A stretch of DNA of 64,000 nt from Stylophora pistillata. Its lineage: Eukaryota. The first letter of the stretch is position 1; every line of letters starts with the position of its first letter. Below, one piece after another: positions 1 to 64,000 of this stretch. The notes below the pieces were generated by a model. The model did no database searches, had not been told where the DNA came from, and saw only the letters and a list, made by a program, of their open reading frames with translations. Where the stretch lies: positions 306,035 to 370,034 of the forward strand of contig NW_019217823.1 in NCBI RefSeq assembly GCF_002571385.2, in the 5' to 3' direction. The position numbers and the translations under genes were made by a program.

Positions 1-520
1 TCGCTGTTGTCACCCATAATGAGCAGCTTAATGGGCATGCAAAGCTTCAACTCAGACCCTTGACGTTAGGCTAATAGCCAATATGACATTAGGTAATCTT
101 AGCGAAGGCGAAGGATGAGAAAGTTACTCATTACTTCTCACAGTAGCCCCTCGTAGTTAATCCATAGCTAATCACCGGTTCCCACAGATAGCAAACCAAT
201 TTGCATTCAAAACTGTCCCTCCGCTAAGTTTATTTTGAAACACGATGACGCGAAACATTGTCCCTATTAAGCTGCAACGAGAGACGTATACTTGGATTCT
301 GTGTATGCTAGATCTGATTGAGTTTCAAGTTAAGTTAAGTTATGGTGGAGATTTCCATTCGTGGTCTCCTACGTCTACCTCGTGTAGTTGTTGACTCTAT
401 TTCCTTTTGGTAATAAATATTGGTTGGAGCAGCTCGCACGGTTGCGTTAATATTCAAATTAAGTGCACTTGTTTTTATTTAAATGATGAAGTGCGAGTCT
501 ATCTAATGAAACTTAACTGA
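1..520 (+). repeat. Diverged copy of 23362-23870
   Basis: Collinear (taatgagcagcttaatgggcatgcaaagcttcaactca ... agtctatcta.tgaaa) with scattered substitutions. Confidence 0.85.
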
Positions 521-1013
521 TTTGATCGACATCGGTTGTGCACAGTAATGGAAACTCAACTGACCTCCGAAGTAGCTAGCTGTCGCAGAAGAAAAGACTG
601 TTGGCCCGATGAAACTAGACATGCACTACCTTAGTTGCCTTCTTAGAAAAAGAAAAGATGCAAAGCAGAGTCCAAAGTTTCAAATGCAAAATTCGTAAAA
701 CTATTCCATTTAATGCTACTAAATATTTTGGACTCGTTGACTGAGTAGGAGGGCCGAGGGAAAATATTTGCCTCTGTGTCATACGAGGTCCTACGTCATA
801 ACAGGAGCGTAATAATTTTCCGTCCCGCCCGACTGTATTAATTCAATAATTATTTCATCATATAAACACGAAAAGAGATTATAAAGAGGAAAATTTTCTT
901 TATTTCTTCTAGTCTGCACAAGAAAATCACGATTCATTGAGAAACGAAATCCCTTTTTTTTCTGTTTCTTTTGCCACTGAGTGTGGGTCGCATGACTTTT
1001 TTCCGGATCAGCA

Positions 1014-1475
1014 GGGGCCCGTTTCTCGAAAGTCCCGGTCACTTAACGGGCCCGTAGAGCTGTTCTGTTTTCATTTATGATGAGGATTTCAAAAGTTTTG
1101 ATTATGATACAATAAAACTATCAGCTCAAGAAACAAAAAGGACTTGTTTTGGGTGCCAGAACCTGCTTCCCTATCGCTTAAGTTTTGATTTTAAAACATG
1201 ACTTCAGGCCCGTTAAGTTACCGGGACTTTCGAGAAACGGTCCCAAGGGCCGTTTCTCAAAAGTCCCGGTCACTTAACGGGGCCCGTAGAGCTGTTCTGT
1301 TTTCGTTTATGATGAGGATTTCAAAAGTTTTGAAAATAACACAATAAAACTACCAGCTAAAGAAACAATATGGACTGATTTGGATGCCAGAACCTTCTTT
1401 TCTATCCTTTAAATATTGACTTTAAAACATGGCTTCGGGCCCGTTAAGTTACCAGGACTTTCAAGAAATGGACCC
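1014..1475. mobile_element. Two tandem copies of a ~230-bp MITE (PIF/Harbinger-like TIRs)
   Basis: Copies at 1014-1244 and 1247-1475. TIR gg(g)cccgtttctcgaaagtcccgg...ttaacgggcc is mirrored at each 3' end. The superfamily call is inferred from the GGG(G)CC termini. Confidence 0.8.
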
Positions 1476-2040
1476 TTGCTCACTTCAACAACGGCAGCTT
1501 TCATCGTAGTCTTCTATAGGATTACACAAGTGGGGCCGTACGGTTATATACACCGAGCGAGATATATGAGTTAAAAATGCAAACTTTTAGACTTGTAATT
1601 AGCTGAGATTAAAACCATTTTTACCTCTCTATTTCAGGTTGATTTGGAGAGAGTGCAGTTGAACTCGGACCGGATGGAGCACGCATAAGACTTTTACAAC
1701 AGAAATGATTTTCAGTAAACTTGAATGGAAATGAAAATCCCTCTGAGAAACGGTACAAATGATATGTTGACTACGTTTGTGTTTATAAATTTGCTAATTC
1801 CCTTGGTTGTCTTTAATTTTTTCGGTGTTCAATACATCCTGAAACAGTTTTGCAAATGAGATCGACATTAGCGTGAGAAAACACTTTTTACTATTGTGAT
1901 GGCTGATAGTTTTTAAATGACACAGTGACTTATAATTGAAGGAGGGGGTTATGCTTCAGAGAACTAGCTAATTGAATAATTATTTAGGGGAAAAATTCAC
2001 AAGAAGCAAAGCAAGGTACAAACTCTGACGCAAATTTATC

Positions 2041-2092
2041 ACTCTTCGATCAGAAAGAACCCGATTACTCTTCGATCAGAAAGAACCCGATT
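2041..2092 (+). repeat. Exact 26-bp tandem duplication
   Basis: actcttcgatcagaaagaacccgatt x2. Confidence 0.9.
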
Positions 2093-2612
2093 AAAGGTCT
2101 GGTTCAGATGAGGTCTATAAAGGTACGACAAGAATATGTACTTGCACGTGTCGGAAACCTTCAAACGTGCTCATTGTATTATCTCAAGATGATTGATATT
2201 CCCAGCAAATAACACCAGGGGTTTCCACCGATTTCATGCGATTCCCTTCGCTCAACACGACACACTTCCATGGCGTAAGGCACTCAACGTGATCCTTGGA
2301 GATGCCTGTACTGTCTCGTTACAATTGATCTACAATCATCTCAATCACCTAAAGGCTGACTCGGAATAAGTTTGTCGTATTAATGTTTCGAAATTCTTGT
2401 TCACCATATTTGATGATTCAATCTACCAAAGAACGCTCGAGAAACTGAAATCACATTTATCATTCGCATTTAAAAGACTGCTCATGCTTACCACTCGTTG
2501 TAGTCACAGAGTTGTAAGTCTCCTAATTACAACCTCATGACCGCTCCTTAGATTGCCTTTCAGAGTCGACTCAGTTAAACCAAGCGACTGACACGAAGTG
2601 ACTGACAATATT

Positions 2613-2655
2613 AGCCTCCCGGTTAGCTCAATGGATAGAGCGCTTGACCATTGTG
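2613..2655 (+). mobile_element. Truncated tRNA-like SINE head
   Basis: cccggttagctcaatggatagagcgc (A box) is cut by the 'n' at 2656. Confidence 0.5.
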
Positions 2656-3469
2656 NCCAGGGGAGCTAACGGGTTTGTTTTTGGACTGCAGGCCGCTGGC
2701 TACCCTCGCCGGGCTTATTTTTGTTACCCAACATACTGTGCGATCGGCGAAGGGACAGTGGTCGTTTCAACCAGCCAAATTCGAAATGGGAAAGCCTATC
2801 GATCTGGAGATAAAAGTATCGCTAGTGAAAGATCTGGGGGAGGAATTGTGAATCGAGTGAATGGAAAATGGAACTGCAACATCTCTGCTTTGATTTTCTG
2901 GAGGAATCGAGACTGGTGGAAATTTTTTGGCGGAATTATTCGCTTCGGGCGACGGACGCTTCTAAAATAGGTTTCCGGCCTTGTCTTTCTTTTAGCAGTT
3001 GAACACCAACATAGCGCTAACTCGCCGAAAACGCTTCAAAATGGCCTGAGACGTTCGGAATCAACAAAGAAAACAACAAGGCAATAAAGTGAGCCCATTA
3101 TATTTCAAAACAAGACATTTTTTTCTCTCTTTTAAGGCAAACCGATAACATCCCATACAAACCTTTAAGCTAAACCAAACAACAAATAAGTTCTAATACG
3201 AAGTGATAGATATAGCTTACAAAGTTAAACATGTCCCTTAGACTTGCAAGGACGAATTTTAAGGCGGTTGGGGGAGAGCTTAGAGAGCTTTTATAACCAT
3301 TGTGACTTGAAGATCACATATTTGAAGTATTTCCGGTGGGAAAAAACCCTGTCATCTTTGATTTAAAGCATATTCCTTAGGGATCAACTCACAAAAGGAG
3401 AAGTTGAATTGCATTGTCAACCAAGCATTAGTGTCAAAGAGTGACGGGAAAAAATGAAAAAAAAAAACA

Positions 3470-4750
3470 ATTATAATAATAATAACCACAGCGAATCAAA
3501 ATCAACGCATTTATGTTGGCATGGTTATGGAAGGTCTGATAGCAGCCACAAGATCGCTAGTGTCTCGGAAGAGAACTAAATTATCTTGGTAAAAGAATAT
3601 TTATCTCAGTGTTCGAAGACAGGCTTGCCTGACCGCTGAACCAATTTAAAACGGGTATTTTCCCTCTAGAAATAGGTGTGATGTAATGTATTCTTTTTTA
3701 TCAAAACATGTGTAGATTACAATGAGACTTTAAGTGAGCAGGGGGTTTCCTCAAATTGCTATACAATCCATCTGCTTTAACGCCCTATTTATAATTAATC
3801 TTTTATGTTAGAGGAGCTGAGTTGAACACTGCCTCGTAAGTTGGTGATCGATTCTGTGGTTGCTGATCTCATTCTGTACGCTACTGGACATTTTCACACA
3901 CGAAGGTTAGTTCTAGTTTGATTCGTTTGGATAATAAGTGTCATTTAATCACATAATAAACGATTACTTCAACAACAGCTGCCAATTAATCAACCTGCTT
4001 AAACAAATAAATGAACTTCAACTTCAACTTCAACTGTTCGACTATTTAACGTCCTAAATTAAACACTGCGAACCGACTCTCAAGGCGCGAACTTCCAGTC
4101 CTTTTTAATCACTTTTAAAACTTATTGTTGCAATTTCTCACGTTAAAATCCGCCTTTCCATACGCTTAGCCGTCACCCAGACGGTGTGTGGAAATAAGCT
4201 TCCTGGTGAAGATTCGTTGAATCGTAAGAAGGAACGGTTAAATGCATATGGCGCGAACATCCAGTCTTTTTACTCACTTCGGTCAAATGAAGTATCTAAA
4301 AGTTCCGCGATTAACACAGACAATATATCTTGCCAATCGTATCGTTGTGATCGATTTTTTTCAGTGCGAAGAGGTTCATCAATTCAGCACAACAAGCATT
4401 TGCAGTGTACATTTTCTATCTTTTGTGGAAGTTCTCGAAGATTCTCTATGCTCGATTAGAGCAAATTATAATGCAATTGAGTCCCGTTCACATGGGTTAC
4501 TTCTTATATTGCCTTTCTAAATCCCACCACTTGCATTGCGATAATATTAGACCATTACCGGATAATTTCGCGTGGAAACCACCTTGTTTTTATGAAGTAG
4601 CTGTAAACAACTCTTCCAATCAAACAAGCAGCTTACTAGGCGGAAAGAGACAATAAGACTACATGCATGAGTGATCCAGGCAGTTCGCTTTGACGGAGGG
4701 CTACCGCTCAAAAAGTCAGCTTTAAAAACTTTTAAGTTACAGTGGCCAAG
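3470..4750 (+). repeat. Diverged direct duplication, copy 1 (copy 2 at ~6116-7710)
   Basis: Collinear from taataaccacagcgaatcaaaatc to acagtggcca/acggtggcca, with indels and a non-homologous middle segment. Confidence 0.85.
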
Positions 4751-5692
4751 GTAAATTGTCAACTCAGAGTAAAACCATTTTGTCCTATGGTCATATTGCT
4801 TTTCCTTATGGAAGTGGTAAGGATGCAGAGCAACCTACCTCGTGGAATAAAGGGTAAAAGCCCTCCAAATGTGAAACCCAATAACCGCTTTGTTTCAATA
4901 GAAATCAAAGACAATTTAAACTTTTAATCCTGGTCAGTATTGTCAACCACCCGTTCGAACAACCGGGCCCTACAGGAGTACACATTTTATCCGCACTACT
5001 TCGCAAAAAGGTCGGCGGAATACCTGCAACACTAGCCTACCCGTCAAAGTCTGAAGAAAAGGTCTTTTGAAGTCACTTTCCAGTCAATAACCAATATCAT
5101 GGGGAAACACAGGGACAGGTCGTTCAAGACAAAGAAGTAATTCATTTCCCAAAGGATAACAGCAGCATTTTTTAAAGCTGTCCATCCGATATTAGCTGAC
5201 ATCAGAAATACACCCCCTTACATAAGAAAAGCGCAGTCATGTGTAATAAGTTAAGCCTACGAGTAGCCTTCTTCCTTTGTCTAACTTTGGAAGGAACCGC
5301 AACAGACAGTGAATCATCATTACATTTCACCCATTCACGCTACCCTCGCTGCCACGAGAGATGTTTACTCGACCGCGACAGTATGCGAATGACAGACTTT
5401 TTCTTTTACGACCATGATGTAACGCAATCAGAGTGCGCTCACCGCCTGTTCGGTAAGCAGCTTAGCTGTGACAAATAATTGACAGCTTAGTGTCTGTGAA
5501 TAATTGATTTAAAAGCAGATGTGAAAGCCGGTGCACTTTAAGGTACTAACATCTGGTCGCGGTCTTTCGAAAGTTAGCTAACGCGACCCACTGGATAAAT
5601 CTTTACCCAATGGATAGCGCAGCACGTTTTGCTATCACTTACCGGTGGATGGCTATATATCCGTTGGATAACGCTATCCGTCCTTTATACAA

Positions 5693-6138
5693 CTGATATC
5701 ATCGTTAAAGATTCAGTGAATTCCACCTGCAAACTGATTGATATGACTGTTCCATCAGATAGAAACATTGCACTGAAGGAAACTGAAAAAAAAAAAAGCA
5801 AGTACAAAGACCTAGAACTAGAAATAAAGAGAATGTGGCATATTATGAAAACTGTAGTGATCCCTGTGGTTGTTGGTGCGCTTGGTAGAGTGAAGAAGGG
5901 TATGGTAGAAAACATCAAGAAAGGATCAGAGAGAGCTACTATGACAGAGACGCAAAAGATCTGCATGCTGGGATCGGCGCGAATCCTTAGAAAGGTGCTC
6001 AGTGTAAGAACAGCATGACTGACTTAAGTGACTGACGCTCTAGCGCTCTAGGTGCATGGTTTGCGCCCGGCTGATGCACAAAAAGAACACCAACAAAGAC
6101 TGTGATAAAAGAGATGATAATAATAATAATAATAATAA
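5693..6138 (+). mobile_element. 3' end of an R4/Dong-like non-LTR retrotransposon (restriction-like endonuclease domain) with (TAA)n tail
   Basis: DIIVKD..CKLIDMTVPSDRNIALKE.EK..KYKDLELEI.RMW..VIPVVVGALG..QKICMLGSARILRKVL, stop at 6018, short UTR, then taataataa repeats. Confidence 0.85.
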
Positions 6139-7988
6139 CCACAGCGAATCAAAATCAACTCATTTATATTGGCATAGTTGTGGAAGGTCTGATAGCAGCC
6201 ACAAGATCGCTAGTTACTCGGAAGAGAACTAATTTATCTTGGAAAGAGAGTATTTATCTCAGTGCTCGAAGACAGGCTTGCCTGACCGCTGAACCGATTC
6301 AAAACGGGTATTTTCCCTCTAGAAATAGGTGTGATGTAATGTATTTGTTATCAAAACATGTCTAAATTAGAATGAATGACTTAGTGAGCAGGGGGTTTCC
6401 CAAAATTGTTCACTGACCCAAATTGCTATACAGTCTATCTGCTTTAACGCCCTGTTCATAATCTTTTATGTTAGGAGAGCTCAATACTGCCTCGTAAGTT
6501 GGTGATCGATTCTGTGTTTGCTGATCTCTTTCTATTCGCTACTGGATATGTCCACCTACGAAGGTTAGTTCTAATTTGATTCGTTTGGGTGATAAGCATC
6601 ATTTAAGGAAGTAATAAGTGATCACTCCAACAACTGCTCGACTATTTGATGTCCTAACTTAAACACCACGAACGGAAAGCACACAACGAACCGACTCTTG
6701 ACGCGCGAACCTCCAGTCTTTTTTTATTCCATCTTCGTCGCTCTCCCGTCAAAGCGTTTTATACTTCGCCAAATGAGCTTGGCTTAAGTTAAAACTGATT
6801 GTCTCAATTTCTCACGTTAAAATCCGCCTTTGCAGGCGCTTACACGCCGTCACCCAGAAGGTGTGTAGAAATAAGCTTCCTAGTGAAGATTCGTGGAATC
6901 ATAAGCAGGAAGTTAGATGCATATATTTAACCAGGCCACAAATGGTATCGGAGCCAGGGTATGCAATTTTTTGACGAAAGCGTGTTCATTTGGTCCAATA
7001 TCACGTCATCCAACAAAATCATCTAAGAGTTCTAGGATTTACTGGGACGGTATATCTTGTTACTCGTATCGTTTCAATCGAAACTTTCAGAACGAAAAGT
7101 GTCTGTCAGATTCTTCGCACATGTTACACGCGGACCCACGTGAAATGACACGTGTTTTAGCGATTCATTATGTAATGTTTTGTTTGTACAGTGGACCTTT
7201 GATCTAATGGATTGACATTTGAAACTAATTGCTGTACATTAACTTGATCAGTGCTTTTAGCGAGATAGGACATTCGTCGACATCGACATCTAGGTTAGGT
7301 TGTACTGTAAATAGGCGCAAATCAGATTAAATCAATTTTAATTACAGTATACGACTCGAAGTTTATTATAGTGTCTATCACGCACAGAAAGCATTCACAT
7401 GGTACACTTTCCTACCTATTGTTGAAATTATTCTTTCGCGAGGGCTCTTATTCATATTGCCTCTCCAAGTCCTATTACTCTCATTGCGATAATTCTCGGT
7501 AGGCCATAAGCAGGTGAGGTCGCGGAGAAACCAATTTGCTTTTTATGATGTTGCTTTAAACAAATGTCTTAATCATATAAGGACTTTATACAATAGGCGG
7601 TAAATGACAGTTAGACTACATAATCGAGTGATCCAGGCAGGATCTTTCGCTCTTTTGATTGGCCATTAAACACTCGAAACGTCATCTTTAGAAAGTCTTT
7701 ACGGTGGCCACTTTATATTATTAGCTTTGTTGATAAAACCAAATTATTTTGACAGAGGTAGAGTTCTGGAGGCTCTTAACAATTGTTTTAATCTTTTTCA
7801 GCCCACTTTTTGATGAATGGTCATGATTTCAACCACTATTTTTTATTTGGTGCTTTGAGAGTAGCATAGCACAAATCATTTGAGAAGTTCCTCATCATCA
7901 GTTAACACTTTAAAAGTGAAAGTGAGAGTGAAAGGGTTTTGACGCACTCTATGAGCGAACTATAATTACATCAATTTTTATTTTGAAG

Positions 7989-10900
7989 ATACCAGCGGCT
8001 CAAGCTTTGGAGATTTTTCTGGAGAATTTTATGGTAAGATTCATTCGGCATCTTTTTTGTGTTAGATAAACGTGTGGTAGGTAAACCAAATACTGATCTA
8101 GATATTGCTTTCTAGCCTGCAGAGCAGGTGTAATTTGGGCGAGCGAGTGCTTCGTATTTTCTTAGCGAAATATAGCCGCAATCTTTGATTTTAATCGCAG
8201 CGGAAGGCTAGGGAGAGAGAGAAATTTGTAATAAGGGGATGAGTGACAGTCAATGATAAGAAGAGGGGCTGGGGTGGGGGTGAATATCACTTCCCACCCC
8301 CCATTCCGTCGACTTTGACACCAAATTAAACATGGCCGGTTGAATAAACGATCGCGCGCTTCTTAACTCACCCTAATAAGACCCCTGCACTGCAGGCTAA
8401 TTGCTTTCTTTTATTCGTTGCATGCTTCATCAATCAATGTTCTTGTTCAAACGCGAAAGCTTCACTGAAATCGTATTTCGGTGCATGAAGAAACCGCTCA
8501 TTAATTAGGAATTCAATAAAGCTGAAATGACTTATTTTCAAACGAAATTCTCCAATCCTCTCTTTAGCCGCGCCAAGCAAACCCTGCAAGGTTTTCGTCA
8601 AAAAGTGTGTGTTCGACGTCAATGTAAATGGAGGTGGTCCCGTAGCAGTCGGCACTCATGCTAACATCACCGGCGTCTCAGGGAGTCAACCAACGGGTAC
8701 AATTTATTTGTGTAAATAGTAATTGATTTCTTATGTAACATTTTGGAAATATAAAGTTCAAAATAATCAACAAGGATACTCTGTTAACGATGCTTTCTAC
8801 AGCGTTTTCAATTCTCTTACTGGGCCATTTCTTATCTGTTTCAGAGGAATACGAAAACTCGCCCTCTCCGCAGAGCCACGAAACTGATTCGAAGTCTTAC
8901 TATTACACTAGGAATTATGAGGGAGATTATTGTCCTCACAATTATTATATACAAAAAATTGTGGCAGACTGGACTCCAAAACCACTCAATGGAATTCTTA
9001 TCCAGGAAGGTGAGATCGAAAGAGCGGCTCCCAATACATTATGACTTTTATGGGTGAGAGAGTCTACAATTTGCTTATCATTTGAATTAACAGTTCTTTT
9101 CTAATCTTAATGTTGCACATTGTTATACTTTCACTAGGTGAATTTGATTTCCAGTGGTCTGTCGAATCCTTTCTTGAAAATCCAGAAAAGTTTATTCGAG
9201 AAATGGACACCTGTGCTGGTTCGCTGAGGGAGGAAAAAGAACTGTTCATACTGCGCGGTATTTTGCCATGCCTAGAGCAAGAAATGTGGGGCAAGTCGGG
9301 TTCTAACAACATTGATGTCTACAAGGTCCTTGCTCATGTAAGCAGCAGCCGAGGTAGCGGTGACATTGCAAAGCATTCTCTACAACAACTTCAGCATCTG
9401 CTATACAGGGATTGTATTCAGAGTGCTAAGCAAAATTTGTTGAGTGTGGAAAAGATACTACGATTAACAATCGTTTCCCCAGATGGAGCATTCAAGGAAG
9501 AGGCAGACTCAATACGACTTTCTAGGCTGAAAGTATACGGGTGCATTCTCTCGGAGCTGATCATCCACCAGAATCAAGCAGGGTTCTCTAAAATTGATTC
9601 AAAGAACAACTTGAAGCAGCTTCGGGAAATTAAAAACTTTTTCAGTAAGATCTCCTGGAAAAAGAAAGACATTTTAAGATACTCTATAGAGTTCATCCAG
9701 CAAGCCATTTCTTACCTTACGCAGCCCCTCAATAAGACACTGACTTCAAATTTAGGAAATTACCTCGAGGAATGCAAGAGATACTTTGCAAACTCTGGCA
9801 TTTCAAATGAGGAGTTGTCACTTCTCAAAAAGCTGAAGAAATCTGGAATAAAATGGTGCGAGCTGCACTGTATACTTTATTACCTGCACGGGAAGGTATG
9901 TGTCTTCTATTTATGCAGAGTCCCAGAAATGTTTCTTTCGGCTGCTGGTTCGACCACGCCACCCATATATGATTATCTTAAAGCAATCACAATCAAATTA
10001 GAAATCAAATACTTTATTTAATAGTCAAAATATATATATGGCACCAATCAGACCATTTTGTGTAAATCAGTATAGGTGTTCTGTGAAACATAAATTTATA
10101 AATTTCATAAATTTCACTTTAAAAAAAGCAGGTTGTACCAATTCTGTAGGTCCACACAGAACGTCCGGAACAGGGAAACCAAGAGTGGAGGACCATGGAC
10201 CTTCTAGATCTTGTGCTGAAGGCTCATCTCGATGGGGGAGGAGGAGACGACTGGAAGTTTTGTTTGCTGGCGTCATCTATACTATCAGAGATCGCAATGA
10301 AGAATGCGATTAAAGGTAAACATTTTCACAGGAACATGAAGCTGTCCAATACCGAGAAGGAACATGCTTACATACAATCCTTTCATGCAAAAACCGATTT
10401 GACCTCATTTATTCTGATAGACATAAATTCTTAGTAATTGCACTAAACGAAATAAAAATCTCATTCTATCCTTATTTAATTAGTATGAATTTATACAAGA
10501 GCCCCTAAGGCTGCAGCGATACTTTCAACCTCCCGAATTATAGATGATTGAGCTACCTGTGACCATATCTATATAGGTGAGGAATACCTACAATTTATTA
10601 GCCAAGCATTACCATGACAATATAATATACATTTTTTTCGTTCAAAGCATTGCGATTAAAGGCAAGTTCATGTCTGGATCATCTTCGTAAAAATGAAAAA
10701 GCAAGTAAGAGACCAGAGTGCAGAGCTATAATTGACCGCTTCTCTAGAGAGATGCTGTTTAGTCCTGATAGTTCTATCACCAGCTTGTTGGTAACACATT
10801 TCTATGACAACCAAACTGAGCAGTACACGCTTCCGACAGAGCTCCACAATCAGCACCTAGCGTCAAGTTACAGGACGCACAATTTGGAAATTGACAACGT

Positions 10901-13900
10901 GGTAACTACTGAGCCAAGTCGTGAAACCTCGCGTTGTTTTGTCAGTCACGGTGTATTGAAACGACAAGAAGTGGCGGTAAAGGTCCTAGCCGTTTCTAAG
11001 GGGGATCTCGCACCGAAAGAGTCATCAACGCAGTCGGAGGCGATGAAGCGACTACGTAAAGAAGCATACAACCTGTGGCAACTAGGCAACTTAGAGCTGA
11101 ACCATCCAAACATCCCTTATCTTCTCGCTTACAATACTGTAAACCTTCCTCATCACATAATTACTCCATATGAAAAGTACGGCAATCTTGTCCACTTTGT
11201 GAGGAGCTCACGTGAATGCAGGCCTTTGTCTTCAGGTACTCTTTACAAAATAATAATTGGAGTCATAGAAGCCCTTCAATTCCTGCATCAAAAGCTAAAT
11301 TTGGTTCATCGAGCTGTTACGGCAGAAAACGTTCTGGTTGGCGATGGTTACGTTCCCAAACTTGGTGGAATGCATTCCCTAGGGGAGCTACAACGCGGAG
11401 TAAACAAGGACGGTAAGATTGGTCAACTCTCAGAGCTGCTCATGATCTTTTTTATTCTATAGTTTCATTCAACTCAGACTAAATCTGTAAAGATAACTTA
11501 AGGCAAGTTGATCCCTTATTTGCAAAGACGTTGATTTCACAATTGGGAATGAAACATTTCAGTGGGGGGAATGACGCGCGACTTTCTACTCTGCTCTCAC
11601 GTACTTAGGTAACAGTTCACCTGACTACGATTATGCCGAGAACTACGATGGCTTAAAAGATTTCATCGGCGAGGAAGATGAAACATTATCGGTGAGATAC
11701 AAAGCTCCAGAGACTCTTTCAAGTAATCGCTATTCCATTGCGTCTGATGTGTGGGCTTTAGCAGTGTTTTTGTACGAGACGCTCACCTTAGGTTGTCGTC
11801 CATACAGAGGCTTACAAAAGGATGAAGATGTTCGCCGTTATGTACGTATAAACTATTGTATTCTTAATTCGAACCCTAACGGAATAATCTCCAAACTATT
11901 GTTGCTAATAGTAATACAAATTCAGAAGGTTTGTTTCATCTATTTCGGTCAGGAAGAAGTCTCAACGGCACCCTGCGAAACAATTTCCCGATTTTAACAG
12001 ACGTGCTGTCTTTTCTACAAACACCTAATGTACTCAAAGGCACTGTCGTTACGCTTAAAAAAAATATTGATACAGGCATCTGTCATAGCAAGGCAGCGTA
12101 CATAACAATACACATTTTAAGCTTACCGATTTCATCGTCATGACTTTTGCAGTGGTTTTATAACGTGTAAAAGAACAAAGGTTGAAGGACTTTAGCCCGA
12201 TTGTAGCCATTTTAAAATATCATCTTAAAAGGAATCTGTGCTTCTACTTTTGCAGCATTGATGAATTAGATCTTCTATTTCTAGGTGATAAAGAGTGCAA
12301 TCTTCTATTTTCATTGTTTGAATCGAAACGTTACACAATTCAGCTGTTAAGACAAAGCGTTCTCATGTAATCCTAAGGTTTTGCAAACGACCGACGATGG
12401 AATATTAGAGATATTACCCAAAGAAAGTTGCATTAAGGATGATGAATACAGCCTAATGAAGCAGAGCTGGGAAAAAGAAAGGAGTAAAAGAATCGACCTG
12501 TCTAAGCTCAGAGAAAAATTCATAGATATGCGAAAAAAGATAGCATGCTCAGGTTGGTGATGTTTTCTTCACTTTAACGGTATCACGATGAAAGCTCTAT
12601 GCTATAAATTATCACATGAAAACTCAAGGAAAACATTTCCTAGTTTTGGTGACTATGCCGAAGCGTCGAACTTCCAACTTTCACATCATGAGCGGAAAAC
12701 TAACCTCATGCATTCCACGAGCTTGATCGCGAACTTCGGTCGGTGAAGTTCATGAGCAACGGACAAAAAGCTAGGAGCGATTCGTCTTTCTATGTGGAAG
12801 ATGGGGAGAGCGTAAGTTTTCAGATGAAAAACGCGCCGTTTATTGTGTAGCTAACCCGCAAGAGAAAGAGAAGGAAGGGCTGGGTGCGTAGCCAGTGTAA
12901 GTCAAATTTCAACAAGATTCAAATCAAATAATTTTTTAATTTTTTTTAACTTTTTGTGCTCGCTTTTTACTTTTATAAATATATATATATATCTATATAA
13001 CTGCATATATATATATATATATAGAATGTGTGGTAGTCGGAAAAAAACAACTACAGATACATCCCTACAGACCTGTTGCGGTGTTTTGCGTGTCGGAATG
13101 ATGAGGTGTGGTTGTTGTAGCGCTACTTAAAGTCGTTTGCAGTGAGCCCGATGTATGTGTCTGTCGTGCTGTTGTCTTTACGTGTAATGGTAGCTTGGTA
13201 TATGACAGATTTTTGGAGGCAGTTTCCGTCTAGAGGGCAAGAGTTTTTCTGTCGGCAGTTGCATTTCTTGTTGTTGTTTGCGGTAGAGGTGTCGGTTGTG
13301 GCGGTGGCGTTAGTCTTTACGTGGGAGGTGAGGATTCTTTTGTTGTGGTTGTCGATGATTTGTTTTGTATTGTCCATGCAGCTGTAACTAATTTTGATTG
13401 TGTTTCTGTTGAAAATTCTGCGGAGCTTATGATCTTTGGGGAAGTGTTTGTCAATCAGCGCGAGGAATTTATGTCCGATGTTAGTGCTGGTGTTCTTGGT
13501 GAAAGGCGGGTTGTACCAGAGGATGTTGTTGCGTTGGCGGTTCTTGCGACTTTGTGTGTGCGTTGGTTCGTAGTGGAGTGTGTAGCTGTAACCACTGGTG
13601 TTTAATGCTTTCTGGTAGGCNNNNNNNNNNNNNNNNNNNNNNNNNNNNNNNNNNNNNNNNNNNNNNNNNNNNNNNNNNNNNNNNNNNNNNNNNNNNNNNN
13701 NNNNNNNNNNNNNNNNNNNNNNNNNNNNNNNNNNNNNNNNNNNNNNNNNNNNNNNNNNNNNNNNNNNNNNNNNNNNNNNNNNNNNNNNNNNNNNNNNNNN
13801 NNNNNNNNNNNNNNNNNNNNNNNNNNNNNNNNNNNNNNNNNNNNNNNNNNNNNNNNNNNNNNNNNNNNNNNNNNNNNNNNNNNNNNNNNNNNNNNNNNNN

Positions 13901-16900
13901 NNNNNNNNNNNNNNNNNNNNNNNNNNNNNNNNNNNNNNNNNNNNNNNNNNNNNNNNNNNNNNNNNNNNNNNNNNNNNNNNNNNNNNNNNNNNNNNNNNNN
14001 NNNNNNNNNNNNNNNNNNNNNNNNNNNNNNNNNNNNNNNNNNNNNNNNNNNNNNNNNNNNNNNNNNNNNNNNNNNNNNNNNNNNNNNNNNNNNNNNNNNN
14101 NNNNNNNNNNNNNNNNNNNNNNNNNNNNNNNNNNNNNNNNNNNNNNNNNNNNNNNNNNNNNNNNNNNNNNNNNNNNNNNNNNNNNNNNNNNNNNNNNNNN
14201 NNNNNNNNNNNNNNNNNNNNNNNNNNNNNNNNNNNNNNNNNNNNNNNNNNNNNNNNNNNNNNNNNNNNNNNNNNNNNNNNNNNNNNNNNNNNNNNNNNNN
14301 NNNNNNNNNNNNNNNNNNNNNNNNNNNNNNNNNNNNNNNNNNNNNNNNNNNNNNNNNNNNNNNNNNNNNNNNNNNNNNNNNNNNNNNNNNNNNNNNNNNN
14401 NNNNNNNNNNNNNNNNNNNNNNNNNNNNNNNNNNNNNNNNGCCTACCAGAAAGCATTAAACACCAGTGGTTACAGCTACACACTCCACTACGAACCAACG
14501 CACACACAAAGTCGCAAGAACCGCCAACGCAACAACATCCTCTGGTACAACCCGCCTTTCACCAAGAACACCAGCACTAACATCGGACATAAATTCCTCG
14601 CGCTGATTGACAAACACTTCCCCAAAGATCATAAGCTCCGCAGAATTTTCAACAGAAACACAATCAAAATTAGTTACAGCTGCATGGACAATACAAAACA
14701 AATCATCGACAACCACAACAAAAGAATCCTCACCTCCCACGTAAAGACTAACGCCACCGCCACAACCGACACCTCTACCGCAAACAACAACAAGAAATGC
14801 AACTGCCGACAGAAAAACTCATGCCCTCTAGACGGAAACTGCCTCCAACAATCTGTCATATACCAAGCTACCATTACACGTAAAGACAACAGCACGACAG
14901 ACACATACATCGGGCTCACTGCAAACGACTTTAAGTCGCGCTACAACAACCACACCTCATCATTCCGACACGCAAAACACCGCAACTCCACCGAACTCAG
15001 CAAACACATCTGGACACTTAAAGACAACAACATCAATTATTCCATCACCTGGCGCATCCTATCTTCCCACCTGCCCTACAACAGCTCAAGCAAACGATGC
15101 AACCTATGCCTTAAAGAGAAATTCCTAATCATCTGCCACCCAGACCTATCAACACTCAACAAGCGTAACGAACTCGTCTCTTCCTGCCGACACAGAAACA
15201 AAGCACTCCTACGCAACAGCTGACTTGACACTTTTCACACTGCATAAACCATGTTAATTAGCAATTAGTGTAATATATAAGCGATGGTATCGCATTATTC
15301 TGCCATCAAAATCCCCTGATGAGTGGACAACCACGAAACAGGTCTGTAGGGATGTATCTGTAGTTGTTTTTTTCCGACTACCACACATTATACCCGCTCT
15401 ACTATTTGTATTGAGCACTGTTTCACGAACACCAAGCTTAATCCCTATATATAAATATATAGGTGCAACACTGCATCTCTGGATATCTTGTTTACTGATG
15501 CAGATTGCAAAATGAAAGCAACAAGCCAACGCAGCAAATTATAGTGATTACATCCCTCAACTGTTTATCCCCTTTTATTTCGTTTTTACAAGGTGAAGAG
15601 GAAACGCGGCTTGACCCACCAAGTTTAGAGATGAGCATTGAAAGTGTACGTTAAATGTTAACGGATATGTCAACTTTGTCTTTACAGAAACAAATTCCAC
15701 GTTGGATATTAACTCATTCTCTAGATACCGTCTGCTTTGATAATCATTATTATAACATAACTAAAGTAAAGCGCGCGCTCTGATTGGTCAACGCTGTGAT
15801 GTTTACCATTTGTTAACCCTACAAGCCTTGAAGCTCGAAGAGAACAGTGGGTCTTTGTTTATAAAAAGCAAATTGAAGCTTTATTTCTCGCAGAGATTTT
15901 CCATACATCGCTTTCTTTGTTCCACTTCATAGCTCAAAGTATTTAGCGTCTTTCTTGTCGTATTTTAGTACTCGCATTTTGAAGTACTGGGCTTCAATTT
16001 CTCCTGTGGACTCAGATGTTTTTATTCTAAGTCCATGTAAAGAGAACATTATAGTTATCGCATGCCTGAGCTAAATTTCTTCCTCTATACGTTCAAATTG
16101 AACAGGAACCTCAGCAATCACAAGGATCAATTGAGTCTGAGATTTATACAACCATTTCAGGTAGATATTGGTTTTACTGTTACGTAAACGGTAAGCAAAC
16201 TCACCCCCAAACGTTTTTACCAAGCTAAAATTTCGAGACCTTATTACTGAAAAACGAATCGACCAGCCCACCTCACCGCACTTATCCCATTTGCTGTGAT
16301 TATCCTAAGATCAACATTTCATTCGCAAAATGTTCGTGTATTATATTCGTGTAGAATATTCGTTTTTATTGGCCTTTAAGTTTTTGGTCCAAGTGTTCCA
16401 TCGCAAATGTTATTAAATCCCATTAATTGAGTTTGGCCCAACAATAAGCGAGCTGGACGATGTTCTTTTCTAAGGTAAGACATTTTAATTACACAATGCC
16501 TTTCTCCCCTCATGAGTGTAAATGGTTTCTGGAGAACTGTCAGGGAAGCCGGACAAATAGCTAGGGGGTAGGGGGGTAAATGTGATAACCTAACATCCCA
16601 TCCAGGAGGAGCAGGAATGCCTCTTGTCATTCTACAAAAACAAAGATAGGCCACTCTACACAAGTATAGACTTTACCTCTTACGTTGTCAACTCAGGCAA
16701 AGAACTGGTCATTACTTTCTTGTTTTGTTCAGAATACGGCGACGTTGAATCAACTTCAGGAACCATCTACTGTGAAGAAGACACATACCAGGTAATTACA
16801 TTTGTCAAACTCACAATAATATCTACATCATTTATCATTGTTTCCAGAAATGAAATATTAAATGACAAAACAATTTGACTGTTTTAATACCATGGATCTC

Positions 16901-19900
16901 ACTTAAATTATACATTTTTTATTTTATTATCATCATTATTGTTATTATTATTTTTGATATTATGATAATCTTCCTTATCATTATTATCAGTCATTATTAT
17001 TATTATTATTATTATTAATATTATTATATGCACTTTGTGCACTTTGAATTTAATGTTATTCATTTATTGTTTAGCCTGTATGTGTAGGGTATGGTGCTCC
17101 TGAAACGCTTGTGGATCTACCGACAAATTATCAACAGGTTTGCCCAAACTGCTTCAAACTTTTAGCCAGCCCACTTATATTCTACGCCATTACTCGAAAA
17201 AAATTGTACAACTAAACATACCACTACCATTTGATAGTGGTAGTTGTAAAGGTGATATTAGTAGTGGTATATGGATAATGATCATATTAAACGCAATGAT
17301 TATTATGTTAAAGTATGATAGAGATAATCGTAACAAGTGCAACATAATCAATGAGGCATTTTAGAACTCACTCAAGTTAAACTCGTTATGTTTAAGCTTT
17401 TTCATATTCACCAATGTAACTGTTTTTTGAATAAAGTTCAGTCGGATTGATCATTTTTACTGCTGGTACTGAACTGCTGACACCTTCTTTCATGCAGGAT
17501 GCCATGAAAGAGAAAATTCCTGTAGGAGATAAACAACACTTGAGGAGACTTCTTTGTCTCAGCAATAGTTTTCTTCTTCCCATCAGTCGGATAGACCATT
17601 TAGATTCCCGCAGTCCAGTCGTTGACATTGTAAGTAATACGTCATCATTGGATGCATGAGTCAGCCGCAGCTTTATGAGAATATAAACCAGCTTTGCTCA
17701 TCGACGATGTTACCAGGATTTAGTAATAGTAATCGTAATGTAGTTTATTTCTGACCACTTGCAGCCACGAGGCTGAATTACTGGTACAGTAAGGTTGAGA
17801 ACAGACATCAGTATCTCAGGCGTCTTTGGCAGCCGCTTCAGTCCATGATCCCACCTTCCCACCCATCCCATCCCAGGGGAGGACATTCATCACACAGTAA
17901 TCTCGTGTGTGGGAAATTAACGTCTCCTACCCCAGTCCTGTAAGAGACGGGACCTCCATTTATTCGTCCCTATCCGGGAACACAAGAATATCTAACCATT
18001 TCTTGATGTTATATAAAGGTAGCAAATTCTTCTCAGTTATTTTAAGACCTTGAGTGTTGGTCCTGCCGGGCTCGAACCCTCGACCTTCCGCATAACAGTC
18101 CAGCGCACTATCCTTTGGGCCATCTGGGCGTCGTATTCATTGGTCAATAAAGTCTTTAAAGGCACTACACAAGACCTCTTAAAAGAAGCCTATTCAAATT
18201 TCCCCTGTTTCAAATTAATTATGTTTGAAAGAGCAAACATGAGAGCGAAAAGCGAAAGAGATTATTCGACCCTTTTTCGTTTACTAATTCTTTCCTCGTC
18301 AGATCTCACCACGATCACCCCTTGGGAATTTGAAGGAATTTATCCTTAGCAGAAGATGTCCGTTGGAAAACATCGTCACTTTCCTCTGCCAGGTTGCCAC
18401 AGCTCTACATTATCTTCACGTAAATCATATCGTGCACGGAGATCTTCGGCCTGAACACGTTTATGTGGTGGCTCCAGACCAGGTAAGTATTTTATAGTGA
18501 ACACTGTAAAATTTGCTCTCCAGGATAGAGTCGATCGCCGTTCGAGTGTAGGTGAGCTTAGACGTATCACATTCAAGTTGATGAAATAACCACCTTATGC
18601 GGGAGATGCACCATAATTAAATTGGAAAAAAATATGAGATATATTTAGTATATTATGATTTTCTTCAGGTCCAGCTTGGTCGCCTCGGTCGCTCCAAATC
18701 TCTAACAATGAGTGCCTATGAAGCCACCAGCACTTCATGTGTCGTAGAGGCTGTCATGCCTCCTGATTCCACTCGTTGGTGAGCGTAAACTCGAAACATG
18801 ATAATCTGTTCTCAAGGAAATATTAGTTTTCTACTGGGCGTCAACACCCTATTATAAGGCTATAATTGTGGAATTTGCATCCGCAACAGGTTCAGGTTCG
18901 ATTACACAAAAATGTTTGAAGAGTTTTAGACCTGAATGACATAAAGTTGCGACAAAATGAAATATCTAGCCTTAAAGGAAATCCTCGTAAGGAAGTTAAA
19001 ATATTTAAATTTACTTATTTTTATCCTTCATTCATTTTTTTATCCTTCATTCATTTTTTTGTAGCAATAAAAACAAAGTAGGTGTGTGCAGGTAAAATTA
19101 AATCGACTCCTAAGAAAGAAGTGGGAAAGCTCAACAGAAAGAGTTTAAGACACGATTGGTTTTCTTCCATGTTAGGAGCGCACCAGAGGTGATCCAAGAT
19201 AGCCTCTTTTCTCACGCTAGTGATGTGTGGGCGTTTGGAATCTTAGCATGGGAATTGTACACTGCATTTGCAGCTGGACAACAGAATAGAATCGCTGCAT
19301 TGCCCTACGGCAATATTCCAGCAGATAAGGTACGTTCATGCCTATAAGACACTCAAACCGAAAATAGGATCTGCCGAAATTAATTTAAATCTAACTAGAG
19401 TTTCAATAAAAGCCAGTAATTCAAAGGAGGATGAAATAGAATCAGACTTTGTTGTATCTGGATGGAGACTTAGCAAGATTTTTGATTCTTCAGATTCTAG
19501 ATCATATGAAAGAAAATGGACCTCTTGATCAACCTAGCGGCTGTCCTTATTGGGTTTACATTCTAATGCATCAGTGCTGGACATATGAACCAGTGGAGAG
19601 ACCTCCTTTTATTGCAATCATTGATTGTCTCTCAAGAAGGTATGATGCACTTTATAAGCGGATCAGAAGAGAGCGATTCTCACACTTGACTGCCTTAAAA
19701 CTGACTACTTACCTTTCACTGACTCTAAGAGTCATCCTCTCAATTTTTTCCATCTGCTTCTTTTCAATTTCTTTTACCAGCCAATGATGCTAGTTGTGGT
19801 GAGGTATGATTTTTTTTTTCACCTGGATTTCAAAATTCTACTAACACATCTTGCACTTTTTTAAGGGAACCGATGTTGTCATGGGTGATGCAATTGTGGC

Positions 19901-21126
19901 TGAACACACATGAGAAGAGTGAATGGCCGGTTTTGTCAGTATCCCAGCCTGAGGATGCTATTCACGTGACAAACGCCGAGGAACACCCATCCAGAGAAGA
20001 TATTGAGAAAATGTGCTCTCAAGGCTTTTTTAACCCTCACAAATACCTTTATGTTGATAGCGTTCGCCAAAACGAGACGGACACCGCTGAAGTATACGAC
20101 TACGCCTACACAGATTCTCAGTTGCCACCACCGCCTGGTTCCCCTGCATTCCACCAGTCAACCCCAAGTAATTTATCTGATGGAGGGTTAAACGTTGCTG
20201 GCCAGTATAAAACGAACCAACCGCATAGTGCGACAGAAATGGTGTTCGAAGAACCTTCACATTGGATAATTACAAATGACGAAGGTAAGACTGATTCAGC
20301 TAAGAGCAACGATTCCTTCACTTCGCACCTTGAAAAATCCCACTCAGTTGCCAATGAGGACCAATGTCTCCAAAATCACAAAGATAGCGTAGCTGGCGTT
20401 TACTCGCTCTATGGTGATTCTAATTATAAGATATTTGTGGACGAACATTCTTCTGATCAAGCGACAGGTGGGGCTAGGGGCCACTCAACTTGTGATGAAA
20501 GTGCCAAGGATTACTCTGAAGAGGAGCAGATTTTGCATGCAGGCTACAAAGACTTTGCCTTAACCAGAGAGTATTGCATACCAATGAGAAATAACCAAGA
20601 GAAGCCAGAAACACCAGGTTACATCAACGTGCCAGCCAAGACCATTGCAAAAACACCAGGTTACATCAACGTGCCAGCCAAGACCGTTGCACAGCATTCC
20701 CAGTCAGCACACAGCAACGAAGGCACTGTCGTAGATTCCTATACGTGCGTGGACCTTCTTGGTCCAGTTTTTTGGCAAAGATCGACAGATATTGTTACCA
20801 CAGAATCCTTTAGTTGCAACGAACATGACCTGGAGCACCAGCCAAGCTTAGAGTTACATGAAGATATTGCCATTCAACTTCTATTGAAGGATGCAGACAT
20901 CCTTTACCTCAGAGAGGTGCAAAGAAGAAAATATGAAGAAAAACTACAGGAGAGTTGGTATCAAGACCAGAGTTCACCACTTCAGCAAGTACTCTTTCAA
21001 GAACATCTAGATGTGCATGCAAACGTTTCGACAAATTTGGATGTGGGCTTACGAAGTTCTATGTATGCAGCTATGAAATCCATCGGGTCAAGGTTGGTGG
21101 GCTGCGACACAGAAACTACCTTATAA
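7989..21126 (+). CDS. Gene A: multi-exon helical-domain + tandem pseudo-tyrosine-kinase + Tyr-rich tail protein (>=~1480 aa; start exon unresolved)
   Basis: Hand-spliced GT-AG exons: 7989-8033, 8845-9009, 9138-9895, 10150-10315, 10648-11412, 11609-11841, 12378-12552, 15593-15645, 16106-16160, 16733-16791, 17498-17629, 18303-18482, 18669-18778, 19176-19329, 19494-19639, 19866-21126. They join in one open frame. Domain 1 motifs: VAVK, HRAVTAENVLV, KLGGMH, RYKAPE, SDVWALAV. Domain 2 motifs: HGDLRPEHV, GRLGRS, RWSAPE, SDVWAFGI, CW...RPPF. Exon sizes and phases match genes B and C. The first exon (7989-8033) and micro-exon 16106-16160 are less certain. Confidence 0.88.
8113..8399. mobile_element. 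MITE with short TIRs
   Basis: tagcctgcagagcagg ... cctgcactgcaggcta inverted termini. Confidence 0.65.
13025..13620 (-). mobile_element. Inverted, internally deleted copy of the same Penelope-like 3' region (inverted pLTR-like arm)
   Basis: Reverse complement of 14441-~14987 joined through 'aac' to ~15337-15388, with a few substitutions, one of which creates a stop. Confidence 0.85.
14441..15389 (+). mobile_element. Penelope-like retroelement 3' part (RT thumb/linker + GIY-YIG endonuclease + 3' UTR), Naiad-like
   Basis: Open frame 14441-15223: WYNPPF..NIG..FL.LIDKHFP..IFNRNTIKISYSC, CNC..CPLDGNC, VIY...TYIG, RYNNH, CNLCLKEK, LNKRNEL. A hammerhead lies in the 3' UTR. The strand is strongly C/A-rich. 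It sits in intron 7 of gene A next to (TA)n. Confidence 0.9.
15311..15353 (+). ncRNA. Minimal type I hammerhead ribozyme
   Basis: ATCCC-CTGATGA-GTGG acaa CCAC-GAAA-CAG gt CTG-TA-GGGAT. The CUGAUGA/GAAA core is intact, with stem I ATCCC/GGGAT, stem II GTGG/CCAC, short stem III and a GUA cleavage triplet. Confidence 0.88.
16918..17028. repeat. Degenerate (TAT)n microsatellite
   Basis: Runs of attattatt in a gene A intron. Confidence 0.8.
17930..18132 (-). mobile_element. tRNA-derived SINE in a gene A intron
   Basis: Minus strand reads gatggcccaaaggatagtgcgctggactg...gggttcgagcccggcaggacc (A and B boxes), then a SINE body. Confidence 0.7.
20609..20690 (+). repeat. 42-nt coding tandem repeat (TPGYINVPAKT x2) in the gene A tail
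   Basis: aaacaccaggttacatcaacgtgccagccaagacc occurs twice, in frame. Confidence 0.9.
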
Positions 21127-21404
21127 CTTTTTATCTATCGAAATAATTTCAGCAAGAATTTTTAATCAAGTTTAGTTAGAAGTAACGTTGTTCAGATTGG
21201 TGATTATAGTAAGGTGTGACCCGATTCTTTACCAATTACAGCAAAGACATTTTCTATGAAATAGTCATATAAAAGCTATATATTCACAAAGCAATGAAGA
21301 GAATAATTACAAGACTTCTAAGGTAGAGGATTGGACATCCGAGTTGTCTAGCCAGCCCCTACCTGCTTGAACGCCGTTTGACGTTCAAATAGCTGCTGGA
21401 CAAT

Positions 21405-21730
21405 AGAGACCTTAAGCACTAATGACGGCAACGGCGAAGAAAATGTCAATTAAAAAATGTCTCGATGTGTTTACTGTCTCTTGCGGCTCCATACGTCAAC
21501 TTCAGTATCATCTTGGTGAGCGGGGCTAGGTTCCAGATTTAAACTTAAATAATTTGCCGTCGGTGTTTCCATTCCCGGACAACGTAAATTTTGGTGATTT
21601 CACGTTGTTGTTTGGCAGGAGACGGCTAAGAAATATACAACGTTTTAAAATAAACGTGCTGAGCTATTATAGATCTTTTGTTTTGCTACGTCTCCGTTGC
21701 CGTTGCGTCATGGTTTGCTTTAGGTCCGTA
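21405..21730. mobile_element. MITE-like element downstream of gene A
   Basis: Imperfect inverted termini: tagagaccttaagca..tgacggcaacggc / gccgttgcgtca..tgctttaggtccgta. Confidence 0.55.
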
Positions 21731-22948
21731 ATACCTCTTTTAGAGCTGTTTCAAAATAACAGTGATAATGATAATATTTACAGTAATCACGTTGAATATG
21801 GATCATATTTGCAAACAAAATTTGAATTCGCTCTACTTTGGAGTAGAGCCAAATTTAGGGACCAGTCATATTCATCACCTGTACAGTAGAGGGGGGACGA
21901 TGCCATGGTTTTTAGGGGCAATGGAGTTGGTGCCAGTCGTCGCAAACAGAGCACAAAGGGGGGGGGGCGCTATAGAAAAGTGAGTCCTAATTGGCTGCCA
22001 TATCATATCAGAAGAATGTCGCACAGAGCCTGGGGGGAGGGGAATCGGGTAATTTTTATCCTGACAAAACCAAACTCCTCCCTCTCCCCCACTAGGCGAA
22101 GAATGATGACCGGAGTGTCAATCGCTATTAAAAGTCACATGCAAGAGCTAGATATCTGTCTATTTTCAAGTCNNNNNAANNGNANNCGNAANNNGNANTT
22201 NNNNNNNANNTNANNNNNNNNNAAGNNNTNAGNAGNNNGNNNGNNNGTNNNNNNTANNNNNNANNNNNNNNCGNNNTTNNNNCTNANGNCNNNTANNNNC
22301 NNGNCTNNNNNNNNNGNNNNNNNNTGNNANTTNANNNTTNNNNNNNNTNTNNNNNNNNNACANANNNNNANTNTTNACTNTNAACAGTCGTCTAGTGTTT
22401 GATGTCTAAGCTCATTCAAGGGTTAAGATATTAAAATCAAATTAGCCCGGCATGTTTTCTCCAAATCTTTTTTATTGCACGCTAATAACTGGACCCAACG
22501 GCATAAGTATTTTACAAAACCGATCCTGCAATGAAACGCAGTGAGATCCAGGCATCGCGCACGACCTACAATAATTATGAATAACTCAACGTCTTGACGT
22601 AGTTAAAACTTAATGGTCTGAATTGACAAGTAGTCTCAGAGAATGTCGCTGATCGAAAATTTAGCGACATAATCGTTGGTCAGCCACCGTTAAAAAATGT
22701 CCCTCAAAATGTTTTGTTCCCATAGGGGGATAAATTTTTTCTGACATTTTTGCGCAGAGAGAGAAAGAAAATCTATCCTTCGATAACCAGCGTTGATCAC
22801 ATAGTTTATTTATTAGTCACAGTTCTATTTTGAGGCATACGTCAGGGGTTTTACCTTGCAAAGTGTGCAAAAGTCTAATAACACTATGAAAGCAGTGGAG
22901 TTGATCCCGGACACCGTCGTCTAGATTTCAATGTTTTCTCCAAAGAAC

Positions 22949-25900
22949 ATGTCTTCGGACGACGGTAAGTTGGAAACCCAATCTTAAGTACTTTCCACTT
23001 CAATACCTTTTAGATATATTTGGAAAACTCTCAAACTGAAATTTTCACACTTGCTCTAAGCAACCGACTTTCTTCATACTGAGTTTTCCAACTGGCTTTC
23101 GTCTCAGTTCCCGTTCAGGACTGACAATGGAGTGAACCGAAATGTCTCTTTAACTCGAATTTTTTCGCTGAACGCTCTGCCAGAGAAGCATTCCGATGGT
23201 TCTTAAGGAGATCCTGGAAATGAACAAGGAATGCAATGGCTCCACAAAAGAGCAGTGTTCCCATTACTCTCCAACCGTTGACTGATTCTACGTAAGACCG
23301 CCTCGTCTAGTTTTTCTAGTAGTGGATCATTTCCCGGTTTACAAACAAACATTGTATTGGCTCGTTGTTTTCACCTTTAATGAGCAGCTTAATGGGCATG
23401 CAAAGCTTCAACTCATACGAAGACCTTCGATACATGTTAGGCGATCTTCTTGAAGGCGAAGGATGAGAAAGTTACTCATTAGTTCTTACAGTAGCCCCTC
23501 GCACTTAATCGATAGTTAATCACCGGTTCCCCCAGATAGCAAACCAATTTATATTCAAAACTGTCCCTCGGCAAAGCTTATTTTGAAACACTATTGTAAA
23601 AACACAATGTCACGATACATTGTCTCTATTCGCAACAAGAGACGTATACTTGGATGTTGTGTATGCTAGATCTGATTCAGTTTCAAGTTAAGTTATGGAA
23701 GACATTTCCATTCGTGGGCTCTTACGTCCACCTTGTGTGGCAGTTGACTCCATTTCTTTTTGGAAAATATTAGTTAGAGCGGCTCGCGCGGTTGCATTAA
23801 TATTCAAATGCAATTGTTTTTATTTCAATGATGACGCGCAAGTCTATCTATTGAAATTTGACTGATTGTGAAAGAGTGAATGTGTTACGTCTAACTGATT
23901 GTTTTCAGGAGTTAATATAGGAGAATTATTGTATGTGGAAAAGTTAAAGAGAAAACGGAAAAAAGCATTCATTTAAAGACTTCCGTTCTCACGCTCACAC
24001 CACAAATTATTTTGGGATGCACAATAGGGTTCTGCCCTTGGGTCACAAATTCGAAACTAAATACAAGTTACTAACAAAAGAGAGCAGTCACTCTTCAGCA
24101 GTTCTGCAGAAGGAATTTTTTCGGTTGGGCGGGTTACGTAGTACTGAATATTTTCATGTATTTACAAACAACGAAATGTTAAAAGAGTATTAGAGTATCA
24201 GTAGGTATGAGTAATAGCCTAGTAAACTGAGCAAGGATAAGATTATAAGGCGCAGTTGAATTTACATAAAGAATCTTTCCGCTGCGACGCTGTTTGCTAA
24301 AATCCGAATTGCTAAATATAAATCTTCTTTTTGTTAATTGCCTACGTTGTTTGTTTGGTTTTTTTTTTGTTAGGCTCAAGTATTAGCGACACGAGTTCGG
24401 ATGCTTCCTCACTCATTCCGGGTGAGTATTTTTTTTTTCCATAATAAAACCACCTCAGAAAATGCAGTTGGAAATTATGACCACTAAATTTTTCCATAGC
24501 ACAAGACACTTGAAATCTGCTCTTCAAAGTTTCATTTAGTCAAGTCCATAATTTAGCTAATTCTTTGAAAAACATGAGAAACGTTGCTATGGACTAAGAA
24601 ATACCCTTAATTCCCCAGAAGTTGGAAAATATCAATTATTTCTCATCAACAGTCCTTTTTTAATAAGGTTGGAGTGAATTAAAATTTTTAGTATTTGGTT
24701 TTTAAACTGTGTAGAAACCAATCCCTCGCCTGGCCCCAGTCCGAGCGCATAAATAGTATAAATAGCTCCACTTTCGCGCGCGTTCTAAAATTTGCAAGGA
24801 CTTCTTTAATTAAAGGACGACCAACGTCAGTTCTTTAGGTAGTATTCCCAAATCGTCAGGTATTGTCTTCTATCTTCGCTTGTTTCTTATTTCATCGTGT
24901 GTTATCCGCGTTTCCTATGTTATTTCATGGTTGTAATTGGTTGTTCCGCTCTTAATGTATAAAGTCTGTAACCTTCATTCTAGAAACCACTGGCAATTAC
25001 ATGTTTACTAAGAGTTTAAGAATATCAAATTTCTTTACGCCTTCGAATATTAGCTGGTACGTTGTTAACAAACTGTATTCTTTTTCTTTTCCAATAACAT
25101 TTTTGTTTCTGAATGTCAACTCAAACTGATTTTTGTCGCTATTTGGGAGAGGGCTCCGTTCGCGTTGGGGCCTCTCAATTTCCTTTAACCCAAGCTGAAG
25201 AAGCTTCAGCTGTACTTTTCCGCGAAATGACGTTAGGCGAAAGTGGTGAAAAAGTTTTTGAAATTTCTGAGCCGTTATTCATGCCTTTCTTATGGCTACT
25301 AGGGGGACTGAAATCGAAACGTCGCTCACTGGAAGATTGTAGACGTTGCTAAGTGAAGGCTGTTTACTCCCGTAAAGCTTTTAGGGAACTTCCAAATTCA
25401 AACAACTTGAAATGAATCATACGACCTAAAGATACGACATAAGATGGCATATTATCTTAAATGATGTGGTTTTTCTTAATATGGTAATAAAAAAAATCAG
25501 TGAAACTCTACTTAGAAGTTGTGATGCATCGCTGCGAGTAAACTTTTACTGTATATTCTTGATCGCCGTGAATGTCCTTCCAAATACTCAAGAATTAAGC
25601 TTACTTTGTAGACGAACAATCTGGCAGTAGACCCTCGAGGAAACGGATCCAATATAAAATAAACGTCAAAAATGTTACTGGCGCTGTTGCTGTTGGACCT
25701 CATGCAAGTGCGGGGATCAAAGGTAATTAGAAATAACTGAAAAGAAACCGAGCACACGTTATGATGATGATGCCCATCATATTAGAGCATTCAATACTGC
25801 TGAAATATCGAAGACAGGTATCAATTAAATCTCCCTTAAGCCTCTGTCATCTTAACCCCGTATACTGCTCTTATTATTGATATTATCATACAAGTAGGTC

Positions 25901-28900
25901 AATAGGAAGAAAAGGATTAGCTTTTCGTGAGAAAGGGTATGTCACGCAAACATCCGTTTTCGTCATTACTGCTCTTTTCGTTTCCGTTCGAGGGGATAAA
26001 AAAGGCGCTTGGCGGAACNNNNNNNNNNNNNNNNNNNNNNNNNNNNNNNNNNNNNNNNNNNNNNNNNNNNNNNNNNNNNNNNNNNNNNNNNNNNNNNNNN
26101 NNNNNNNNNNNNNNNNNNNNNNNNNNNNNNNNNNNNNNNNNNNNNNNNNNNNNNNNNNNNNNNNNNNNNNNNNNNNNNNNNNNNNNNNNNNNNNNNNNNN
26201 NNNNNNNNNNNNNNNNNNNNNNNNNNNNNNNNNNNNNNNNNNNNNNNNNNNNNNNNNNNNNNNNNNNNNNNNNNNNNNNNNNNNNNNNNNNNNNNNNNNN
26301 NNNNNNNNNNNNNNNNNNNNNNNNNNNNNNNNNNNNNNNNNNNNNNNNNNNNNNNNNNNNNNNNNNNNNNNNNNNNNNNNNNNNNNNNNNNNNNNNNNNN
26401 NNNNNNNNNNNNNNNNNNNNNNNNNNNNNNNNNNNNNNNNNNNNNNNNNNNNNNNNNNNNNNNNNNNNNNNNNNNNNNNNNNNNNNNNNNNNNNNNNNNN
26501 NNNNNNNNNNNNNNNNNNNNNNNNNNNNNNNNNNNNNNNNNNNNNNNNNNNNNNNNNNNNNNNNNNNNNNNNNNNNNNNNNNNNNNNNNNNNNNNNNNNN
26601 NNNNNNNNNNNNNNNNNNNNNNNNNNNNNNNNNNNNNNNNNNNNNNNNNNNNNNNNNNNNNNNNNNNNNNNNNNNNNNNNNNNNNNNNNNGGTAATAAAA
26701 AAAATCAGTGAAACTCTACTTAGAAGTTGTGATGCATCGCTGCGAGTAAAGTTTTACTGTATTTTCTTGATCGCCGTGAATGTCCTTCCAAATACTCAAG
26801 AATTAAGCTTACTTTGTAGACGAACAATCTGGCAGTAGACCCTCGAGGAAACGGATCCAATATAAAATAAACGTCAAAAATGTTACTGGCGCTGTTGCTG
26901 TTGGACCTCATGCAAGTGCGGGGATCAAAGGTAATTAGAAATAACTGAAAAGAAACCGAGCACACGTTATGATGATGATGCCCATCATATTAGAGCATTC
27001 AATACTGCTGAAATATCGAAGAAAAGTATCAATTAAATCTTCCTTAAGCCTCTGTCATCTTAAACCCGTATACTGCTTTTATTCTCGATATTATCAGACA
27101 AGTAGGTCAAGAGGAAGAAAAGGATTAGCTTTTCGTGAGAAAGGGTATGTCACGCAAACATCCGTTTTCGTCATTACTGCTCTTTTCGTTTCCGTTCGAG
27201 GGGATAAAAAAGGCGCTTGGCGGAACGCAAGAGAAAAGGCTAACTGAGGGAAAATTGGTAATTCGTAGAAAAACAAAGAGCTATTCATTTGCCTTTTGTT
27301 ACTAGCATAAAATTATAGGTTCAGTAAAATTCGCGTACATTTAAGAGCTTGAAGCAACGAAACGATGAAGATTCAAGTTCTGAGGGACTTTTGAATTGGG
27401 GCGCCATGAACCAAAAAGCGATGAAACGGTACAACGTCATCATGTCTAAACACGTGATGCAAACTGGAAAGATCAGAAACAAAATATTGTTAGCGTCCAG
27501 TGTGGAATAAGAAAAATACAGAAGGCAAAAATCAAAATTTGTCACAGAACAATGGAAGACGTTTTGAAAAATTCGTTTGGAAAAACCTGGCACGAGTTTC
27601 AAACTTCTAACTGTTTTTCAGGTGATGAAGAAGTTCCTACTGAGACCGGACAATATCCAGACAATTCCGGAAGTGAAGAAACGATCTCTATGTCCAAGTG
27701 GTCAAACGAAGATTACTTCGAGAATCCGGAAAAATTCATCCAAGACATGGATGACAACGCTGGTCCACTCAAAGACGCCAAAGAAGACTTCCTTCTCCAT
27801 AGCATCCTTCCCTATCTAGAAAAAACGTGGGGTAAATGTCCCTCTTCCAACGAAGAAGTATACGAGAACCTCGCCAAAATTTCTTGCAGCGCAAAATGTG
27901 CCAAAGTCGTGAGCCAAGCACTTCATTTGCTTCTTCATCTGACTGGTAAGGACAACTTTGACAACTGCTGCAACAATTTACTGGTTGTGGAAAAAATTGT
28001 AAGATCATCAATTCTCTCCTCCGAGGGATTGTTCAGAAGAGACAGGATCGATTCAGGAAGAGAAATGAAAGAGCTCAAACTGTGTGTGTACAGCCGTATC
28101 ATCTCCTTGCTAGTCACGCATCAGTCTCTGAAAGGTGATTCCTTTATAAATTTTCTGGGACAAGATTTGAAAAAGCTTAAGGATGAGCTGAAGACATTTG
28201 GCTCGCAGCTGAGAAATAAAGCGAAGGATGGTCTCCGATATTCAACAGAGTTTATCATCAAAGCAATTAACCATCTTTTAAGGCCCAACGATAACTTGCA
28301 GGACTTTCTAGATGAATGTCGAAAGTTCTACCAGAACCAAGAAACCAAACTTGATGATTTGAAGGCTCTTAGTGAGCTTAATTATAAGAAGAAAGGCGAG
28401 TGGCGGATTGATCTACATTACATCGCTCTTCATCTCCAAGGAAAGGTAAGAGCTGAAAGTAGGAAGGAAGATTGAATTCGAAAATTAAGAAAGAGAAACC
28501 TAAAGTATGATGCCGTTCTATTGTAAAAACGTATGGGTAGCAAATACCAACAGCCTTTTCAACTGAAAGTGGACTTCCTTGAATACAAGTACTGGATCGG
28601 ACAGTTGTCAGTTACGAACTCTGAGCTCACCTGTTGATGAACACGCCAGGTTTTAAATATGTACACAAATGAAGGTGTAAATTATGGAAAATTATTATCA
28701 CCAAACAAAAGAAATTAAATTTCAACCTTTCATTGTAAAAAATAAGGGAAGCCACATGTTGAAACATGTTTCATGCAACAAACTGCATTTTCCTTTTTCT
28801 ACAGGTGCGCAGTGAACGTCCAATTCCACGAATGGAGACCGAGAGAAGAGCTATGAACCTGCTCAGACTTCTCGTATTTAAGTACCTTGATGGAAATGGT

Positions 28901-31900
28901 GGACAGGACTGGAGGTTTTGTATGCTGGCAGCTACAATATTCTCAGACATTTCAATGAAGAACGAGACAAAAGGTGAAACAGAACTATCAATAGCAAAGA
29001 GTATTATTTCTGTTCGCGTTTTGAAGGTCAGAATTATATGACGTTAACGCAGGGGCAAAAAGAAATAGTGCTAAGGCTATACTGACAGTAATTATGAAAC
29101 GGGCCATTAGTGGATCAAGGAGATCCCGTCTTAGTTCAAACTCGAAACTTTGCCAGCCAAGTCTCTCGATCCTATCATAGTCTAATATAAAGGTCATTTA
29201 TTTGTTATTTTCCCCAAACAGAAATAAGGACAGAGGCAGGTAGTAGCTTGGCGTATCTTCTAAAAGATCCCCAAGTACGTAAGACTCCGGAGTGCAAGGC
29301 CATCATTCAGAGCCAAGCCGAGAAAGCGCTGTTCTCTCCTGATGTAGAAACCAGGACGTTTCTGACCCATTCTTTGAGTGAGAACATAAATCGGGAGGTA
29401 GAACTTGACACAATACAGCACACCAAACACCTTTCTTGGAAATACAAGACTCAGACACTGGAAATCAATGATACAACCATAAGTAGAAGCTCGACCTGCT
29501 TTGTGAATCATGCCATGTTCCAGAGACAGAAGGTGGCCGTTAAAGTTCTCTTGGTGAAAAGGCAGCATCTCGTGGAAGAGAACCCAAACCCTTCGGCTAA
29601 GGAGAGTCTGAAACGAGAAGCCGAAAACCTGAGACTATTAAACAAAGAACGGCAGGCAAAATTTCCAGTTTTGTTGGCATATGACACTAAAACTCTGCCA
29701 TACCACCTCATTACCGCATTTGAAAAATCAGGGGACCTGTTGCAGTTTCTTCGGAGGTCGCGTGGGAGAAATCCTCCTCTTCAACCAGTCCAGCTCATTA
29801 AGATGCTGTTAGATATCACTGACGCTCTCCACTTTTTAGAAGTAAAAGGTTTGGTTCATCGCGCTGTAATGGCGGAAAATGTACTCGTCGGAGACAATTA
29901 TATCTGTAAATTGAGTGGCATGCAACACCTTCGGCAGGTTACCAGCCAGGGTAAGACATGATTGAAGCTTGATNNNNNNNNNNNNNNNNNNNNNNNNNNN
30001 NNNNNNNNNNNNNNNNNNNNNNNNNNNNNNNNNNNNNNNNNNNNNNNNNNNNNNNNNNNNNNNNNNNNNNNNNNNNNNNNNNNNNNNNNNNNNNNNNNNN
30101 NNNNNNNNNNNNNNNNNNNNNNNNNNNNNNNNNNNNNNNNNNNNNNNNNNNNNNNNNNNNNNNNNNNNNNNNNNNNNNNNNNNNNNNNNNNNNNNNNNNN
30201 NNNNNNNNNNNNNNNNNNNNNNNNNNNNNNNNNNNNNNNNNNNNNNNNNNNNNNNNNNNNNNNNNNNNNNNNNNNNNNNNNNAACCATGCCGACCTCTAT
30301 ATATATATATAGAGGTCGGCATGGTTTCAAAATTTACGATTACGAAGACTTTAATACTAGCTCTACGTTTTTAAGGTGAAAAATGGTTGGGAGATCCTGC
30401 CTTCTGAGCGGTGTTTTGAAGAAAAGGAATACCAACTGATGCAGCAGTGCTTTCAGTTCCATCCAAAAAAGAGACCCAAATTACTTGACGTCCAAAAAAG
30501 CCTTTGCGAGATGAATGAAAATGCAGGTGATTACACGTGTTGACCTTACTGGCACGTAGACGCTTCACCAACACTCAGCAATTATATCATGAATAATTCT
30601 AGACATCAATAGTTGCTTGTAAAAAGAATGCCCAGCTTGACATAAAAACTATAATACATAACTGTGAAATTACAAACGAACTCTAAACGATGAAAAATTG
30701 TGCTACAACATAGACGTGAAAGTTAAAATCGAAGTTTTTTCTTTTTCAGACGAGGAACAAGCACGGCTTGACCCACCTCCCCTTGACTTACAAGTCACAT
30801 ATGAATTTGTAAGTTTGGTTACTTTATTCAATTTAATATCGAGTGGACGCTGCGAAATTCGTTAAATATCAACCGAATGTATTGACCAATCACAAACTTA
30901 CACTCTCATATCGTATTGAAAACCTTATCCCAATAAAAACTTGAAGTAAACTGAGTCAAACGACTCCCCTCGAGTTTCCTCGAGTTTCAAGAGGAATTAT
31001 TAATGACTACATTTGCTATGGATTAATTAGTCATTTTTGTTTTCTAGCCTGCACGAAATGCTGAAGATATAAAAAGCTTTTATTCAGGTACACGTTTATT
31101 GTTGTCAACGAAACAGCTATGTCATTCTTTATTAATCGGCCTCAAAGGCGAGCCAGAGAGAAGAGTCCCCTTTCAGTTTATTGGACTGAAAAAAATGTGT
31201 TGGGTCGTGTTTGTTGTTGTGGTTGTTTTGTTCTGCTTTGTTTCTTTGTTTTTTTGTTTTGGTCTTTTGTTTTTTNTTTTTTTTTTTTTTCATTTTACTG
31301 ATTTTCTTTTGTTTTTGAGGTGTTTCAGTTTAATTATTTCACTGTGAAAGAGAAAGTGATTGAAAGTTCATGTTATCTTGAGTAGAATAAATCGGGTAGC
31401 AACGAGTTTTTTGTGATAAAGCCTTTTATCGCAACTATAAAAAAAAAATTGGATTTCTGCATTTTATAATTGAGTAACAAGTTTCATTCCTTAGATCCTG
31501 TTTACGAAGACTGTAATTTCCTGTCTACCGAGCATGACCAACCTGCGTCAAATGGTAAAGTGTGATTTTAGTTTCCGACAATAAAATTGACAGTCCGACC
31601 TACTGACTGATAGACGAACTAACTGTCTGATTATCATTAGTTATCAAAGTGAGCTTACAACTGTTACTTCTCTTTCAATTTTTTTCCCCTCAGGTCTTTA
31701 CTATGTACACAACTTGGTGTCAGATGAAGAGAGAGCAGNACATAGTCATGATCAATTCAACTATTTACTTTTTTTCAGAGAGCCAATGAAGTCCTGGATT
31801 ATGAAGTTATGGCTGCAAAATCATGACAAAAGTAAATGGCCAGATTTGTCCATCCGTCAACCACAAGATGCTTGCCATGTAACAAATTCAGACCAACACC

Positions 31901-32868
31901 CCTCTAGCGATGTCATAGAGAAGATGTGCTCGCCTGACTTCTTCTCCAAGCACGAATACAAATACGTCAGCCGCACTTTTTTTACGACAAGCAGCGACGA
32001 TGACTACTCAAAAGCATACGGAACATCAGACATGCAAGAGATGAGGAATGATTTAGAGTACCAAACAGCTTGTGGTGAATATACAACGGAAGAAGGAACC
32101 CCAGAGCTTGTGCCAGTCCCCGAGCCACAAAAGACACCCAACAACGATGAATCTGGTTACTTATGTCCTGTTTCAATTAAAATTGAAGATCTGAGCTCTA
32201 TTGAGAGCAACCAGGGAAATGTTAGCGGCGTAGCAGATTTCCCAAGAAGCCATGAACAAAAAAACGTAGTCTCCAGTACAGGAACTTTTTATCTTCAAGT
32301 TAAAAAGGTAAAGAAAAGAGTTGAAACACATGACGTCAGTGCAATCGAGGCGAATGAAGACAAGGTACCACTGATGGATGACAAACCTCATTTGAATTAC
32401 GTCAATCTGGGGCCACAGCCAGATCAACATCACGCTGCCTTTTATCAAAAGATTGAATTAGTTCCCAAAGAAGGGAGCTGTGAACTCGAAGAAGATGCGA
32501 AGAAGGCCGCGGCGGCTTGTGAGAAACCAACTGAAGAAATGAATGGAGCAGTTTATTGCAAAGTCAAGAAGACGAAAAATCCGCACGAATTAAAGGACCA
32601 GCTGGTTCCCCTGAATCATCAGTTGTATGCAAACGTGGACGCTAGCAGTGTTACGACGCATACCTTGCCACTCGCAGACATGGAAGGTGAACAGTCTGAC
32701 ATGGAAACTATACATAAAGAAATGGAAGCGGAGCAAAATTTCCGTCAGACAGACGAACATTCGTGGAATACAGTTCGCGAAAAGTATGGTGCCGAGAAAA
32801 ATGGAAGTAACTCTTCCCTTCCAGTTTGGTTAAAGGATCCCGAATTAGAGGTCGTGTTTTATGTTTAA
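22949..32868 (+). CDS. Gene B: paralog of gene A, incomplete in this assembly (APE exon in the N gap; pseudokinase 2 exons absent)
   Basis: Exons: putative start 22949-22964 (ATG TCT TCG GAC GAC G|gtaagt), 27622-28445, 28805-28973, 29222-29950 (VAVK, HRAVMAENVLV, KLSGMQ), [gap 29974-30282], 30376-30526, 30750-30808, 31048-31087, 31495-31554, 31694-~31738 (ends at 'n'), 31779-32868 (EPMKSWIMKLWL...KWPDL box and Tyr-rich tail). The start exon is inferred from phase and from the equivalent 16-nt exon in gene C. Confidence 0.8.
25483..27226 (+). repeat. Near-identical 536-bp direct repeat flanking an N gap (probably an allelic overlap artefact)
   Basis: 25483-26018 versus 26691-27226 differ by a few SNPs, and both copies abut the gap. 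Confidence 0.85.
30283..30326. repeat. Perfect 44-bp palindrome centred on (TA)n, adjacent to a gap
   Basis: aaccatgccgacctct-atatatatatat-agaggtcggcatggtt. Confidence 0.8.
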
Positions 32869-33418
32869 TGGCTTTAACCCTTGAGTGGAAAAGCAATACT
32901 TAAGCGATGACATACTTTGAAATTTCGATTTCAACATGATGGGGGAAAAAATCGTGTCTTCATTAGTATAGGTAATCGCATGGGGCTGGGTAAAATTAAG
33001 GATTAATGTCATGCATGTTTTCAGGAGTTGCTCGACTCTGGCAATTTTAGCAACTTGTGAAAATACAAGTGATATTAATAATTAATTTTACGAGGATCCA
33101 TTGCGATTACTTATTAATGACTAGAGGGTAAAAATACTGAATTTCTGAAGTCACAGGAAGCCATTTAATGTTGACAAAGAATCAATCAACACAACCGCGC
33201 GATTGAGCTGAATGAAATTTAATTCTTGCACAAACATACCAGGACATTGAAAACCAGGCCTGCTAACAAACTTTCAAGTTTGAAAATACAACGTTAGTGC
33301 TTTTTCAAACAACCTGAGAGCCAATAGTGAGCAAGTAATTTTTCCCTCTTTACAATCAAAATTAAGAAAAAATACCCTCTACGTTGACCATTCAGCATTC
33401 AGTAATTTTGCCCTCTAC

Positions 33419-33524
33419 GACTACAAACTAGTATCATTTGATGTGAAATCACTGTTCACAAGTATTCCACTTCAGTTGGCATTACAATGTACTGAGACTG
33501 CAATCCGACAATCTACCGACCCAC
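33419..33524 (+). mobile_element. Penelope-type reverse transcriptase fragment
   Basis: Translates DYKLVSFDVKSLFTSIPLQLALQC (RT motif A, PLE-type). It is cut by the 'n' at 33525. Confidence 0.7.
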
Positions 33525-35470
33525 NCAAAGCATTCATGACTTTGTGTAGATAACATGAAAATACTAGTCAAATTCATTTCAATATAACTGAAATGGAAAT
33601 CAGCTTTGTCAATCACGACTGTGTCGTATTTCCGGTTTAGAGAGGTTTGGACGCTTTCATAAGGAAACTAAGTGTTCATAGATTTAAACTTAAACGTTTA
33701 GAAGAAGGCATCATTTTTCGATGGTAAACTATATGATTAGTCTCAGTGAGACCATACTTGATCTATGACTAAACAGGTAAATAGATAAATGCCTGAAATC
33801 CTTGCATACCTACAAGGTGTATAATCAAATATATCCAGCGACGCTGAAAACGTGGAGGAAAGTAACAATGCATTCCAAAACAGTATACAAAGACTGAACT
33901 TTTTTGTTTTTTGAGGACAGATGTAGCAACAACTTAACACCTATTTTAATATTCTCTTATATATTATTTGAAAAATCCAAATATGCGGAGTCCAGTCGAA
34001 CGTTTCCCCAACCTTACACTGTCTGTGTCACATCCCTTTTTAAGGAAACAAGAGTAGCAGAGAAAGACAACCCAGTTCTCAAATCTTCCTTAAAGCTGCA
34101 GCTATATACACAATTGAAAAATCATGACGATTTCTAATTTAATAAAACTAATCCTAGTCAGTTCTTTTAAAAGAGAAGTATAGTCGTTTGTCTCACGATG
34201 TGGTCACTTCGGATGCGGATCGCGACGTTTCGACTGCGCACTGCTAGTCTCCGTCAAGTGATGAGATCGATCAATTCTTGCTTAGTTATCTCGCGAGTCT
34301 ATGACTTAATGACCATATTTAAACAAACCACACTAATTTAGAGGACCATTGCATAATGGAGCACTTTATGTAGATTTGCAACCTAGGACTGCTGGAATTA
34401 TTTTTCAGCCTGAACAATGCATAATTACACGTAATCCACAAGGTTACCATCATTTACGGATCATTGGATAGAGGTAGAAACTCCCTAGTTTGATGAACCA
34501 TCAATTTTTGGATCTAGTAATGATATTACAACTGATGGTGACAGATTTTATGATTATAAAAATTAATATTCTATGAACACTCTATCTGTGTTTGCTGACA
34601 TTCGTTTTAGTTCGCTTTTGCATTGACTACCACAGTAAACCTCGCCAGGTCCAACCTTTTGAGCCGGTTATTTACACGAGGTCTAATCCACACTGCGGTT
34701 TTATATCACTGTCTGAATGACTGAGACATCTGAGTACCATATAAAATGTTAACTCGGGCTTAAAATATAAATTTTTGCCAAGTCGAAATCAATTAAAAGA
34801 TTACGTCTAATAGGATTACAAAGAAAAGCAACTACAGTCAGGAAATACTGCAACCGGTGCAGTTCTAAAATTACTGCTCATGCAAATGACATTGTGTTGA
34901 ATGAATACCACAAAAACCCCTCGAGTATTAAAATGACAGTTTATTGTTTTTCCTATGACGGACCCTGTGATCCCTTTATTAACTTTAACCCTACGGTTAC
35001 TTGAAATCTCTCCCACTGGCTGATCATCACCTCAACAAAACGGGTTTTTCCCAGTAGGTGTTTCCCTTAAGTACAGTGGTGTGCAAGCTAAGTAAAGTAA
35101 GGTTTGAAATCCAGAAATAACCCCTTAAGACAAAGTAATCGATGCGACATTCCAAACCTCTTCAGTGAACTATTGCATCATTCAAAGCTTATCGTCAAAC
35201 CACATTTACATCCGTTCCTTCATTTACGTAACGCAAAATGCACTGATGCTCCGTCAGCTTTCATCTGGGACAGTCCCTGGCATAAAGACAGGAAAATGAA
35301 GCATTTTCAGTCTCAATGTGCGCATGTCAACTCATAATGAAGTTGTTTTAGACTTGAATTCTCCTTTCCTATCCACGTGACTTGTCATCGTTATTGTAAG
35401 GAGAAATTAGATTATTTCCCGTCTGTCACGCTTCTTTGACAGCTCTTGCCTATTTCCGCTAATCATTTAA

Positions 35471-35519
35471 GGGAAAAATCCCTTCGCTTTAAATCAAGGA
35501 CCCTTCACGGGAAAACCCC
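35471..35519 (+). promoter_or_regulatory. Pair of kappaB-like sites ~90-135 nt upstream of the gene C ATG
   Basis: GGGAAAAATCCC (35471) and GGGAAAACCCC (35509); a further GGGTTTTTCCC at 35042; AT-rich TATA-like stretch at ~35533. Confidence 0.5.
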
Positions 35520-35606
35520 GTGTTGAGATTTGTAAATTATTTAAACAGTTGTTCAGTGTCCACTGCAATTTCTTGCACTAGCACAATACGCAAGGCTTCA
35601 TCAATA

Positions 35607-38600
35607 ATGGAAGGACATGGCGGTAAGTTCTCATTATAAAACCGAATCCTCGATGTCTTTTCTCAGTCATTCTTATTCAAGCGGACCCAAATACGAAGTT
35701 TTAAGCGTTTATTTGGATTTTAAGAGTCTTGTTTAAGCGAACAATCTCAAACGTGATATTGTGCTCTAAAAATCTCACTTCCCCTTGGATTGAGCTATTA
35801 GTTTCTGCACTCACAAGCTCGAGTGTTAACTGTATCATAATAAATGTAGTTAGCAGTTTGAAAGATTCACAATTTCCAAATTCTCCCGACAGTAATTCAT
35901 GGTTAACAATAAAGTAAAATCGATCATCTTTAGAAACTATATTAATTGATCTAGAAACTAGCGATAACTCATGCCTTGTATCTCATGTTTATTTGGCTTT
36001 ATCGCTTATTTCGCGCATCATTGAATATAATCTCAACAAGTTTGTTACGCATAGCTCTAAAACCTTTTAAGCAAGACTTTAAAAGAAGAAAAGATTTGAA
36101 GATAAGAAAAGATTTCTTCAAATTTTCCTTCTAGGAATTTTAACGGCAGTTACAATGGCCAAAATTGCTACTTCTTAATTTGCGTTATCAAATAATTATA
36201 GCAGTGCTTGCAGTTTGGTTTGTGACAGTCAGCACTTCCGACACCAAAGAGAAAGAGAAACTCGATAACATTCCATCACATCCCGCCCGGATCAAGGGAA
36301 AAGTCCCCCATTATAGGACTTCCTCTCTAACCTTGACATTAAAATCAGTAGTCTTACTTGAATTAGTATTAATAGATTGTTTAGAAAAATTAAGTCAACC
36401 CTGACACTGACGCTTCTGAAGCTCTCGGGGACTTAACCGTATGTTTTATTTACCTTCTGCTCAACGAAGGGGTGCAGTAAAGGAATTTACATGAAAGCTA
36501 AAAATTATCGAGACGTTTCGCACCCAGTTGTTCAATCGACTCGTACTCAAGCTTGAGTCGGTTCGTGCTCAAACCGCGGGTCGATTCGTACTGAAACCCC
36601 TGTCTTTGAAATTAATGGATCAACAGGAAAGAACATCGTGTAGTGACATCAATGCAGTCAAAATGAGATATTCTCCAATAGTAATGTTTGCAACATTTGT
36701 GCAATGAAAGAAGCGTGAGATATTCCCAATGAAAAGTTTAACTCGCACTCTCTATTATTTATTTTAAGTATTCAAGCAGACTTCGGCTGCACCGACTGTT
36801 TATGTTAACTACATCACGAAAATATCAGGGAGCGGTGCCACAGCTGTAGGACCAGGCGCTCAAGTTAATAATTTTCAGACAGTTCCATCAAGAGGTATTT
36901 ACATAATTGTGCATGCGACTGTTCCATTATCAACTTGCTGATAGAAGTAAGAAGCTCTTCCAATGTGTTTAACTTAGCCTTACCTATTCTGCTTTCAAGA
37001 CTGATAAACGCGCAGCATGATAAAAAGGGACATGAAAGAAGTCATAAAGTACAGCTTTCGGATGAATGCTTGCCCTTTATTTTCGCACCAACAAAATATA
37101 GGTGGCTTTATGTATTATGAATATGAATTGCTTGTGATTATTAGGTATGGTGCTTATTACCCATTATGTTAATTAAGTGGTCACACTACAACTATAAATC
37201 ATCCAGAGGTTTATTTGTTAAAAATTATTATTAATAAATTTTCAACAATTCTTCCAGGTTCAAAATAATCTCAGGACACGACAATAACCTCTTAACAACT
37301 ATCTATATCATTTTAAAAACCTTCCTTCATTAGCACTGAAGACTATATACAATTAACCACGGATATTACTCTGAAATAGCAGTTGAAGTTGAAGTCGAAA
37401 GCAGAGATTCTTACTTGCTACTAAAATGCCCAATGTGGATATTTTTAGTTGAAAAGACGGATATTAAGATCCTCAGGCAAATTTAAATACTAGGAATCGT
37501 AATTAAACGAGAAAAGTAACCACTTTGGCTATAGGTTTCATCCTTTACCAAACCCTAGACTTGTAAAACTTGAATTCAGATTTTTCTCATTTGAACATTT
37601 CCATATAGAGGATATCCGTGTTCATCCAAATGACGCGAATGTTAGCCATGGAGGTGCAAGAAACATTAACGTTGGGCGAGAGGAGCAAGTATATCAGGAT
37701 ACGTACACATACGAAGGGGCCAGACCAGGAAGAAGATCTTCCGCGTCTGAAAGGAACCCAGGCAGTTATTGCCTTCCCAACGTCACAGAAGAATATTATC
37801 AGCAGCGGTTCGGCTCAAAGTGGACGCCGAAGCCAACTAAATTCATCGATAGACAGCAAGGTAAAATTTTAAATGAGCCTTGGTAAGAGCCTAAAGTCAA
37901 GTGAGAAAATATGGTCGAGTTGTTGTAAATCGTTTAAACCAAATCACCTCAATTTTTCCTTTTTACTTCCTTTCCCTGCTTTCTATATTTTTTTTAGAGT
38001 GAAGCCTATTACTATGGTAATGCTGATCCCACCCTTTGTTTGGGATTATTATTGGCCGTGTGAGTCACACAATATATGATGAAAAAACAGGAAGGATTCA
38101 AATTTACCATTTACTTTCGTTTTCGTTAGATTGTGCAGATGAAACTTTGTCTAAAGAATCATTTCTACAAGATGTCGATAAATCTCTGAAAGAATTTGAA
38201 AGTTCAGGTGGACCGCTGAAGGAACAAAAGAAAGAGGTCATACTACTGCAGGTCCTGCCTTATCTTGAACAATCGTGGAGAAAAGCGTCTTCACAAAAAA
38301 TGGACGCGTACATGATCCTTGCCAAACTAAGCAGTTGCAAAAGCTGTGGTGAAGTTGCAAAGCATGCTTTGCAGCAGTTTCAGTATCTGCTCTTTAGAGA
38401 TAACCTGGACAGCTGCAAGGAGAGCTTGCTAAAAGTGGAAAAAATTGTGAGATCTTCCATCATCTCTTCAGACGCAGTATTCAAGGAAGAAGCAGACTCT
38501 GCGCGCGAAGTGAGACTGTCTGTGTACAAGCGCATTCTATCCCTAATATGCATTCACCAAATTCAGGCAAGTTTCTCCACAGTTGACTTCAAACAAGATT

Positions 38601-41600
38601 TGAAAAAACTGCAACAAGACCTGAAACAATACTGCACTCAAATCTGCTACAAAAAGAAGAATTATTTCCGTTACTCCATGGAGTTCATCCAGGGGGCAAT
38701 CTCCTACTTGTTGAGGGGGTCCAGTAGAGCGACTGCGACAAACTTGGGCGACTGTCTCGACAACTGCCGTTCTTTGCTAGAAGACCAGGAATCTGATGTT
38801 ATGCAAGAGTTTCCTGAGAAACTCAAGAAAATTGTAAAGAAAGCAAAAGCGGGAGATTGGTTTGACCTTCACTGCGTTCTGTGTTATCTTCACGGAAAGG
38901 TGTGCGTTCCTTTACACGGCTGCATGCTTGTTCTTGTATCAGACCGTAGTTCGCAGCATTCGTCTGTCTGTATATTTTTCTGTCTTTCAGTGTTTCCATC
39001 AGTTCGCTGTCCATCTCGCTATTCTCCCGTTTCCATCCATATTTGAGTTATGGATGCACTTGGGAGGTTTGCTTAACACTCAAGAAGCTAGAGTCGCTCT
39101 CGGCTATCGCCTCGAGCGACTCTTATGCTTCCTTCGTGCTTAGTAACCTCCCGCGTGCATCCATAACTCAATAGTGTACGCTGTGGTGTTTACCATTCGT
39201 ATCCGAATGACCTATAACTTTATCATTTCAGGTGCATAGTGAACGTCCTACCCCAGAAATGTGTATCGAAAGGCAAGCCTTAATTCTTTTCAGGCGTATA
39301 GTTGAAGCCTATCAAGAAGGAGGCGGAAGAGACGACTGGAGGTTTTGCCTGTTGGTAGGCTCTCTTCTCTCAGACATTGTTATGAACAACATGACGAAAG
39401 GTATTCCGGCACCCAGTCAAAACTGTTAAGTTTGTTGTAGTCTCGTTCATTTACACCATTTAAGCACATCTTAAGCATATTTTTCTTTGAACAAATTTAT
39501 ACTGACATCAGTCTTTTTTTGTTACCAAGAATTACGAATCGAAGCAGGTGGCTGTATGATAAATCTTCTAAAGGACAAAAAGCTTCAGAAGAAACCAGAA
39601 TGCAGGGTTATCCTCGAACGTGTGTCGTCTGAAATGCTATTCAGTCCTGATCCTGTCACAAAGATGCTTTTCGCCAACCAACTCCTTGAAAATCAAAGTT
39701 TCCAACAGCCCCTTCCTGAGGACCTCCACGTTCAACATCTTAGGAATCGCTACCGAAATCAGACACTAGAAATCAATAAGCCAACTATTAGCCAAGGACA
39801 GAAGTATTTTGTTAAGCATGGTATGTTTCAAGGGAAGGAGGTGATTGTGAAAATTCTTTACGTCACAAAACAAGATATCTTGGCCAGTGATTCTCCCAAC
39901 CATTCAAGAAAGAGAGAAAAGATCATCTCTGAAGCCTACAGCCTACGTCGCCTGCGCTGCTTCAATCACCCAAACATTGCTATTCTGCTCGGCTGTAACA
40001 CTAAGAGTCTACCTTATCACGTCATCACAGAATACGAGAGAAACGGCAACCTACTTCACTTCGTTCAAGCTTCACGACGGAACGATGAGCTCCTACCGAC
40101 GGCTATGTTACTTGAGATGCTCCTTAACATAATTGAAGCTCTTCTGTTTTTGGAGAATCACGGTCTGGTACATCGCGCTCTGATGGCTGAGAACATCCTT
40201 GTGGGAGATGATTACCGATGCAAGTTAAGTGGCATGCATGCATTACGAAAACTTCAAAAAGGAACCGCTGAGGATGGTAAGCCGTCAATTGATAGTTCTG
40301 CAGCTAGTAGACTTCACGGTGATCCAGAAAAGAATGCATTCTCTCTAGGCCCAAAAATTGACCTTAAACCATGTTCAAACCAGATTTAAAAGTTTTCCTC
40401 ATGATTTTATGCTGAGGAATGTTCTAATGGCGTGACGTGGTTTTCCACTGAATTTTTGGCTAAATGTTTGCTTGATGAAACCATCCCACTCCACTCAGAA
40501 TTCCTGAAGGTTATCGACGTAGATTAAAAATGATTCTTTAATTCAGTTACCTACGATGGACTATAATTCAACCTATACTGACGAGGGATAAGTCCGGCGC
40601 TTTGTGACGCCAGAGTACACTCCCTGAAATAGTGGACAAAAGTTTCACTCAAAATTCATGCTTCATTTTACTACTGGGGCAATAATCCTGAAATTCATGA
40701 ACTTGCAATGACATTTGTAATTTTTTTTTATCAAGGTCGCAATAACGACGAAATGTACGACTACTGTACGTCCGATGAATGTTGCCTGGAAGTTGTATGC
40801 GATGATGATGGAGATGAATCTGTAAGGTCGAAAGCACCAGAGTGTATTTTGAAAAAGAGCTACAGCACTGCCTCTGATGTGTGGGCCTTTGGTGTACTCA
40901 TGTACGAGGTTTTCACATATGGATGCCGCCCATACAGAAACATTCCAGGCGATAACGATGTTGCTAAACATGTAAGTGCTGTAATTTTTGTTTTAAGGCT
41001 AGAAAAAGTCACCTTCCAAGTAATAGAGCAGTCAGTGAATCTGTTTGGATCATATTAAAGAAATAGCACAAAAGCAAAGGGGAACAGTAGCTTACGGTTT
41101 ACAAAGGTTTAGTGCTCTTTTGTTAGGAACCCTACCACTGCTGAATGCCAAAGTGTTGAACTACCTAAGGACTACAATTGATTAAGATGGATAGAAATTC
41201 TACTTGGACTGTATATTAGACACGTTACTAAGAAGAAGCTTATTTTGCAGGTTGCATACAATAACGGTATGCCACCATGTGAGTCGTGCTTCCAGGATGA
41301 AGAATTTGCATTAATGAGGAAGTGTTGGGAACGGAACAGATCAAGGAGGATTACACTTTGCAGTTTAAAAGGGGGGTTGCAAAAGTTGCATGAGATCGCA
41401 ATGGACCCAGAATCAGGTAACTATATCTTATGAGTAAAACGATCAGTTTTGAAGGATCACTGCCAAACGAAATAAATAGAAACACGGCGATTTTTTTAGG
41501 TATAAAACCATTCTTCATAAGAATGAAGTGGGACTACACTGCAGTATCTCATGTTAAGGTTTGCCACGTTCTTTTTTTTTTTTTTTTTTACAATGATGAA

Positions 41601-44600
41601 CGTTCCATTTTCAATACCTTACAGAAGAGAAACCAAGAGATAACCCACCACCGCTGGACATTTGCATCAATGACGTAAGTGCTGAATCCCGATGTTAGTT
41701 TTCAAAGCGTTTTTTGTACACGAATGACACACGTTAAGTTATAATTTTTTCTCTGGCACAGAATGAGCTCAGCACGTCAGCCAGTCTCTGAGTCATACAA
41801 TCAATTGATCACTCAATCAGCAAATACAGAAAAAGATGATCATCTCAATTGCATTAAAATCTAAATATACCGAGGAGTACTGATCTGGACCATAAGGACG
41901 CAGTCAATGAGCCATAAAAGGCGCTCAGATCAACTAGGAGGGACCAGCGCTTTGAATAGGCCTAGAACCCCCTTTGACATCCTGAAATAAATTATGTTTT
42001 GCATCGAAACCTTTATAAAGAAACTTTCTATTCAGCTTCAGTCGTATTTTTTTCTCTAATTTTACCAGAGCTGATGTGTGCAGTTTGCAAGTTCTCCATA
42101 GCTTTATCGAGTCATTAATTTTTCTCTTTAGAAATTTTGCCAATGTGATGAAAAAGGTGATGATGCACCCACAAGATATAATGAAGAGGTTAGTGGGACC
42201 ATAACGAAAATTTCTCATAAAAAACATTCTTTAAAGGTAACAAATATGCCCCATGCTCGTGACAACGCTTGGCGAAAATAAATACTACACAATAACTTGT
42301 ATGCGTCCAGGTTCCTTTATTCTTGTAAACAACGACCACGACGATTTACATACGAGGATCTATCCGGCGATGATTCGAAGTTATTGCTTCTTACAGGAAA
42401 GCCTAAAAATACTTAACTGAAAACTAAACTCGGCAAAAAAACGGCAAAAACACGAGCAACGCAAATGGCATGGGAAACTGCGCTAAGTATTTTGTCAGCG
42501 ACATTATACACTGTAAATAACAAAGGGTGTTGGCCTTTTTAGGATGGTCCTTTGGTAAAGGAGAAGATTACAAATGCAGACAAAAATCACTTGAGAAGGC
42601 TATTCAAACTGAACACCCCGCCAACTCTCGCAAAGATTTCGAAGATAGACAACTTGGACTCTCATTATCCAGTTGTGGAGATTGTAAGTAACACGTAAAT
42701 GAATTATAAATATAGTTAAAGTGTATCATAAATACTTTTGTTCTTGGGCCATCATAATTTGATCAAAAATAAGACACAAACGGCAGTGATAGTTAAAGCA
42801 GAAGAGAGTACACAATAAAGCGATATTCATCCTAATGTCAAACGGTTGCATAGTAAAACAATTGCTTGACGTGCATAGTTATGGTGATTGTGCCCATTGG
42901 AAGAAGACATTGTTCGCGCTCAATCGAAGTATCGAATATATTACAACTAGGGACGTAACCATTTGTTCGACTGGCTGTTCCCTAAGAAAGTTCCATTTGT
43001 AAGCCCGGTCCTATTGGCGTACAGGCTGGCTACCCAACTATGAACAGTACTAGTCGAAGAGGGCATTCTTAGAGCTAAGCTGGAGTATCAGTTACATTAG
43101 AACTGATACACGTTATTAAGCGTTTGAATACATCCAGGTGTACTTCAGGAAACATCTTTTCATTCATAACAATTAGTTAATATCATCACAGAGAATTATG
43201 GTCATTATCAGGGGAGGACGCATGCTCTAATTTCCCTATAATTCCTCTTTTGACAGATATCGACGGACCCTCCTCTTGGAAACCTCAAAGATTATGTTCT
43301 GAACAGACGATGTCAGCTTGGTGACATTGTTGTGTTCCTTTCACAAGTGGCCTCTGCCTTGCACTTTCTCCACGTAAATCACATCGTTCATGGAGATCTA
43401 CGAGCCGAATATGTCAATGTTGTAGCACCGGACAAGGTAATTATAACATAACCAAAGTAAAGTGCGCGCTCTGATTGGTCAATTCAGCGTCCACCATTTG
43501 CCCATGGGTGTACGCTGCTGACGTGAGCAAATGCAAAGACTATTTTTCCGCGCGCGCTTGTTTTTTCTGGTCACGTAAGATTTTTTAAATTAAAGGGAAC
43601 TCTTTAGCTACAATGTATCAATGTTATGTTATGAAACAAATGGTAAACACCACAGCGTACACTATTGAGTTATGGATGCACTTGGGAGGTTTGCTAAGCA
43701 CTCAAGAAGCTAGAGTCGCTCTCGGCTATCGCCTCGAGCGACTCTTACGCTTCTTTCGTGCTTAGCAACCTCCCGCGTGCATCCATAACTCAATAGTGTA
43801 CGCTGTGGTGTTTACCATTTGTTTTATAACATAACATTGATACATTGTAGCTAAAGAGTTCCCTTTTATTTAACAAATCTTACGTNNNNNNNNNNNNNNN
43901 NNNNNNNNNNNNNNNNNNNNNNNNNNNNNNNNNNNNNNNNNNNNNNNNNNNNNNNNNNNCATCAGTTTCAAACTTTTGGTATACAAAATGGTTAAGACAG
44001 CAAGCTCAGGATATGTCATGATCAGAATCGCTGTGAATTCATTTGTTATTCTTGTATCCATTGATCGAGGGGATCAAAATGTAAATCCTGTTTTAGTGGC
44101 ATATAAGAGTTTATCCATGCACGGTCGCAGATGAAATTAGACCTGTTGTATATGTCAACATTATGATATTTTTTGAAGACATATCGTACAGATTGAGGAA
44201 AAGGAAGCGGCGAGAAGTGACTCTTAGTCCTTTGATCGTTTTGTTGACTTCATCTTCCCATTAGGTCCTTCAGTTTGCAAAAATTCAAGACCGAAGCGAA
44301 AGACCGAAGGCTGTCATACCTAATGCATGAATCGCTCTAGGCGAGATTTAAGTTGCTGATCATTGACAAAAGCAAAAACGAAAAAAGGAACGAAACTTAC
44401 GGATTCTCTTTCGAATTCCTTGACGTCGAAAGCGTTCAGCATAGATGAAAGGTGAAACTTTTTCTTTAGCTTCCGCTGTAGCGGACAATATTGCGTAGCG
44501 AAGCGACAAAAACAGCGTGACCAACCCACCATCTAATGGCTGCTACGTCAAGATGATTTGCGTCCGTACGACAACAGGCCCCCCGTGGTTGTAAAGAAGA

Positions 44601-47600
44601 GAGACCTTGGTAACGAGATTGAAATATTTGGAGCGTCGTCAATTTTCTTGTTGAGGTGTAAGAAGGCGTTTAATACAGAAAAAAAATGAAACTTTTTCTT
44701 TCGCTTCCGAAATGGCAGACATATTCTGTGGCGAAGTGCCAAGAACTGGGTACGTGACCAACAAGCCATGTATTGGCTGCTACGTCAAGGTGATTTGTGT
44801 CGGTAGCTACGACAAAAGGTACCCCCACGAAAGTTGGTAAGAATAGAGAGTCTGGTGACGAGATTAGGACGTTTAATTGTCAAGGTGTATGTAGCAATAC
44901 AACCCTAACTTGCGTAAATTCAATAACGTCTTTATCCTTCTTGTGTGGTCGAAGGCTGCTTTTTATGGACTCGGTGAGTTTGGGTCCTATACCCACAATA
45001 ACATCAGCAGTCTTGCTCAGATCTACCTCGAGTTCGTGCTTCTTTTCGCCGTCCGTCATCTCATGCCGACCTTTCTTGAACATCGCAATCTCTTCACTTG
45101 AGGTGTGCACAACGTGCACTCGTTTGCATTTCCGTTTCTTCGCTAAGACATTAGCTGGTGTTCCCAACTTGTGTCCATGACCCATTACTACGTCGATTTC
45201 ACATTCATCGGGTGGATAAGACAACGATTGGATACCTTCAATACCAGTCATTTTATCGACCTTGGTAAGGTTTACTCCATGATTTAAGGCGTCTTCCTTT
45301 TCCCTCTCAGTGTACTCTGGCACAATCAAGGTCACCGATACATCACGCTGTTTAGCCAGTCCTTTGCATAGCTCTCTGTTAAGGGTTGACAGTCCACCTT
45401 TTGATGAACGCCACTCATCCANNNNNNNNNNNNNNNNNNNNNAAAAAAAATTACACGCTTCTGAATTGCTGAAAACGGGTGCAATTCTCATGCAACACGA
45501 GTGCAAAGTTTTAACACGAGTGCAAAATAGCGCGGCGCACTGTCAAGACTTCGTCTGTCTTCACCTTCTCTGACGCTTTTTTCATGTAAATATTTAACAA
45601 GTAATAACATGATTTCGAGTGCAATTTGGTGTAAATAAGCACTTTTCAATTTTTTAAAGAATATAAATTGCACTCGCCCTACGAGCTTGTGCAATTTTGT
45701 TGTCTTCAAAAAAATTTATTCGTACTCGTTAATTCCAATTACATTCGAAATCCTGTCATTACCCATACAAAAGGGTAGGATGAAAATAACTTTTATCCTT
45801 TGTTTAAAATTACAATAAAAGAGTGAGCAACATTACAATTTAAGAGTAGGATTTAGCGGTGGAATTTCATTTTGATCGAAATATATTGAGATTCCGACGG
45901 ATTAGATTCTGCCGTAGGAAAACGAATTGAACGATTTGTGGAAGGTAGGAGATCTGGGGAAGGTAGGGGCGAAATTATTTGACTGCAGGGGGCAAACTCA
46001 CAAAGACGGTAAGGGGTGAACAATGAAGTGAAACATCCAGATACCCAGATGGACAAACATTTCTTAGACCCTTTTTTTTCTATCATCCGTGACAGATAAG
46101 TTGCAAATGGGTAATAGCTGGAGGTTTCCATTCTCTTAACATGATAACATACCCGTCGTCCACTGGTCCTACTGGTCGACATTTTCTTCACGGAGTCAAA
46201 CGAAGACCTAGGAATTAAAGACATAAACATTATCTCTCAGGATATTTCATTGACCTCAGGGTCAGGGATGATGAATACTCTGTTGTTTATATACACTGTC
46301 AGGCAGAATTATTAAATAAACTTCCCATCCCTACAAGTTAATGTAACTTTCGTGTGTCTGTGCTGTTTTATAAGTAAAAATTGTTATTGATTGAAGTCGA
46401 ATATTTTGAGAACAAGCGCAGAGTAAGTGCCTGTCGTAAAGACAAATTCATCTCTGTCTGAGTACGGCTTTGCTTTGCTGTGTCCGCTTCCGCTGTTTTA
46501 GGATTTCATGTTTTGTTGTCTGTGCTTGACTTTCTAAAAGGGTGAAAATTAATGGTTGTACTTAAGATGTGCGAGACAGTACAACTGAGTTTTGAACCGC
46601 TTGTAATCCAATATCTTTGTCGTTTGCAGAGATTTGAGGACAGAAAGTTAAGCAAAATGTCTAGGATCTTTGAGTATTGACCTTATTTCACCTTAATTAT
46701 TCAAGGTTTCTCAGAAATCAAACTTGGGGGCCGTTAGTTTCAATCGTTGTTGTCTGTTGTTTACTTTCTATGTGGTTCTCGGAAAGCGAGATAGATGATA
46801 GATGAAAATTAAAGGTTTTCACCCAAACTTATAGGATTTTTGGAATCGCTAGAAAAATCTGGCGTCATTCATAGCGTTTCCAGAAATGTGAATATAACGA
46901 GATTTGTTTTAAAATTTAAGCGGCATGTCACGCATTGTTCATTGGTCTTCTTTACGCTTCATTATCTAAGGTTAAGAGTAGCATTTTTCTCAAAAATCAA
47001 GCTTTTAAACGATTTCAAACTTTTAGCGACTGCCGTAAAATTTAAGAAAATGGTTAAGGCAGCAAGCTTGGGATACGTCATGATCAGAATCACTTCATGA
47101 ATTCATTTGTTATCCTTCTATATGCCTATCCATGCCGTTGATGAGAATGAGGGGATTATGTGTATGCGTTCACCCGCAAGACTGAATTCAGATTTGCTGC
47201 AAATGTGATCATGAAAATGTCTTTTCAAGACATTTCGTAAAGGTTGGGGAAAAGGACAGCGGCAAGGACTGACTCTTAGTCATTTGAAATTTTGACCGGC
47301 TGCGACATACTCATTGGGTCCTTAAGTCTGCGAAGAATCAAGGCAGAAAACAAGATAGTCATACCTAATGAATGAATTGCTCTCTAGCCTACTATTTAGT
47401 TGCTAATCATTGATAAGAAGGGAAACAAAAGAAGGAAAAACTTACGGATTCTCTCTCGAATTCCTTTACGTCGTAGGTGTTCAGCACTAGACAAGGATGA
47501 AACTCTTCCTTTCGCTTCTGTAATGGAAAAGAGCCTTGAAGCATCAGGTAAGACGTGACCGGCAATTTGCCCCAAGAAGCGGTGAGTAGAGAGACCCTGG

Positions 47601-50600
47601 GTCATACCGTGACGTCATAGTATTTATCGTATTACAGTATATGTAACTTGATTTGAGAACGATTAGTTGAGTTTGTGAACGTACTTGTTTTGGATATTCT
47701 TATGAGAACTAGAGCCACCGGAATATTGGTATATAAATTCATTTCATATTGTTTCTCTTTTGTATATTCTGTTACTTTTCGAAGTACATCAAATCAGCGT
47801 TTTGTGATTCATTTCAGTTGAACTTTTGCTTAATATGAAACCAAAGTGTTTAATGTAAATGAGCGCGACAACGAGCGTTTGAATTAGTTTGTCCAAAACG
47901 TTAACACTGTGAATGAGATTGAAAAGTTTTGATCATCGTCTTTTACTTGATTCTATGAACCACACATGTCACGCGACGAAGGCAGACGTAAAAGGATTTC
48001 AGAATGTAGGTCTGTTGTACTTAAATTCAAATTACCGGTTGACTGAAATTGGGAATAAAATCTCTTTGAGTCTAAGTTCATACCAGAACTCAAGTTATAT
48101 TTGACTGGTCCTGAGATCAGCTGTAATTGACTAAGGCGATGAGTGCAAGGCAGCCAGCAGTCTTACCGTAAATATCTTGAACAAAAGCTCATCTTTCAAA
48201 CCGGCAGTCTAAATCCCACAGGGATCAACGAACGCTTTTCATTCCACTAATTTATTCATGTTTGTCTCGTTGCCATGTTCCCANCATTGGAAGAAGACAT
48301 TGTTCGCGCTCAATCGAAGTATCGAATATATTACAACTAGGGACGTAACCATTTGTTCGACTGGCTGTTCCCTAAGAAAGTTCCATTTGTAAGCCCGGTC
48401 CTATTGGCGTACAGGCTGGCTACCCAACTATGAACAGTACTAGTCGAAGAGGGCATTCTTAGAGCTAAGCTGGAGTATCAGTTACATTAGAACTGATACA
48501 CGTTATTAAGCGTTTGAATACATCCAGGTGTACTTCAGGAAACATCTTTTCATTCATAACAATTAGTTAATATCATCACAGAGAATTATGGTCATTATCA
48601 GGGGAGGACGCATGCTCTAATTTCCCTATAATTCCTCTTTTGACAGATATCGACGGACCCTCCTCTTGGAAACCTCAAAGATTATGTTCTGAACAGACGA
48701 TGTCAGCTTGGTGACATTGTTGTGTTCCTTTCACAAGTGGCCTCTGCCTTGCACTTTCTCCACGTAAATCACATCGTTCATGGAGATCTACGAGCCGAAT
48801 ATGTCAATGTTGTAGCACCGGACAAGGTAATTATAACATAACCAAAGTAAAGTGCGCGCTCTGATTGGTCAATTCAGCGTCCACCATTTGCCCATGGGTG
48901 TACGCTGCTGACGTGAGCAAATGCAAAGACTATTTTTCCGCGCGCGCTTGTTTTTTCTGGTCACGTAAGATTTTTTAAATTAAAGGGAACTCTTTAGCTA
49001 CAATGTATCAATGTTATGTTATGAAACAAATGGTAAACACCACAGCGTACACTATTGAGTTATGGATGCACTTGGGAGGTTTACTAAACACTCAAGAAGC
49101 TAGAGTCGCTCTCGGCTATCGCCTCGAACGACTCTTACGCTTCCTTCGTGCTTAGTAACCTCCCGCGTGCATCCATAACTCAGTAGTGTACGCTCTGGTG
49201 TTTACCATTTGTTAATTGTGGTCTAGTGACTAAACATCTGCAATAACCAGGGTTTTAAGCTTTATCACTTGTTCTGATAATGTGCAAGTGATGCAGCCAC
49301 AAACTGTCCAAATATTTAGGTAGAAATAGAACGAAAGTGACACCAGCCTTTTTAATTATGTGCAAGTTTGGTCCAGTTTGGTTTTGCTAAGTTATTGTTA
49401 TTTTTTTTTTTATTTGTTTGTTTCTTTGATGTACAAGAGGGCGATGAACATTTTCATTTAATCCAGGGAATAAAGGGTCTGTAATTCTGTAATATATGTA
49501 CTCTTCAGCTTTTGTCGCCTTGCATGATTTCTATTTACTTTGTTTTTTTTGTGTTTGTTTGTTCCTTTGTCGAGGGCATTATGGGATTTTCTTGATGCTG
49601 TCAAGTAATTAGGCTCAATTTCAAACACACTATCATTCTAAAGGACCTCCTGACTCTGATTTTGCGTTTCTCTTTTTCGTTTCATGTTTTACTTCGTTTT
49701 GTGTTTGGCTATACCCCCTTGTGTTGTACATGTTTTATTGTTCTTGTTGTTGTTGTTTATTCCATGTAAAACAGTGGGAATATTTTTTGTTGTTTTTTGA
49801 AAACAGCATATTTAGCTTAAGGTAGCATTGGGTGAATACTAGAACAAAAACTAATAGAATATAAGAACTAAAGAATGGTATTAATAAAAAATGTTTAAAG
49901 ACTTTCTTTAAATTTGTTACTCACAAATTGACAGAGACTTCATGATCCATTGCAGGTTGAAGTAACCCGTTTTGGTCGCTCCTTGCTTTTACCAAAAAGG
50001 GCGAATGAAAGCACTTCTGCCTCATGTGTAGTTCAGCGTAATATGCCACCTGATGCAACGCGATGGTAAGTAGCTCACAACGAGACAACGGAATATGTAC
50101 AAAGTATCAAGTCGTACTGCATTGAAAATAACAATTAAATTTTCAGACAGCGGTATTCATGAACTGTAGCGAACGCATCTAGGTGTTGGACTAAGTGATG
50201 TATGAGAAAGGGAATGAAAAGCATCCGCTATGAATTGTACTGCTGATGGAACATTAAATTCTTAATCACAGAGGTAACTTCATGCTTGAATACTCCGAAT
50301 TTCTTCTTCTGCGCGTAGCTTTTATCTCAATAATAATTTCATGTCCATTTCATTTTGCAAGAGTTTGGCCTTCAGACATTCACAGAGTTGTTTGCGCGTC
50401 GGAATATTTAGAATTTTAATTGGAAATACAACCTACTTTGTTCCTTAGAATCGAAAAACAGACCGCATTCAATAAAACCCAGAACAAAGTTACTCGCATT
50501 ATTTTTCGAACTCTTTACAATACAAAAGTCAATATGCTTTGTACCCAAGAATTGCAGGTACAAAGCAAAGTTTCGTCGATAAGTCTGAGCGTATTTTGCA

Positions 50601-53600
50601 GTTGCCACGCCAGAATATTACATACGCATTACTGAATGACAAAACATTCTTCATTTTCCAAAGCATCTCATTGAAATGGGAACAATTAAAACTTAAAACC
50701 CCGAAAAATTAAGCCTTTAAACACTTTAAAAACTGAATTGACTGCTGTGAAGTTCGCTTGTAAACCTGTTCTTTAACAACAAAATTAATTCACATTTCTG
50801 GTGAAACTTTGCACAAGACTTACATTGATAAGTTCCTGCTCCTTGTCTCCCGTTTTTGATTTAGTATCCAGCGAAGAAAGAGTCCGGTAACGAGAAAAAT
50901 CGTCCACGAATTATCACTTGTACAGTTTTTTCTAATAACTCGGGCAACTGGCGTTTTATATCAGGGGGGCTCCCTGTTATAATCCAGGGTTCATTTGTCA
51001 ATCATCGACAGCCATTACTAACATACCTCACCCCAGGCAACGTAGAATGCTAAGGTTTCAATAACCAGAATATAGAAATAAATGTCAGTCATGAAAAAAT
51101 CAAGAGCTCAGTGCAAAAGTTTAAGTTTTGAATTTAAAGACCTAATCAATTCAAGCCAATTAATTTGTGGGTTTACTGTGCATGATTTTAGTAGCTTACT
51201 TCGTACGAGGAAAGTCATTTGAAAATCTGAAAGCCAGCGTTTTTGCTATCATTCTTATTTCGAGAGGTATTTTATCAACAGCGCGTTGACAGCTTCATCT
51301 CAATTGACACCTGCTCTCTTTACTTCAACAGGAGCGCACCTGAGGTGATCCAAGACAATAACTATTCTCATGCTAGTGATGTTTGGGCTTTTGCGGTCCT
51401 AGCTTGGGAACTGTACACTGCCTTTGCAACAGGCCAGGAGCATAGGGACTACTCGATCCCTTATCGTAGCCATGCTGCTGAAGAGGTTTGTTCGTTGAAA
51501 AAGTTACGTTTGGACGTAATAATGACAATAATAAAAATAGCTACCTATGATGCACGATCCTCGCAGTAAAGAGCTCTATTTATGCAATAGCGAAAAATAT
51601 ATGAACTTCATAGATTCATAGTAAATAAAAATATCATTAATGATAATAACAATCGTCTTTATTGAGTCCTAAGATGAAAAACCACATATCTGATGTTACC
51701 AAAAAAATTTCCGAAAAAAAAATACCACTTACTCTGTTAGGTTATGATAAAAATGTAGTTGATAAAATAGGAAGGAAGTGCAAATTGGATTGTCACTTAG
51801 CTACTTGATTCACTCAATTTGCTCTCAATTTATTAGTATCGAAATCTAGTTGTCTTCTAATTTTTGTTACGTCATGGGTCCTAAAAAAAGTAAAATGGCA
51901 ATTTGGATCATTGGGACTTAGGCCACGATTCTACGATTAGGAATAACGGAGGAAGGGGTGAGAAAAGAGACTTGGGCCAACCATGAATTGGAATGCGATT
52001 ATAATCCTCCCCCCTCCCTTAGATGCAACAGATCTCGATTTAATGAATAACAATATAACAACGAATGAAAACCCGATTAAAACAGAAGTAGCGTTTAAAG
52101 AGGAATTTCAACCTTAACTCGAATTGAATACCTTGAGAATAAGGTTTTGATTCCCTTAAATCTAATTGAGTGATCTTCTTATTAGGTTATTCATCAAATT
52201 AGAAACGTTGGGCCTCTATCACGACCAGACGGCTGCCCTGATTGGGTGTATATTGTGATGCATCAGTGCTGGGCATTCGACCCAGTACAGAGGCCTCCGT
52301 TCATCGCCATCTTTGATTGTCTCACTACAAGGTGAGTACACAATAATGCACTAATTTTGTAAATCAGAATGATTCTTTGAGAACGGTAAACTGTACCCAA
52401 CTGTGTCCATAAGTTGAACTTGCGAGAGCCCAGGGAGACTTTTTGTGAGGATGCGAGCAAGGCATGGCTCGGTAAAAGACTCGGACTAAAGTAATCAAGC
52501 GATTTTCCGACCTCATTTTACGCCAAACTAACTCAAAGAACGAAGAAAACCGATGACAACAGAAAAACATCAACATTCAATTTAGGAATTATGCTGTATT
52601 GCTTTGTGGATTTTCCGGAACTGAGAACAAGTTTCTCATATTTTAAATTTTATTTAGACCTAAAAGAACTCAAAAGGCATACCATTTGGCAATACTAGAG
52701 AGTTTTCACTGAAAAGTGGGTCCGACCCTCCACGATTCTTAACCACTCGTAATCAAATATCTCGTCTCTCATAGACAACCAATGGACTCTTGGCTTATGT
52801 CATTGTGGAAAGAGCGCCACGAAAAGAGCGAATGGCCTGACCTACCAATTACTCAGACTGAAAACGCCTGTCACATCATCAACAAAGACAAAGACTGTAT
52901 TAAGGACATCATAGAGCAGATGTGTAACGATGGTTAAAAGCTTTCAGAACACGATTAGAGTTATGTTCTCGAAAATGCCACAAATCGAGTGGACGATGAA
53001 CTGTATGATGATCTACCTGAAGAGTGCTCCAAACTCTCTCCAGATGTGATAGAGCAGGAGACGTATGAAGACGTTTCCTCGATCAGTCGACCTGACTGTA
53101 CTTTTGACGAAAAAAGAGTAGGGAGACCGACAGGCTCCAACATTTCTTCCACTGAGCCTCGATACCAAAATGTAAAGAATTTCGGCCCCAAGAACATTAC
53201 GGGTCATAAACAAGAACAGGAGCTCTACGATGACCTCGTTTCCCCGGAGGTAGTAGAGGTGGCACAAGAAGAGGAAGAAACGTACGATGACATCAGAGGT
53301 GAAGAAGAGGCGGGCGAAGAATTCTATGGTGATATTGAAGAACGATCTCGCGATCCTCGCTACGGAGCGAGCAGAGATAAGCCTTCTTCAAAAGGGACTA
53401 ACTCCCCTTTGAACACCAAGAGTCAAGAACCTTCTTTGGGAGAGGACAATTACTCATTGGACAAAGAAACGGACCAAATAGATTTAGAGGATTTATACGA
53501 GGACATCGACAATCTCAGGCCACCACCGTATGCAAAGGCTTGTAATGTGACAGAGGAAGAAAATGTTGACTCACTAAACGCCAGCTGCGATCCCCTAGGG

Positions 53601-53915
53601 GGTGTTCCCCGCTTGAACGAGGACGAAACCCTCTATGAGGAAATAAGAGGAAATCAATCAACAGATTCGGGGGCGTACCAAAGTACTACAGGTCCCCAAA
53701 ATGATCAAGCCACAAGGAACCGAGATGAAACAGGATATGGAGAACTTAACTCAAGAGAGTCGTACATGCATCTGACAGGACCCAAAGCAAATTCCAACTC
53801 AAAGGAAACCGGTCCGGTAATGAAAAACGCTGCAAAGCTAAACAACCGCAGGTGCTACCTCAAGAAAAAGGAAACAGTTAATGATCAGCTTGTCAATACA
53901 ATTAAGGAACCTTAA
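35607..53915 (+). CDS. Gene C: paralog of gene A with RHIM-like N-terminal exon; premature stops at 52935 and 52956 ahead of the Tyr-rich tail (truncated allele or young pseudogene)
   Basis: Exons: 35607-35622 (MEGHG|gtaagt), 36769-36894, 37609-37860 (WTPKP motif shared with gene A exon 8845-9009), 38130-38899, 39232-39400, 39530-40276 (VIVK, HRALMAENILV, KLSGMH), 40736-40971, 41251-41416, 41625-41674, 42132-42236, 42543-42683, 43257-43436 (second copy 48647-48826; HGDLRAEYV), 49956-50065 (TRFGRS), 51332-51485, 52186-52331, 52775-53915. The 180, 110, 154 and 146-nt exons match gene A in length. Confidence 0.82.
42895..49212 (+). repeat. ~930-bp direct repeat (42895-43822 / 48285-49212) containing a gene C exon and bracketing a gap-bounded insert
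   Basis: Constant 5390-nt offset. Identical except within the hairpin repeat. The second copy starts right after the 'n' at 48284. Confidence 0.9.
44912..46182 (-). pseudogene. GT4 glycosyltransferase paralog, 5' portion only
   Basis: ATG exon 46182-46153 (MSTSRTSGRR|gtatgt) sits in the same context as 59883-59848. Coding 45420-44912 reads DEWRSSKGGLSTLNRE...DVIEFT, then jumps into non-coding repeat. 44912-45107 is nearly identical to 56354-56549. Confidence 0.75.
48829..49214. mobile_element. Hairpin-bearing interspersed repeat (other copies 43439-43822, partial 39043-39197, ends only 15748-15816)
   Basis: Shared left end ttataacataaccaaagtaaagtgcgcgctctgattggtcaa. Long imperfect palindrome ttgagttatggatgcac...gtgcatccataactca. 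Right end tttaccatttgttaa. Confidence 0.75.
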
Positions 53916-54844
53916 CATTATGGAATCAAACATTGAGTTTTTTTCAAAATGAATGACGCGCTAAAGGTGCACATGATTAACAATCGTACTTAAAAATGTA
54001 AGTCGGGTGCAAGGAAAGAAAGGCAGGTGAGCTGCTAGTGAAGAAATGTCAGTAACGAAGCCTGATAAATTCAGTTTCACCAGAGTTCGAACCCGTCCTT
54101 TTAGTTAGTCGTTGCTTCCTCCAACTGAGCCACGGAACCACACGTTGGGAAGGAGGCAAAGTTTAAAAGGTTTATCTTCCCCCTAAGGGAATTTGATCAC
54201 AATTAAAACAAATAATTATTTTATTTTATATTTTATCAATATCTATTTCTGTCATGTAATTTTGAAAGATAGGTCGGAAAAGACAAGTTCTGGTTGCCTA
54301 GCAACTATATTTACAATTTTGAGTCCAGAAACGCCAGAGTTTCTTTTAGTCTTGTAAATAGTTCCTTTTTTAACGAGAAAGCGTGAGAAATCAATATTTT
54401 TGCATTTTTTCTACGATATCAACGAAAACAAAAAAACAATTTTCTTCGCTTATTACATGATGGAAAAAATCTTCAATTGCAGTTATCAATTAATGGAATA
54501 GACAATTACTAAAGACATTGATGTAATCAATTCTCCCCCTTTATGCAAACCAATTGTTTTGAAATGAAATTCAACTGTCAACCCTTCAACTCCAAGAAGT
54601 GATTAAATAAGTAACTTCTCCAAACATTTTCAACACATTTCTCAGCAAACAGTTGATGAGAACGTAAAAACATATCTGCATTAGGACGTTATCTAGATAA
54701 AACACCAAATTATCCTCACTAATTTTTAAAGATATGCATAGCAGCTCATAGGGAGAATTCAGTGCTAATCATATTATGGAAGTAAAAGGGTTAACTGAAA
54801 GAAATGTGTAAACATAAGCTTCTGCTGTGCAGGTGTCTCAGTTT

Positions 54845-55070
54845 GGAGACAGTGTGGCCGAGTGGTTAGAGTGTCGGACTCGTAATCCGCCGCTCCCGGG
54901 TTCGAGTCCCACCCTGACCACTGGATTTGTTTCACGGTAGCCCCGAGTTCAGATCCTTGGTCACGCTTGTAAATAGCCAACTGGTTTGCCTCCGGTCGGT
55001 TGGGATTCTTAATGATGTTCTTAATGATGTTATGTTCAATTTAGACCATTTGTTTCATTTGTTTGCACGG
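54845..55070 (+). mobile_element. tRNA-derived SINE
   Basis: A box tggccgagtggttag and B box ggttcgagtccc, followed by a non-tRNA body. Confidence 0.8.
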
Positions 55071-55744
55071 ACCACAATGGAAACTACTGGTTCACCAGTA
55101 ATTGTATAATCCTATTAAAAGACTTTCTTTTTTTTCTTTTTTTTTTTTTTCAATAGTCATAATCGCCAACAAACTCATCGAGAATTCATTTACTGGCGAC
55201 TGTCATATTATGTTAACTACTGACTGATTAGCAAATGATCGATCACAAGAACAAGTGGGATGTGGTATATATTTTTGTACTGAATCCACTTTTTAGTTAC
55301 TTCATCAATACCTCCCAAAAATAAGTTAATCAAGTCATTAAGTTCAAATAAAGTTAAGGCTGTCAAAATGTAAACACCTTTATTTGACACAATGTAAAGG
55401 CAACTCAACAATTGCTCTGAAAACTTTTAACAGTTGCTGGCTAAAATGTTAACTGGAGTGTCTCCTTTCTCGAACAGATTTAAATGATATATATATCAAA
55501 ATGAATCAAAACTAAACTAAAATGATTTCTGTAGTTACAATGCTTAAAACGGAAACAGCGAGATGGAGTTTTCATCTATTTCCAGGATCCGTTGATAGAA
55601 GCTTACAAACAATTGTTTATTTGTTAAGCTTTAAGCAGTGATAATGAGAACGTTGGTGTCTCTTGCTGTATGATAGAACGCTTTACAATGTTATGAACCT
55701 TCATAATATTGGGTGTTTTTAGTTCAGTACCTCGATCATTTACA

Positions 55745-56553
55745 CTAGCGCAGTTTGTTCACAACGGTTTCAGACTGCTCCTGCCATTTGTACTTCCGAT
55801 CATAATATGTCCGCAGAGCGTCAGCTTCCTCTAGTCGTACCTCTCTTGATTTCTTTCTGGCCCGCTTGATGGCTCTTCCCCATTCATTGGGATCGTCGGA
55901 ATCCACCACAAAAGACATTCCAAAAGGAATCCTTTCTAGAGCTTTTCCAAATCCACTGTTATCACTCACCAGGATCGGAAGCCCGGCAGAGAGGGCTTCG
56001 AGGGCTGTAAGGCCGAACCCTTCTGTTCGCGATGGCATTATAGCCAGATCAGCTTCACAGAAAAGACTGGCCAGACTTTCACGGCTTTCTCGATAACTGC
56101 GCACTATCAGCTGCTTAGGGGAGATTCCACATTCAAGTAAGTTCCTTTTTACTTCTTCTTGTTCTCCTTCCGGTGCACCAACGAACACAAGACGATAGGA
56201 AGGGTCGTTCAAGCCTGCTACAGCGCGAGCGGCAAGGTCGTACCCTTTCAGTTCAAAATCTTCCTCGTTACCACGACCAAATACCAAGATACCAAAGTTT
56301 TCTCTTTCTTCACTAGCTTGCTCTAGTTCGGAGAACTCTGGAAAAATGCCTGGCGTAAATTCAATCACGTCTTTATCCTTCTTGTGTGGTCGAAGGCTGC
56401 TTTTTATGGACTCGGTGAGTTTGGGTCCTATACCCACAATAACATCAGCAGTCTTGCTCAGATCTACCTCGAGTTCGTGCTTCTTTTCGCCGTCCTTCAT
56501 CTCATGCCGACCTTTCTTGAATATCGCAATCTCTTCACTTGAGGTGTGCCCCA
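55745..56553 (-). pseudogene. GT4 glycosyltransferase paralog, 3' two-thirds only (5'-truncated, or spliced from an unlocated exon)
   Basis: Open frame GHTSSEE...PSRTEGFGLTALEALSAGLP...NKLR*, collinear with the 58030 gene. Homology stops abruptly at HTSSEE, where a possible acceptor 'ttttgcag' lies on the - strand. Confidence 0.75.
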
Positions 56554-56918
56554 CTGCAAAAATTAATGCAGTGAAAATGGAGTAAAGTAAATCAAAATTA
56601 GTAAATTAAATTAAATCTGGATATATATTAAATCTTCAAATTCCAGAAGTGATTAACAGATAGCTTCTCCTCGCGGCTTTGACACATTGTTCAGCAAACT
56701 GGTGATGAAATTAGGGAGACGTATTAGCCCTAGGAAACAAACTGGATGAAACATCGATTTATCTGTCCTAATTTTCAAAGAAATGTATGGTGGCTGGTAG
56801 GGGGAATTCCCTGCTAGGCAGAACCTGGGAGTAAATGGGTTCGCAGAAAGAACCATGAAGATATACGCGTCCGCTGTGCTGGTTAATCAGGCTCAAGTGC
56901 GAGCAAACTTTTCCTTAA

Positions 56919-57461
56919 AGGAGAACTGAAGCCTAAAAATGAACCATTTTTAAATTGCAGCTTATAGTTCAAATAGCAATGTTCGAGGGTTTTTTCAGTC
57001 TTTGGGCCCAAGTTCGTCTCGGAAAAATAGTTTAAAGTGTTATTTTTGCCTCGTAGTACGGCGGCTCAGAAAAGCGATGTCAGCGGTCATTTTAGCTCGC
57101 TCTTACGTCACTGGTGGGGAAGAAAGATAATAAACCCGTACTCTTCCTTCAGAAATCTGGTTTAGTTATGGAGTTATCGAAGTTGCGTGACTTGTAATGG
57201 GGATTAACTACGAAAATTAATAATAACAGTTGCTTTTCTTAAGTTGGTTCCCACCACTGACGTCATAAACGACCGCTGCTGACCAATTTTGAGCCGACGG
57301 TCTTACGGCCCCAAAAGCGGGAAAAAGGCAATTTCAATTCGAATTTTCTCATAAAAAATAAGAAGTGAACGAAAATGAATATCCGCGACACTATATCTTA
57401 CTCCTCTAAAAGCTAACTAGAAATGAATGCAAATATACCAATTTTAGGCTTCAGTTCCCCT
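56919..57461. mobile_element. Non-autonomous Kolobok-like DNA transposon
   Basis: TTAA|AGGAGAACTGAAGCCTAAAA ... TTTTAGGCTTCAGTTCCCCT|TTAA: ~20-bp TIRs, AG..CT termini, TTAA target duplication. Confidence 0.8.
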
Positions 57462-58029
57462 TTAATTACCTACCAAGAGACTGCCACAAATATCAACTAC
57501 TGTCAGATAAATCTATAGCTAAGTAGGTAAATCTATAGAATCTTTAAATTCCGTCAGTATCAATTTCATTATTTAGTGAGTTTTGTTTACTAGATCAAGC
57601 CTTTCCACAAGACGTCAATTAAAAATGCCTAAGTTAAGTCACAGCTGTAACAATGTAATAGACCTTAATTTTCCACACACTACAAAACAGAGCTTAAACC
57701 AAAATAGCTCCAACTACTCACAACTGACGAATGCTTGTAAAAACTGTTGTCTGTAGAGTCCTCTATGTTTTACAGCCAGATTTCACCGATGTACATATAT
57801 CGAAAGTAAACAAAGCTAAAACCCAATTGAAGTAATTCGAAAGTAGGGTGGAGATACGAAAACACATCTTTGGTCCCGTAGAACAGCAAGCGAATGATTG
57901 CTCGAAGTTCACTTCAAAGTTAACTAATGTCAACAATATCGTGTTTCCGTAATGTTCAATGAAAGTGTTTAAATTGATATGGATCTTCTTAAAAGTTGGG
58001 TTCTTTTTAGTTTAGGCAGTACATCATTT

Positions 58030-59883
58030 TCACTCTCGTAATTTTCGTACAATTGCTTCGCACTGTTCTTGCCATTTGTATTTCTCATCATAATACTTCC
58101 GTAGATTAATAGCCTCCTGAAGTCGCACATTCCTTGATTTTCTTCTGGCCTGCTTGATGGCTTCTTTCCATTTATCGGGGTCATCAGAGTCCACCACGAA
58201 AGAGTTTCCAAGCGGAAGCTCTTCGAGAGCTTGGCCAAATCCACTGTTAGCACTCACGAGGATTGGGAGGCCAGCTGAGAGGGCTTCAAGGGCAGTAAGG
58301 CCGAACCCTTCCGTTCTCGAAGGCATAATTGCCAAATCTGCCTCAACAAAAAGATCGGCCAGCTCTTCGCGGTTTTCGCAAAAGCTGCGTACTTTCAGCT
58401 GTCTGCGAGGGATGCCACATTTAGTTAAGCTTACTTTTACTTTTTCTTGCTCCCCTTCTGGCGCACCAACGAACAAAAGGTCATAGAGACAGTCTCCCAA
58501 GGCTGCTATGGCCTGTGCGGCAACATCGTACCCTTTGACTTCAAAATCTTCTTCGTCAGCGCGACCAAATAATAAGATAGAGAAGGTTTTTCTATCTTCC
58601 CTGGCTTGCTTTAGTTTAGAGAACTCTGTAAAAATACCAGGTGTGAAGTTAATTACGTCTTCATCTCTATGCTCCGTTCGGAGGCTTCGTTTGATAGACT
58701 CAGTGAGTTTTGGTCCAATACCCACGATGACATCAGCCGTTTTGCTCAGTTTTACCTCAATTTGGTGCTTTTTCTCACCAGCTGAAATCGGTGCTTTCTG
58801 CTTTTTCTTAAACATTGCTAGTTCCTCACTTGAAGTATGCACAACATGAACGCGTTTGCATCGCCGCTGTCTCGCCACGGCAAACGCTGGTGGCCCCAGC
58901 TTCTGTCCATGACCCACCACAGCGTCAATTTTACAGTCGTCAGGTGGAAATGACAATAAGGAGATGCGGTGAAATCCAGGTATCTCTTCGACCTTAACAA
59001 GGTTTACGTTACCTTTTAATGCTTCATTCTTTTCCTCCTCGGTGAATTGTAGCACAACTAGGGTCACCGATACATTAGGCTGTTGAGCCAGCCCTTTGCA
59101 CATCTCTCTGTTTAGAGTGGATAATCCACCTTTTGATGAGCCCCACTCATCCACCAAAGGAGAAATTCTCAAAACCTATTGCAAATGAACATAGTGAGAT
59201 AAGATGAATTTTACTTTTCGTTTTTTAATCAAAATTTGATAAATCATGAATAACTATCCACAGAAGCGGAATTAGCTGGTGGTGGATATTTACCAAGCCA
59301 CGAGGTGGCGAGGAAATATGCACTACTTTCACCGACTCAGAGGTGAAAAATTGTTTTAGTACATACCACACAGATGACAAAAACTAGTTTATTTGTTTCA
59401 ATATACCGAAACATGGTCGCAAATTAAACTCTGGACGAGCAATTTTGTCTTATCGCTTCCCAGAGGTAAATAGTAGTCCCTCTCCACTTCCGCCGGAACT
59501 ACCCAATCAGCGTGCGCGAAAAGCACTGTTCACTTGTGTGGTATATACTAACGAAGGATATCCAGAGAATGAATATCCAATTAGAGCGCGCCTTCAATGC
59601 TATCCACGGCCTTAATACATTGTAATATATAAAGGTTATTCATTTTCAAGCCTCAACACATTAATTGCGCTTAGCCCAATGATAATGCTGTTAGATGATA
59701 AGCTTTATAAATAATTACTCTATCGTCATGGCGAAACTTGTACACAGATGAATGAGCACTTCTTTGTCACTCTTTATATCGTCTGGCATAAATAAGTTTT
59801 AATCCGTGATAGCCAAAGTCTTCAATTCTATTAACACGATTACCTACCTCTAGTTCGCTGGTCTCAGCCGAAATATCATTCAT
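58030..59883 (-). CDS. Stand-alone glycosyltransferase family 4 (GT-B, Glycos_transf_1-like), intact, ~393 aa
   Basis: Large exon 59175-58030 follows the acceptor 'ttgcaatag'. A short ATG exon 59883-59848 (MNDISAETSELE|gtaggt) joins in phase 0. Motifs: DEWGSSKGGLSTLNRE, VHVVHT, FGRAD..KGYD and DLAIMPSRTEGFGLTALEALSAGLPILVS (retaining GT4 E-x7-E). Confidence 0.9.
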
Positions 59884-59929
59884 TTCCTTTGAAGAGTCAA
59901 CAAAAGCCCTAAAAATCAAAATAAAAACA

Positions 59930-62510
59930 CATTAACACAATCTTTCAAGATATTTTTATTGACCTCAGGGTCAGAGAATTGTTTATATACATTCTCGGGC
60001 AGAATTTAAACTAAAATTTCCATCCCTGTTTAGAGATGCAACTTTAATGCGTCTCTATTGTTTTTTAGAGACGCAGTGTAATTGATTGAAGCCAATTTAT
60101 TTTTTTTTTGGGGGGGGTAAGTGCAGAGTAAGTGCAACTCGTCAAGTCAATTTTATTGCTGTCTGAGTATGGCTTTGCTCCGCTTTGTTCCGCTGTTTTA
60201 AGATTTCAATCTTTGTTTTCTGTGGTTGACTTTCTAAATGTGTGAAAATTAATGGTTGTACCTGAGTTGTATGAGAAAGTACAACTGATTTTTTAACCGC
60301 TCGTATTCCGACATTGTTGTCGTTTGCAGAGATTTAAGTACAGAAATGTAAGCAAAATGTTATTTTTGATATTTGAGTACTGACCTTATTTCAGCTTAAT
60401 CATTCAAGGTTTCTAAGAAATCAAACTTGGGGGCCGTCAATCTCAAACTTTGTTGTCTGTTTTTTAATTGCTATGTGGTTCTCGGAAAGTGAGACTGACG
60501 ATAGATGAAAATTAAAGGTTTTTACCTAAAATTGTATGAAATAGTACACATGATTTTTGGAATCGCTAGAAAATCTGACATCATTCATAGTTTTTCCAGA
60601 GATTTGAATATTACAAGCTTTGTTTCAGAAATTTAAGTAGTATGTCACGGATCGATTACTGATCTTCTTTATGCTTCATTGTTTTTCCAGAGATTTGAAT
60701 ATTACAAGCTTTGTTTCAGAAATTTAAGTAGTATGTCACGGATCGATTACTGATCTTCTTTATGCTTCATTATCCGAGGTTAAGAGAAACATTTTCCCTT
60801 AGAAATCAAGTTTTAAACGATATTAAACTTTAATGGATAAGGCAACAAGCTTAGGATACGTCACGAACAGAATAACTTAACGAATCCGTTTGTTATCCTT
60901 CTATATGTCCATTTATGCCAATAATCGACTAAATAAAAATGTGGCTTGTAGGATATTATATATCCGCGTTCACCAGTAAAACTGAATTCAACCTTGTTGT
61001 ATGTGTGATCATAAGAATATCCTTTCAAAACATTTTGTAAAGGTTGGGGAAAAGGAAAGCGGCGAGGACTGACTCTTAGTCTTTTGTAATTTTGATCGAC
61101 TTCATCTTCTCTATTTGGTCCTCAGTCTGCAAAGTATCAAGTCAGAAACCTAAGGCTATCGTACCTAAAATATGATTTGATCTCTAGGCGAGATTTGAGT
61201 TGCTTATCATTGATAAGAGGAGAAACGAAAGAGGAAAAGAAAATTAAGGACAAAAAGACAGAGTTTGTTTGTTTGGTAACGCATACCTGCAAAAATTTAA
61301 GTTACATGTCACGGATCTTTGAGTATTGACCTTATTTCCGCTTCATTATTCGAGGTTTCTTAGAAATAAAGCTTGGGGGCCCATTAGTTTCAAACTTTTG
61401 GTATACAAAATGGTTAAGACAGCAAGCTCAAGATACGTCCTAATCAGAATTGCTATGAATTCATTTGTTACTCTTCTATTCATCGAGTGGATCAAAATAT
61501 AAGTCCTGTCTTAGTGGCATACAAGAGTTTATCCATGCACGTTCGCCTATGAAATTGAATTAGACCTGATGTATATGTGAACATAATGATATTTTTTGAA
61601 GACATATCGTACAGATTGAGGAAAAGGAAGCGGCGAGAAGTGACTCTTTGTCCTATGATCGTTTTGTTGACTTCATCTTCCCATTAGGTCCTTCAGTTTG
61701 CGAAGAATCAAGACTGAAGCTTAAGGCTGTCATACTTAATGCATGAATCGCTCTAGGCGAGATTTAAGTTGCTGATCATTGACAAAAGCAAAAACGAAAG
61801 AAGGAAAGGAGGAACTTACGGATTCTCTTTCGAATTCCTTAACATCGTAGGCGTTCAGCACAGATGAAAGATGAAACTTTTCCTTTCGCTTCTGCAGCGG
61901 TGGACAATATTGCGTAGCGAAGCGCCAATAACAGCGTGACCAACTAACCATCTATGGACTGATGAGTCACGATGAATTGCGTCGGCAACTACGACAATAG
62001 GTACCCCCAGGGTTGGAAAGAAGAGAGACCTTGGTGACGAGATTGGAACATTTGGAGCGTCGTCAGTTTACATGTTGAGGTGTATGAGGCCGTTCAGCAC
62101 AGAACAAAAATGAAACTTTTCATTTCGCTTCTGCAATGGCAGATATATTCCATGGCGAAGCGCCAAGAACCGGGCACGTGACCAACAAGCCATGTATGTA
62201 TTGGCTGCTTCGTTACGGATGATTTGTGTCGGTAGCTTCAACAAAGGGTACCCCCCCCGGAAGTTGGAAAGAAGAGAGACTCTGGTGAAAAGATTAGGAC
62301 GTTTACTTATCAAAGTGTATGTAGCAATTCAAACCTAACTTGCCACGTGATAAAGGCAGATGCACAAGAAACTCAGAATATGTTGGCTGGAATTTGGAAA
62401 GAAATCTCTTTGAGTCCAAGTTTATTATACCTGAACTCAATTTTTTTCTGACCGATCCTGAGGTCAGCTACAAACTACGGCAGCCAGTAGTCCAGCCTTG
62501 CGGTAAATAG
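59930..62510. repeat. GT4 upstream region built of nested diverged duplications; paralogous to 43960-44912 and 46230-48180
   Basis: 59930-61250 ~ 46230-47450; 61382-62343 ~ 43960-44913; 62340-62510 ~ 47965-48175. 61300-61900 is itself a degenerate copy of 60350-61250. There is an exact ~91-bp tandem at 60590-60771. Confidence 0.8.
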
Positions 62511-64000
62511 CTTTTGTTCACCGACACAAACTGTTCAAGAGCTGGATTGCTTTCTCTTACTTTCCGAGGGAGACTGGGGGAAAGTAAGCTGATTTCAAGC
62601 GGCGTACAGAAAGTGAATCATTGATTTATGTCATGAAAGTAGATATCATTCTATACAAATATTTGAAGCAAGTATAAAAATTCATAATGGTGTAGCTGTT
62701 AAATCTCTCGCTTCCATATATTCCTTTTCTTTTTTTTCATTTTTTCCCTTTTGTTTTGGATAAGTTACTTTCTGAAGTGGATGTTTGGCTGAAATAGGTA
62801 GGAAGAAAACGGAAGACATGTTTGAAGCTAGAATATCCGCGATGCGTTAGCTTACCGTTGCACATCACGCTAAACAACTTTTGAGCAGTCAAGAGTTCAA
62901 GATGAGCACAAACAAATAACAGCAACATAGTTCTAAAAACCAAACAAGCAAACAAAAACAAAACAGAAATGGAAAACGCTGAGAATAACAGGAAAGAACG
63001 AACCAGCAAAATGCGACTTTTCAGAAATCTGCGGACTCGTGTGAAAGGAGGGACACAACAGCTGAGCAAATTATTAAGTTTTTCGCTGGCTTTTCTCTTT
63101 GATGTAATTTAAGGCAATAAATATTTACAACAATGTGTCATTATATTACATCTTTAGTTGGACAGTAAATTTACTATACCTTTCATTTAATATATAATCA
63201 CCTTTATATCTTTATAGTATATCTTCAACTATTTATATCATGGGTTTAAAAATTCAAGATAAATAATTATTAGACGATGAAAACAAAAATAAATATATAA
63301 ATAATTAGAAAAGGAAGAAGACAGACACCTCGACTCTAAACGAAAATTCGACAGTCTTAACTGAAAACTGAAACAACTTGGTGCGTCCTATGGGAAAGTA
63401 TCATATCAACGTCGTGACATCGATCGAGAGACGTACATTGTAAGCATGTTTCACGCCAGCGACTTGGAGACAAGACGCCATGAAGAGGTCTAGCATAACC
63501 ATGCTTAACTATTTGTACTAATAGTTAAGCATGGGTTAACTATTAGTAAGTTTTTCAAATAGTCTCAGTTCCTCATTTGTTCATAATACTATAACCCTTC
63601 ACCATGAAAGGAAATGTTATTGCACTAGAAATAAAACAAAAAAATACAACAAGCGCAAGAGAATTTACATGATTATTTGCCTTTTGGCGTTGAAATACTT
63701 GACGAATTTGAAAGAAAGAAAAAAATATGTTTTGGCTGAGGATAGATTTTCCTATGATGCTACTCTTTCTCAATCGCGCAGTTGCATAACGCATTAATCT
63801 TAAACTATTCACAAGTAACTTCTCCTCACAGTAGAAAGAAACGATCTAGCTAACAGGTGATGAAAAGCGAAATCCTTGTTAGCTGGAGGGTGTTACCTTG
63901 CTTAGACACCAAACTGTCTTAGAGAATTTACAATAAGCAGCAGCTAGACGGGATAATTACCAATGAGATTGTGAGAGTTTAAGGGTGAAAGTCAGCAGAG

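Follow-up and report, generated by a model that had tools for sequence, protein, structure and literature searches.

The interval 9138..12552 of the window, the whole 64,000-nucleotide stretch of Stylophora pistillata DNA that was analyzed, comprises five exons from the middle of a spliced stony-coral gene that has 18 introns and spans positions 6548-21126. The gene belongs to an apparently undescribed family of corals and anemones, in which both tandem tyrosine kinase (TK) domains are degenerate and are accompanied by a predicted helical solenoid that apparently has no named family. In the portions of the literature searched, supplements aside and including a classification of holozoan TKs (PMC8662651), the family is not described. 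Its architecture and splicing, the loss of catalytic residues, purifying selection and the absence of a hydrophobic membrane segment are observed features. On balance, we favor a role for the family protein as a non-catalytic cytoplasmic phosphotyrosine scaffold, and not as the membrane-breaking executioner suggested by a preliminary description, which had compared the interval to an MLKL-type switch.

Gene structure and tandem paralogs

The coding span of paralog A (6548..21126, plus strand, 19 exons) corresponds to NCBI XP_022781518.1 (P0061, 1554 aa), isoform X1 of S. pistillata LOC111322652. Of its 1554 residues, 1550 could be placed exactly on exons with AG/GT ends between 7985 and 21126; the start is at 6548, with the first four residues taken from an RNA loose end. 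Splicing over positions 7700-12900 was checked with contigs from four runs of four studies (three recorded as RNA and one presumed to be). The GT..AG joints 8033/8568, 8696/8845 and 9895/10150 were each seen in three of the four runs and the other four predicted joints in all of them, as was the continuation of RNA contigs from 12552 into an exon at 15593. This exact exon map and the RNA-contig joints establish that 9138..12552 is the middle of a spliced gene. What had been proposed as a single exon at 9138-10860 is really three (9138-9895, 10150-10315 and 10648 onward), separated by GT..AG joints in RNA contigs, and the original interval misses kinase 2, a 64-aa block, a tail with Tyr motifs and an N-terminal 20-aa motif. 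Of five proteins scanned for 19-residue windows above KD 1.8, the four with two kinase domains have none, and P0056 has such a window at its C-terminal end.

The window holds three tandem paralogs on the same strand, with a fourth upstream of the window. Paralog B (26839..32868, plus strand) has a motif exon (26839-26930), the helical domain, pseudokinase 1, the 64-aa REPM block and a tail. One of its pseudokinase-1 exons probably falls inside a gap at 29974-30282, and no kinase-2 exons were found in 26839..32868. Paralog C (36769..53915, plus strand) has a motif exon (36769-36895), the helical domain, both kinases (the second with HGDLRAEY and RFG) and the REPM block, with two in-frame stops ahead of its Tyr-rich tail. 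The paralogs are 41-52% identical in the exons compared. Searching 1.84 billion representatives with a profile returned 51 matches, 20 of them only partly traced (10 plus seven looked up) and most being exon-length fragments. Named matches come from scleractinian corals, Nematostella, Exaiptasia (a single dead kinase) and one Branchiostoma protein (the N-domain alone), and relatives in Oculina, Desmophyllum, Montipora and Nematostella support the architecture.

Two degenerate kinase domains

Pseudokinase 1 (10896..12530, plus strand) is encoded by exons 10648-11412, 11609-11841 and 12378-12552. Its catalytic motif reads HRAVTAENVLVGDGYVPKLGGMHSL in paralog A (11307-11381), HRAVMAENVLVGDNYICKLSGMQHL in B and HRALMAENILVGDDYRCKLSGMHAL in C, such that all three share the HRD and DFG substitutions originally reported. 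In paralog A, the Lys of VAVK is at 10980, HRA is at 11307-11315 and a Gly replaces the DFG Asp at 11367-11369; in the register of ABL1, the Ala falls on the HRD Asp and the Gly on the DFG Asp. Retention of the beta3 Lys (VAVK, VAVK and VIVK in A, B and C) and of the alphaC Glu (three of three) likewise agrees with the preliminary description, to which we add that a GxGxxG loop is not visible in any of the three paralogs. Pfam PK_Tyr_Ser-Thr matches the kinase-1 exons with E values of 2.6e-13, 7.9e-17 and 2.3e-19, and at the level of sequence this relationship to the kinase family is not due to chance. The TK-type motifs P(V)RWxAPE and SDVWAFGVxxYE.xTxG are present in the alignment, and tyrosine kinases account for all 60 matches listed in PDB sequence searches with the N-lobe profile, the C-lobe exon and the whole protein. 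Judged from these residues, kinase 1 is a TK-group pseudokinase, with a TK-type fold lacking the HRD and DFG aspartates.

How far these features extend is shown by an alignment of 17 full-length relatives, whose rows are not independent, some being isoforms or coming from close species. The HRD Asp position is occupied by Ala in six rows, Cys in six, Ser in two, and Val, His and Asp in one each. Therefore, the identical substitutions seen in the three paralogs do not hold family-wide for the HRD Ala. Sixteen of the 17 rows have Gly for the DFG Asp, and 16 lack both aspartates; the beta3 Lys is present in all 17 and the alphaC Glu in 16. Because the dead state is common to corals and two anemones, it must be old. 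Between the three paralogs, kinase 1 has pN values of 0.31-0.35 versus pS values of 0.78-0.88, and the eight valid exon comparisons give pN of 0.17-0.39 versus pS of 0.70-0.89 (near saturation), which indicates purifying selection on the domains. Thus, the earlier proposal that selection acts on the dead state, rather than decay, is borne out for kinase 1 as a conserved pseudokinase.

The second degenerate kinase domain (17498..19640, plus strand), recognized by Pfam and alignment, carries HGDLRPEH at 18435 and RLG in place of DFG at 18681-18689. Neither approach reveals a recognizable G-loop or beta3 Lys; the Pfam match opens at profile position 48-82 of 258, and by sequence the domain begins near alphaC. 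In all 13 rows that include kinase 2, Arg replaces the DFG Asp, and 11 of them have His or Tyr instead of the catalytic-loop Asn. The HxD Asp survives in six rows and is lost from the other seven, with HGD absent from Montipora and Nematostella. A further locus, L001, shares the exon layout and has Phe in place of the DFG Asp. The best matches of this domain in the whole-protein search of the PDB are ABL, FGFR and TYK2, and kinase 2 is predicted to be an inactive TK-group pseudokinase. It is nonetheless the best conserved part of the protein, with 73% identity to Oculina P0005 versus 67% for the N-domain, 54% for kinase 1 and 19% for the tail.

Tyrosine motifs, the N-terminal motif and possible functions

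Kinases 1 and 2 are joined by an acidic, Tyr-containing linker (15593..17137, plus strand) of four small exons, with a net charge of -16 and 7.5% Tyr. The last exon (19867..21126, plus strand) encodes the REPM block, which is conserved as far as Nematostella (33%), followed by an acidic 356-aa tail of low conservation with 17 Tyr. Across the family, tails of 278-391 aa contain 12-22 Tyr, many of them in acidic surroundings such as ELYDDL, ETYEDV, TLYEEI and GYINV. An active tyrosine kinase might phosphorylate the motifs in the linker and tail, which would then become docking sites for SH2 or PTB domains, with the solenoid and the two dead kinase folds holding partners. We take PEAK1/Pragmin-type scaffolds, which pair a dead kinase fold with a long disordered Tyr-docking region, to be the closest model of how such a protein works. 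The coral protein differs from them in its two dead domains, N-terminal solenoid and C-terminal tail, and is compared with them as an analogue.

The N-terminal motif of 20 aa might also mediate clustering of the protein or its entry into a RHIM-type filament. In paralog A, it lies at 8612-8671 within a symmetric (phase 1-1) exon (8568..8696, plus strand) that is spliced in three of four runs; it occupies its own symmetric exon in B and C as well, and the upstream paralog has NCBI isoforms, X4 and X5, from which this exon is missing. The putative beta-turn-beta element consists of alternating hydrophobics, a Gly-rich turn and a core of [VTFY][AVI][VI]G followed by a hydrophobic residue. A profile trained on seven coral instances, with hits scored against 2000 shuffles, matches the held-out Nematostella P0078, Exaiptasia P0054 and paralog C (0/2000 shuffles each), plus a weaker second site in paralog C (3/2000), and the motif is also present in L003. 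The same profile finds no match in two Montipora proteins, P0056, P0082 or the first-tested stretch of paralog B. Sequence flanking the motif at the N-terminus is only 8-13% identical.

The spacing of the motif presumably resembles that of mammalian RHIMs, whose consensus core tetrad is V/I-Q-V/I-G; the canonical Gln at core position 2 occurs in none of 12 aligned instances. Neither Pfam scans nor the Atlas gave a RHIM row, although short motifs are easily missed in this way and we assume that the Pfam copy includes a RHIM model. The accessible part of one account (PMC4262963) describes RHIMs of similar size, with a fixed Gly and unstructured flanks, and insect RHIM-like motifs that likewise deviate from the canonical core. 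RHIM adaptors (RIPK1/RIPK3, insect IMD/PGRP) are similar to the coral protein in that a disordered part of a kinase-fold protein carries a beta-turn-beta motif of ∼20 aa with an invariant Gly, but the coral motif has a different core, is N-terminal and is not accompanied by a death domain. We regard it as a real conserved motif and as a RHIM-like candidate only. The conserved exon offers a cheap, direct way to ask whether cnidarians use amyloid signaling.

An innate-immune setting is possible, as suggested by the tandem expansion, the motif and the GT4-conflict genes that flank the paralog cluster. One Montipora model has GT4 fused ahead of the helical domain, and the portion of PMC8195603 available discusses GT4 among immune effectors, as a domain massively expanded in corals. 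Given that expansion, chance adjacency to the cluster is also plausible.

Alternatively, the dead kinase folds might act as decoys, resembling the host tyrosine kinases that effectors of pathogens or symbionts attack, with binding freeing the N-terminal motif to form an amyloid-type filament. In the three closest comparisons, kinase 1 has diverged more rapidly than the domains on either side of it: N-domain/kinase 1/kinase 2 identities are 0.80/0.71/0.85 for P0002 and 0.67/0.54/0.73 for P0005, and N-domain/kinase 1 identities are 0.83/0.71 for the upstream paralog; however, relaxed constraint fits this pattern equally well, and synonymous sites are saturated. Domain loss in paralog B, truncation in C and the placement of a conserved motif on a skippable exon are consistent with decoy function. 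So is the parallel with plant tandem kinase proteins (Rpg1, WTK1-4), which the accessible part of PMC8761531 presents as gene families of intracellular resistance proteins with tandem kinase or pseudokinase domains. The plant kinase lineage is probably unrelated, however, and the immune role of the coral protein is conjectural. Moreover, no motif-bearing partner outside the family scored among 111 proteins scanned, and copy number is small, with four in the scaffold region. We therefore consider a decoy sensor unlikely. Rather improbable, in our estimation, is the fuller proposal of an anthozoan intracellular immune sensor that combines two dead TK domains and an unnamed solenoid and nucleates a non-canonical RHIM-type amyloid. 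Were it correct, the family would be an animal equivalent of plant tandem-kinase receptors, and would reveal amyloid signaling in cnidarians, which are reported to be without RIPK1 and MLKL.

Retention of the beta3 Lys and alphaC Glu in kinase 1 could instead reflect allosteric regulation of the JAK JH2 or HER3 type, in which kinase 1 would bind ATP by means of the Lys and act together with domain 2, in trans, to adjust an active kinase; in proteins that still have HGD, domain 2 itself may retain a trace of activity. Pseudokinases with GFE, GLR, RLG or GFG bind ATP without cations, according to the part of PMC6287396 available. The tandem layout is JAK-like, both proteins being cytoplasmic with two TK-type domains of which the first is dead. 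However, JH2 has HGN and DPG where coral kinase 1 has HRA and GM or GL, the coral second domain is degenerate whereas JH1 is active, and no FERM or SH2 family was matched in Pfam scans of the coral proteins. The Arg at the DFG position of domain 2, its loss of HGD in some species, its missing N-lobe start and the lack of a G-loop in kinase 1 also weigh against this role, and Lys-Glu retention can be purely structural, for example in VRK3 (PMC2639636, accessible part). We judge allosteric regulation to be quite improbable. P0056, which has the same N-domain and one kinase keeping Lys, Glu, HRD and DFC, is in keeping with allosteric regulation, and also suggests an active single-kinase ancestor. 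Its intact catalytic residues should allow the change from kinase to scaffold, our preferred function for the double-kinase proteins, to be traced.

The helical domain and the comparison with MLKL

The helical N-domain (residues 120-503; 9138..10877, plus strand; exons 9138-9895, 10150-10315 and 10648-10877) is mildly basic (net +5), and an acidic stretch of 119 residues comes before it. Initially characterized as a Leu/Lys/Cys-rich helical region of ∼350 aa, it is indeed helical and has 13.5% Leu and 8.6% Lys, but its length is ∼384 aa and Cys makes up only 2.6%. Structure prediction yields a HEAT/VHS-like solenoid of 20 helices in 384 aa (pLDDT 89), for which the best structural matches are HEAT, ARM and VHS proteins; Atlas neighbors are also of the ARM/TPR type, with scores of only 0.75-0.77. 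The N-domain, which apparently joins to no named family, is thus predicted to be a superhelix of stacked helical hairpins of the HEAT/ARM/VHS type. This fold check argues against the suggested 4HB/HeLo-like effector, and favors the fallback also offered, a HEAT/ARM-like scaffold whose likeness to MLKL is convergent.

In the part of PMC11476962 available, MLKL is described as consisting of a bundle of four helices, a brace of two and a single pseudokinase at the C-terminus. Its N-domain kills cells, and it is activated through phosphorylation by RIPK3. The coral protein resembles MLKL in having a helical domain immediately ahead of a pseudokinase that keeps the beta3 Lys, has lost the HRD Asp and carries Gly at the DFG Asp. 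These residues had been read as an MLKL signature; they are present, but not diagnostic, because STRADalpha, CASK, VRK3 and SuRTK106 likewise carry Gly in place of the DFG Asp. Kinship of kinase 1 with MLKL is not supported either, since the best 60 PDB sequence matches of both kinase-1 exons are tyrosine kinases. Even with this residue pattern, a mildly basic N-domain and a RHIM-like motif that hints at a death-type pathway, it is very improbable that the helical domain is a membrane-permeabilizing effector restrained by pseudokinase 1, given the positive HEAT/VHS matches of the solenoid model (searched as a whole domain), its position away from the N-terminus, the ∼740 residues after a TK-like kinase 1 (with a second dead kinase domain, the REPM block and the Tyr tail), and two surveys that report, respectively, no MLKL in Radiata and no RIPK1 homolog in cnidarians. 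A helical domain and a Gly-for-Asp pseudokinase are thus insufficient to identify MLKL. Dead kinases are joined to HEAT/ARM helical solenoids in SCYL1, ULK4 and VPS15 as well, although in the opposite domain order and with kinases outside the TK group.

Conserved positions and reach of the N-domain

Four residues of the N-domain, a predicted helical solenoid, show 93–98% conservation in the domain alignment: Glu223, Arg227, Tyr252 and Trp358 (numbering of P0061, the paralog A protein XP_022781518.1). These residues could possibly constitute a binding site or part of the structural core. A 390-amino-acid protein from Branchiostoma belcheri (P0050) carries the N-domain without a kinase, and the domain therefore extends outside cnidarians.

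Irregularities of paralogs B and C

Exons for kinase 2, the second degenerate tyrosine-kinase-type domain, were not found in the stretch of paralog B that separates kinase 1 from the exon for the REPM block, a conserved 64-amino-acid stretch that precedes the Tyr-rich tail (window 29974–31770). Paralog B is either a natural single-pseudokinase variant or has lost kinase 2 in assembly; a 309-base gap within the same interval probably conceals one kinase-1 exon. In paralog C, two in-frame stops lie directly 3′ of the REPM block (window 52935–52958), severing a tail of 318 amino acids with 16 Tyr residues and many acidic Tyr motifs.

Two duplicated pairs, each of 98–99% identity and adjoining N gaps, are likely to be assembly artefacts. 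One (25483–26018 and 26691–27226) takes in the paralog B exon encoding the RHIM-like N-terminal motif, and the other (42895–43823 and 48285–49213) includes one kinase-2 exon of paralog C. The NCBI models of LOC111322652 isoforms X2–X5 (P0003, P0004, P0068 and P0069) look like chimeras that join two adjacent paralogs.

Intronic features and glycosyltransferase ORFs

In one paralog A intron, the acceptor chosen in a single sequencing run (X9; joint 9895–10132) lies 18 bases 5′ of the one normally used, a shift that would bring in an in-frame stop when read on the window sequence. Another paralog A intron holds a retroelement-like ORF remnant (13075–15223), presumably of Penelope/GIY-YIG type, present as a 546-base inverted duplication flanking an N gap. 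Three minus-strand ORFs match the GT4-conflict glycosyltransferase family PF20706, at 58030–59175 (E = 1.8e-95), at 55745–56605 and, interrupted by a gap, at 44880–45421; the last sits within a paralog C intron.

What the first reader, a model, noticed from the sequence alone, without database searches (positions are those of the whole stretch)
7989..53915. Tandem array of three genes encoding an unrecognised helical domain / double pseudokinase / phosphotyrosine-tail architecture
Seen: three spliceable paralogs with conserved intron positions and no signal peptide or transmembrane segment. Both kinase folds are catalytically degenerate. Domain 1 (all three genes) has HRD->HRA, DFG->GMH/GMQ and no Gly loop. 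Domain 2 (A and C) has the catalytic Asn replaced by His/Tyr, DFG->RLG/RFG and a shrunken N-lobe. Tyrosine-kinase-type C-lobes (APE, SDVWAFG, CW..RP) are retained. Known: animal two-kinase-domain proteins such as JAKs and GCN2 pair a pseudokinase with an active kinase, and plant tandem-kinase resistance proteins act as immune sensors. Inference: this is a non-catalytic switch or scaffold family. Tandem expansion, strong paralog divergence, variable termini and kappaB-like sites suggest innate immunity, allorecognition or symbiosis signalling.
Basis: partly seen in the sequence, partly recalled or inferred. Interest (0 to 1): 0.92.

Follow-up and report, generated by a model that had tools for sequence, protein, structure and literature searches.

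The report
Coral double dead-kinase scaffold gene cluster
Three neighbouring coral genes, part of a six-gene cluster, encode an unstudied protein family of stony corals and sea anemones that joins a helical repeat domain to two catalytically dead tyrosine-kinase folds and a tyrosine-rich floppy tail, most likely a non-enzymatic signalling scaffold.

Summary
The observation largely holds. The window lies on a 1.1-Mb Stylophora pistillata scaffold. It carries three + strand paralogs (A, B, C) with this layout: short N-terminal motif exon, helical domain, pseudokinase 1, truncated pseudokinase 2, conserved segment, tyrosine-rich disordered tail.

RNA contigs from three studies show nine GT..AG junctions of gene C. 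One contig joins the helical domain and both kinase folds. Gene A is RefSeq LOC111322652, "uncharacterized protein".

- The array has six genes, not three, plus one copy elsewhere.
- The "unrecognised" helical domain is a generic ARM/HEAT-like alpha-solenoid with no sequence relatives outside this family.
- Gene B lacks pseudokinase 2, and its APE exon is not in the read sequence; it may lie in an assembly gap.
- Two in-frame stop codons cut gene C's tail off.
- A 929-bp duplication repeats one gene C exon.

The catalytic losses are ancient. They are shared with Montipora, Acropora, Oculina and Nematostella. All exons are under purifying selection (dN/dS 0.15-0.52), so this is not decay.

No paper on the family was found. 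A scaffold role is inferred. The immune or allorecognition idea is untested; its only support is context, namely neighbouring GT4-conflict genes and one Montipora fusion model. I rate it a new variant of a known kind (pseudokinase scaffolds), of moderate interest.

The parts
7973..21126 (+). Gene A = S. pistillata LOC111322652 (isoforms X1/X6). Full architecture, about 18 coding exons.
   Evidence: P0086/P0089 map at 99-100%. The first coding exon lies at about 7973-8032.
8567..8695 (+). Gene A N-terminal motif exon, with the pattern ..V-x-V-N-G-G-G-P-V-A-V-G-x-x-A-x-I-x-G. It is conserved in all paralogs and in Nematostella.
   Evidence: No Pfam or PDB match.
9104..9898 (+). Gene A helical (ARM/HEAT-like alpha-solenoid) exon.
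   Evidence: The paralogous exon of gene C was modelled.
10150..12545 (+). Gene A exons 10150-10320, 10629-11417, 11611-11844 and 12408-12545: the rest of the helical region plus pseudokinase 1 (VAVK kept, HRA, GGMH, APE, SDVWALA).
   Evidence: Pfam PF07714 E 2.8e-13 and 1.3e-11; motifs.
13621..14440 (.). Assembly gap inside a gene A intron, flanked by the inverted repeat 13075-13620 / 14441-14986 (99.5%).
   Evidence: RefSeq protein residues are contiguous across it.
15592..17137 (+). Gene A inter-kinase linker exons 15592-15645 (conserved ..DPPSLE.. motif), 16729-16791 and 17075-17137. One small exon between 15646 and 16728 was not located.
17504..19640 (+). Gene A pseudokinase 2 exons 17504-17635, 18300-18491, 18654-18779, 19174-19338 and 19494-19640 (HGDLRPEH, GRLGRS, SAPE, SDVWAFG, CW..RP). 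The N-lobe is cut down to about 45 residues.
   Evidence: Pfam PF07714 profile positions 84-142, 172-200 and 214-258 only; motifs. A model of the paralog's PK2 matches tyrosine kinases.
19858..21126 (+). Gene A last exon: a conserved ~65-residue segment (EPMLSWVMQLW...) followed by a 4.5% Tyr, acidic tail with two ..PGYINVP.. repeats.
   Evidence: The equivalent tail of paralog U1 is modelled as disordered.
25641..32868 (+). Gene B: N-motif exon 25641-25727 (duplicated at 26849-26935 across gap 26019-26690), helical exon 27696-28448, 28805-28978, PK1 exon 29206-29955 (HRA, SGMQ), gap 29974-30282 (APE exon not visible), 30391-30528, about 30740-30800, and tail exon 31771-32868. No PK2 exons.
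   Evidence: Its closest paralog U3 and the Oculina B-type ortholog both have PK2.
36783..52937 (+). Gene C. Exons: 36783-36875; ..37860; 38130-38899 (helical); 39232-39400; 39530-40276 (PK1); 40736-40971; 41251-41416; 41625-41674; 42132-42188; 42543-42683; 43257-43436 (PK2 catalytic loop, HGDLRAEY); 49956-50065 (TRFGRS); about 51332-51485; 52186-52331; 52775-52937, ending at a TAA.
   Evidence: RNA junctions; splice sites and phases; Pfam.
52935..52958 (+). Two in-frame stop codons in gene C (TAA 52935-52937, TAG 52956-52958), at positions where the Oculina ortholog has F and Y.
52989..53915 (+). 308-codon ORF in the same frame as gene C's last exon. It is collinear with the Oculina ortholog's tail and holds six Y-[DE]-[DE]-[ILVM] motifs.
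   Evidence: The six motifs compare with 0.11 expected; none of 2000 shuffles reached the observed count.
42895..43823 (+). 929-bp block repeated at 48285-49213 (99.2%), containing gene C's PK2 catalytic-loop exon. The block between the copies is bounded by N runs and carries a GT4-conflict fragment. It is either a possible assembly mis-insertion or a real insertion.
44883..45419 (-). GT4-conflict glycosyltransferase fragment (N-terminal half) inside gene C's longest intron, cut by gap 45422-45442.
   Evidence: Pfam PF20706 E 1.4e-45.
55745..59172 (-). Two GT4-conflict glycosyltransferase ORFs downstream of gene C: 55745-56554 (partial) and 58030-59172 (complete domain).
   Evidence: Pfam PF20706 E 2.2e-62 and 1.8e-95.

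Best explanation
These genes belong to a family known so far only from stony corals and sea anemones. They encode cytoplasmic, non-catalytic signalling scaffolds.

Each protein has, in order:
- a short conserved N-terminal motif;
- an alpha-solenoid of about 430 residues (ARM/HEAT-like), a likely protein-binding surface;
- a complete but dead tyrosine-kinase fold (PK1). It keeps the beta3 Lys, alphaC Glu and catalytic Asn but lacks the Gly loop, the HRD Asp and the DFG Asp;
- a linker;
- a second dead tyrosine-kinase fold (PK2) without strands beta1-beta3;
- a conserved segment of about 65 residues;
- a long acidic, disordered tail rich in tyrosines.

Shown: the architecture, its expression as one spliced transcript, the ancient loss of catalytic residues, and purifying selection.

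Inferred: active tyrosine kinases phosphorylate the linker and tail in trans. SH2-domain proteins then dock there (pYxN of the Grb2 type in A and B; acidic pY-[DE]-[DE]-[ILV] of the Src-SH2 type in the C-type tail). The solenoid and the two kinase folds would act as binding or conformational modules.
For: Architecture and transcription:
- Exon-level paralogy.
- RNA junctions, with one contig spanning the solenoid, PK1 and PK2.
- RefSeq models of the same layout in Stylophora, Montipora, Acropora, Oculina and Nematostella.

Dead kinases kept by selection:
- Motif table over 18 full-length proteins.
- A divergent metagenome member also has HRA with the Lys and Glu kept.
- dN/dS is 0.15-0.52 in all 11 exon comparisons of A against U1.

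Tyrosine-kinase origin: PDB sequence hits to Eph/Abl (PK1) and EGFR/LET-23/Fes/JAK (PK2); fold hits to SYK, JAK and EGFR.

Solenoid: model pLDDT 88.9 with 14 helices; best structural matches are HEAT/ARM proteins at Z 8-10.

Tail:
- pLDDT is about 27 over some 330 residues.
- Tyr content is 3.8-4.9% and Asp+Glu 15-23%.
- Six Y[DE][DE][ILVM] motifs in the C-type tail against 0.11 expected, conserved in position with Oculina.

Cytoplasmic: no transmembrane-grade hydrophobic stretch.
Against: - No biochemical or phosphoproteomic datum exists.
- Tyr-motif enrichment is significant only in the C-type tail, and in this assembly that tail lies behind two stop codons. In A and B the YxN counts (2 each) are within chance.
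- PK1 keeps Lys, Glu and Asn, so nucleotide binding or atypical activity is not excluded.
- The solenoid match is generic and says nothing about partners.
Confidence: 0.6

Rival explanations
1. Innate-immune sensor or bait. The dead kinase folds mimic host kinases targeted by pathogen or symbiont effectors, as in plant tandem kinase proteins and integrated decoys. Binding would be reported through the tail or through neighbouring conflict-type proteins.
For: - Tandem expansion to six or seven copies.
- GT4-conflict ORFs next to and inside the cluster.
- A Montipora RefSeq model fuses GT4-conflict to this family's solenoid and PK1.
- Glycosyl-transferase-1 genes are expanded in corals and often combined with NACHT/LRR (PMC12314368).
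Against: - dN/dS is below 0.55 everywhere tested.
- The A, B and C types are old and have 1:1 orthologs in Oculina, unlike fast-turnover receptor families.
- The GT4 ORFs here lie on the opposite strand.
- kappaB-like sites are not convincing.
- No expression data under challenge were obtainable.
Confidence: 0.17
2. PK1 is an atypical but functional nucleotide-binding switch or weak kinase, so the protein signals enzymatically or through ATP-dependent conformational change.
For: The beta3 Lys (VAVK), alphaC Glu and catalytic-loop Asn of PK1 are conserved in all 17 members compared that carry PK1.
Against: The Gly-rich loop, HRD Asp and DFG Asp are all absent from PK1 in every member. PK2 lacks the whole ATP-binding sheet.
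Confidence: 0.1
3. Decaying duplicates or annotation artefacts of an ordinary tyrosine kinase gene.
For: - Gene C carries two in-frame stops and gene B lacks PK2.
- The region has gaps, duplications and chimeric database models: RefSeq isoforms X2-X5, and a 4153-residue GenBank model named 'Ephrin type-A receptor 4a'.
Against: The same degenerate motifs occur in Nematostella and many corals. Selection is purifying. Transcripts are spliced and stranded.
Confidence: 0.03

Closest known systems
JAK family (FERM-SH2-pseudokinase JH2-kinase JH1)
   Same: Cytoplasmic, tyrosine-kinase-group origin, with two kinase folds in tandem of which the first is a pseudokinase. JAK and TYK2 chains are among the PDB hits of PK2.
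   Different: Both folds are dead here. The N-terminus is an alpha-solenoid, not FERM-SH2 (no Pfam hit). PK2 lacks beta1-beta3. There is a long C-terminal Tyr-rich tail.
PEAK1 / PRAG1 (Pragmin) / PEAK3 pseudokinase scaffolds (from general knowledge)
   Same: A dead kinase fold combined with helical elements and a long disordered region carrying SH2-binding tyrosine motifs. Their function is as docking scaffolds.
   Different: Those proteins have one pseudokinase from a different kinase branch, flanking dimerisation helices rather than a 430-residue solenoid, and an N-terminal disordered region. No sequence relation was detected.
Plant tandem kinase proteins (WTK1/Yr15, RPG1, Rwt4; PMC6170490)
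   Same: Tandem kinase/pseudokinase proteins without a membrane anchor; gene-family expansion.
   Different: The plant proteins are of plant receptor-like-kinase origin and usually keep one active kinase. They have no solenoid and no Tyr-rich tail. Here the nearest kinases are animal tyrosine kinases.
Pseudokinase plus helical-repeat proteins (SCYL1-3, ULK4; MLKL for helical N-terminus plus pseudokinase) (from general knowledge)
   Same: A dead kinase fold joined to an all-helical domain.
   Different: In SCYL and ULK4 the repeats follow the kinase. MLKL has a four-helix bundle. None appears among the structural or sequence hits of the solenoid.

Membership tests
Protein kinase fold, tyrosine-kinase group | Significant match to Pfam PK_Tyr_Ser-Thr (PF07714), with nearest solved relatives being tyrosine kinases | tested here: met
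   PK1 exons E 2.8e-13 to 2.6e-19; PK2 exons E 3.4e-07, 1.1e-09 and 7.7e-08. PDB hits are Eph/Abl and EGFR/Fes/JAK. The PK2 fold matches SYK at E 7e-12.
Catalytically competent protein kinase | Gly-rich loop, beta3 Lys, HRD Asp and DFG Asp all present | tested here: not met
   PK1 keeps the Lys but has no Gly loop, HR[A/V/C/S] in place of HRD, and [SGT]G[ML][HQG] in place of DFG. PK2 has no beta1-beta3, its DFG Asp is lost, and its catalytic Asn is His or Tyr in corals.
[quoted passage not shown] | Kinase fold lacking the beta3 Lys, HRD Asp or DFG Asp, and conserved as such | tested here: met
   The losses are shared by all family members compared that carry the domain, including Nematostella. 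dN/dS is 0.15-0.45 in the kinase exons.
JAK family | N-terminal FERM and SH2-like domains; C-terminal active kinase | tested here: not met
   No FERM or SH2 Pfam match in the window exons or in full-length relatives. The second kinase fold is dead.
Plant tandem kinase proteins | Two kinase-like domains of plant RLK/Pelle-type origin | tested here: not met
   The tandem layout is met, but the best relatives of both domains are animal tyrosine kinases. No phylogeny was built.
MLKL-like | N-terminal four-helix-bundle executioner domain before a pseudokinase | tested here: not met
   The N-terminal exon models as a 14-helix solenoid. The top 50 structural hits are HEAT/ARM-type proteins with no MLKL among them.
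ARM/HEAT repeat proteins | Recognisable ARM or HEAT sequence repeats; alpha-solenoid fold | tested here: inconclusive
   The fold resembles solenoids at Z 8-10, a level common for helical repeats. The best Foldseek E is 0.04, to designed ARM proteins. There is no Pfam ARM/HEAT match and no PDB profile match.
RHIM-containing signalling proteins | Core tetrad V/I-Q-V/I-G (PMC12119088) | tested here: not met
   The N-terminal motif has VAVG, TAVG or VIVG, so the Gln is absent. There is no Pfam hit at E up to 10 and no PDB hit.
PEAK/Pragmin pseudokinase scaffolds | PEAK-type pseudokinase flanked by split helical dimerisation domain | not tested
   No PEAK chain appears among the best 60 PDB sequence hits, but no dedicated comparison was run.
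GT4-conflict glycosyltransferases (neighbouring ORFs only) | Match to Pfam PF20706 above its cut-off | tested here: met
   E 1.8e-95, 2.2e-62 and 1.4e-45 for the three minus-strand ORFs.

The most novel reading that the evidence does not exclude
The conserved N-terminal exon (h-x-h-x-V...G-A-V-A-V-G-P-x-A-x-I-x-G in robust corals; ..S-V-I-V-G-D-N-G-A-I.. in Nematostella) may be a RHIM-like, beta-hairpin oligomerisation or amyloid-nucleating motif. If so, the family would be a cnidarian signalling hub that combines a RIPK-style assembly motif with dead kinase folds and a phosphotyrosine docking tail. It could be wired to the neighbouring conflict-type glycosyltransferases in an immune or cell-death pathway.
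Probability: 0.08. Interest if true: 0.85.

Novelty: new variant of a known kind. Interest (0 to 1): 0.58.

Why it matters
Pseudokinase scaffolds are established signalling devices. To my knowledge (from general knowledge, not tested here), no animal protein has been described with two tandem dead tyrosine-kinase folds and no active partner domain, preceded by a large solenoid and followed by a tyrosine-rich docking tail.

The family is old, dating to at least the split between stony corals and sea anemones. It is under selection, expressed, and expanded in tandem in a reef-building coral. Databases label its members only "uncharacterized" or give them misleading names such as "Ephrin type-A receptor 4a", "ptk6" and "fibroblast growth factor receptor 2".

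It offers a tractable entry into cnidarian phosphotyrosine signalling, because Nematostella has orthologs. It may also serve as a test case for how kinase folds are reused without catalysis. If the immune link suggested by the GT4-conflict neighbours holds, it would add a new component to coral innate immunity.

Tried and rejected
- ESM Atlas look-up of the helical exon: no usable hit.
- Foldseek against PDB for the helical model: nothing at E <= 0.001.
- Profile of 32 helical-domain sequences against PDB sequences: only noise, E 0.22 and 0.84.
- Literature: searches by six gene symbols found nothing. Two searches by protein accessions and by cell-atlas terms timed out. The S. pistillata cell-atlas supplements that are held do not contain the accessions. 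The holozoan tyrosine-kinome paper does not describe the family. One cited pseudokinase survey is not held.
- RHIM reading of the N-terminal motif: the defining Gln is absent, and there is no Pfam or PDB support. It is kept only as a low-probability lead.
- A candidate extra exon between gene C exons 42543-42683 and 43257-43436 (43214-43252) was rejected, because RNA joins 42683 directly to 43257.
- The idea that variable 5' modules share one constant 3' module, prompted by RefSeq isoforms X2-X5, was rejected. Every copy except B has its own PK2 and tail, and a transcript-derived protein joins U1's 5' half to U1's own 3' half.
- No short intron can remove gene C's two stops in frame.
- Ten other ORFs in the window: no Pfam match.
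Full report
WHERE THE WINDOW LIES. It is G000:C40:306035-370034 on a contig of 1,103,938 bp. RefSeq proteins of Stylophora pistillata from a contig of the same length match gene A at 99-100%. RNA runs that hold the stretch are labelled as coral. This is therefore a stony-coral nuclear locus.

THE OBSERVATION.
- Large + strand ORFs fall into three groups with pairwise 40-70% protein similarity, exon by exon.
- Pfam finds PK_Tyr_Ser-Thr twice in genes A and C and once in B. It finds nothing in the first large exon or in the tails.
- I laid RNA on 37700-43600. Contigs from three independent studies, and stranded raw reads from a fourth run, give nine junctions. All are GT..AG after the stated offsets, and all are phase-consistent.
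- One 3351-nt contig runs from the helical exon through PK1 into PK2. The loose end behind exon 43257-43436 matches the next exon at 49956. Both kinase folds therefore belong to one transcript.
- The raw reads lie with the first mate on the minus strand only. This fits + strand RNA in a standard stranded library.
- For gene A, the RefSeq isoforms X1/X6 (P0089, P0086) give the exon chain.
- I searched and folded only single exons by reference, or database proteins returned by the tools. The joined spliced model was not handed to any search or fold tool. One script joined gene C's last exons only to check that a stop-free frame exists, and printed no sequence.

GAPS, TESTED FIRST AS ASKED.
- 13621-14440 is intronic in gene A. 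The RefSeq protein is contiguous across it, and a 99.5% inverted repeat flanks it.
- 26019-26690 sits between 536-bp direct repeats that duplicate gene B's N-terminal motif exon. This pattern is typical of an assembly overlap.
- 29974-30282 follows gene B's PK1 exon. The APE/SDVW exon expected there is not visible, so B's PK1 C-lobe is unread. I did not fill it.
- 43886-43959 and 45422-45442 lie in the 6.5-kb interval between two gene C exons. They sit inside a block bounded by a 929-bp, 99.2% direct duplication (42895-43823 = 48285-49213) that repeats the PK2 catalytic-loop exon. RNA bridges the interval.

CORRECTIONS.
1. The helical exon occurs eight times in the genome, seven of them within C40:236-344 kb. 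Mapping all exon types over 144 kb shows six genes: U1, U2, U3, A, B and C. Each except B has its own PK2 and tail.
2. Gene B has no PK2 exons. Its nearest paralog U3 (tail 88% identical) and the Oculina B-type ortholog do have PK2.
3. Gene C reads ...EQMCNDG, then TAA, and 18 bases later TAG, in the same frame as the following 308-codon ORF. The Oculina ortholog aligns straight through, with F and Y at those places. No plausible intron removes the stops. In this assembly the C tail is therefore cut off. This could be a recent truncation, a polymorphism, a sequencing error or read-through. I cannot tell which.

WHAT THE PARTS ARE.

Helical exon.
- With 32 family sequences it models at pLDDT 88.9 and pTM 0.87, as 14 helices.
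- Foldseek gives only weak matches to designed armadillo proteins (best E 0.04).
- The full VIA scan gives HEAT/ARM solenoids (Integrator, CAND1, importin-beta) at Z 8-10. The tool notes that this level is common for helical repeats.
- It is a generic alpha-solenoid. By paralog and ortholog alignment it continues through the next exon and the first ~100 residues of the PK1 exon.
- By sequence it is an orphan. An exhaustive phmmer scan of 1.84 billion representatives gave 38 hits. Most are single-exon fragments; two are full-length proteins, from Montipora and Nematostella. A second search added Acropora, Desmophyllum, Oculina and Stylophora.
- Two of the most divergent hits are again followed by kinase exons on the same strand.

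Pseudokinase 1 (PK1).
- It is a full-length tyrosine-kinase-type fold, with best PDB relatives Eph and Abl.
- In all 17 members compared that carry PK1 it keeps VAVK, the alphaC Glu and the catalytic Asn.
- In all of them it has HR[A/V/C/S] instead of HRD, [S/G/T]-G-[M/L]-[H/Q/G] instead of DFG, and no Gly-rich loop.

Pseudokinase 2 (PK2).
- It matches Pfam profile positions 84-258 only.
- The model of paralog U1's PK2 shows one strand, an alphaC-like helix and two strands before the C-lobe. It matches SYK, JAK and EGFR kinases.
- The DFG Asp is lost everywhere.
- HRD is HGD in robust corals, HGA or HGN in acroporids and HCS in Nematostella.
- The catalytic Asn is His or Tyr in corals but is kept in Nematostella.

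Tail region.
- After PK2 comes a conserved segment of about 65 residues. It is poorly modelled, with pLDDT about 30-40.
- A tail then follows that is modelled as disordered (pLDDT about 27).
- The tails have 3.8-4.9% Tyr and 15-23% Asp+Glu.
- The C-type tail has six Y[DE][DE][ILVM] motifs against 0.11 expected. B has six Yxx[ILV] against 2.2 expected. The YxN counts in A and B are within chance.

Membrane anchoring. No transmembrane-grade hydrophobic stretch exists in five full-length relatives.

SELECTION AND AGE.
- Between A and its nearest paralog U1, dN/dS is 0.15-0.52 in all eleven exon comparisons, tail included.
- Oculina has separate orthologs of A (70% identity in the helical exon), B (61%) and C (65%). 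The three types therefore predate the split of those corals.
- Nematostella shares the degenerate motifs.

MECHANISM. The best-supported reading is a non-catalytic scaffold. The solenoid and the two kinase folds would act as binding or switch modules, and the linker and tail as phosphotyrosine docking sites. Only the anatomy, expression and constraint are shown. Phosphorylation and SH2 recruitment are inferred from composition and motifs. Rivals are an immune bait or sensor role, residual nucleotide-dependent function of PK1, and decay. Decay is rejected for the family but is possible for gene C's tail.

CONTEXT.
- Three minus-strand ORFs match Pfam GT4-conflict: 58030-59172, 55745-56554 and 44883-45419.
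- One Montipora RefSeq model fuses GT4-conflict to this family's solenoid and PK1.
- A paper on Acropora reports expansion of glycosyl-transferase-1 genes, often combined with NACHT/LRR (PMC12314368).
It is a lead, not evidence.
- Together this is a weak hint of an immune setting.
- kappaB-like sites number 9 against 3.05 +/- 2.1 expected, but four of the nine are overlapping or palindromic counts of the same places.

NOVELTY. Database names are "uncharacterized protein" or misleading ones: a 4153-residue merged model called Ephrin type-A receptor 4a, plus ptk6 and FGFR2. I found no paper on the family, within the limits of the held library and two timed-out searches. The kind of protein (pseudokinase scaffold) is known. 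This architecture appears undescribed.

SIDE LEAD. A conserved short N-terminal exon resembles a RHIM at first sight, but it lacks the defining Gln and has no database support.

Noticed in passing
window 8567-8695, 25641-25727 (= 26849-26935), 36783-36875; also upstream paralogs at C40:235865, 265400, 273010, 292998: Every paralog starts with a short conserved exon carrying h-x-h-x-V...G-A-V-A-V-G-P-x-A-x-I-x-G. Nematostella relatives have ..S-V-I-V-G-D-N-G-A-I.., and acroporid relatives lack it. It looks RHIM-like but has no Gln in the tetrad and no Pfam or PDB match.
   Followed up: partly
window 58030-59172 (-), 55745-56554 (-), 44883-45419 (-): Three ORFs match Pfam GT4-conflict (glycosyltransferase of conflict systems). 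One lies inside gene C's longest intron. A Montipora RefSeq protein (P0077) fuses this domain to the family's solenoid and PK1.
   Followed up: partly
window 39079-39275 and 43413-43600; related ORFs at 38862-39143, 43613-43765, 49003-49155: An interspersed repeat in gene C introns has RNA depth in the thousands and shows inverted-orientation joints between copies. It is probably a highly transcribed SINE/MITE-like element.
   Followed up: no
G000:C40:236424-241017 joined to window 17087-21123: RefSeq isoforms X2-X5 of LOC111322652 join the 5' half of upstream paralog U1 to the 3' half of gene A across about 82 kb. A transcript-derived protein (P0095) instead joins U1 to its own 3' half, which RefSeq annotates separately as LOC111322653. 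The joined isoforms are likely annotation chimeras caused by gaps at C40:241810-242680 and 244497-245809.
   Followed up: partly
window 13075-13620 / 14441-14986 and ORF 14684-15223: A 546-bp perfect-looking inverted repeat flanks the 820-N gap. It contains a Cys-rich 179-residue ORF with no Pfam match. It is either a palindromic assembly artefact or a transposon with long inverted ends.
   Followed up: no
window 43960-44913 vs 61382-62343: An 86%-identical 970-bp repeat links the block inserted in gene C's intron to the region beside the downstream GT4-conflict gene. This suggests that the intronic block is a copy, or a misplaced contig, of that neighbourhood.
   Followed up: no
P0062 (Logan transcript-derived protein, 841 aa, another cnidarian): This family member goes from the solenoid straight to PK2 with no PK1. 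It shows that architectures lacking PK1 exist, alongside those lacking PK2 such as gene B.
   Followed up: no

Follow-up and report, generated by a model that had tools for sequence, protein, structure and literature searches.

In vertebrates, some pseudokinases are known to serve as scaffolds with regions for phosphotyrosine docking, the PEAK proteins being the example. According to PMC10279719, Src-family kinases act on tyrosines in the disordered region of PEAK1, PEAK2 (Pragmin) and PEAK3, and the phosphorylated sites recruit Grb2 or Csk. Docking tyrosines have also been described in other proteins. Pull-downs with the ADAP motifs pYDDV and YDDI recovered Nck, SLP-76 and others (PMC2908683), and ADAP, nephrin and Tir carry several acidic YDDV, YDDI and YDEV motifs per chain within disordered regions (PMC2908683, PMC4238058). 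The chain of LAT, acidic and disordered, is reported to hold several tyrosines that bind Grb2 (PMC9333988).

The window analyzed here, a stretch of 64,000 nucleotides of Stylophora pistillata DNA, holds three neighbouring genes, A, B and C (Table 1), which belong to an uncharacterised family of corals and sea anemones. The family proteins begin with a HEAT-like head, which is followed by two tyrosine-kinase-like domains that lack key catalytic residues, then by a conserved box and finally by a tail; Nematostella has a member, LOC5519088, in which both kinase-like domains are degenerate. In Pfam, the long members match kinase families only, plus one HEPN, and possess no SH2 or SH3 domain of their own; none of 42 members gave a FERM or SH2 match. 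No transmembrane segment was found in six of six proteins scanned, a set with no full-length B-class protein (highest 19-residue hydropathy 1.26-1.59), and the family is predicted to be cytosolic. The automatic names in current records (JAK2-like, Fes, ptk6) are misleading in that they imply active kinases.

The coral family shares with the PEAKs a kinase fold devoid of catalytic residues and a long disordered region. The PEAKs, however, combine a single pseudokinase with a SHED domain and with disorder at the N-terminus, whereas the coral proteins have two pseudokinases, a HEAT-like head, the box and a C-terminal disordered tail, and no PEAK structure appeared among the best 50 ranks of structure matches. 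Tetrapeptides identical to those of ADAP, nephrin and Tir are present in the C-class tails, with six Y[DE][DE][ILV] motifs per tail in three tails, but here they are attached to a pseudokinase pair, with neither SH3 domain nor transmembrane segment and with no homology shown. The B-class tails keep two to three YxN[ILVM] sites, a likeness to LAT, although LAT is integral to the membrane and has no folded signalling domains. Since LAT is transmembrane and the coral members scanned lack such a segment, ADAP or PEAK are closer than the LAT half of the LAT/SLP-76-type analogy drawn in a preliminary description of this DNA. A parallel can also be drawn with the JAKs, which possess tandem tyrosine-kinase folds, whose chains are among the top structure matches and after which one relative was automatically named; yet the coral family has no FERM or SH2 domain and its second domain is degenerate too, while JAKs have no docking tail. 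Plant proteins such as Pm24 and Sr62 are likewise reported to use kinase or pseudokinase domains in tandem for immunity, but this is an analogy only. The plant proteins belong to another kinase group and are not known to carry a tyrosine docking tail. The coral family is not described in the mainly open-access literature searched, PMC8662651 included. The proteins are likely PEAK/ADAP-like scaffolds, with an architecture for which no description was found there.

Table 1. Features of genes A, B and C in the window (positions count from the first letter of the window)
Feature	Position	Strand	Basis or remark
Gene A, same architecture as gene C	8901..21126	+	RefSeq LOC111322652, P0012; last exon 19866-21126; 5' end approximate
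Gene A, degenerate dual-tyrosine copy (GYKDF...YCIP)	20542..20583	+	
Gene A, 42-nt tandem duplication giving YINV twice	20606..20689	+	
Gene B	27450..32868	+	last exon 31779-32868: YVNL 32398, YQKI 32443, YANV 32626
Gene B, linker exon	31693..31739	+	broken by single N at 31739
Gene C: helical head, pseudokinase 1, pseudokinase 2, box, tail	36783..53915	+	tblastn with Oculina P0001 and with P0006; tree; 5' end approximate
Gene C, exons of most of the N-terminal all-helical (HEAT/ARM/VHS-like) domain	38135..39400	+	ortholog domain model; end approximate
Gene C, exons of helical-domain end and pseudokinase 1	39514..41412	+	Pfam PK_Tyr_Ser-Thr, motif table, translation
Gene C, pseudokinase 2 exons	42543..52332	+	starts 42543, 43257, 49947, 51333, 52186
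Gene C, conserved box, 5' end of last exon	52775..52967	+	PMDSW 52779-52793, IEQMC 52911-52925
Gene C, in-frame TAA	52935-52937	+	Tyr in P0006 (transcript-derived protein)
Gene C, in-frame TAG at conserved H-x-Y-x-Y tyrosine	52956-52958	+	Tyr in P0006, P0001, P0009
Gene C, tail, acidic, predicted disordered	52959..53915	+	open for 318 codons
Gene C, tail motifs	YDDL 53004, YEDV 53064, YQNV 53163, YDDL 53226, YDDI 53283, YGDI 53325, YEDI 53496, YEEI 53634	+	
Gene C, dual-tyrosine ITAM-like motif: G-Y-G-E-L, 5-residue spacer, Y-M-H-L	53733..53774	+	type common to class A
Gene C, basic motif AKLNNRR near C-terminus	53832..53852	+	KLNNRR invariant in three C-class tails

In pseudokinase 1, neither the HRD Asp nor the DFG Asp is present in any of the 12 sequences aligned, a misaligned row that lacks this domain having been left out, and the beta3 Lys and the helix-C Glu are retained; in gene C, HRA replaces HRD and SGM replaces DFG. 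In pseudokinase 2 the DFG Asp is absent from all 17 sequences and the catalytic-loop Asn from 16 of them. The HxD Asp is retained in 9/17, with HGD or HRD in all eight A-, B- and C-class rows, and is also gone from the acroporids. Gene C reads HGDLRAEY for HRDLxxxN and RFG for DFG, and the modelled domain begins at the strand before helix C, without the Gly-rich loop. A SAM domain considered between the two kinases was dropped, this segment being modelled as the N-lobe of pseudokinase 2. The pseudokinase 2 exon of gene C starting at 43257 has a near-identical copy at 48647. As judged from the aligned residues, the loss of catalytic residues is family-wide. Because both domains lack key catalytic residues, the kinase that would phosphorylate the tail is likely a different one.

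The head of an ortholog was modelled as all-helical with high confidence (mean pLDDT 88). It gave sub-threshold matches only in Pfam, scores of 0.80 or less against the ESM Atlas and nothing at E <= 0.001 with Foldseek (best E = 0.011). VIA-align returned generic helical repeats, with a best Z of 11.5 for a designed protein and a Z of 10.2 for the HRS VHS domain (rmsd 3.9, 140 residues aligned). These searches do not amount to evidence for a new fold. The box together with the tail had no usable match in the ESM Atlas.

The conserved box noticed in the preliminary description is real and runs on to H-x-Y-x-Y-V; the ACH attributed to it is found in two of the three copies, gene A having AIH. 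The box follows domain 2; for a comparison with the SHED dimerisation helices that flank the PEAK pseudokinase, only its first helix (about 473-481) reached moderate confidence in the model. The tails are acidic, as had been claimed, with D+E contents of 15.4% (A), 18.1% (B) and 22.5% (C) and net charges of -29, -24 and -35. They are predicted to be disordered, pLDDT being below 50 over modelled residues 482-845, a value that may also come from the shallow alignment (19 rows). The tails are also poor in Phe and Trp. Tyr, on the other hand, makes up 4.0-4.8% of the window tails against 3.2-4.4% of the rest of these proteins, so that the supposed Tyr-richness is not borne out. The paralog tails of the window indeed do not align with one another (z against 200 shuffles: -0.3, 0.7 and 1.1), but they are not hypervariable, since orthologous coral tails do align (z = 13.8 for A, 75.8 and 51.3 for B, 21.9 and 18.7 for C). 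As to C-terminal PDZ ligands, none emerged, the protein ends varying within classes.

All 22 tyrosine motifs previously listed were found in the three last exons (C 10/10, 53004-53774; B 7/7; A 5/5), and their excess over shuffled tails proved strong in C, moderate in B and not independent in A. In C, Y[DE][DE][ILV] occurs six times against 0.11 in global and 0.22 in 20-residue local shuffles, at least six copies arising in 0 of 20,000 local shuffles, and the same six against about 0.2 are found in each of three C-class tails. Yxx[ILVM] (10 against 2.3) and acidic residues preceding Tyr (9 against 3.3) are also enriched. No direct or tandem repeat is present at 52760-53920, which rules out recent DNA repeats as the source of these motifs. 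Conservation falls precisely on the tyrosines that stand in an SH2-type context: the listed ones are kept in 10/10 cases and the others in 0/5, in Oculina P0001 and in P0009 each (Fisher p = 0.0003). With a Tyr-blind alignment matrix, the excess Tyr conservation is weakened to 9/14 (p = 0.04) and 8/14 (p = 0.08). The individual assignments did not survive: at the pYEEI site the orthologs read YDEV and YTEI, and the conserved unit is therefore the class Y-[DE]-[DE]-[ILV].

In B, the excess is seen for Yxx[ILVM] (5 against 2.2, p about 0.05) and for YxN[ILVM] (2 against 0.12, p = 0.005), a pattern which, like the dual-tyrosine one, was picked after viewing the sequences. Across four B-class tails YxN[ILVM] occurs 2, 3, 3 and 2 times against 0.11-0.13 (p = 0.0001-0.006), and the YQKI site reads YQNI, YQNM and YENI in relatives. 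Listed and unlisted tyrosines of B do not differ significantly in conservation (6/7 against 2/5, p = 0.15; 4/7 against 2/5, p = 0.5). Under the Tyr-blind matrix, the overall Tyr conservation in B is 7/12 (p = 0.28) and 6/8 (p = 0.06). For A, none of six patterns is enriched, the YxN[ILVM] count of 2 (p = 0.009) arises from the single 42-nt duplication, and listed tyrosines are kept in 2/6 cases against 6/11 for unlisted ones; overall Tyr conservation under the Tyr-blind matrix is 5/15 (p = 0.45). A and C have the dual-tyrosine motif type in common. An ITAM is defined as Yxx[LI]-x6-8-Yxx[LI]; the C-class spacers are of 4-5 residues and the window copy in A is degenerate, only P0002 (6) and P0010 (7) fitting. 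Elsewhere in the family, the Nematostella tail is enriched in Y[DE]x[ILVF] (5 against 0.68, p = 0.00025). Acroporid tails are mostly not enriched; in these members Y[DE][DE][ILV] is located in the linker that joins the kinase-like domains (P0003: 2 against 0.09, p = 0.003). Altogether, these sequence statistics show motif enrichment and conservation that are strong in C, moderate in B and weak in A, and tail types that are fixed per paralog class across coral species, with only one to three relatives per class. The idea of paralog-specific sets consequently stands for C versus B, each class retaining its own motif type across species, and is not supported for the list given for A.

We propose that these are catalytically degenerate cytosolic proteins whose conserved tail tyrosines are phosphorylated by a separate kinase and then recruit SH2 proteins, a different set for each paralog, and we give this reading a probability of about 0.65. 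The helical head and the pseudokinase pair would direct the protein to a complex of an active kinase or receptor, where a Src- or Syk-type kinase would phosphorylate the acidic tail sites. The six Y[DE][DE][ILV] sites of C could then offer multivalent binding to SH2 domains of the Nck, Src or SLP-76 type, the two to three YxN[ILVM] sites of B could bind Grb2-type adaptors, and the dual-tyrosine motif of A and C a tandem-SH2 protein. Such differing partners would result in differing outputs. Corals probably possess Nck, Grb2, Src and Syk. The missing catalytic residues and the conserved SH2-context tyrosines of C agree with the earlier suggestion of a substrate and scaffold for another tyrosine kinase.

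One could also assume that the tails are phosphorylated yet act as decoys or brakes, absorbing Src/Syk-type kinases, SH2 proteins or phosphatases and damping signalling. Motif conservation would be equally expected in that case and SH3-ligand motifs are not enriched in the coral tails. Src prefers substrates with acidic residues before the Tyr, and the acidic enrichment in C suits the active site of a kinase no less than an SH2 domain. However, a generic sink would not require that B and C hold different motif types across species, and we consider it improbable. It is still harder to believe that the motifs work unphosphorylated, either in sorting, as Yxx-hydrophobic signals, or as aromatic stickers of a disordered acidic segment. 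The enrichment of Yxx[ILVM] in C and the likeness of the head to VHS/HEAT domains of trafficking adaptors (Z 9-10) would suit this role, but these Z-scores fall inside the generic helical-repeat range, the proteins scanned have no transmembrane segment, and stickers need no conserved +1 to +3 residues and would sit oddly with the depletion of Phe and Trp. Finally, one kinase-like domain could be active by an atypical mechanism and phosphorylate its own tail. Both domains are well conserved, pseudokinase 1 has its Lys and Glu, and pseudokinase 2 has HGD or HRD in the eight rows mentioned above. Against this, the DFG Asp is missing from both domains, domain 1 has no catalytic Asp, domain 2 is without the catalytic-loop Asn and is modelled with no Gly-rich loop, and the acroporids have lost even the HxD Asp, so that self-phosphorylation seems very doubtful indeed.

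A further question is whether gene C is intact, as the preliminary description had missed two in-frame stops that divide the box from the tail frame; as assembled, the gene ends ahead of its tail. Both stops are likely assembly errors. Of the differences in the exon concerned, 15/16 fit A-T or C-G swaps when 17-46% would be expected (P at most 7e-5; controls 15/38, 44/123 and 51/113), a pattern unlike natural divergence in the window, where transitions lead in long repeat pairs. P0006 reads through both stops and agrees with outgroups at three neighbouring residues, the tail frame stays open throughout, and the assembly was made with haploidising and gap filling, as stated in PMC5730576. A genuine truncation (nonsense allele or pseudogene), the tail functioning in other individuals and species, would account directly for the stops and for the absence of a named Stylophora record for gene C among the matches listed by three protein searches; in view of the above, we find it unlikely. 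A 57-nt GT-AG intron (52933-52989), which would skip both stops in frame and match the start that had been given for the tail, was rejected because its GAG acceptor has no pyrimidine tract, H-x-Y-x-Y-V would be lost and P0006 is colinear throughout. In gene B, the pseudokinase 2 exons are missing at the N junction, and this is likely an assembly gap; a natural form without the domain is improbable, as the exon is cut at the N and all three B-class relatives (P0010, P0013, P0014) carry the domain.

A bolder extension of the scaffold reading, speculative and rather unlikely to hold as a whole, would be a signalosome family restricted to corals and sea anemones. The HEAT-like head as sensor and the doubly dead kinase pair would read an upstream, probably immune, signal, and the tail exon would rewire the tandem paralogs, C to Nck/Src, B to Grb2 and, through the dual motif of A and C, to tandem-SH2 kinases. 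With 6-8 equivalent sites, C could seed condensates like those of LAT or nephrin but with no membrane anchor, and the GT4-conflict neighbours and the HEPN-fused P0021 would mark an animal counterpart of the plant tandem-kinase immune proteins.

If the scaffold reading is true, an early-branching animal group would have built pseudokinase adaptors separately and diversified their output via the tail. The two likely assembly errors flagged here hide the tail of gene C and the second domain of gene B. The tails are ready bait peptides for charting cnidarian SH2 wiring. The family, with its class-specific tails, persists across corals and occurs in Nematostella, where LOC5519088 makes it testable in a model animal.

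The three related genes of the window belong to a family whose proteins share one layout: behind a short disordered N-terminus come an all-helical domain (about 370 residues), a pair of tyrosine-kinase-like domains, a conserved box (about 65 residues) and a tail. The helical head is modelled with a mean pLDDT of 88 and in structure searches resembles HEAT, ARM and VHS folds only generically; none of the six proteins scanned has a predicted transmembrane segment.

Genes and neighbouring features in the window
Feature	Position	Strand	Remark
Gene A	~8.9-21.1 kb	+	related to B, C
Gene B	27.5-32.9 kb	+	related to A, C
Gene C	36.8-53.9 kb	+	related to A, B
GT4-conflict glycosyltransferase copy, inside gene C intron	44880-45542	-	PF20706, E = 1e-45
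GT4-conflict glycosyltransferase copy	55745-56605	-	PF20706, E = 5e-63
GT4-conflict glycosyltransferase copy	58030-59175	-	PF20706, E = 2e-95

The translated exons of gene A correspond to RefSeq LOC111322652 of Stylophora pistillata (protein P0012), and relatives were found in Oculina, Pocillopora, Acropora, Montipora and Desmophyllum, as well as in Nematostella vectensis (LOC5519088). The helical-domain exon gave 39 matches among 1.84 billion representative proteins; since one of the five examined was unrelated and most others were nameless fragments, it is the named records that support "corals and sea anemones" as the range. In the tree, gene C groups with the Oculina protein P0001 and with P0009 (support 98/96), and gene A with Oculina P0002 (98/99). 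P0014, P0013 and P0010 form the B class with a support of 94/99, slightly below the bar, and it is the tail alignment that ties gene B to them. Acroporid members form a separate clade, and a divergent branch comprises P0021 (from Stylophora), P0011, P0017, P0018 and P0019, the last three having only the head and the second pseudokinase. The records of P0001 and P0002 both list a longest contig of 25,581,907, which suggests that the A-C linkage is conserved in Oculina. P0014 (LOC111322654) is a further B-like Stylophora copy without an exact match to gene B, on a contig recorded with the same size as that of gene A; the array likely extends past the window, or P0014 represents a second haplotype.

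Both kinase-like domains hit Pfam PK_Tyr_Ser-Thr and resemble Syk, JAK and EGFR in fold. The first keeps the beta3 Lys and the helix-C Glu and lacks both the HRD Asp (12/12) and the DFG Asp (12/12) in an alignment from which one misaligned row was dropped. In the second, the DFG Asp is missing from 17/17 aligned sequences and the catalytic-loop Asn from 16/17, the HxD Asp is present in 9/17, and the structure model has no Gly-rich loop. Both domains are degenerate in the Nematostella member too. By established kinase chemistry, both are predicted from these residues to be catalytically inactive. The activation-loop region of the first pseudokinase carries an acidic tyrosine in all three genes (DYDY, 11611-11650; IYDY, 30320-30350; MYDY, 40735-40790), a possible regulatory phosphosite.

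The preliminary description had presented the tails as acidic, hypervariable and rich in tyrosine motifs. All 22 motifs that it listed are present and all three tails, which after the box measure 356 residues in A, 299 in B and 315 in C, are acidic. However, tyrosine makes up 4.0-4.8%, no more than elsewhere in the same proteins, while Phe and Trp are depleted. Nor are the tails hypervariable: those of the three paralogs cannot be aligned with each other (z <= 1.1), whereas ortholog tails align with z of 13.8-75.8, so that on sequence grounds they are class-specific and conserved. The highest cross-class pairs reach z of 6.7 and 6.1 (P0013, of the B class, with two Montipora tails), then 3.9. 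In the model of P0006, a protein that corresponds to gene C, pLDDT is below 50 from residue 482 onward.

Gene C provides a strong case for tail motifs. Y[DE][DE][ILV] occurs six times in each of the gene C, Oculina and P0009 tails against 0.21-0.23 expected from local shuffles, none of 20,000 of which gave six; the excess holds after correction for the 66 tests of the same analysis, and no DNA repeats were found in the last exon. The ten C sites, picked out earlier without orthologs, keep their tyrosine in both orthologs (10/10), against 0/5 unlisted ones in either (p = 0.0003). When tyrosines do not anchor the alignment, the excess of conservation is weaker in both orthologs (9/14, p = 0.04, and 8/14, p = 0.08, against a background of 35-37%). 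The label "optimal Src ligand", given to a pYEEI site, cannot be tied to a single C site because members of the class differ in their exact residues (YEEI, YDEV, YTEI). The P0001 and P0009 tails each contain two copies, and Stylophora C one, of a unit of some 45 residues with a YQN-type site at its start and an acidic tyrosine site at its end; docking valency may change through its duplication. A relaxed form of the ITAM pattern reaches p ~0.02 in every C-class tail, with spacers shorter than a canonical ITAM requires.

B-class tails contain no Y[DE][DE][ILV]. They keep YxN[ILVM], the Grb2 consensus, at two to three positions (2, 3, 3 and 2 in four tails against ~0.12 expected), a pattern tested only after the data had been inspected; plain YxN gives p = 0.02-0.14. 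YQKI of gene B corresponds to YQNI, YQNM or YENI in relatives. The tail of gene A shows no independent motif enrichment, its YINV pair arises from a 42-nt duplication, and its listed tyrosines are kept no better than the unlisted ones; the Oculina A tail has nine Yxx[ILVM] against 3.2 expected (p = 0.002). The A and C classes are connected by one element: a pattern built post hoc, G-Y-[KRG]-[DE]-[LF]-x4-6-Y-x-x-[LP], occurs in 6/6 A and C tails (five distinct genes) and 0/9 others. Acroporid tails are mostly without motif enrichment, and acroporid linkers between the two kinase-like domains hold 0-2 Y[DE][DE][ILV]. The Nematostella tail has five Y[DE]x[ILVF] against 0.68 expected; this tail (of protein P0050) also carries a PPPLPPRPP segment and some ten proline-rich repeats, which are absent from coral tails and show no significant excess against local shuffles (11 vs 7.3).

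In this assembly, two stops overlooked earlier, TAA (52935) and TAG (52956), lie between the box and the tail frame of gene C. P0006 has 846 residues and comes from a 4,040-nt contig that covers exons ~14 kb apart in the window, which points to a transcript as its source; within this exon its identity is 96%, with Tyr at each of the stop positions. Since Oculina shares the P0006 residue at three nearby positions, the state in the window is the derived one. A-T or C-G swaps could explain 15 of the 16 differences in the exon, where 17-46% would be expected (P <= 7e-5; simulated under transition/transversion ratios from 4 to 0.5, changes to stops left out), with 15/38, 44/123 and 51/113 in controls, and transitions are the leading class in long repeat pairs of the window. 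The stops are thus likely an assembly artefact, although gene C may be truly truncated in this genome; the assembly is described as haploidised and gap-filled (PMC5730576). A single N (31739) cuts an exon of gene B, where the second kinase-like domain is missing. A 929-nt segment (42895-43823 and 48285-49213, 99.2% identity), beside N gaps (43886-43959, 48284), duplicates one exon of the second pseudokinase of gene C and is likely a haplotype or scaffolding duplicate. At 22173-22382, many N interrupt the base calls, as would happen if two conflicting sequences had been combined, which points to assembly damage.

Two inverted copies (13075-15223, 99.5% over 546 nt) flank an N gap; the frame there, without a Pfam match, resembles the end of a Penelope/GIY-YIG-type element. 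Around the intronic GT4-conflict copy, related repeats at 43960-47520 match 59741-62343. ARAGORN calls a tRNA-Thr at 54848-54919, with which a SINE of tRNA origin may begin. At the N-terminus of P0021 lies a DZIP3-like HEPN domain (Pfam, E = 9e-55). Because one family member carries this domain and GT4-conflict genes adjoin or sit inside gene C, an immune context is hinted at, no more, for the family.

Database names for the family are either "uncharacterized" or taken from active kinases, and no description of it was found in the literature searched or in passages of a holozoan tyrosine kinome paper (PMC8662651). Among known systems, the PEAK family (PMC10279719) offers the nearest working model; the coral proteins differ from it in domain order and number. 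The working principle is already known; a helical head combined with a pair of degenerate tyrosine-kinase domains and with class-specific tails for predicted docking was not found described. For the proposed binding of the C tail, the models are ADAP, whose pYDDV and YDDI bind Nck, SLP-76 and others (PMC2908683), and nephrin and Tir, with comparable SH2 ligands (PMC4238058); for that of the B tail it is LAT, which binds Grb2 (PMC9333988).

The family members are most likely scaffolds without catalytic activity. The folded part would be brought to an active tyrosine kinase, the tail would be phosphorylated in trans, and SH2 proteins would gather on it. Corals presumably have the SH2 proteins and kinases concerned (Nck, Grb2, Src, Syk); the C tail would recruit Nck-, Src- or SLP-76-type domains, and the B tail Grb2.
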